Source: a virus (Duplodnaviria; Caudoviricetes). From it: a DNA stretch of 28,928 bases. Each line of letters starts with the position of its first letter. Position 1 is the stretch's first letter. This document shows positions 1 to 28,928 of the stretch, one piece after another. The notes beneath the pieces were generated by a model. It was given only the letters and a program-made list of their open reading frames with translations. It was not told where the DNA came from and made no database searches. Made by a program: the position numbers and the translations under genes. Location of the stretch: positions 1 to 28,928 of IMG/VR virus record IMGVR_UViG_3300017903_000259; one strand, 5' to 3'.

Positions 1-683
1 CGTCTATGTACAGTATAGCAGGGGCCGTGCTGTTCATAGTCTGCTATGTTGGCTTGTGTGTCATATCCTAGGCGGCGATAGTCAGTACAGCTTCCCCATA
101 TGGTCACGCAGTCTGTGCCTGTGTATGCGGCGGCGTGATGCCAAAATCCATCTGTTGTAACCACAGCATCAGCTTGGGCTACCACTGCCAAACTGCTTCT
201 TATGTTATCAGTTGTGTAGGTGTGTACGCCTTTGTATACTGCTGGTCTTTCTTGGTGTGTAACTCTTACTAGATCCCAATCGTAGTCTGCGAGTATATCT
301 GCGAGAGCTTGCCAATGATACCATGTTTTGTTTACATCATGATGACTGCCTTGGCCTTTAGGGTCTGGACATAACAGTACAAACTTATCATGTCTTGATT
401 CAATGTCATGCGCCAGGTCCCAATCTGATCCACGACAAATGTCTGTAATTGGTGTGCTAGGAGGAACGGGTCGCCATCCCGCAAACTGATACCAACGTGC
501 CCAACGATCATCCTTGTGTTGTAGTTCATCCAAAGGTTCACCTGAGGGCTGTACGAAGTCTAGATGTTTCCATAATCCTTCGTTGGCTTTGTGTGGTTTT
601 GGTATTGTTTTTCTTGTGGGTCTAACAGTGTGTCCCTGTTGTTCCGCGTCTCTTATCCATAGTAAATCGTCACCGTATCCCAT
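1..683 (-). CDS. Glycosyltransferase family 9 (heptosyltransferase-like, GT-B), 3' end beyond window edge
   Basis: Not in ORF track. Manual translation from ATG at 683 (GGAGA RBS upstream, overlaps the asnB stop) is open to position 1: MGYGDDLLW...NKTWYHWQALADIL...AVVAQADAVVTTDGFWHHAAAYTGTDCVTIWG...GPC. This matches GT9 motifs (N-terminal GD, K-x-W..W..L, D-(S)G-xx-H-xAxA-xG-xx-xV-xxxG). Confidence 0.85.
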   Translation of the reverse strand, partial: MGYGDDLLWIRDAEQQGHTVRPTRKTIPKPHKANEGLWKHLDFVQPSGEPLDELQHKDDRWARWYQFAGWRPVPPSTPITDICRGSDWDLAHDIESRHDKFVLLCPDPKGQGSHHDVNKTWYHWQALADILADYDWDLVRVTHQERPAVYKGVHTYTTDNIRSSLAVVAQADAVVTTDGFWHHAAAYTGTDCVTIWGSCTDYRRLGYDTQANIADYEQHGPCYTVHR

Positions 684-2292
684 GTGTTCTCCATTTGTTA
701 TACATCTCTACAGCTGGTTGATCTTTTGGTATGCCACGCCATTGCTGTATAGGAGCTGTCCAACCCGTCTTTGATTTGTTCGTAATGTAGTCTGGCAGTA
801 GCTCTTTGTATGCTGTACGGGTCATGCCCTTCTGTCCTAGTTCAACTTTTGCCTGTGGATCTATGTTCATACAGTATGTCATCAGCTGTTTACTTGCCCA
901 AGGAAAACGTCCTTCCATTCCGTATAGCATACCCAATCTATCATTACGGCGAAAGAAGTCTTCTGAACAGTTGCCTATCTGATCCATGCGTTGGTAAGCC
1001 GCAAGTGCGTAGGTATGCTGTAGATTCTTGAATGGTCCATGTGCTAGGAACTCCGCTAGGTTGTCCTTGCTTATACGAGTTTCAATGCCTGGTGGTCGTT
1101 TGAGCCTTGACAGCCATGCCTTGACAGTGCTACGGTATTCTGGTTGAAAGTTCTTGTTTAGGGCTGTTTTGCTTTGGAACTTGAAGTAGGCAGGATATCC
1201 CAGTGTAAGTTCATCACCCATGTCTCCTGCTAAAGTAATGATGGTACCAGCGTCTGCCATTGCTTTGTTGACCTGTTGATACATTGGTATTGACCAATTG
1301 TACATTGGTTCTTCACAGGCTTGCCATGCTGAGTCAAGGAACTGTTCCCAATCTTTTTCTGTGTGTATTACTTCTTGGTGTGTTGTGCCTAGGTGTTTAG
1401 CTAACTGTTTGGCACAGTCTGCGTCTGAATTGTAGTCTTCTCCGCCCCGTGGATTTGGTGATACCCTTGACGTAAATGTTCTTATGCCAGGCTCTAGCTC
1501 CTGGGCGTGTAGTGCCACGACAGCTGAGTCCATGCCTCCACTTAGGAATATGCCACGCTGTCTTACGCCACGCATACAACGATGTACGCTTGACCTTACC
1601 TCTTCAACAAACTCCTGTGGGCGAAAGTAATCATCCTCAGTGCCTACGACGATGTCTCTGCGATAGCCTACCTGTTCTGACCTACGGAAGGTAATGGTTT
1701 CTCCTGGCAGTATCTTGTAGATGCCATTGTAGAATGAGTACTGTGTAACGTTGAGTCCTGAATAGGCGAAACAGGCCTCCGCCATTGGATTAACTGTTTC
1801 GCCTCCGTGTATCAGTGCCTTTACTTCAGAAGCAAATTCAATGCCCTTGAGGCCCGTGTGACGGTAGTACAATGGCTTGATACCCACGTGATCTCTTGAC
1901 AGAGTTACGGTAAGTTTCTGTGAGTCCCAAAAGGCGAATGCGTGTTGGCTGTCAATCTGTTCAACAAATTGCGTACCAAACTCATCTAGCCCCCATGCGA
2001 GCAGTTCAGTATCACACTGAGTCTTTGGTAGGAAAACTTTATGATATTTCGCACACAGCTCGTCATAGTTGAATATCTCGCCATTGTACACCAACACATT
2101 GCCCTTTGGTGTGCGCCAAGGCTGTGTTGACGTATGTGCTGAGTCCGTTATAGCTAGGAGATTGTGTCCTAATGTTACACATTTGTTATCTGTGTACACG
2201 GAGCTGGCATCAGGACCTCTATGACCGCATTTTACCATCATGTCTCTGACGTAGGTCTCATCAACCCATGTTATACCGTAAACTCCGCACAT
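670..2292 (-). CDS. asnB: Asparagine synthetase B-like glutamine-dependent amidotransferase
   Basis: N-terminal MCG (Ntn Cys), HRGPD, NGEIFN, DTE, RDxxGIKPLYY, LSGGMDS PP-loop, GDxGDE, EGRFP, KxGW motifs. Confidence 0.92.
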   Translation of the reverse strand: MCGVYGITWVDETYVRDMMVKCGHRGPDASSVYTDNKCVTLGHNLLAITDSAHTSTQPWRTPKGNVLVYNGEIFNYDELCAKYHKVFLPKTQCDTELLAWGLDEFGTQFVEQIDSQHAFAFWDSQKLTVTLSRDHVGIKPLYYRHTGLKGIEFASEVKALIHGGETVNPMAEACFAYSGLNVTQYSFYNGIYKILPGETITFRRSEQVGYRRDIVVGTEDDYFRPQEFVEEVRSSVHRCMRGVRQRGIFLSGGMDSAVVALHAQELEPGIRTFTSRVSPNPRGGEDYNSDADCAKQLAKHLGTTHQEVIHTEKDWEQFLDSAWQACEEPMYNWSIPMYQQVNKAMADAGTIITLAGDMGDELTLGYPAYFKFQSKTALNKNFQPEYRSTVKAWLSRLKRPPGIETRISKDNLAEFLAHGPFKNLQHTYALAAYQRMDQIGNCSEDFFRRNDRLGMLYGMEGRFPWASKQLMTYCMNIDPQAKVELGQKGMTRTAYKELLPDYITNKSKTGWTAPIQQWRGIPKDQPAVEMYNKWRTHGIR

Positions 2293-2297
2293 GAAAG

Positions 2298-2304
2298 TAT
2301 TTAT
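2298..2304 (-). promoter_or_regulatory. ATAAATA promoter motif 5 nt upstream of the asnB ATG (probably leaderless transcript)
   Basis: Minus strand reads CCAATAAATACTTTCATG with no SD; the same motif recurs in other intergenic gaps. Confidence 0.65.
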
Positions 2305-2313
2305 TGGAATAGA

Positions 2314-2455
2314 TGTAGGAAGTAGCCTAACAAGAATTTAGGAACGTGTACCAAGTTACAACAGTTTAGATTAGGAGTAAAAAATGTCTTAAGGTACACA
2401 TCAATGGCATTAGGTTAGATATTTGTAGACAGCCTAACCTAAACTACTTCCTACA
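2314..2455 (-). ncRNA. Putative structured small RNA (closing stem plus three internal hairpins)
   Basis: Perfect 12-bp inverted repeat 2314-2325/2444-2455 enclosing stems 2326-2330/2338-2342, 2346-2352/2393-2399 and 2410-2418/2434-2442. G-U extensions favour the minus strand. An ATAAGTA motif lies 4 nt upstream. Confidence 0.6.
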
Positions 2456-2459
2456 CATA

Positions 2460-2497
2460 TACTTATCAGATCTACACACAACCACACTAAAAGTGGC
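2460..2497 (-). promoter_or_regulatory. Promoter GCCACTTTTAG-N20-ATAAGTA
   Basis: Identical 11-mer and identical 20-nt spacing to the element at 3059-3096. Confidence 0.6.
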
Positions 2498-2622
2498 GTT
2501 TTTTTACACATACAAGCCAAACTGCGTTTGTCTTACTGCGTCACTTCGTGACTTGTAATTGCTATCGCTCAAACTAAAATAGACGTAATTGAATTGCTTT
2601 ATGCTTGGCGTTGAAGTCACAC

Positions 2623-2675
2623 GACGGCTATAGTAGTTTCTGGCACAAAAAAAATGCCTCACTACCATAGCCGTC
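2623..2675 (-). other. Long stem-loop in non-coding region
   Basis: GACGGCTAT-G-GTAGT pairs with ACTAC-T-ATAGCCGTC (15 bp with one G-U on the minus strand), plus an inner GGCA/TGCC stem and a U-rich loop. Confidence 0.55.
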
Positions 2676-2823
2676 TCGCTTGGCGTCTCACCACGCGACA
2701 TAACAAGGTTTTACGGAAGACGGATGTATTGAAACTTCCAACTGTTTACACAGCAACCTGCGGCCCAATTCGTGGTATGCCTGTTAAGCAACATACCATA
2801 GTGTGGGGTCATTAGCCGTCATA

Positions 2824-3042
2824 TTACAACCCACGTTTTACTGAATTTAGGGACTTCAACTGGTCCTTCGCTTGCCTACGTGCCTTTTTGTATTTTTTCC
2901 AATCTTTGCCTGTAATAGATTCTTTGAAGGGATCAAAAGGGTATGCCTTGGCGAATTCTTCAATTGCCTTGTCGTGTTTGCGTTGCCTAACTAATTGGAT
3001 ATAGTTTTCGTCTCGTTGTTTTGCTGTTAATTTTTTTACCAT
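2824..3042 (-). CDS. Basic hypothetical protein (72 aa, likely start MVKKL at 3042)
   Basis: ORF track frame; the ATG at 3042 lies downstream of the ATAAATA motif; Lys/Arg-rich. Confidence 0.6.
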   Translation of the reverse strand: MVKKLTAKQRDENYIQLVRQRKHDKAIEEFAKAYPFDPFKESITGKDWKKYKKARRQAKDQLKSLNSVKRGL

Positions 3043-3058
3043 TTTTCTGCCTACAAAG

Positions 3059-3096
3059 TATTTATCACTTAGGCAAAAAAAGGTGCTAAAAGTGGC
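3059..3096 (-). promoter_or_regulatory. Promoter GCCACTTTTAG-N20-ATAAATA
   Basis: ATAAATA at 3059-3065; 11-mer at 3086-3096 duplicated at 2487-2497. Confidence 0.6.
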
Positions 3097-3352
3097 TGTG
3101 TTCAACCCTTAGAAATACTGGGCTGTGCCATGCTGTATAACACTTATTACACTTATATTTGTATATACGGCCTTTGTTGTATTGGTAATCATTTAAGTAA
3201 TTACCCTTGGATCCTGCGTTCAAAACAAAGCTGATGCTTATATGGTCGTGTCCGCACTTTGGACAGTCCCTATATTCAGTCCAATGTTCTTTTCGCAGTT
3301 GATTTTCAACTGGATCCCTACTCATTTGTTGTCCTGAGCCCTTCACTGACAT
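3086..3352 (-). CDS. Zinc-ribbon protein
   Basis: CPKC...CNKC pair followed by W, a TFIIS/RpoM-like ribbon pattern; AAGGA upstream. Confidence 0.65.
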   Translation of the reverse strand: MSVKGSGQQMSRDPVENQLRKEHWTEYRDCPKCGHDHISISFVLNAGSKGNYLNDYQYNKGRIYKYKCNKCYTAWHSPVFLRVEHSHF

Positions 3353-3369
3353 TACTTCTGTCCTTTACT

Positions 3370-3822
3370 TTATGATGTGGCTATTGCGTTTCCTATTTGT
3401 ACAACCTTCCAAGTTGGATTGCCTGCTGAATCATCTTCAATAACTGCCACTGCCAAACATTCTGTTCCTGCGTCACCGTTTGAACAGAAAGCGATGTCAC
3501 CTTGTGTGATATCAGTCCTTGCGTTCAATTGTGCTACAGTTTGTGGATTTAGTTTGAGAATGTGTTCCAAAACAACCTTGTCTGTAGAAGGATCTAATGT
3601 TAGATTATTACCTGAAGAACTGTTTAATTCATCTGGTAGTTGAGTAGCAGGTACTAGAGTGTTTGAGTCAAGCGAAGCTACTCCATTAGCAGTTGCTCTA
3701 CCATCAATAACATTTGTTAATTCGTCAAATGCCGCTTTGATGTCACCTCTAGCCAAAGCTGGAGAATCTGTTCCACTGTCTAAGTTAGTTGTTACTACAT
3801 TGCTTGATGTTGCCCATCCCAT
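3370..3822 (-). CDS. Minor virion/tail protein
   Basis: End of tail operon; GVASLD fibre-type motif; N-terminal module shared with 3833-4450 and 22800-23417; one DSAG; AGGAGG RBS. Confidence 0.65.
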   Translation of the reverse strand: MGWATSSNVVTTNLDSGTDSPALARGDIKAAFDELTNVIDGRATANGVASLDSNTLVPATQLPDELNSSSGNNLTLDPSTDKVVLEHILKLNPQTVAQLNARTDITQGDIAFCSNGDAGTECLAVAVIEDDSAGNPTWKVVQIGNAIATS

Positions 3823-3832
3823 GTTATACCTC

Positions 3833-4450
3833 CTATGATGTCGTTAATTGTTGTATTAGTATTCTAATAATTGGACTACCTGTTGCTTGTCCTTGTTCTT
3901 TAAAAGTTACAGTCTGTGGTGCTATTGGTACATTGTTTATCAACGCAACGTCAAAGTCATTATTACCGTTGCTTTCAACAATACCAAACAAGGTACAGCT
4001 ATCGCTACTTCTATTCATTTCACGTCTAGCAAATTCTTCAGCACCGTCTTTGTTGAATATGATTTGAAAATTAGTACCTAAGTTTGTAGCGGCAGGACTT
4101 TGTATTTCATAATATGTTTCTACAAAAATGCTGTGTTTTCCAACTGCTAATTTAAAGTCGCTAAACAAGCCAGCACTGTCTCCGTTAATAGTTACAATGC
4201 CTGATGGATCTTCTAAACCTGTGTAGGTAAAATTTGTTGTTTGATTTGACGTACTTACACCGTTTGAAAAGTTATTTGCTTTGTCTCCTGTGATCAAAGC
4301 TGTAGCACTTGTGCCTCCTAAAAGGTTTGCGTTGTAGTCCGCGGCAATGGTGTTGAAACCATCAACCAGTGTTTTTAGTTGTGGTCTTGCGTCTTTTAGA
4401 CTGTCATCATCATTGTCAAATGGTGCGTTGCTTGGTAAATCTACTGTCAT
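3833..4450 (-). CDS. Minor virion/tail fibre-like protein
   Basis: Shared N-terminal D-xxx-D-xxxx-AR module, beta-rich C-terminus, one DSAG. Confidence 0.6.
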   Translation of the reverse strand: MTVDLPSNAPFDNDDDSLKDARPQLKTLVDGFNTIAADYNANLLGGTSATALITGDKANNFSNGVSTSNQTTNFTYTGLEDPSGIVTINGDSAGLFSDFKLAVGKHSIFVETYYEIQSPAATNLGTNFQIIFNKDGAEEFARREMNRSSDSCTLFGIVESNGNNDFDVALINNVPIAPQTVTFKEQGQATGSPIIRILIQQLTTS

Positions 4451-5310
4451 TATGCTTCCCTAATGGACCCTGTACTGTCCGTTGATATTTGTTTCATTCC
4501 TGTTACGATTGCGTCAAACGTACAATCAATATTTTTTCTAGCACCAAACGTATTGGCGTCAAATATATTTAACGTTGGCGGCGTAGTGGATTTATCAATA
4601 AAGATAAACGGTGTAACACCTGTATCCAATAAGAAATAATTACCATCACCACTATCTCCTTCAACCACATAATCATCTGCCACGTATTTTGACACAACAG
4701 TATGTGGTTGCGTAATTATTGCTTCTACGCTACCAATTCCGCTGATAGAACCTGCGTCTAATTGACGTATGCCCACTGATCCTGACAGTGTGTCACTGTT
4801 TAGGTCATTTACTGTTCTTGTAATCTTGTCTGATGAAAGTTGTACGTTAATGTTCTTGATATATGGCATAACAAACGTATTTTCATCAACTGTAACGCCA
4901 GCACTGTCTTCGTCGTTGTCTACTGAAACGGTTACTATAAAATACCTTGCCTTTATTGCTTCTACTGAACTTGTGTTTGGACTTATTGTTACGCTGTTAG
5001 GACTGTCAATTGCTCCGCCACTGCTGTCAATGGTGTTTCCATACTGTATTGTAAGTGTTGCTGAATGGCTTGCGTCAACAGTAACCAAAGGATTTATTAA
5101 CTGTACTGATCCATTGTCAATTATGTCTGTTGTAAATGTTAATGGTAGGTCTGGTTCAATTGGAAAGCCCAGGTCAATACCATTACTGTCCCAAAACTGC
5201 CAAAAGTCCCAACCAGTGCCAGCACTGTCACCATACGTGTCCCAAGTAACTGTTGTTTGTGCTTGGTAGTATCCTTCGCCTCTGTTATAATATCCGTTAC
5301 CTGTTGCCAT
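4450..5310 (-). CDS. Virion structural protein (baseplate/tail-tip associated)
   Basis: Directly after the tail tip gene; acidic and Thr/Ser-rich; three DS[AS]G. Confidence 0.6.
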   Translation of the reverse strand: MATGNGYYNRGEGYYQAQTTVTWDTYGDSAGTGWDFWQFWDSNGIDLGFPIEPDLPLTFTTDIIDNGSVQLINPLVTVDASHSATLTIQYGNTIDSSGGAIDSPNSVTISPNTSSVEAIKARYFIVTVSVDNDEDSAGVTVDENTFVMPYIKNINVQLSSDKITRTVNDLNSDTLSGSVGIRQLDAGSISGIGSVEAIITQPHTVVSKYVADDYVVEGDSGDGNYFLLDTGVTPFIFIDKSTTPPTLNIFDANTFGARKNIDCTFDAIVTGMKQISTDSTGSIREA

Positions 5311-5311
5311 C

Positions 5312-7927
5312 CTAAATATCCATGTTCACGTTTACTGAATTATTACCTGCTGTGCCACTTGATACAGCCGCGCCATATCTTAGTGCTTGTAGGTAGTTTA
5401 AAAATGCTTCAATGTTGGTATCTGTTCGTCTGAATCCTCCACTGCCATATGTATATCCGTTTGGATTATCCTGTCTAAATTCATGTAGGTTACTGCCATC
5501 AGCAAAGTCCATCTGTACAGTGTCAATTCTCTTACGCCAACGTACCCTAATAAAGTCTGCTGGATCTCTAGGAGTAAATGTAATGGTAAGTGGTTTTCCA
5601 ACCCCAGTAAATTCATAGAAAGGATCTTTTTTGTTCGTATTATTTCTTGCCTGCCTCAGCTGATATATAATTTGTTCTTTTACAGTACCACTTTGTTGGT
5701 CTACACGTTCAATGACAAATTCATTCACAAAAGCATCTCTAGGCATACAAAGAGTCAATTCATAGGAAACGCCTGTGGTTAATTGAACTTGCTTTGCGTA
5801 ACCTTTTATAGGTCTTTTTAGTCTGTCAAATGCCGCTATCTTATAAGCATCTGGTCTTGTGTTTGGATCAACAAAAACGGCACCACTACTGTCTTCTGTC
5901 AAAGGATTATACAATGGGTAATCACTTGGCCAATCTTCACCAAATCCTGCGGCTGTGTTATTAGCAACTCTTGAGTCTTGTTTGTTAGACTTTGGTGTAT
6001 GAAACAGTCCTTGGTCACCAAAAGCAAACATCTTACCATAACCAGGCACATTATAAAAATTAGGATTAGGTACAGCGCCTATGTCCACGTCTGTTAATGA
6101 TAATTGTGTGTAAGGATCTTGATTAGTTACACATGGTAAGAAGAATCCGCCATCATAAGCCGCCCTAGTTAATGGTAACAAACCAACACCGTTATTAATA
6201 AATTGATCATAGTTGATTGCCAAGTAAGCCCTATTGAAGTTGTCAAACTTGTCTAATTTTTCTAATGGTATATCAAAGCTAGGTGGCAATCCTGTTTGTG
6301 CTCCTGCTGAATCATCTGGATCAAAAGGAGGAAACAAACCTAGTGCGTTTTCTGGTAAAGGACGCACATATGGAATGACCATAAATTCATCTGGTCTATA
6401 AAGTGGTGGTGGTATTTCAATCTGTGGTCCAGTTGTAAATGGATACAGCGTTGCGTCATGTTCAGCGGCATCTACCTTTACGTTGCCATCTGATAATAGT
6501 CGTAAACCTGTTACCCTAAATGTCTGTAAACTTAGATCAAGTATTGTGTCAGTAACCCTAATGATATCACCAACTTCAACGTCAAGTAGTTCTTGGGTAC
6601 CTGTGAATTCAATCTGTCTTTGCTTACGGCTTTTCTTGTAAATCATTTCAGCAAGGTCAAATGCTATTTGGCTGTTTGTAAGAGTATGGAAAGTAAATTC
6701 ACCTGTAAGTTCTTCTTCATTGTCAACAGTTTCATCACCTGATACGGTAAACACCCTTTGTTGGTTTGTAAAGTCTCTGTCTGGATCAACATAATTTACG
6801 AGAACTTGATTGAACTTGGAACCTTTACGTTCACCATCCATTGTTATGCCGCCAACAATCCTGTCCTTGTCAACGTCTAGTGCTACTGTTACCGTTGATG
6901 AAGTGATGTCCGTAGCGTTGCCTCCATCTTCTACCTTTAGTTTATAACGACCTTGTACGAAAGGCATTATACCTCTAGCACCAGCTGTTAGTATCTTTAC
7001 ATTGTCTAGGATCTTGTTATTGGTTTCTACCACAGCATTCATTGTCAATGCTCTACCTGAAATGCTTGGTGTATAGTTTACTGTCTGTTCATATTTGTTT
7101 GCGGCAATCCTAAAACTTTCTGCGTGTATTTCTGACACATCAAGTCCTGCTCCGTATCTAGGATTTTCTAAATAGTCTAATAAACAAGAAGCAGGGTTGA
7201 AACTGTAAGTTTTTGTTCTACTTCCGTACGCCGTAGACAGTTCAATGTTCCCAGCTGTGTGTGTTCTAACGTCAAATACCTTTTTACCTAGCACATCAAA
7301 CCTAACCTGTGGTATACCACCTGAGAATGGATTGTTATCTGCGTCTTCTTGTGTTTTTATTTCACTCCATTCAAAACGCATTACAGCATAGGCAAGTCCT
7401 GGTAGTTTTCTACTTCTCTTACCCCATGTAGCCGCTTCATTGGCTAAACTGCTTTGTCCTTGTGATTCAGTGCCGTTAAAAAACTGTAGTTTAATTCTAT
7501 TCTTGTATCTACCAGCTCCTACTGAATGAACAGTGCCAGCTGTATACTTGCCGCCTGAAGGTAAAGGTAATTCAATGTCATTTACCAATACCTTAGCGAC
7601 GCCCTCAATCTCTCCTTCACATAGTGCGTAAACAACATAGAGATATTTGTTGCTCGTACCATTTGTCTCAGTGAAGATGTTAACTCCGCCAACTCTCCTA
7701 AATCCATACACCACAGGTATTGCTAAATTTGTGCCCTGTTTGGTAACTGTAACACCCTGTGCCTGTTGCCCTGGATCTGGAATATCTGGTGTATCCATAG
7801 CGCCAAAAGGATTTAATACAAAGCCAATAACATCGCCAACAAAGTTGACAACACCCTTGATAGCGCCAACAATTACCTTGCCAATGCCGCCAATAACTTT
7901 ACCAATGCCTTTGGCTATGCCGCCCAT
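5312..7927 (-). CDS. Tail tip / central fibre protein (lambda J-like, phage-tail_3 type)
   Basis: IPVVYG, ALCEGEIEG, NPASCLLDYL..RYGAG, LEVGD-like motifs typical of host-specificity J proteins. Confidence 0.85.
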   Translation of the reverse strand: MGGIAKGIGKVIGGIGKVIVGAIKGVVNFVGDVIGFVLNPFGAMDTPDIPDPGQQAQGVTVTKQGTNLAIPVVYGFRRVGGVNIFTETNGTSNKYLYVVYALCEGEIEGVAKVLVNDIELPLPSGGKYTAGTVHSVGAGRYKNRIKLQFFNGTESQGQSSLANEAATWGKRSRKLPGLAYAVMRFEWSEIKTQEDADNNPFSGGIPQVRFDVLGKKVFDVRTHTAGNIELSTAYGSRTKTYSFNPASCLLDYLENPRYGAGLDVSEIHAESFRIAANKYEQTVNYTPSISGRALTMNAVVETNNKILDNVKILTAGARGIMPFVQGRYKLKVEDGGNATDITSSTVTVALDVDKDRIVGGITMDGERKGSKFNQVLVNYVDPDRDFTNQQRVFTVSGDETVDNEEELTGEFTFHTLTNSQIAFDLAEMIYKKSRKQRQIEFTGTQELLDVEVGDIIRVTDTILDLSLQTFRVTGLRLLSDGNVKVDAAEHDATLYPFTTGPQIEIPPPLYRPDEFMVIPYVRPLPENALGLFPPFDPDDSAGAQTGLPPSFDIPLEKLDKFDNFNRAYLAINYDQFINNGVGLLPLTRAAYDGGFFLPCVTNQDPYTQLSLTDVDIGAVPNPNFYNVPGYGKMFAFGDQGLFHTPKSNKQDSRVANNTAAGFGEDWPSDYPLYNPLTEDSSGAVFVDPNTRPDAYKIAAFDRLKRPIKGYAKQVQLTTGVSYELTLCMPRDAFVNEFVIERVDQQSGTVKEQIIYQLRQARNNTNKKDPFYEFTGVGKPLTITFTPRDPADFIRVRWRKRIDTVQMDFADGSNLHEFRQDNPNGYTYGSGGFRRTDTNIEAFLNYLQALRYGAAVSSGTAGNNSVNVNMDI

Positions 7928-8412
7928 TCATCTCTCCCTAGTTCAGCACAAAAATGATATCCTACTTCATTCATTTTGTTATGCTCACCAAAATACTTTC
8001 TAGCTTTATTTACATATTCAGACCGTACCTCATATTTGGCATCATGGGCCAATACACTTGCCTGGTAATACATACAATTATTTTCCAAGAACCAATTGGT
8101 CATGTATTTCCATAGATCATCCAACAGCAATTTATTTCTAACTTCTGGATGTATAAAGATATACATGATTTCACCATAGCGTTTGTTGTTCCAAAACTTT
8201 TCTTCAATGCTACCAATGATGTAACCAACTATCTCACCTCGTTGCTCAGCTATGAACATTTGGTAGTTGGCCTGTATCATAATCTGTCTCAACTGTTGTT
8301 TCACCCTACGTTTGTCCACGCTGTCATGTCCGTCCATGCCTGCGTCCTTACAGTGTATCAACGTAAGATTAGCAATAGCGTCTAGGTCTGTTGTGCTTGG
8401 TGCTCTTACCAT
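7915..8412 (-). CDS. GNAT-family acetyltransferase-like protein
   Basis: R.....DL..I N-terminus, IAEQRGEIVGY, EIMYIFIHPEVRNK (motif A-like). Confidence 0.65.
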   Translation of the reverse strand: MVRAPSTTDLDAIANLTLIHCKDAGMDGHDSVDKRRVKQQLRQIMIQANYQMFIAEQRGEIVGYIIGSIEEKFWNNKRYGEIMYIFIHPEVRNKLLLDDLWKYMTNWFLENNCMYYQASVLAHDAKYEVRSEYVNKARKYFGEHNKMNEVGYHFCAELGRDEWAA

Positions 8413-8990
8413 TATTTCTTACCCCATTTAATGTCCAATAAGCTATCATGGCTGTACTCCATACCAAAGTCCGTAGAAAATTCTCTTTGGAAACTTACTA
8501 GGTTGGTACGTCTACCAGTCTTTTTATCAAAGTTAGCAAATTGGCTTGTTACTTCAATTGTCAGTGTTGCCGTGTCGTCCGTGTCTTGTATTCTATATCC
8601 TGCTATCTTGCCCTTGAATAATGTAATGGCTTGATCGCCAGCACTGTCACCTACAAGCGTTTCTGTTTCAGGATTGAAAAACACACGTCTTACTGATACA
8701 TTTTGATTTATTTGGTTTGACTTTGCCAGTGTTTGTACAGTTGTAAGATCCAACGCACTGAGCACAATGTTGATGCTTGTTATCTTAAGATCCGCCGTCT
8801 CTTGGGTTTCTGAGATGCCCAAAAAATTGCCTTGTGCTGAATAGGATTGGCTGTTGTAGGTAACATCATAAGGTCCATCCGTATAATAAAGATCTGAGGC
8901 TCCATTTACACCAATGTCAATCAGTGTGTAGCTGATTAATTCATCACCAGCTAAATGGCTGTTTTGTACGGAGCTAAATTCTCTCGTCAT
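8412..8990 (-). CDS. Baseplate hub / minor tail protein
   Basis: Position after distal tail protein; YYTD..YDV.Y....Y...G and LFKG motifs typical of siphophage hub proteins. Confidence 0.7.
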   Translation of the reverse strand: MTREFSSVQNSHLAGDELISYTLIDIGVNGASDLYYTDGPYDVTYNSQSYSAQGNFLGISETQETADLKITSINIVLSALDLTTVQTLAKSNQINQNVSVRRVFFNPETETLVGDSAGDQAITLFKGKIAGYRIQDTDDTATLTIEVTSQFANFDKKTGRRTNLVSFQREFSTDFGMEYSHDSLLDIKWGKK

Positions 8991-9649
8991 TAGATCGCCT
9001 CAATTACATCTATTTCATATTCAACTAATTCATCTGTTCTATAGTTAAACTCTTGAACATCATTGTTCAATATCATTCTGAAAGGCACATTGGTTGAAGT
9101 AATACCTTCTTCATCCGTTAGTGCTTCTACAAGTCCAGGCTTGATGTTTAGTATGGCACCGCCTGCTGAATCCGTGTTTATGTCTGTTGATGCCATGTAT
9201 ACTTTTGTATGGCCAGCAAATCTTACAACATCACCTGCTTTTAACAATACTTGGTCACCTAGTGCCGTTCCTGCTGAGTCTGGCAGTGTTGTAATGTTGA
9301 TTGTTGTATCACCTGCTGAATGTGCCCCATCTACAAACAATCTACCATCTATGATTGATGCTATGCTTTGACCAGTAATAATATCAGTTGCTTGTGATTC
9401 ACTCACAGTTGGTATAACAATATCAAACTCATTTAGTCCACCATCTGTTTGTGCTATAAAAGCCTGTATTGGTCTAAATTCTGCTTGTGTCATTGGAGGA
9501 AACTGTAATGTACCTCCAAACACAGTTGTTGAATTTGTTGCTCTAATAATCCTACCACTCGCGGCTTGTGTTCTTTTTGTGCTGGTATTCATTGAAAAAT
9601 TTACAGACTGAAAACCAGGTGACGTTGGAAATGTACCTATGTATGCCAT
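8990..9649 (-). CDS. Distal tail protein
   Basis: Immediately after tape measure; PPMT...F, LKAGD..RFAGHTKVYM motifs. Confidence 0.75.
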   Translation of the reverse strand: MAYIGTFPTSPGFQSVNFSMNTSTKRTQAASGRIIRATNSTTVFGGTLQFPPMTQAEFRPIQAFIAQTDGGLNEFDIVIPTVSESQATDIITGQSIASIIDGRLFVDGAHSAGDTTINITTLPDSAGTALGDQVLLKAGDVVRFAGHTKVYMASTDINTDSAGGAILNIKPGLVEALTDEEGITSTNVPFRMILNNDVQEFNYRTDELVEYEIDVIEAI

Positions 9650-12126
9650 TATACTACACCCATCCTTCCTTGTTGTCTCATTGCGTTGTTAATAATACCA
9701 GTAATTGTTGCCCTTCTTTCTACAAGTAGGTCATCAAAGTCTCTTGCGTCTACAGTGTTGATGTTAAAGTTTACAGTAACTGGTTGACTGCGACCTCCCA
9801 TGCCATCAATTGCTTCTGCTACTTCTCTTGGTATAACTGTTGAAGGTTGTTTTGGTACAAGTAGTTCTGGACCATCTTCACCTACAATGGCACTTTGTCC
9901 TGCCCTTAAGGCTCCACCTCTTTGTGCTCCTACAGGTTGTTGTGCTCTAATAGTTGATACCTGTGCCAAACCTGCCGCTACTGTAGCCGCCGCCGCAATA
10001 AAGTTGAATGGCGGTGGATAAGTTGCTAGGGCTTTTGTGGCACCTTGGTATGTGTTAATGATTGCTTCTGCTATGGCAAATGCTTTCATTGCCGCAAAAA
10101 ACTGTTTGTTCTGTGAGCCTAATGCTTCAAAAAACTTCTTGCCCTGTGAAATACCAAACTGTGTTTTTTCAAGTTCTGACTTTTGTTCAAATTCTGTTCT
10201 TTCTTTAACACGATCTTCTATTTTCTTTTCTTGACCTTGTTTTTGTAAAACAGCTTGATCTTCAGCACTCAATATTTGGCCTTGGCCTGTTACAACCGCC
10301 CTGACCCTAGCATCCATTGCCTCTTTTGCTTTTTTAAGTTTTTGATCTTCAATGTCAGCTAATTTGTTTGCCAATTCCATTTCTTGTTCTAAGATTGTTT
10401 GTGCCACACTTTTGTTTGCGGCGTCTCTCAATTCATTGAACTTTTCTTGGCTGATTAAATTCTTATCCAGTGCCTCTTGGAAAATGGCAATGTCAGCATC
10501 TGCGGCCTGTCTAGCAGATTGTTCAATTGTATGTGTAAATTCTTTGTATGTGTCCATTGAAGATTCAAGTTTGTCCTTCAATGTTTCTAAGGCTTCAGCA
10601 TCTTTCTTTTTCTTTTCTGCGGAAGTTACAAAAGTTTTGTCTAACTTTTTCATCATTGCTTCATAAACTTCAAGAGTCAATGTTTTGTCATCGTATTTTT
10701 GCTTTACAATTTCAATGACTTCCGCATTTAGTTTACTTTTTTCTATGACATTATCAATTGATATCAAAAGATTATCATATGCCTTTTGTGCTTCAGTAAG
10801 GCTTTCTTTTGTTTTATCGTTGCCGTCAGTTTGTGTGTCTGATGCCTTTTCAGCCGCCTTACGCAATTCTCTAAGTCTGGCTTCAATGTCTTTGACCTTT
10901 TTATCAACCTCACCAAATGAAGTTGCTACATGGTCAATTGCTAAACCAACGTCTGTAATAGCATCAGGTACAAAGTCTCCAATAGCATCACCAACTTTGT
11001 CAAGCATTTCATCAGTTACACCAATCTTATTCATAAATTCGTCAAAGCTATCTGATAGCATGGCGACACCAGCCGCCGCCAATGAAGCACCAAGTAATAT
11101 TGGATTGGCTTTAGCCGCAATGGTTAATAACCTAATTGCTTTTGTGGCAACCATTATAGATCTAGCCAATGTACTACCAAAAGCAAGGGCAATGGATGTC
11201 AAACCTGCTACAATTTTTAAGCCAAAGAATATACCAAACACAGTTATCAAAATATCCATGTTTTGGATAACCAATTTTATTGCTTCAACCGTGAATAAGA
11301 ATGCTTTTGTAAGTTTTGTACCTATGGATACAACGAATTCGTCATTTTCTTCAATCAGTGTTGTTATTTCTTTTGTAAGGTCACCAAGCGCCAAAGAAAA
11401 GCCCTGTTGGCCTAATTTATCTGCCGCTTTATCCAATGCGATGTTAAAGTTTGAAAATGATGTACTTAGATTGTTTAGTCTTGCCTCTGTTGCTCCACCA
11501 AACTGTTCTCTGATGCCTTCAGCTAAGGCTTCTGTAATTTTTCTGGCTCCTTCAGCACTCTTACCAAATTCAGATATTTGGTCTCTGGCAAGTCCAAGTT
11601 TATCTCTAAGGATAGTAAGCACAGGAACACCTCTATCACCTAATCTTTCTAGTTCTTCAAGGCCTAAACCACCGCCTACTGTTCTACTAAACAAGTCTGT
11701 GATGGCTTGTAATGATCCTATTTGGTCAGTTGTAACAGCCGCGGCATCTGTAAATGTTGTAAGGAGTTCTTCTGTAGGTTCAATACCTGCTGTTTTAAGT
11801 TTTACAAATGTGTTTGTAAGATCTTCTATGCCAAACTGTGTTTTTGTTGAAAATGTTGATATGAAATCAAATGCTTCAGCACCAGCATTAGCACTACCTG
11901 TTACACTTTTTAATGTGGTTCGTAAGTCCTCAAAGCGTTGTGATACACCAACAACCCTTCTAATGATATTGGCACCTCCAATGGCACCTAAAGCTGTTGC
12001 GGCTAGACCTGCTACCTTATTCACGCCAAGAAGACCTTGGTTAAGGGCTGTTACCCTTTGTGATATGTTCCTAAGCGACGTAGCTGTCTTATCTAGGACG
12101 CGGATTTCTAGTGTTTGCGTTGCCAC
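9649..12126 (-). CDS. Tape measure protein
   Basis: 825 aa, helical and Ala-rich, with tape-measure domain, hydrophobic central segment and C-terminal VGEDGPEL; GTG start with AGGAG RBS. Confidence 0.92.
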   Translation of the reverse strand: MATQTLEIRVLDKTATSLRNISQRVTALNQGLLGVNKVAGLAATALGAIGGANIIRRVVGVSQRFEDLRTTLKSVTGSANAGAEAFDFISTFSTKTQFGIEDLTNTFVKLKTAGIEPTEELLTTFTDAAAVTTDQIGSLQAITDLFSRTVGGGLGLEELERLGDRGVPVLTILRDKLGLARDQISEFGKSAEGARKITEALAEGIREQFGGATEARLNNLSTSFSNFNIALDKAADKLGQQGFSLALGDLTKEITTLIEENDEFVVSIGTKLTKAFLFTVEAIKLVIQNMDILITVFGIFFGLKIVAGLTSIALAFGSTLARSIMVATKAIRLLTIAAKANPILLGASLAAAGVAMLSDSFDEFMNKIGVTDEMLDKVGDAIGDFVPDAITDVGLAIDHVATSFGEVDKKVKDIEARLRELRKAAEKASDTQTDGNDKTKESLTEAQKAYDNLLISIDNVIEKSKLNAEVIEIVKQKYDDKTLTLEVYEAMMKKLDKTFVTSAEKKKKDAEALETLKDKLESSMDTYKEFTHTIEQSARQAADADIAIFQEALDKNLISQEKFNELRDAANKSVAQTILEQEMELANKLADIEDQKLKKAKEAMDARVRAVVTGQGQILSAEDQAVLQKQGQEKKIEDRVKERTEFEQKSELEKTQFGISQGKKFFEALGSQNKQFFAAMKAFAIAEAIINTYQGATKALATYPPPFNFIAAAATVAAGLAQVSTIRAQQPVGAQRGGALRAGQSAIVGEDGPELLVPKQPSTVIPREVAEAIDGMGGRSQPVTVNFNINTVDARDFDDLLVERRATITGIINNAMRQQGRMGVV

Positions 12127-12280
12127 GATTCATGCTCTCCTTACCTTTATTGTGTTGTAGCTTAAACCAAGCATACCAAAGGTTTATTTCAAGGACACTG
12201 AGTTGTAAAACCTTCTCCAAAGGCATCGTAAGCGTTTCCGCTATACGCATCAACAATTGGAGCTCAATGTCCTCCTTTAG
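12089..12280 (-). CDS. Tail assembly chaperone -1 frameshift extension (gpGT-like)
   Basis: Slippery A AAA AAC at 12280-12286 just before the TAA; the -1 frame reads LKEDIELQLLMRIAETLTMPLEKVLQLSVLEINLWYAWF...RPR stop at 12089. Confidence 0.8.
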   Translation of the reverse strand, partial: LKEDIELQLLMRIAETLTMPLEKVLQLSVLEINLWYAWFKLQHNKGKESMNRGNANTRNPRPR

Positions 12281-12615
12281 TTTTTTTCAACGGCCTCGTA
12301 TTCACTGATAGCGCCGTTTAGCTCAGTACAAACTTTTAACAATACCTTAGGATCAGCTTCATTCATCAAAGCACTTTTGTCCATTCTTGTAAACATTGGC
12401 TTTCCATCTGGATCCAAAGCCTTTTGGATTAGGCTTTCTACCAATGCTTCTACTGTTTTACCTTGTTGTTGAAGATTCAAAATTTTTGATTCAACAGCAA
12501 ATGGATATGTTGCCTTATAATAAATGTCTGTTTTCCATTCAGGTACTACTATTTTATTCAAGCCACCTGCCAATTGATCTTGGTAGTGTTGCTTTACGTT
12601 GTTCATTACGCTCAT
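12277..12615 (-). CDS. Tail assembly chaperone (gpG-like)
   Basis: Lies between tail tube and tape measure; VPEW and DGKPMF motifs; ends EKN at the slippery site. Confidence 0.85.
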   Translation of the reverse strand: MSVMNNVKQHYQDQLAGGLNKIVVPEWKTDIYYKATYPFAVESKILNLQQQGKTVEALVESLIQKALDPDGKPMFTRMDKSALMNEADPKVLLKVCTELNGAISEYEAVEKN

Positions 12616-12905
12616 TTATATCTCCTTTGTGATATCTCCCTAAGTGTAGGCCCTAATATACCCCTAGGTGCTTGTTTTGAGTGACCTTTTTCTAAGACGT
12701 CAATGTAGGGCACACGGTTGACAATGCGTTTTTCTTGAAACGCACCTTCTAGGCGCCAACCGCGTCTTGCTCGTCCTTTATCAATGGGCGTGTTTTTTAC
12801 AGCCACGTCCTTTGTATCTTTGGCCACAAGGTCTATGAGTTTCTCTTTTTCTCGTTCAAGAGAGGCCATAACCCGTTGATTGCCTAGAACCCTAATTTGT
12901 AACAT
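12612..12905 (-). CDS. HK97 gp10-like neck/tail completion protein
   Basis: TPIDKGRARRGW...N.VPY...LEKGHSKQAP.G motif. Confidence 0.75.
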   Translation of the reverse strand: MLQIRVLGNQRVMASLEREKEKLIDLVAKDTKDVAVKNTPIDKGRARRGWRLEGAFQEKRIVNRVPYIDVLEKGHSKQAPRGILGPTLREISQRRYK

Positions 12906-12910
12906 AACAA

Positions 12911-13324
12911 TTACGCGGCCGCAATCGTTAATGCTCCAGTACCTTGGAAGTTGACTGTAGCTGTGATTAGATCATCAAAACTTGCTGTTCTTGATACAGA
13001 AGTTACAATGATAGATCCACTAAACTTTTGTCCACCACCACTTGGTGCTGTTGTGTAGAATTCAACGGTTAAGTCTCCATCCTGTGACGCATCAAAGGCA
13101 TTACTTGCCGCTGTGTGTCCATCATCATAGATGACTTCCATTGATCCTGTGAACTGGTGTAGTCCACTCTTGTATGTTCTTGCCGCATCGCCCATGACTG
13201 TGTCTTCAATCACATCTTTTGTGTGTTCCACTGTCCAGGAACGAACTTGGGCAATAGTAGTTAGACCAGATGTATCTTCGTGTGTGATATCAACCTGTCC
13301 ATTTTCACCTGTATAAGTTGCCAT
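12911..13324 (-). CDS. Major tail tube protein
   Basis: 137 aa; VRSW, EDTVMGD..RTY..GL..FTGS, FQGTGAL pattern of siphophage tube proteins. Confidence 0.85.
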   Translation of the reverse strand: MATYTGENGQVDITHEDTSGLTTIAQVRSWTVEHTKDVIEDTVMGDAARTYKSGLHQFTGSMEVIYDDGHTAASNAFDASQDGDLTVEFYTTAPSGGGQKFSGSIIVTSVSRTASFDDLITATVNFQGTGALTIAAA

Positions 13325-13326
13325 AA

Positions 13327-13614
13327 TTATTCCTCCTTGTTGGCAGTTGTGTCATCTTCGTCTTCTACCTGTTCTGGTGCGAGATCTTTTAGCTCCTCGT
13401 AATCATTCCAGGCATAATCCGTAGATGCTTCTGAAGTCACTTGGGCATCCGCAGTAATTTTTTTCTTACTACTTTTGCGGGGTGACTTTTTTTCTGTGGG
13501 TTGGTCATCAACTATTGTCCAACCTTCCTTCAGAAACCTTTGTAATTTTGACGGTTCAATATGTTGATTTGGATAACCGTCTTTTCTCATTAGTGTATAC
13601 TGTGTTACAGCCAT
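13327..13614 (-). CDS. Hypothetical protein (basic middle, acidic tail)
   Basis: Coupled ORF with AAGGAG RBS in the neck/tail operon. Confidence 0.6.
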   Translation of the reverse strand: MAVTQYTLMRKDGYPNQHIEPSKLQRFLKEGWTIVDDQPTEKKSPRKSSKKKITADAQVTSEASTDYAWNDYEELKDLAPEQVEDEDDTTANKEE

Positions 13615-14063
13615 TATGTCGCTCCTTTAGTAAATGAGTAATGTACTTCTGCCACCATGTTGAATTCACCCAATGGTGGTGTTCTGTCCACTACAGTTAT
13701 TTCAGTGACTCGCGTCGTTGCCGCACGAGCACTTGTCAAGTCCCTGTCTCTATTTGCGTTGAGTTGCTCTTCAATGCGTTCTATTAGTTCATTTCGCTTT
13801 TCATCAACGCTTTGTACATGACCTTGACGTCCGTCTGAACGCACATATCCTCTAATGTTAATTTCTATGATGCCGCGCCTAGCACCACCCATGGCATGAT
13901 CTTCTCTTGTTTCATTGCCTGTGGTTACCAATACTGCGGGAAACTGTGTAATTGCTAATTTGTCCACGTCAAATGGTTCACGTGTGACAAATGATGGTCT
14001 AGGTGGATTCATGTCCCCTAGCACTTCTATAATGTTTTGTGTGATTGCTTCTCTGTTTGACAT
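13614..14063 (-). CDS. Tail terminator / completion protein
   Basis: MS.RE.I start, QFPAV motif, position before the tail tube gene. Confidence 0.7.
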   Translation of the reverse strand: MSNREAITQNIIEVLGDMNPPRPSFVTREPFDVDKLAITQFPAVLVTTGNETREDHAMGGARRGIIEINIRGYVRSDGRQGHVQSVDEKRNELIERIEEQLNANRDRDLTSARAATTRVTEITVVDRTPPLGEFNMVAEVHYSFTKGAT

Positions 14064-14070
14064 TTACACT

Positions 14071-14523
14071 CTACCTTTTAAGGCGTAGGTAGTGTGTTGG
14101 TTCTCTTTCAATGTCATCCACTGTACCACTACTGTCCGCATCATATTCTACTCCGTCTCTTAAGACTAGATCAAATTCACGTTCGTATTCTTTTCTATAG
14201 AACTCCATTTTACGTTCAAATAGATCAGTCTCTGGTTCAAATTTTGCTAATTTTGGATAGATATGAAAACCTAACGCATGATAGGCTGTTGCCCTTGTTA
14301 GTTGTGAAGCAGTATACAGGTCTTCGTCTGGCTCTAGGTTGTTACCAGCTAATTTTTTAATATCGTATACATTGATTGAATAAGTTGGAAACCAGCGGAT
14401 CCTTAGATCTCTAAAAACATCTGATTGTGCTTTTGTGATTTCAGCATCAAAGTCTTGGATGCCGTAGTTTAAAATGTCTGGTTCGTATTCTTGTACGTCA
14501 CTTATCGTTGCTAATGTTGGCAT
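14071..14523 (-). CDS. Head-tail adaptor protein
   Basis: First gene after the MCP; helical; C-terminal YDADSSGTVDDIE EF-hand-like loop. Confidence 0.7.
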   Translation of the reverse strand: MPTLATISDVQEYEPDILNYGIQDFDAEITKAQSDVFRDLRIRWFPTYSINVYDIKKLAGNNLEPDEDLYTASQLTRATAYHALGFHIYPKLAKFEPETDLFERKMEFYRKEYEREFDLVLRDGVEYDADSSGTVDDIEREPTHYLRLKR

Positions 14524-14570
14524 GAGGTACTTCCTCCTATTATGGTATAAGGTACTGCCCTATCCATGTA

Positions 14571-14577
14571 TATTTAT
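14571..14577 (-). promoter_or_regulatory. ATAAATA promoter motif for neck/tail operon
   Basis: Intergenic, just downstream of the MCP terminator. Confidence 0.65.
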
Positions 14578-14584
14578 CAGTTAC

Positions 14585-14614
14585 AAAAGAATAGGGGGCA
14601 AAATCCCCCTATTC
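14585..14614 (-). terminator. Rho-independent terminator after major capsid gene
   Basis: GAATAGGGGG-ATTTTG-CCCCCTATTC 10-bp stem followed by TTTT on the minus strand. Confidence 0.85.
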
Positions 14615-14627
14615 AATATCTTTATGA

Positions 14628-15482
14628 TTACTGTTGGTCGTCTGCGATCAACTTAACGCCATAAGCGTCAAACAGTTCTGCGGAACCATAAGCCATTGTA
14701 CCAACGATTTCATCAGCTCTTGCTGAAGCATCTCTTTGTGTTTCAATTCTCATGTTACGCTTAACCATGTAGCCAATTGCGTCTTGAGCAAATACAGCAC
14801 CAATACCAGCACCAGCTGAGTCTGGTGTTGCGTCAGTTACTACTGTTGACTCAAAAATGTCAATACCAGCAAGTCTGCCTACGAAACCGTCTCTAAGTGC
14901 GATATTACCAATGTCACTTAGGTTGTGTGACATAGTAGCACCTGCGTTAGTTAACACTTTCTTAAGCTGTAATGCTTGGTTTGGTGAAATAACAGCTACG
15001 TATGGTCCAGGAGCCTTGTTATTTTTCAGTGTAGCGGCCGCTTTGAAGAAAGTCTCTGTAGTAATTTCTTCATCGCCAGAACCTACTGAATTTGAAAAGC
15101 CTTGGAATAATGTAGCTAGATCTGTGTCCACCTTCACTGCCATTGCGTCACCCATTTGACGTCCAATAGCCGCGGCTACGTCTTCGTTAGCTGACTCTTT
15201 AGCCAAGTCAGTTAGTTCAACCATAACACCTACTTCAGCGGCTGTGATAGTCTTTGAAGTTGTGTTAAAAGCTGTGTTTGACATATCAGTACCGTCTGTT
15301 AGATCAGCGGCTGATAGTGCTGGATAGATTGGAACCTGTGCTGTTAAGCCTGGTGTTCCAGTCATATCATAGTTTTTTACGAGCGGTCTGATTACTGTTC
15401 TCTCTGAAAGAGTGAATAATGCCGCTTGTACCATATTAGCGTATAGTTCACTTAATACACTTGCGGTTGCTTCTTGTGCCAT
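14628..15482 (-). CDS. Major capsid protein (HK97 fold)
   Basis: 284 aa after the scaffold gene; G.TAQVP, A..VDTDL, G.VGRLAGIDIFES, IETQRDAS.RADEIV patterns; strong AGGAG RBS; followed by a terminator. Confidence 0.9.
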   Translation of the reverse strand: MAQEATASVLSELYANMVQAALFTLSERTVIRPLVKNYDMTGTPGLTAQVPIYPALSAADLTDGTDMSNTAFNTTSKTITAAEVGVMVELTDLAKESANEDVAAAIGRQMGDAMAVKVDTDLATLFQGFSNSVGSGDEEITTETFFKAAATLKNNKAPGPYVAVISPNQALQLKKVLTNAGATMSHNLSDIGNIALRDGFVGRLAGIDIFESTVVTDATPDSAGAGIGAVFAQDAIGYMVKRNMRIETQRDASARADEIVGTMAYGSAELFDAYGVKLIADDQQ

Positions 15483-15505
15483 AATGTTTCTCCTTTAGTA
15501 GCAAT

Positions 15506-16198
15506 TTAAATACGGACTCCACGATTTTTCATGATCTCCGCATATTGTGCCCTATCTTGGGGCTTGTTCATATCCAACTTGGATATGTCATTATCTACCG
15601 TAGGTTGCTTGCCTATTCCGTTACTTGTACCAGCACCACTTGGTCCTGCCTGTACGAAATGAGGATTTGCTGTAAGGAATTCATTTACCAGGGTTGATAC
15701 TTGAACTGGTTTACCCATTTCGTCATATCTGACCTGTCCATTTGCGTCCACTACATCAATAGCACCTGCTTCATTCAGCTTGATCTGTCCTTTCAACAAT
15801 GAAACCACTTGCTGTGGATTTACTGCCTTTTGACTACTTGCTTCATTTAACAAAGTACCGTCAACCTTGATACTGTGTAGTTCGTTCTCATACTGTTTGA
15901 TCTTGCCTGTGAATTTCTCCGCCTGCTCGCTCAACAGTTTTTCGTACTCACCACGTTTCTCAAGTTCTTCCTTCTTGCGTTGCTCTTCAGCTTCAACAAG
16001 ATTCTTGTAGTGGTCTAGATCCACGCCTGAATATTGCTTTTCAAACTTGGCTCTTTCTCTTGCCACCCTATCCGCAACAATGCGATTTACATCATCTTGG
16101 TTAAAGGTGTCTTCCTTAACTACCTGCGTTTCTGCTACCTGCTGTTCTTGTGGAGAAGCAGTTGTCTCCGTTTTTTCCGCTTGGTTTTCTGCGTCCAT
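15506..16198 (-). CDS. Capsid scaffolding protein
   Basis: Acidic N-terminus, TFNQDDVNRIVADRVARER, coiled coil, C-terminal NPHF...GAG. Confidence 0.85.
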   Translation of the reverse strand: MDAENQAEKTETTASPQEQQVAETQVVKEDTFNQDDVNRIVADRVARERAKFEKQYSGVDLDHYKNLVEAEEQRKKEELEKRGEYEKLLSEQAEKFTGKIKQYENELHSIKVDGTLLNEASSQKAVNPQQVVSLLKGQIKLNEAGAIDVVDANGQVRYDEMGKPVQVSTLVNEFLTANPHFVQAGPSGAGTSNGIGKQPTVDNDISKLDMNKPQDRAQYAEIMKNRGVRI

Positions 16199-16257
16199 TA
16201 TATACCTCTTTCTAATTGGTTGAGTTCTACCACCTGCCCTCTATTAGCAGTATGTTG

Positions 16258-16264
16258 TATTTAT
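16258..16264 (-). promoter_or_regulatory. ATAAATA promoter motif for scaffold/MCP
   Basis: Intergenic, about 60 nt upstream of the scaffold ATG. Confidence 0.65.
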
Positions 16265-16284
16265 CAAACCTAAACTTTTTCAGC

Positions 16285-16437
16285 TTATTTACGGCGTCTT
16301 CCGCCACGGTTTGTTTTTTTCTTCTTCTTTTTACCACCACGCATTGCCATGATATCTCTCCCTATTGATTTTAATTTAAACCTACGCTTTCGCATACGTT
16401 CGCCTTGGAGTCCTCCAAGACTTGACGCAGTAATCAT
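16285..16437 (-). CDS. Tiny protamine-like basic peptide (50 aa from 16437 or 21 aa from 16350)
   Basis: Not in ORF track. MITASSLGGLQGERMRKRRFKLKSIGRDI-MAMRGGKKKKKKTNRGGRRRK; ATGA overlap at 16434-16437; GGGAGA RBS before the internal ATG at 16350. Confidence 0.6.
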   Translation of the reverse strand: MITASSLGGLQGERMRKRRFKLKSIGRDIMAMRGGKKKKKKTNRGGRRRK

Positions 16438-16730
16438 TTGCGTCCCTTCTTTAGAATGTTTCTAGCCCAACTCAAGCCTGCTGAACCTCCCCATCCTAAA
16501 TAAGCCTGTGTGCCAGGTGTATTCTTGCCTGGCTTGTAATATGCTTTTGCTCTGCTTAAAAAACTAAATGTTCTTTTTACAGTTGCCATTGAAACGTTTT
16601 TTCCTTTTGAAAATTGATTTGCCCTTTGTAGTCCTACTGGTGTCATGCCCTTACGACTTGCTGGTGCTTTGTTTCTAAGTGCCAATGCTCTCTTGGCGTT
16701 ACGCATCATTGCTTTGGTTGGTTTAGGCAT
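16434..16730 (-). CDS. Basic hypothetical phage protein
   Basis: No acidic residues; GMTPVG..RA.Q, TVKR..SF, WGG.AG..WA pattern familiar from uncharacterised phage proteins. Confidence 0.7.
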   Translation of the reverse strand: MPKPTKAMMRNAKRALALRNKAPASRKGMTPVGLQRANQFSKGKNVSMATVKRTFSFLSRAKAYYKPGKNTPGTQAYLGWGGSAGLSWARNILKKGRK

Positions 16731-16975
16731 TACCTTTTTCTCCTCATGCTTCTACGTAAATCTAGATCATGTTTTCTTGAGCCTCTGATAAAACTGTTTA
16801 CTCTGCCCATTGCCCATTGTGCCATTCCTATGCCTGGTCTTGATCCTGAACTTAAAAACGCACCCTGTCCACGACGAAATACTTTACGCAGAGTACCTAC
16901 AGGTATGCCACTACGTTTTGCCTTGGCCTGTAAACTTTTAACGACGCTTTGTCTTAGAGGTTTTCTTTTTGCCAA
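16730..16975 (-). CDS. Basic hypothetical protein (RG.GA..SSGSRPG...QWA..RVNSF family)
   Basis: Likely TTG start at 16975 with AGGAGAG RBS; very Arg/Lys-rich. Confidence 0.7.
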   Translation of the reverse strand: MAKRKPLRQSVVKSLQAKAKRSGIPVGTLRKVFRRGQGAFLSSGSRPGIGMAQWAMGRVNSFIRGSRKHDLDLRRSMRRKR

Positions 16976-17162
16976 GATTAACTCTCCTATCAATTAAACT
17001 TTGTGGTATTCTCTTGCCTGCCTTGGCAAGTTTGCTTATTCTTGTTTGAAGACGTGCTACGGCGCTTCTACGTGCGCCTGTGAGCCCACTTAGATACTTT
17101 TTAGGTATACCTGTTTTCTTGTCTTTTGGTACCCGTCTTCTAGATGATTTCTTTGATGCCAT
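16938..17162 (-). CDS. Highly basic hypothetical protein
   Basis: MASKKSSRRRVPKDKKTGIPKKYLSGL...; coupled to its neighbours. Confidence 0.65.
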   Translation of the reverse strand: MASKKSSRRRVPKDKKTGIPKKYLSGLTGARRSAVARLQTRISKLAKAGKRIPQSLIDRRVNLGKKKTSKTKRR

Positions 17163-17340
17163 CCAAATATCCTAAACTGATGCCTATTGCTGATAGGCTT
17201 ACAATTACACTAACTGTTATCAAAAACAATCCAATCTTCGTGTATATGTTAAGATGCTTTAGATGATTGTCTACAATAAGGTCCAGCTTGTCCTCAATGC
17301 TAGACATACGCTTTTCCAAATCTGTTACTTCAACTTTCAT
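17140..17340 (-). CDS. Small membrane protein (coiled coil plus one TM)
   Basis: LEKRMSSIEDKLD...NHLKH followed by a hydrophobic helix; GGAGG RBS. Confidence 0.6.
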   Translation of the reverse strand: MKVEVTDLEKRMSSIEDKLDLIVDNHLKHLNIYTKIGLFLITVSVIVSLSAIGISLGYLDGIKEII

Positions 17341-17581
17341 TTATGCCCTCCCAACTTGGATGTTCTTGCCATCCTAGTGTTTTGCTACGTTCCAATATTT
17401 CCTTGCGTCTTGTTCTACATAGATGGAACAGTTCCAGTAGATTCTTTCGTGCCCTCACGCCTGCCGCCTTAGAATCTTTTGTTTCAAATTTGTGTATGTT
17501 TTCGTTATACTCTGCCAACACTTGCCTAATGTTTTTTTCAGTGCCATGTATAAAGTCCCTATCTGGTACATACTTACCCAT
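17330..17581 (-). CDS. Histone H1-like (Hc1-type) protein
   Basis: KAAGVRARKNLLEL matches the KAAGxRARKxxLEL core of Hc1-like proteins; start at 17581 or 17596. Confidence 0.6.
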   Translation of the reverse strand: MGKYVPDRDFIHGTEKNIRQVLAEYNENIHKFETKDSKAAGVRARKNLLELFHLCRTRRKEILERSKTLGWQEHPSWEGINES

Positions 17582-19079
17582 CCTGATTATTCCCAAAGAA
17601 CTGTGCTATTTCTGGATGAAGTTCCAATATCTGTTCATTGGTATAACCTTGCTGTAACATCTCTCTCATATGATTGATCATGTCCTGTGGATTGGTCATA
17701 GGAGTGTGTGTCATTGTTGTTTGTAACTGTGGCGCTTCGTAAGGTTGCTCCATAATTGTTTCATATATTTCCTTGTCCAATGCGTCAACAATATTAGGAT
17801 CAGCAATGTTTGCCTCCTTGGCTAATTTCAGCATAGCCACGTCATTTGCTTTGTCCTGGATTGAGAATGATCTAGCATATTCAACTTCACCATTCCATAC
17901 GTTGCCTTGGTACATTGCCCAACAACGCCAAATCTGTTCTTCAGCGTGTTCATAGTTCATTGCGAAGTCTGCCAATTTAGCATTTAGCATTTGGAACTCC
18001 GTTTGTAAACCTATACCTGACAAACGTCTGCTTTCAATAGAACGTATGCCACCTAGGCAAGCCATTCTATCAATTGCTTCTACCCTCTTATCCATTGCGT
18101 TAATGAGACTGTCAATACTTGCTCCATTAGGTTGTAGCAAATAAGGTTTAAGTCCTGGATCAGCACCTTGTGGTATTTGTATAATTGATCCTGCTCCAGC
18201 CGCCGCTTCAACGCCCACTTCTTTAACAAGTGATGGATGATTAGTTAGTCTAATAATTTGCTCCATCTCACTTGAATATTCATTTAATTCTTTTTGTATG
18301 TCTGCTATGTCTCCAATGGCACTAATACCAACACCACGTATGTTTGAACGCTGTGCGTATACACATACCGCAGGCACTCTGCCTAATGCGTTTGGAATAG
18401 TTTCAACTAGGTCTGCTTCTTTTTCATCAGCATCAATTAGGTATACGTTTATTTCTTCAGGAGTGTATTCTCTAATGTACTGTTTGTTGTCAGCAATCTC
18501 TTCTTTTACTTTGAGATATGTAAGAACGTAAAGACCATTTGTAAGTCTATCATAGCTCCAATCCAATACGTTGTCAGGAGTAAACATAGAAACGTAAGGA
18601 CGTATTGACTGTTCTAGTTCATCTGCCCTTGTTCTTGTTACAACGTTTGGTTTGTCTATAACACACCATACATTACCATATACCATTGCGTAAGCACTTA
18701 GGTCTTTCATGAAACTTTCAAAGCTTCTACCATCTAGATCTGCGTCTTTGAGGAATGGTTCTAGTCCTGGATCGTTTGCTATTGATCCATACTCTCTCTT
18801 AACTTCCTTGCGGAACAAGAAACTGTTGTATATACCAACAACGCTTTTTACATGGTTGTCTAGTCCAACCATTCTCAAACGTTTTTCGTAATCGTCTCTT
18901 GATTCGTAATAGTAAGGTTCCAGGTATTTGCCTGTGTAGTAATCGTAACCTCCCTGGAAGCTGTCACCTAAAAACAACCATCTGTTTATGTAGTGTTTGT
19001 ATGCTGTATGTGATTCTACCAAATAGTCTATATTTTGTATTGAACCACCTTTAATTATCCTGTCTCTTATTGCTGGCAT
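17574..19079 (-). CDS. Portal protein
   Basis: 501 aa after terL; Y..RL, DADLDG, RPY, N.LG.VP, SGIGLQTEF motifs. Confidence 0.9.
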   Translation of the reverse strand: MPAIRDRIIKGGSIQNIDYLVESHTAYKHYINRWLFLGDSFQGGYDYYTGKYLEPYYYESRDDYEKRLRMVGLDNHVKSVVGIYNSFLFRKEVKREYGSIANDPGLEPFLKDADLDGRSFESFMKDLSAYAMVYGNVWCVIDKPNVVTRTRADELEQSIRPYVSMFTPDNVLDWSYDRLTNGLYVLTYLKVKEEIADNKQYIREYTPEEINVYLIDADEKEADLVETIPNALGRVPAVCVYAQRSNIRGVGISAIGDIADIQKELNEYSSEMEQIIRLTNHPSLVKEVGVEAAAGAGSIIQIPQGADPGLKPYLLQPNGASIDSLINAMDKRVEAIDRMACLGGIRSIESRRLSGIGLQTEFQMLNAKLADFAMNYEHAEEQIWRCWAMYQGNVWNGEVEYARSFSIQDKANDVAMLKLAKEANIADPNIVDALDKEIYETIMEQPYEAPQLQTTMTHTPMTNPQDMINHMREMLQQGYTNEQILELHPEIAQFFGNNQDG

Positions 19080-20329
19080 TAGCTATATCTCCTGTTATGT
19101 GTACTACCAGAAAATGCCCAACGCTGTGGTTCTGAAGTAGTGTGTTCTGTTCTTAATGGGAACAAGAAGTCACACAAATAACCAACGGCATCTGCCATAT
19201 GGTCTAATTCACCGTCCTTTTCAATTACGGACGTACCTGGTTTGTATACCATCTTTTCTAAACTACTTATTATGTTTCTACACTTGGGGTCAACGAACAA
19301 GGTGCGTGTTCCCTGCGTGTTCTTTAATTTTGCGTTGACAGAGTTTACCCTGTCTCTAATTGCTGTGTGACTGTTCCTGACCTTTACTGTGAATCCTGCG
19401 TTTTGTAGGATAGAAATATCTGTGCGTCCACCAGCTGATGTTTTCCTTTGTCTACCTGCTGGATCTGGATACATAATGATCCTTGAATTAGGATATCTAC
19501 GTTTAAGTTCATCACAAGCTTCATCTGTGTTTGAACCTCTGATACAAATTTCATCTATAAAGTTAACAGTGTTGCCTTCAATAACTGACACTGCTACACT
19601 CATTGGATCAACGTTGAAATCAATCCCACAGTGTATTTCTCTTGTATCCATGTTGTTACAAGGCATAATGGTTTGTTCTCTATCAAAGTTGTAATAAACT
19701 ACACCTGAATAGGTTGTAAACGTTGCCATGTATTCCTGTTCAAATGTTCTTTCATCCATGTCCCTTTTTGCCGCTTCAACTTCAGCTTCTGGAACCTGGC
19801 CACCTTCAAGTGTGGTGTATGTAAAGCTATCCCAATCATCTGTTATACCTGCCATTGAATACATTTCATGGCTCCATGAGCCAACACCTCTTGGTGTGCC
19901 TAAGAACAGTGCGTGTCCGTTTTTGTCAGATAAGGTTGGTCTAAGCACTTCAGTAAATGCTTTGGGTTCAATATCTTGAAACTCATCTAACACCAAAAAG
20001 TCCAATCCAACTCCTCTCAAACTGTCAGGAGCATCTGCTCCTTTCAAATATATTTTGCTACCATTCTTAAGACGCATATACATTTCCGCCTCATTGGTAG
20101 CATCTACCCAACGCAAGGACTTTAATCTATCCTTTAGTTGGTCCCACACAATGTTCTTTGCCATCCTATAGCTAGGTGCTACATACCAAACCAATTTATC
20201 TGGTTGGCTGGCAAAACGTGCCAATTCTCTCATTGCCACGTGTGTCTTACCAAATCTACGTCCAGTAACCGCTACACGGAATCTGGCTTCTGAATCACAT
20301 ATACTCTTTTGGGGGGTGCTTAAAGGCAT
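19079..20329 (-). CDS. terL: Terminase large subunit
   Basis: Walker A GRRFGKT, Walker B LVLDE, GTPRG coupling motif, GIDFN and DH.ADA nuclease motifs; TAATG coupling at 20329. Confidence 0.95.
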   Translation of the reverse strand: MPLSTPQKSICDSEARFRVAVTGRRFGKTHVAMRELARFASQPDKLVWYVAPSYRMAKNIVWDQLKDRLKSLRWVDATNEAEMYMRLKNGSKIYLKGADAPDSLRGVGLDFLVLDEFQDIEPKAFTEVLRPTLSDKNGHALFLGTPRGVGSWSHEMYSMAGITDDWDSFTYTTLEGGQVPEAEVEAAKRDMDERTFEQEYMATFTTYSGVVYYNFDREQTIMPCNNMDTREIHCGIDFNVDPMSVAVSVIEGNTVNFIDEICIRGSNTDEACDELKRRYPNSRIIMYPDPAGRQRKTSAGGRTDISILQNAGFTVKVRNSHTAIRDRVNSVNAKLKNTQGTRTLFVDPKCRNIISSLEKMVYKPGTSVIEKDGELDHMADAVGYLCDFLFPLRTEHTTSEPQRWAFSGSTHNRRYS

Positions 20330-20652
20330 TAGTCCTCCCAAGGTAATGGCATTTTATTTTCACTGTCCTCTGGTGTATCCTTCATACCAAGGTACTGCTT
20401 TGATAAGAAAATTTGAATCCTTGTGTCCCCGTTCATTGCCTTTTCCCACATAGCTCGCCTTAATGTTTTTTTGCCTTCTTGTTTGCCTTTGTCTAGTATA
20501 TTTCCAAATCTTTTTCTTAATGTTGCGGCAGTTGTACCTACCACTTCAGCAATCTCCTGATCTGAGCATTGGATACAAGACAGTTTGTACACAAGATCTC
20601 TATCTATGGTCTTGTATTTTCTGTTTGTATTTTTTTGCTCTGTATCTGACAT
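20329..20652 (-). CDS. terS: Terminase small subunit
   Basis: HTH (SDQEIAEVVG...TL), LRRAMWEKA..GD..IQIFLSKQYLG; directly upstream of terL. Confidence 0.8.
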   Translation of the reverse strand: MSDTEQKNTNRKYKTIDRDLVYKLSCIQCSDQEIAEVVGTTAATLRKRFGNILDKGKQEGKKTLRRAMWEKAMNGDTRIQIFLSKQYLGMKDTPEDSENKMPLPWED

Positions 20653-20984
20653 TATGCTTGTCTCTCCACGACTTTTATTCTAATGTTTCTTGAATCCTGT
20701 TTGCTGTTATCAGTTACTATCTTGTATTCAACATTGTAAATGTTACCTGCCGTACCAGCACTTAATATTGCTGTTGATAGGTAATTTGTGTTGGTTGAAC
20801 TGTCTACAGCCAAAGGACTCGCGTCCCCTGATATTGTTTCAACTGTTACTGTTATGCTGGAGATTACTTCTCCACTAGGCATCCAGTTGGTCCAATCCAG
20901 GGTATAATCTAGCACGGCATATGGATCTTTTTCAATGTAAGGTCCAACTCTGTCCTGCTTGAATCCTGTTAGTGTATGTCCCAT
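20652..20984 (-). CDS. Virion structural/adaptor protein
   Basis: KDP.AVLDY..DW..W and G.AG..Y motif family of small phage fibre-adaptor proteins. Confidence 0.65.
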   Translation of the reverse strand: MGHTLTGFKQDRVGPYIEKDPYAVLDYTLDWTNWMPSGEVISSITVTVETISGDASPLAVDSSTNTNYLSTAILSAGTAGNIYNVEYKIVTDNSKQDSRNIRIKVVERQA

Positions 20985-22267
20985 TAACTTTCTCTCCTGT
21001 CTAGTGGATTGCCTGCTACCTCAACTAAAGTTAGGTTTTGAATCTCTAGCTTTCTGCTTTCAGAAGGTATGATTCTTGACCTAGATTCAGCCTCAATAGT
21101 ATTTATGCGATCTTCTGAATCCACCGTAAATTTCCGTGGTTCCTGTGCTATAACCAGCGTTCTTTGTTCATTATCTATTGCTAATACACGGAACGGATCT
21201 ATGTTGTAAATTGTTATTGTTGAAAGCACGGCACTGAATGCTCTAAGTGTGGCTGTTCCACTAAAGGAAGCTCCACCTATAGCTGATAGTGATGTTGTGC
21301 TTGTCAATGTGCCTGTAAAGCCTCTTGTCACTGATGGTGTTGAAGATAATGTGCCTGTTGCTGTTAGATCTATTGTGCCTGAAAACTTACTTTGAGAAAC
21401 TGCTGTTAATGTTGCTGTTGATACTAGGTCAGCACTACCTACCGCTGTAAATCCACCTATTGAATCAACCTGTGATGAACTTACAAGGTTAGCTGTTCCT
21501 AGTTTTAATCTTCTTGCTGTAGCTTCTAAGTTTGATGTGCCTTGTACTGACGCTTCACCTGAACGTATTCTCAAACCTTCTGCTGTAACAGTGCCTAAAC
21601 TTGCGGCTAATACTGTGCCTGTTTGTGTTAAATCACCATCTACAGTTACAGCTGAAGAACTTGTAAGTGTTGCTTCAAACTGTTTTATTCTGTTTGGTGT
21701 TGCTGTAAGAGTACCTAAGCTGGCTACCAATGCCGCTCCGTCTACTGTAAGAGCGCCTGTGGCAGTTAATGAACTTTGTACAGCAATGTTTACGATGCCT
21801 GACTTTTTCTTTATGGCGTCAGCTGTAAGTGTGCCTGCCCATGTGTTTGGTGCCGCATCATCCCATGAAGTTCTGCCTTCCCATGTGTGATTGTCACTGT
21901 CAAATCCAACAAGGTCTGCTTCACCTTGTTTGGTTTGTACACCTGCGGCTGTTAGTGATGTGGTTGCTGTAAGGCTTGCTTCAAGGCCTGCTGTTGCTTT
22001 TGCCGTTATTGAAGCAGTCAAGGCACCAGCTATTGATACCGTTGCCCTCTTGGTTTGAGGTGCTGAACAGGTAAGTGCTGATGCGCCTACTAGGCTAGAT
22101 TCACCAGGACGAATCCTAGTACAGGTTACTGATACTGCTGTTGTGCTTGTAAGACTGGCTTCACCTAATGTTACACCACTTACATAGTCTTCTGCTACAT
22201 AGGAACCAGTAACATAATCATCTGCCGTATAGCCTGTGGCTAGATATATGTCACTAACGTAAGACAC
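20984..22267 (-). CDS. Ala/Ser/Thr-rich repetitive structural (fibre-like) protein
   Basis: Imperfect repeats of about 20 aa (GxAxLxxxxxLxA); GTG start with AAGGA RBS. Confidence 0.65.
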   Translation of the reverse strand: MSYVSDIYLATGYTADDYVTGSYVAEDYVSGVTLGEASLTSTTAVSVTCTRIRPGESSLVGASALTCSAPQTKRATVSIAGALTASITAKATAGLEASLTATTSLTAAGVQTKQGEADLVGFDSDNHTWEGRTSWDDAAPNTWAGTLTADAIKKKSGIVNIAVQSSLTATGALTVDGAALVASLGTLTATPNRIKQFEATLTSSSAVTVDGDLTQTGTVLAASLGTVTAEGLRIRSGEASVQGTSNLEATARRLKLGTANLVSSSQVDSIGGFTAVGSADLVSTATLTAVSQSKFSGTIDLTATGTLSSTPSVTRGFTGTLTSTTSLSAIGGASFSGTATLRAFSAVLSTITIYNIDPFRVLAIDNEQRTLVIAQEPRKFTVDSEDRINTIEAESRSRIIPSESRKLEIQNLTLVEVAGNPLDRRES

Positions 22268-22288
22268 AAGTAATATCCTTGTGTTCTA

Positions 22289-22741
22289 TTAAGTTAATGT
22301 GACTGTCAAATTTGATGCCTGGATTTCAAACGTATCACCTGACTCAATTGTTTTAGCTGTAGTCAGTGCGCCGTAGAATAATACGTTACCTGCTCCTGCT
22401 GAATCATTGTCTTTAGCCTGTGCTTCAGCATCAAGGATTGCTACGTGGGTGATTGTACCCCAGTTGCCATCTGTTGCTGTTGGAAACGTAATTGCTCCAC
22501 TGTTGCTGACTGATCCACCTGAAATGGTTCCAAAAGTTACTGCTTTTCTTTGGTATCCACCACCTTGGCATTCATGTGTCAGTGTGCCTGCTTCTAATAG
22601 TTCGTCCGTTGCTCCTGAACTGTCATCTGTGTTAAAGAGTCCAACGAAAACTGTAGAAGGAGACGATGTGCTTTGTGCGTTGTTCTTAAGGAAGAAGTCT
22701 AAAACTCTTTCTTCCAAATAGTTACTTGCGGCGTTGCTCAT
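22289..22741 (-). CDS. Virion structural protein (fibre/whisker-associated)
   Basis: SNYLE, GGGYQR, FPTAT..WGTITH, GNVLFYGAL..KTI..GD pattern; two DS[AS]G; own promoter motif and AGGAGG RBS. Confidence 0.7.
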   Translation of the reverse strand: MSNAASNYLEERVLDFFLKNNAQSTSSPSTVFVGLFNTDDSSGATDELLEAGTLTHECQGGGYQRKAVTFGTISGGSVSNSGAITFPTATDGNWGTITHVAILDAEAQAKDNDSAGAGNVLFYGALTTAKTIESGDTFEIQASNLTVTLT

Positions 22742-22781
22742 AGGTTAACCTCCTGATTAATTATTTTATATCGCGATACAG

Positions 22782-22788
22782 TATTTAT
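22782..22788 (-). promoter_or_regulatory. ATAAATA promoter motif
   Basis: Intergenic, upstream of the start at 22741. Confidence 0.65.
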
Positions 22789-22799
22789 GTGTATTCTCA

Positions 22800-23417
22800 T
22801 TATGTGTACTTAGATATGCGTATAAACGCTCTTCCTGACGTTGTGAAGTTGTTATCTACAGTCGCTTTGAATTCAATTGTTTTTGTGCCTGTAAGTGTGA
22901 AAACTAAATTTGTATTGAAATCTGCGGTTGCGGATTTAGGGGTAACTTCCGCAATTAAATTATCATCTGTGGCATTACGAACGTCAATTGAAGTTGTACC
23001 AGTGCCTTTGTCAATGGTTGATTCAAACTCTAACCAATATGTAGCCGCTGTTAAACTTATTTGATCATTGCTTATAGATATGAATCCAGCACCATCAAAT
23101 ATTTCTGATAATGGTATTTTCAAGACTCCAGACGCTCTGTTACCAGCACTATCTAAATTTAAGTCTGTTGCGTCTGCCTTTATTATTGCCTGTTGCCCTG
23201 CCGCGCCTATTGACCCACTTGCTACCTGTTCCCACTTGCTTGTTGAACTAGAATATTGTAGTAAGTCTCCGTCGCTTGGAGAACTAATGTTGAATTCATC
23301 AATAATATCATTTACATTATCAATGTTTTGTTTTATGTCTGCCCTAGCGTTTCTTAATAAATCATTTCCATTATCAACGTGGGTAGTACCTGCTTTTGAT
23401 CCTGATGGCCAACTCAT
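22800..23417 (-). CDS. Fibre-like virion protein
   Basis: Shared N-terminal module, PSDGDLLQY....KW fibre motif, beta-rich C-terminus, one DSAG. Confidence 0.65.
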   Translation of the reverse strand: MSWPSGSKAGTTHVDNGNDLLRNARADIKQNIDNVNDIIDEFNISSPSDGDLLQYSSSTSKWEQVASGSIGAAGQQAIIKADATDLNLDSAGNRASGVLKIPLSEIFDGAGFISISNDQISLTAATYWLEFESTIDKGTGTTSIDVRNATDDNLIAEVTPKSATADFNTNLVFTLTGTKTIEFKATVDNNFTTSGRAFIRISKYT

Positions 23418-23429
23418 ATTATATTCTCC

Positions 23430-24221
23430 TTATGCGAATTGTGGTCCGTTGCTTTCATCAATGTCAGTGTCTGCTGTTCCATTTGTTGTCCAATTGTCTG
23501 TGTATGTACCGCCATCTGAAGCGAAATCAGATGCGCCACCTACAAAGAAATGAACTGGTTGACCTAGACCACTGCTTGTTCCGTCACTGCCCATATCAAC
23601 TGCTCCACCGTTGTAAAATTTTTGTCTTACACTAGAACTTGTTAGATCATTATATCCATCATCAAGGTAGAACTGCGTAATAGGATTATCTACTTTGTTT
23701 CCACCACCTGTGCTTTCTGCTAGGATAATACCTGTTGAAAAGTTGTCCCAGTGATGGTTACCAGCATCTCCATTGTTCTTACCAGTATTGCCAGGATTTT
23801 GACTAACAGTTTTTTGACTTCCATCTACATAGGCATAATCTGTTGAGCCTTGTCTAGCATACATTATGTGATGGAAATTGCCATCTCCAAAAACACCTGT
23901 GCCTAAATCAAAAACTCTGTCAACTTGCCAACTGCTATTGAAAACACCATAACGTATTCTTTCGTTTCCGTTATCAACATTTAGGAAGATAACACTTGAG
24001 GAACCATTTTCTAATCTGAAAACAGTTTGCTCTCCTGTTGATGCTGTTGAATCCATACGCATCCAAAAAGCAAGTGTTACGGAATTTGTGGCACTTGCTT
24101 GTGCCGTATAAGAAGTATCAGTTAGGAAAAAACTAAGATTGGGATCAGTTGCGGCAAGTCCTGATGCGCCTGAGAACTTATGACCGGCGGCGGCCATTCC
24201 AAATTGAAATCCACTAATCAT
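23430..24221 (-). CDS. LamG / concanavalin A-like domain protein
   Basis: TLAFW, FHHIMY.R...AYVDG pattern of the LamG jelly-roll. Confidence 0.7.
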   Translation of the reverse strand: MISGFQFGMAAAGHKFSGASGLAATDPNLSFFLTDTSYTAQASATNSVTLAFWMRMDSTASTGEQTVFRLENGSSSVIFLNVDNGNERIRYGVFNSSWQVDRVFDLGTGVFGDGNFHHIMYARQGSTDYAYVDGSQKTVSQNPGNTGKNNGDAGNHHWDNFSTGIILAESTGGGNKVDNPITQFYLDDGYNDLTSSSVRQKFYNGGAVDMGSDGTSSGLGQPVHFFVGGASDFASDGGTYTDNWTTNGTADTDIDESNGPQFA

Positions 24222-24222
24222 A

Positions 24223-25392
24223 TTACGACTCCGCCAAGTCGCCTACCAATACCCATTCGTTTGTGGCGATCTTAATACAAGTTGCCCCACTGTATTGTGC
24301 TCTCAGTTTCAGTGTTGGTGTTCTTCTGATGTTCATGTTGCTGTCTTCTGTTACTGTGGTTTGACCAGCACCTAATTGAACGATGTCAATCTTTGTTCCG
24401 ATTGGAAACGCCACAGAACTGTTTTGTGGAATCGTCAGTGTGTTGGCTGATGCGTTATTCATTGTGATCAATTTTGAAGCATCACCTAAAACTGCGGTAT
24501 AACTTGTGCCTGTCTGACTGTTCAATGTGCTTTCAGCAACAACCTGTCCTGTGCCTTTGGCTTTAAGGTGTAGATTCACGTTTGTGTCGTCACCTGCGGC
24601 ACTTAGTATTGGACCTGCCCCAGTTGCTTCATTTTCAATGTTTATGTGATTAACTGCTGAACCATCTTCAGTAAATGTCAATAATTCTCTTGTGCCGTCA
24701 CCAATTGCCTGTCCATTAACATCAAGTTGACCACCAAGTTGTGGTGTTGTGTCATCTACCACATTTGAAAATGTGATATCACTTGTCAAAGCAAATGTGC
24801 CTGTGCCACCTGGAATTGTGTGGGTGTTTACTGTGCCAAGGCTGGTAATGTTGTTTGACTGTGCGTCTAGATTACCACCTAGTTGTGGTGTTGTGTCTTC
24901 AACTACATTTGAAATACCTAGTTGTGATGTTAGGGCAAATGTGCCTGTGCCACCTGGTATTGTATGTCCGTTGACAGTTCCTAAATTTGTAATGTTGTTT
25001 GATTGTGCGTCAAGATCACCACCAAGTTGTGGTGTGGTGTCTTCAACCACATTGCTGATGCCACCACTTGCTGAGGCTTCTAAACTAATTGTGCCTGCTG
25101 AATGGTTGTATGTTAAAACATAATCATCTTGGCCAGAACCAACAGTTTGGTCTGCGTCAAATGTAAAATTGCCTAGTAGAACATTTCCTGTTCCATTTGG
25201 CTCAATGTCAATGTTGCCATCACTAACAGAAACAATTTTGTTTCCGTTTACATCTAGTGATCCGCCTAGTTGTGGAGTTGTATCAGCTGATACATTCTCT
25301 AGTTTGTCTGTGTTGAGATTGGAGAAGTTGTTGTCCATCTCTGTAAAAGTCAACGCAGACCCTTTGGTATTCCTTAAGGTAATTGTGGACAT
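24223..25392 (-). CDS. Tail fibre-like protein with DTTPQLGG repeats
   Basis: KGSALTFTEMDNNF N-terminal anchor, four DTTPQLGGxLD units, C-terminal fibre domain ending WVLVGDL. Confidence 0.8.
   Translation of the reverse strand: MSTITLRNTKGSALTFTEMDNNFSNLNTDKLENVSADTTPQLGGSLDVNGNKIVSVSDGNIDIEPNGTGNVLLGNFTFDADQTVGSGQDDYVLTYNHSAGTISLEASASGGISNVVEDTTPQLGGDLDAQSNNITNLGTVNGHTIPGGTGTFALTSQLGISNVVEDTTPQLGGNLDAQSNNITSLGTVNTHTIPGGTGTFALTSDITFSNVVDDTTPQLGGQLDVNGQAIGDGTRELLTFTEDGSAVNHINIENEATGAGPILSAAGDDTNVNLHLKAKGTGQVVAESTLNSQTGTSYTAVLGDASKLITMNNASANTLTIPQNSSVAFPIGTKIDIVQLGAGQTTVTEDSNMNIRRTPTLKLRAQYSGATCIKIATNEWVLVGDLAES
24721..25059 (-). repeat. 144-bp (48-aa) tandem repeat, two full copies plus one partial
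   Basis: ISNVVEDTTPQLGGxLDAQSNNITxLGTVNxHTIPGGTGTFALTS twice; GCAAATGTGCCTGTGCCACCTGG at 24791 and 24935. Confidence 0.9.
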
Positions 25393-25426
25393 ATATGTCT
25401 CCTTTGTATTATTGATCGATCAACTG

Positions 25427-25433
25427 TATTTAG
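25427..25433 (-). promoter_or_regulatory. CTAAATA promoter motif
   Basis: Upstream of the fibre gene start at 25392; overlaps the preceding stop codon. Confidence 0.55.
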
Positions 25434-25873
25434 TCGGTCTTATAATATCCGGCTTCTTTAGAACGAATTCTGGCTAATTTTAGCAATCTTAGGTTCTGAA
25501 CTATAACAAGATCGCATTTGGCATAGCCGGTATACACACCTCTTATGGGTCCTCGTTTGCGATGATCATTTATTAGTATTTCAATGTTGTCATTTGTTTC
25601 AACATTTAATAGTTCATCACAGACCTTGCGTATGCTACCAATAGGTGGTTTGTTTGGAAATGCCAATACCACTGCCGCAAGATTTAGAGGCCCTAGCAGT
25701 TCAACGGCGTTTGCTATAGGTTCCTTTAGGCCTTGTTTTACTTCCTTGATGTGTATCTTGTCTTGGTATTTTACTATCCATGGGCAGATAGGATGACCGT
25801 TGAATTCCTTCCTAGGAACACTTAAGGTATTAAACATCCAATGCCAAATATGTTTTTCTAATCGTGTCTTCAT
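25430..25873 (-). CDS. Hypothetical protein
   Basis: W...LS.P...F.G.PICPW motif; coupled ORF; no confident function. Confidence 0.6.
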   Translation of the reverse strand: MKTRLEKHIWHWMFNTLSVPRKEFNGHPICPWIVKYQDKIHIKEVKQGLKEPIANAVELLGPLNLAAVVLAFPNKPPIGSIRKVCDELLNVETNDNIEILINDHRKRGPIRGVYTGYAKCDLVIVQNLRLLKLARIRSKEAGYYKTD

Positions 25874-26378
25874 TTTCTAACCTAAAAAATTGATCCTCTC
25901 GTTTGTTGCTTACGAATATCACTTGTGCTTCACTGTGTGTTTTGCACACTTGGATATAACTTGCTCGGTGTAGTTTGTGTGTCTTGGCTTGGACCAATTG
26001 ACTGTGTCGCCATGCGTAACGATATCTGGTCATGTGATCTATACCTAACACACCATCGCCACCAATTACGATGTGAGTGTGGGTAGGATATGTTAGAATG
26101 CTTTGCTCTAGTGCAAAACTACCGGCATCCAATCCTGGTATCCTACAACCTTGCCAATGCTTGGGATATGTTCTAGCCCTTGCTCTAACTCTTATGTTTA
26201 TTTTAGGTTCGTTTTGTAACACTGAATCTATTGTTTGTTGATCTACTATACACAAATGATCTAGATCAAAATCCTTATAGGCAAAATTACAGCCCCATAC
26301 CGGACCTGGTAGTGTTGTGCCTTGCCAATTCGCACTGCTAGGTCCGTTTAGTATAATCCATGAGTATGTCTGTTTCAA
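25830..26378 (-). CDS. Putative glycosyltransferase-like protein (GT42 sialyltransferase/Maf-like N-terminal motif)
   Basis: IILNGPS...LP..VWGCNFAY...HLCIVD and a later IVIGGDG resemble IIAGNGPS...VFRCNQFY and the later G-x-D motif of Cst-II/Maf-type folds; TTG start. Confidence 0.5.
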   Translation of the reverse strand: MKQTYSWIILNGPSSANWQGTTLPGPVWGCNFAYKDFDLDHLCIVDQQTIDSVLQNEPKINIRVRARARTYPKHWQGCRIPGLDAGSFALEQSILTYPTHTHIVIGGDGVLGIDHMTRYRYAWRHSQLVQAKTHKLHRASYIQVCKTHSEAQVIFVSNKREDQFFRLENEDTIRKTYLALDV

Positions 26379-26526
26379 GTTCGTCTACCCTTTTTTCTAA
26401 CAGTGCCACCCTTTTCATCTGCTGTTCGTAGTGGGCACTCAGTTTGTTATGTGCTTCGGTTAACTGTTCAACCAATGTAGTCAATTTCATTAGATGTTCA
26501 TACGGATCCCATTCACTCATCCGCAT
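26338..26526 (-). CDS. Small coiled-coil hypothetical protein
   Basis: Heptad pattern; overlaps both neighbours. Confidence 0.55.
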   Translation of the reverse strand: MRMSEWDPYEHLMKLTTLVEQLTEAHNKLSAHYEQQMKRVALLEKRVDELETDILMDYTKRT

Positions 26527-26939
26527 CTTGGTTGCCAGTCTTTGATTTTCTGTAGGACATCAAGGCCTGCTTTCTTCCATTGCCAAATTACCGTAGGATG
26601 TATACCTTTGGACTTGCCTAGTTGTAACAGTTGTCCCCATGGTGTAGAATACAATCTTTTTCTGCTCTGTGTTATGCGTCTGTCATTTACCCATTCACAG
26701 TTGCCTGGTGTGTAATTGTAGTGCATATCAATCCTTGTGATCTCACCATCTGTTTCATTTGGACCCATGTCATCTACGAACTGTATAAATCCTTGCTCAC
26801 CACAGACTTCTCTGTTCCATTCATCACATACTTCTACGTCAGCAAACCATCTTTCTCCTATTTCGCATCTCTTATTCATCCTATACCATATGCGCCAAGT
26901 CCTAGGATATTCTTTTCTCAGCTCTGTGTAGATACCCAT
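26517..26939 (-). CDS. HNH-like endonuclease-family protein, degenerate
   Basis: W..M..RC...VCDEW...F..F.DDMG...RID...NY.PGNC.W pattern of phage HNH-like proteins. Confidence 0.65.
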   Translation of the reverse strand: MGIYTELRKEYPRTWRIWYRMNKRCEIGERWFADVEVCDEWNREVCGEQGFIQFVDDMGPNETDGEITRIDMHYNYTPGNCEWVNDRRITQSRKRLYSTPWGQLLQLGKSKGIHPTVIWQWKKAGLDVLQKIKDWQPRCG

Positions 26940-27604
26940 ATCGTGTCCTTACCATGTGTTGCCACATTGTTGTAATTGAATTGTTCTAGCCATTGTTTGA
27001 CCATGTTGTATTCTTGAACTTCCATTGCTGTTCTTCTTGGCAGTTCCAAACATAGTGTAGGCAGTTCTGCTTTGATAGTGTTGTAACCACCTTTGAGTAT
27101 TTCAAGTTCTAGTCCTTGGCAGTCTATTTTTATTAGGCTAACCAAGTTGAATTCAAAACTGTCTAACGTCCTAACTTCTACTTCAGTGTCCAATAGTTTG
27201 GTTGGTCTATCTGCTTCTTTTGGACCTTGTATTACACCTTCACTTGATAGACCAGCATTGCCACAGCAATTAGGATCCCAATAGAATCTTTGTTTGCCTG
27301 GTCTGTCACTTAGGGCAAAAGGATAGAGGTTCCAATTGTGCCAATCAGAATCTACATTTTTCCACCAACAGATCCTATTTTCTCTCATTGGTTCAAATGC
27401 TTCAACGGCATTGAATTCATGTATGAACTGTCTGCTCCAAAATCCTACATTGGCACCTATGTCTATTACCCTATTTCTATCTGGTGTGTGTTTTAGTGCT
27501 AGGGTTCTCTGTGGTTGTTGATAGGTATCATCACTGCTACCGTTCAACATCTGTTCAAAATGTGTGTCCCATGTGGGTAGATACCAACTTTTACACTGTT
27601 TCAT
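26918..27604 (-). CDS. FkbM-family SAM methyltransferase
   Basis: VIDIGANVG, AFEP, ALSD, TLDSF, LIKIDCQG.E.EILKG motifs. Confidence 0.88.
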   Translation of the reverse strand: MKQCKSWYLPTWDTHFEQMLNGSSDDTYQQPQRTLALKHTPDRNRVIDIGANVGFWSRQFIHEFNAVEAFEPMRENRICWWKNVDSDWHNWNLYPFALSDRPGKQRFYWDPNCCGNAGLSSEGVIQGPKEADRPTKLLDTEVEVRTLDSFEFNLVSLIKIDCQGLELEILKGGYNTIKAELPTLCLELPRRTAMEVQEYNMVKQWLEQFNYNNVATHGKDTIWVSTQS

Positions 27605-27732
27605 ATCATTTCTACCAATTTGACTATGGCATATACAATTAGAGCAATATAACCAAATGTAATACCGCCATTTACCAAGGTCAATAGTTGGACCAATTTC
27701 TGTTTAATTAAAAAATCATCGCCATTTCTCAT
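27601..27732 (-). CDS. Small membrane protein (43 aa)
   Basis: Not in ORF track. MRNGDDFLIKQKLVQLLTLVNGGITFGYIALIVYAIVKLVEMI; AAGGAG RBS; ATGA overlap with the FkbM start. Confidence 0.6.
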   Translation of the reverse strand: MRNGDDFLIKQKLVQLLTLVNGGITFGYIALIVYAIVKLVEMI

Positions 27733-27760
27733 TGACTTTCTCCTTGTTTGAGTGTATCAT

Positions 27761-27794
27761 TATTTATGCTGATAACTAAGGTATTGGCTAAATA
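27761..27794. promoter_or_regulatory. Divergent promoter pair: ATAAATA (minus, 27761-27767) and CTAAATA (plus, 27788-27794)
   Basis: Back-to-back motifs 20 nt apart at the strand switch; each is followed by an AAGGAG RBS and ATG. Confidence 0.6.
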
Positions 27795-27824
27795 TATGAG
27801 TAAGGCAGTATAAAGGAGAAAAAT

Positions 27825-28250
27825 ATGAAATACAAATATACACCAATCACAAAAGAAAAAAAGGGCAATCCTTTTTGTAAGATGACACGTCAGGATCATG
27901 AGATCCTAGAACGTCAACTAATGGAGATCCAACACTTCATTTGTCAACTTGGCAGTTCAACAGATCCACTTCATATGAAATTCTATGAATGTATGTCAAG
28001 TGAGAGAAACGCCAAGCATTTTGGCAAGTCAGGAGAATACAGTTGGAATCCTAACACACCATTGGCGGCATTGAGTGGAGCAGTTCAAAAACTGTCAAAA
28101 GGCGACATGAGCCTTAGACAGATTGAAAACATAACACCAATCCTTGAATTAGTCCATCAGGTGTTTCCTAGAAAGTTTTCAAAGATTGAATTCGAAGCAG
28201 TATCAGAAGATGAAATCCTAACTGACTTTGAAAAACTTTTTGATGCTTAG
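27825..28250 (+). CDS. Hypothetical protein
   Basis: AAGGAG RBS, 141 aa, overlaps the MTase start. Confidence 0.7.
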   Translation: MKYKYTPITKEKKGNPFCKMTRQDHEILERQLMEIQHFICQLGSSTDPLHMKFYECMSSERNAKHFGKSGEYSWNPNTPLAALSGAVQKLSKGDMSLRQIENITPILELVHQVFPRKFSKIEFEAVSEDEILTDFEKLFDA

Positions 28251-28928
28251 TCTACACCAAGGACGTTGGCAAGATCATCTTCCAGACACCATCGATTGTG
28301 TTGTAACGGATCCTCCCTACAACACAACCGGTTGTTCATGGGATGGTGGTTTTGTTGCTGAAGAGTTTTGGAGTGCCATCCATCCTAGGCTACACTCTGA
28401 TTCAACTGTTGTAATGACTTGTCAGATGCGATTGGCAGTTGAATTGATCAATACGTCACCACTGAGATTTAGGCATGACCTTGTGTGGGAGAAACCAAAT
28501 GGCACTGGCCAGGTAAGCCGTTCACCAAACAGAGTCCACGAACAGATCCTAGTGTTTGGTGGCAGTTACTATGAACCACAGATGCAAGAGGGCAAGCCCT
28601 ACAGTTGGCGTGCCACAAGGAGCAAAGGTGAAGCCACAGGATATCGTGGAAGTGGCGAAATCAATAATCTAGGAACTAGACATCCTAGGAGTGTGCTACA
28701 CTATGCCCAAGAAAGAGGACTACATCCTACACAAAAACCAATCAAACTGTTTGAATTTCTCATACAGAGCTACTGTGATCCCGGATGGTGTGTGTTCGAA
28801 CCGTTCCTTGGATCAGGCACTACCTTGGTTGCATGCCAGAGATTGGGTAGGAGTGCGATTGGCGTAGAACAGGATCCAAAATACTTTGCTACTGCTGAAT
28901 CAAGGATCCAAAAACAACAAAAATTTGA
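28243..28928 (+). CDS. DNA N6-adenine/N4-cytosine methyltransferase (beta class), 3' end beyond window
   Basis: Not in ORF track. Translation from ATG 28243 gives TDPPY (motif IV), VWEKP, HE.ILVF, HPTQKP, EPFLGSGTT (motif I); open to the window end. Confidence 0.92.
   Translation, partial: MLSLHQGRWQDHLPDTIDCVVTDPPYNTTGCSWDGGFVAEEFWSAIHPRLHSDSTVVMTCQMRLAVELINTSPLRFRHDLVWEKPNGTGQVSRSPNRVHEQILVFGGSYYEPQMQEGKPYSWRATRSKGEATGYRGSGEINNLGTRHPRSVLHYAQERGLHPTQKPIKLFEFLIQSYCDPGWCVFEPFLGSGTTLVACQRLGRSAIGVEQDPKYFATAESRIQKQQKF

Follow-up and report, generated by a model that had tools for sequence, protein, structure and literature searches.

Glycosylated virions are already well documented in a small number of mycobacteriophages, and the action of Maf enzymes on flagellin is known to need no sequon. 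The general O-glycosylation system of the Bacteroidota is periplasmic and its sequon is D-(S/T)-(A/I/L/V/M/T). We know of no particle-wide sequon in mycobacteriophage virion glycosylation; for Che8-type mycobacteriophages, Freeman et al. 2023 reportedly found that GTs build neutral glycans on serines at the C-terminus of one or two proteins. The available text of two further papers describes modification of the mycobacteriophage capsid and tail tube by phage-encoded glycosyltransferases (PMC10877033; PMC11256854). Maf proteins, according to the available parts of the respective papers, are cytoplasmic and act directly on Ser/Thr (PMC12645811), accept Kdo and Neu5Ac and depend on two essential acidic residues (bioRxiv 2020.06.03.131540), and the known members lack a sequon and rely on additional domains (PMC11339370). 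In the virion-glycosylation literature that we searched, only mycobacteriophage-type and general mentions were found. No literature joining DSAG, phage and motif was found, most subscription papers and bioRxiv supplements being outside the reach of the search, and among the matches listed for DSAG none concerned phage proteins by title.

Here, we analysed a 28,928-nucleotide stretch of viral DNA (the window), a phage genome that is 93% complete. The phage groups with DSL-LC06 of the proposed 'Nanhuiviridae' on the basis of common core proteins and gene order. The major capsid protein (MCP) of DSL-LC06 is 71% identical, its gene order is the same, and it carries 8 DSAG together with Maf-like, KpsC-like and GT9 genes. 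The available part of the paper on DSL-LC06 raises a possible glycosylation system via a GNAT gene and there mentions neither the motif nor a virion modification (PMC10611076). The stretch is matched by contigs from seawater runs (3 runs of one study, the best match possibly being the source itself), and no RNA runs were listed for it.

A sequence-only reading of the window had listed 11 DSAG and 4 DSSG tetrapeptides, each by the low end of its 12-base stretch. Our six-frame search returned them at exactly the same coordinates, on the minus strand and in coding frames. The count of 15 sites in 10 proteins was reproduced, and the variant noticed in the tail tube was recovered as DTSG. One extra DSAG, at 15313 on the plus strand, lies in a non-coding frame. 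The sites and the sugar-related genes are located as follows:

3..683, minus strand: GT9-like glycosyltransferase gene, accessory, truncated at the edge of the window (sub-threshold PF01075 match, E 0.0012)
670..2292, minus strand: AsnB-like amidotransferase gene, accessory, possibly involved in glycan tailoring
3421..3432, minus strand: DSAG in a 150-aa minor virion protein (3370-3822; weak PHROG match to a minor tail protein); motif in 11 of 13 dereplicated homologues, at 2 positions
4169..4180, minus strand: DSAG in a 205-aa protein (3833-4450), assigned to the virion by gene position; motif in 6 of 6 homologues, at 3 positions
4468..4479, minus strand: DSTG variant at the C-terminus of a 286-aa protein, absent from the earlier list
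4897..4908, minus strand: DSAG in the same 286-aa protein (4450-5310); motif in 19 of 20 homologues, at 8 positions
5017..5028, minus strand: DSSG in the 286-aa protein; relatives have DSAG or DSTG in that column
5218..5229, minus strand: DSAG in the 286-aa protein
5882..5893, minus strand: DSSG in the tail tip / J-like protein (5312-7927; PF13550, phrog_31); DSAG in the closest relative
6302..6313, minus strand: DSAG in the tail tip protein; motif in 15 of 25 homologues, at 7 positions
8637..8648, minus strand: DSAG in the baseplate hub (8412-8990), on an insertion missing in untagged homologues; motif in 19 of 32
9161..9172, minus strand: DSAG in the distal tail protein (8990-9649), which aligns to T5/DT57C-type pb9
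9269..9280, minus strand: DSAG in the distal tail protein, on an insertion; motif in 14 of 33 homologues, at 4 positions
13265..13276, minus strand: DTSG variant in the tail tube protein; relatives have DSAG in that column, and DS[AST]G is present in 26 of 43 homologues
14125..14136, minus strand: DSSG in the head-tail adaptor, in a probable EF-hand-like loop
14811..14822, minus strand: DSAG at residues 221-224 of the MCP (HK97 fold), in a coil between two A-domain strands of a low-confidence model (mean pLDDT 54.8); motif in 37 of 45 homologues
22394..22405, minus strand: DSAG in the gp80-like protein (22289-22741), on an insertion
22613..22624, minus strand: DSSG in the gp80-like protein; relatives have DSAG, motif in 19 of 24 homologues
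23142..23153, minus strand: DSAG in a 205-aa minor/fibre protein (22800-23417); motif in 13 of 28 homologues, at 5 positions
25430..25873, minus strand: 147-aa conserved protein between the Maf-like gene and the fibre genes, present in most family genomes; no Pfam, PHROG or NCBIfam match
25830..26378, minus strand: Maf-like / sialyltransferase-fold protein, 182 aa, the best candidate writer in view of its model (pLDDT 87), its fold and profile match to Maf, and its distribution
26918..27604, minus strand: FkbM-family methyltransferase gene, accessory, possibly involved in glycan tailoring

When the 17 predicted virion proteins (4284 aa) were shuffled within each protein 2000 times, a mean of 0.21 DSAG (maximum 3) was obtained against 11 observed, and a mean of 0.39 DS[AS]G (maximum 4) against 15. 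The ORFs at 3833 and 4450 owe their virion label to gene position alone (no Pfam or PHROG match), but all 42 proteins together gave 15 against 0.54, and thus the result is independent of the virion/non-virion labels. In a look-elsewhere control, DSAG occurred in 9 different proteins, whereas in 300 shuffles no tetrapeptide whatsoever was present in more than 6. In the predicted particle proteins of the family, DSAG stands at about 50 times the chance level. The tag serine is encoded by TCA at 6 sites and by AGT/AGC at 9, which agrees with the proposed convergence at the protein level and excludes a DNA repeat as origin of the tag; given also the matching seawater contigs, an artefact was rejected. 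The other 25 proteins (4999 aa) were free of the tag, but with 0.13 expected this absence alone is not significant. Six of the 17 virion proteins have neither site nor variant (neck1, terminator, the gp77-like protein, the 427-aa and 389-aa fibres and the LamG protein). A suggested preference for D/E/G/P at the preceding position fits 10 of the 15 sites in the window; across the family it is weak (1.8-3.1 fold), and Thr is the commonest residue there.

Across the family, 13 of 14 near-complete genomes contain 6-16 DSAG where about 0.2 are expected, and all four genomes or contigs of the pelagiphage sister clade contain none. For 201 virion proteins of 12 genomes we counted 118 DSAG against 2.3 expected, these proteins being orthologues and hence not independent. 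Tetrapeptides that differ by a single change were at background (observed/expected: DTAG 2/2.9, ESAG 2/1.3, DGAG 2/2.4, DSAA 1/2.6; DAAG 0 observed). All four residues of the tag matter, Thr cannot stand in for Ser, and Gly is required at position 4. The sites occupy 36 alignment positions in 11 protein families, and of the 25 positions represented by at least two sequences, 17 have both TCN and AGY codons for the serine. Selection acts on the tag Ser itself, and tag sites were gained and lost across the family. The length of the surrounding segment is more variable at tag sites (median 0.50) than at 401 other Ser/Thr (0.15, p 1.3e-4). The tag is a short residue-specific word in length-variable loops of predicted particle proteins, for which a recognition site of an enzyme is the simplest reading. 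Judged by the HK97 and pb9 architectures, which we take as a guide to the placement of the capsid and distal-tail sites, the tag loops probably face outward; the MCP model, owing to its low confidence, gives no solvent exposure for the capsid site.

A tag that works non-covalently, by favouring a turn, binding a metal or docking a decoration protein, appears improbable to us. In its favour, D-x-x-G is a common hairpin turn, Asp and Ser are Ca ligands, and the adaptor DSSG fits a length-invariant EF-hand-like loop (D-x-D-x-S-G-x-V-x-x-x-E). We take this loop, at 14125-14136, to follow the EF-hand-like Dx[DN]xDG pattern of a putative metal site, and the adaptor DSSG is probably such a loop rather than a tag. 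Its length is invariant in 46 of 46 homologues, the spacing D1-x-D3-x-[DSN]5-G6 ... E12 is present in all 25 adaptors aligned, those of untagged lineages among them, and the tag-poor and sister lineages keep the loop with other residues. The DSAG sites are harder to explain in this way. Other D-x-x-G turns are not enriched, for which reason a generic turn preference was rejected, and DSAG accounts for 118 of 403 D-x-x-G in the tagged virion proteins but for 0 of 56 in the sister clade. An Ala in position 5 of an EF-hand is no Ca ligand, the Asp of the capsid site has been replaced by Ala, Asn or Pro on several separate branches with the loop unchanged, and the sites lie in unrelated folds, where they arrive with insertions.

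The original proposal of a phage-wide tag holds in the form of a family-wide, residue-specific, variable-loop tag, but both of its analogies, to the Bacteroidota system and to Aah/TibC-type heptosyltransferases, failed. D-S-A fits the Bacteroidota pattern; however, the phage tag does not accept Thr and requires Gly at +3. DTAG and DSA followed by residues other than Gly are at background, and D[ST][AILVMT] is not enriched in virion proteins (26 vs 24.6). A GT9/heptosyltransferase gene was detected in only 4 of 15 family genomes examined. The window, G001, G070 and DSL-LC06 carry a GT9-like gene, but PF01075 is absent from all five complete tagged genomes tested, the window GT9 recurs in 1 of 5 near-complete relatives, and the untagged HTVC111P has a weak PF01075 protein. 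GT9 as family-wide writer is largely refuted, and modification of the tag by a GT9 enzyme of the Aah/TibC kind or by a Bacteroidota-type system is extremely improbable. A second sugar could still be added by GT9 in some strains.

The candidate writer is the 182-aa Maf-like protein (25830-26378), a single domain in its AF2 model (pLDDT 87). Among 48,161 chains, its best fold match was Maf (5mu5 residues 271-514; Z 13.4, rmsd 3.8, 162 aligned); other matches were SteA (Z 10.3), HPPK (Z 10.0), CstI/CstII (Z 9.6), TPK (Z 8.6) and ST6GalNAc2 (Z 8.0). Foldseek yielded nothing at E<=0.001, with a TPK-family chain as weak top row. HH-align of a 176-sequence family profile with 21 Maf domains gave a probability of 95% (E 2.4e-8), and a shallower 43-sequence profile reached only 52% over 25 columns. 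D46 and D108 are near-invariant (98% in 176 sequences) and align to the conserved Glu and the G-x-D of Maf, and a GNGPS-type motif also aligns; from this pattern, D46 and D108 may be equivalent to Maf E324 and D415. The model agrees with the central GT-A-variant domain of Maf, which is like that of CstII. PF01973 was not matched by the protein itself and was matched by 1 of 96 remote homologues (E 1e-4, below cut-off), 1 of 9 family members weakly matched phrog_4603, and the DSL-LC06 homologue is labelled alpha-2,3/8-sialyltransferase in GenBank. A PDB sequence search with the Maf-like and KpsC-like profiles gave nothing useful. Atlas returned PF01973 and a Kdo transferase family, with scores of 0.88 and 0.85 that serve as leads only. 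The GT42/GT29 sialyltransferases (CstI/CstII, ST6GalNAc2) are of the same fold family, with Z below Maf, but they transfer to sugars and Ser is not their acceptor.

The fold is common to non-sugar enzymes (SteA, HPPK, TPK), which weakens the case for a sugar. Conceivably, the Maf-like-fold protein or another enzyme writes a pyrophosphoryl, nucleotidyl or phospho mark by HPPK/thiamine pyrophosphokinase-like chemistry, in keeping with the HPPK and TPK matches and the Foldseek top row. We consider this very improbable, since the match to Maf is 3 Z units better and covers more residues, the gene neighbours are glycosyl-, methyl- and amidotransferase genes, and the Atlas leads name PF01973 and a Kdo transferase family.

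That DSAG is the acceptor signal at which the phage Maf-like enzyme would put an acidic sugar on Ser is, in our judgement, an evenly balanced proposition. We infer both that the Ser is modified and that the Maf-like enzyme does this; transfer would take place before or during assembly, and the donor would presumably be a host CMP-activated ulosonic acid (Kdo or nonulosonate). In the available descriptions, Maf acts in the cytoplasm and modifies directly the Ser/Thr of surface loops in a protein that assembles itself. The phage protein differs in being a bare 182-aa catalytic domain, whereas Maf has further domains at both termini and mostly measures about 690 aa, and in its putative target, a strict tetrapeptide on about 10 unrelated proteins compared with one substrate and no sequon in the available accounts of Maf. 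No flagellin was detected among the window proteins (Pfam, PHROG). In contrast to the mycobacteriophages, this is a marine phage of Gram-negative type, its candidate enzyme is of a different class, and its word recurs in head, tail and fibres.

The Maf-like gene is present in all eight records at least 90% complete and in G069, G070 and DSL-LC06 (a blank for G069 in our 17-family screen was an ORF-filter artefact), and it is the only one of the 17 families tested that is present in every tagged genome. It is absent from the complete sister-clade genomes HTVC111P and HTVC026P. Five near-complete genomes (G039-G043, G054) were found via the adjoining KpsC-like gene, and hence the co-occurrence is biased. 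Two observations within the family count against the Maf-like enzyme as writer. The lineage G012/G010/L061, nested within the family as sister to the tagged G041/G045 (support 1.0), is tag-poor (0-1 DSAG), but G012 retains intact-looking Maf-like and KpsC-like genes; a search for a more complete genome of this lineage gave none. Moreover, the window enzyme belongs to a long-branch subfamily, 16-19% identical to the relatives' copies, but the window tags match those of the closest relative. No genomic context was found for this subfamily.

A host writer would account for both observations. According to this alternative, DSAG is a sequon that receives its first sugar from a different enzyme, either a cytoplasmic transferase of the host or the GT-B protein resembling KpsC/KpsS; capping or extension of the glycan would then fall to the Maf-like protein, in a CstII-like manner, as its matches to CstI and ST6GalNAc2 would allow. 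All 13 other near-complete genomes of the family have the KpsC-like gene. It is missing from the window, though it may lie in the roughly 2 kb that this 93% complete genome lacks, and from the 6 T4-like genomes discussed below; it is kept by the tag-poor G012 and occurs in the large phage fragments G050, G051 and G053, which have no DS[AS]G. Its family assignment is a lead only, together with a GenBank label. We regard this alternative as unlikely.

Six T4-like genomes carry the Maf-like family, and three of them are rich in D-S-[A/D] in their conserved outer proteins (DS[AD] observed/expected: G059 29/5.5, G060 17/3.1, G061 15/1.8), but these three are related and count as about one event. 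In the other three (C48C1, G055, G056), which count against the Maf-like enzyme as writer, the core outer proteins are unenriched (4-5 vs 4.5-5.0) and enrichment is confined to fibre repeats. All seven control T4-like phages without a close homologue have 2-5 DS[AD] against 1.5-4.4 expected; in three of these controls there is weak, distant homology (E 9e-5 to 3e-3), which counts against the link.

In a wider and more tentative form, to which we give somewhat less than even credence, the stand-alone Maf-like domain would be a sequon-reading protein O-ulosonyl transferase that places host-derived Kdo or nonulosonic acid on every D-S-A-G loop of the particle. Other phage genes would elaborate the glycan into a mimic of the host capsule or LPS core, and one portable writer would serve unrelated marine siphoviruses and T4-like myoviruses. 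With less confidence than in the main reading, the relatives' KpsC/KpsS-like gene and swappable GT9, GT-A, methyl- and amidotransferase genes might extend or vary the glycan, and such variation might give a strain-specific anionic coat. These small, uncultured aquatic phages form a 30-kb family, sampled in hundreds of contigs, that seems to specify both an address spread over the whole particle and a minimal candidate for its writer; a single peptide and the 182-residue protein would suffice to test the claim. If it is true, glycosylated virions would extend to abundant aquatic phages and could be predicted from genomes by a sequence rule. A small soluble enzyme would install sialic-acid-like sugars at a four-residue glycotag, and a Maf-type enzyme would for the first time have a defined sequon. 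The G012/G010/L061 lineage, with its natural tag loss, offers an ecological comparison.

Glycosyltransferase genes encoded by the phages include the GT9-like and Maf-like genes of the window and several more in relatives. As universal writers, AsnB, FkbM, other methyltransferases, GT-A and GT8-like genes were rejected for their patchy distribution (AsnB-like genes in 2 of 15 genomes examined, plus L055), and GNAT was rejected because it also occupies its position in the sister clade and is missing in G002 and G004.

PF01973 was searched for in the Porticoccaceae MAG that holds one contig of the family and was absent there. Two sister-clade contigs were binned in Flavobacteriales MAGs, and all of these placements probably reflect mis-binning.

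All 15 sites of the DSAG tetrapeptide and its DSSG variant (together DS[AS]G), which the sequence-only reading had described as a serine modification tag of the virion, were located in the window. Shuffle controls confirmed the enrichment: the 17 predicted virion proteins hold 15 sites vs 0.39 expected; across all 42 window proteins the expectation was 0.54. DSAG was found in 9 window proteins, and the best tetrapeptide of any kind reached 6 in 300 shuffles. The reported absence of the tag from non-virion proteins was reproduced (zero sites in the 25 other window proteins), but chance already predicts such a result (0.13 expected). A fibre protein with internal repeats (VxDTTPQLGGxLD; window 24223-25392) carries zero DSAG, and its orthologues carry 1-4 sites.

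Relatives were gathered by MCP and by the KpsC-like gene, and whole records were then examined.

DSAG counts in virion proteins, adaptor excluded (expectation about 0.2 per genome; G and L numbers are related genomes or contigs, DSL-LC06 is a named relative)
Window 11; G001 13; G002 11; G003 9; G004 12; G005 9
G039 11; G040 12; G041 9; G043 15; G054 6; G069 16; DSL-LC06 8
G070 (genome 76% complete) 3
Tag-poor lineage: G012 1; G010 0; L061 1

Because of these counts, 13 of the 14 near-complete genomes were called tagged. No DSAG was detected in the virion proteins (adaptor excluded) of HTVC111P, HTVC026P, L059 and L060, and for the first two the count was still 0 with a wider protein set. When virion proteins of 12 genomes were pooled, DSAG occurred 118 times vs 2.3 expected, and its single-residue neighbours were near background except for DSSG (24, of which 11 are the adaptor site), DSTG (10 vs 3.0), ASAG (10 vs 3.6), HSAG (5 vs 0.3) and DSAN (6 vs 1.6). 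Non-virion and inner proteins held 1 site in 43,704 aa. Portal, tape measure, terminase, scaffold and chaperone had 0 sites vs 0.87 expected, which does not prove avoidance. In a set dereplicated at 90%, the motif occupied 36 alignment positions in 11 protein families; of the 25 positions occupied more than once, 17 used both serine codon classes (TCN, AGY). We are highly confident that the tag is genuine and specific and that it extends across the lineage. A gene encoding 238 aa, situated between those for the small and the large terminase (G002:12423-13166, also G003, G005, G022), is usually DSAG-tagged and has homologues in the T4-like genomes G055, G060 and G061; its product is possibly a mobile decoration protein.

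Tag sites fall in segments that vary more in length between homologues than those around other Ser/Thr residues do (median 0.50 vs 0.15, p 1.3e-4), and alignments indicated that several sites are carried on insertions. The capsid site lies in a coil between two A-domain strands (low-confidence model), and among 92 distinct MCPs its D was replaced by A, N or P on several separate branches while the rest of the loop was retained. Because of these properties and the family-wide specificity, DSAG resembles a recognition word rather than a fold requirement. The adaptor DSSG is an exception: its loop length is fixed, untagged lineages have other letters in the same loop, and we equate its spacing with that of an EF-hand-like loop. 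This loop at the adaptor C-terminus (window 14071-14523) is kept in the family and in its pelagiphage sister clade alike, and it is likely a Ca-binding site in the neck.

That the tag is an enzyme acceptor site appears very probable to us. A GT9 heptosyltransferase (Aah/TibC) had been put forward as writer, but this proposal did not hold: the gene was present in only 4 of 15 family genomes, and PF01075 was absent from all 5 complete tagged genomes. A GT9-like gene directly follows the tail fibre gene of the untagged pelagiphage HTVC111P (L037, 24562-27878); in the fibre region of this phage other tripeptides abound, probably as repeats. An AsnB-like amidotransferase adjoins GT9 in the window (670-2292) and lies between portal and scaffold in the related contig L055 (L055:7419-9146).

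Two enzyme genes belong to the family core. One encodes a GNGxS protein of 180 aa and lies directly upstream of the fibre genes; the product of the other has 300 aa and bears the label KpsC in DSL-LC06 (an Atlas lead gives PF05159 for 17% of a cluster). The window carries the former, Maf-like gene (25830-26378, minus strand) and lacks the KpsC-like gene. The Maf-like model (pLDDT 87) best matched the Maf glycosyltransferase 5mu5 among 48,161 chains (Z 13.4, rmsd 3.8, 162 aligned), followed by SteA (10.3), HPPK (10.0) and CstI (9.6); Foldseek gave weak rows only. A 176-sequence family profile matched 21 Maf domains with 95% probability, aligning the invariant D46 and D108 to Maf's conserved acids; a shallower 43-sequence profile reached 52%. 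Since the protein scores short of PF01973 membership and lacks the further domains that Maf has, it is not a true Maf and may at best act like one. Clustered at 50% identity, the family comprises 480 representatives; its neighbours in the Atlas are viral. According to bioRxiv 2020.06.03.131540, PMC11339370 and PMC12645811, Mafs move CMP-activated nonulosonates, also Neu5Ac and Kdo, straight onto exposed Ser/Thr in the cytoplasm and have no known sequon.

The Maf-like gene was found in all 8 records whose completeness is 90% or more, in 17 of 25 searched records and also in G069, G070 and DSL-LC06; it was absent from complete HTVC111P and HTVC026P. A tblastn search of 50,697 phage genomes yielded one further homologue, in the T4-like phage C48C1, and its close relatives are encoded on 262 IMG/VR stretches. 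We examined six enzyme-bearing T4-like genomes (C48C1 in part). In conserved outer proteins, DS[AD] exceeded expectation in G059 (29/5.5), G060 (17/3.1) and G061 (15/1.8), and G059 additionally had DSAG 9 vs 1.2 over 7 proteins. In C48C1, G055 and G056, DS[AD] was confined to repeats of the fibres plus a few loops. All 7 control T4-like phages were at background (baseplate region only). G059, G060, G061 and C48C1 (L202-L204) are marine, and their baseplate, sheath, neck and fibre proteins are rich in D-S-[A/D/E]; a 33-residue repeat of the C48C1 fibre retains D-S at three different sub-positions. The large-phage fragments G050, G051 and G053 carry glycan islands with two or three KpsC-like paralogues plus GT-A genes, and neither a Maf-like match nor DS[AS]G was found in them.

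Direct transfer of a sugar onto the tag by the Maf-like protein is the best single mechanism, and we give it about an even chance. Several observations argue against it. The tag-poor lineage is nested within the family and keeps both core enzymes (G012 85% complete); it also keeps one hub site, which, as a guess, may suffice to maintain them. Tagging is weak in half of the enzyme-bearing T4-like genomes, the window enzyme occupies the locus of its relatives' copies but belongs to a divergent subfamily, with tags unchanged, and pyrophosphokinases also use the Maf-like fold. Some of the sampled genomes were retrieved through the KpsC-like gene neighbouring the enzyme. Virion glycosylation and Maf chemistry are already known; in the literature searched, we found no description of a particle-wide tetrapeptide, putatively read by a stand-alone Maf-like domain.

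In the lineage of G012, G010, L061, L145 and L157, the tag was nearly all lost secondarily (capsid site D to A), the fibre measures 1050-1150 aa and the candidate enzymes are kept, making it a natural comparison lineage. In the closest relative, G001 (MCP 96%), a canonical Maf-like copy (G001:26859-27410) is accompanied by KpsC-like, GT8-like and 157-aa nuclease-like genes; at the corresponding place the window has the 17%-identical Maf-like subfamily and FkbM. This difference is a swapped glycan module.

The window is a 28.9 kb siphovirus-type genome (completeness 93%), whose minus strand encodes terminase, portal, scaffold, HK97-fold capsid, tail tube, tape measure, T5-like distal tail, hub, J-like tip and several minor/fibre genes. 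Among annotated relatives DSL-LC06 is the nearest (MCP 71%), followed by HTVC111P-type pelagiphages (47-48%). In PMC10611076, 'Nanhuiviridae' is proposed for DSL-LC06, with Pseudomonadota as predicted host. Seawater-run contigs match the window, and the 28-kb family contig L137 is filed within a Porticoccaceae MAG, a weak host hint or mis-binning. Between scaffold and portal (window 16285-17596) lie six short ORFs, five very Lys/Arg-rich, including an Hc1 histone-H1-like match (PF07432) and DUF5824; their products are possibly DNA-condensing core proteins. The Hc1-like gene is present in most family genomes.
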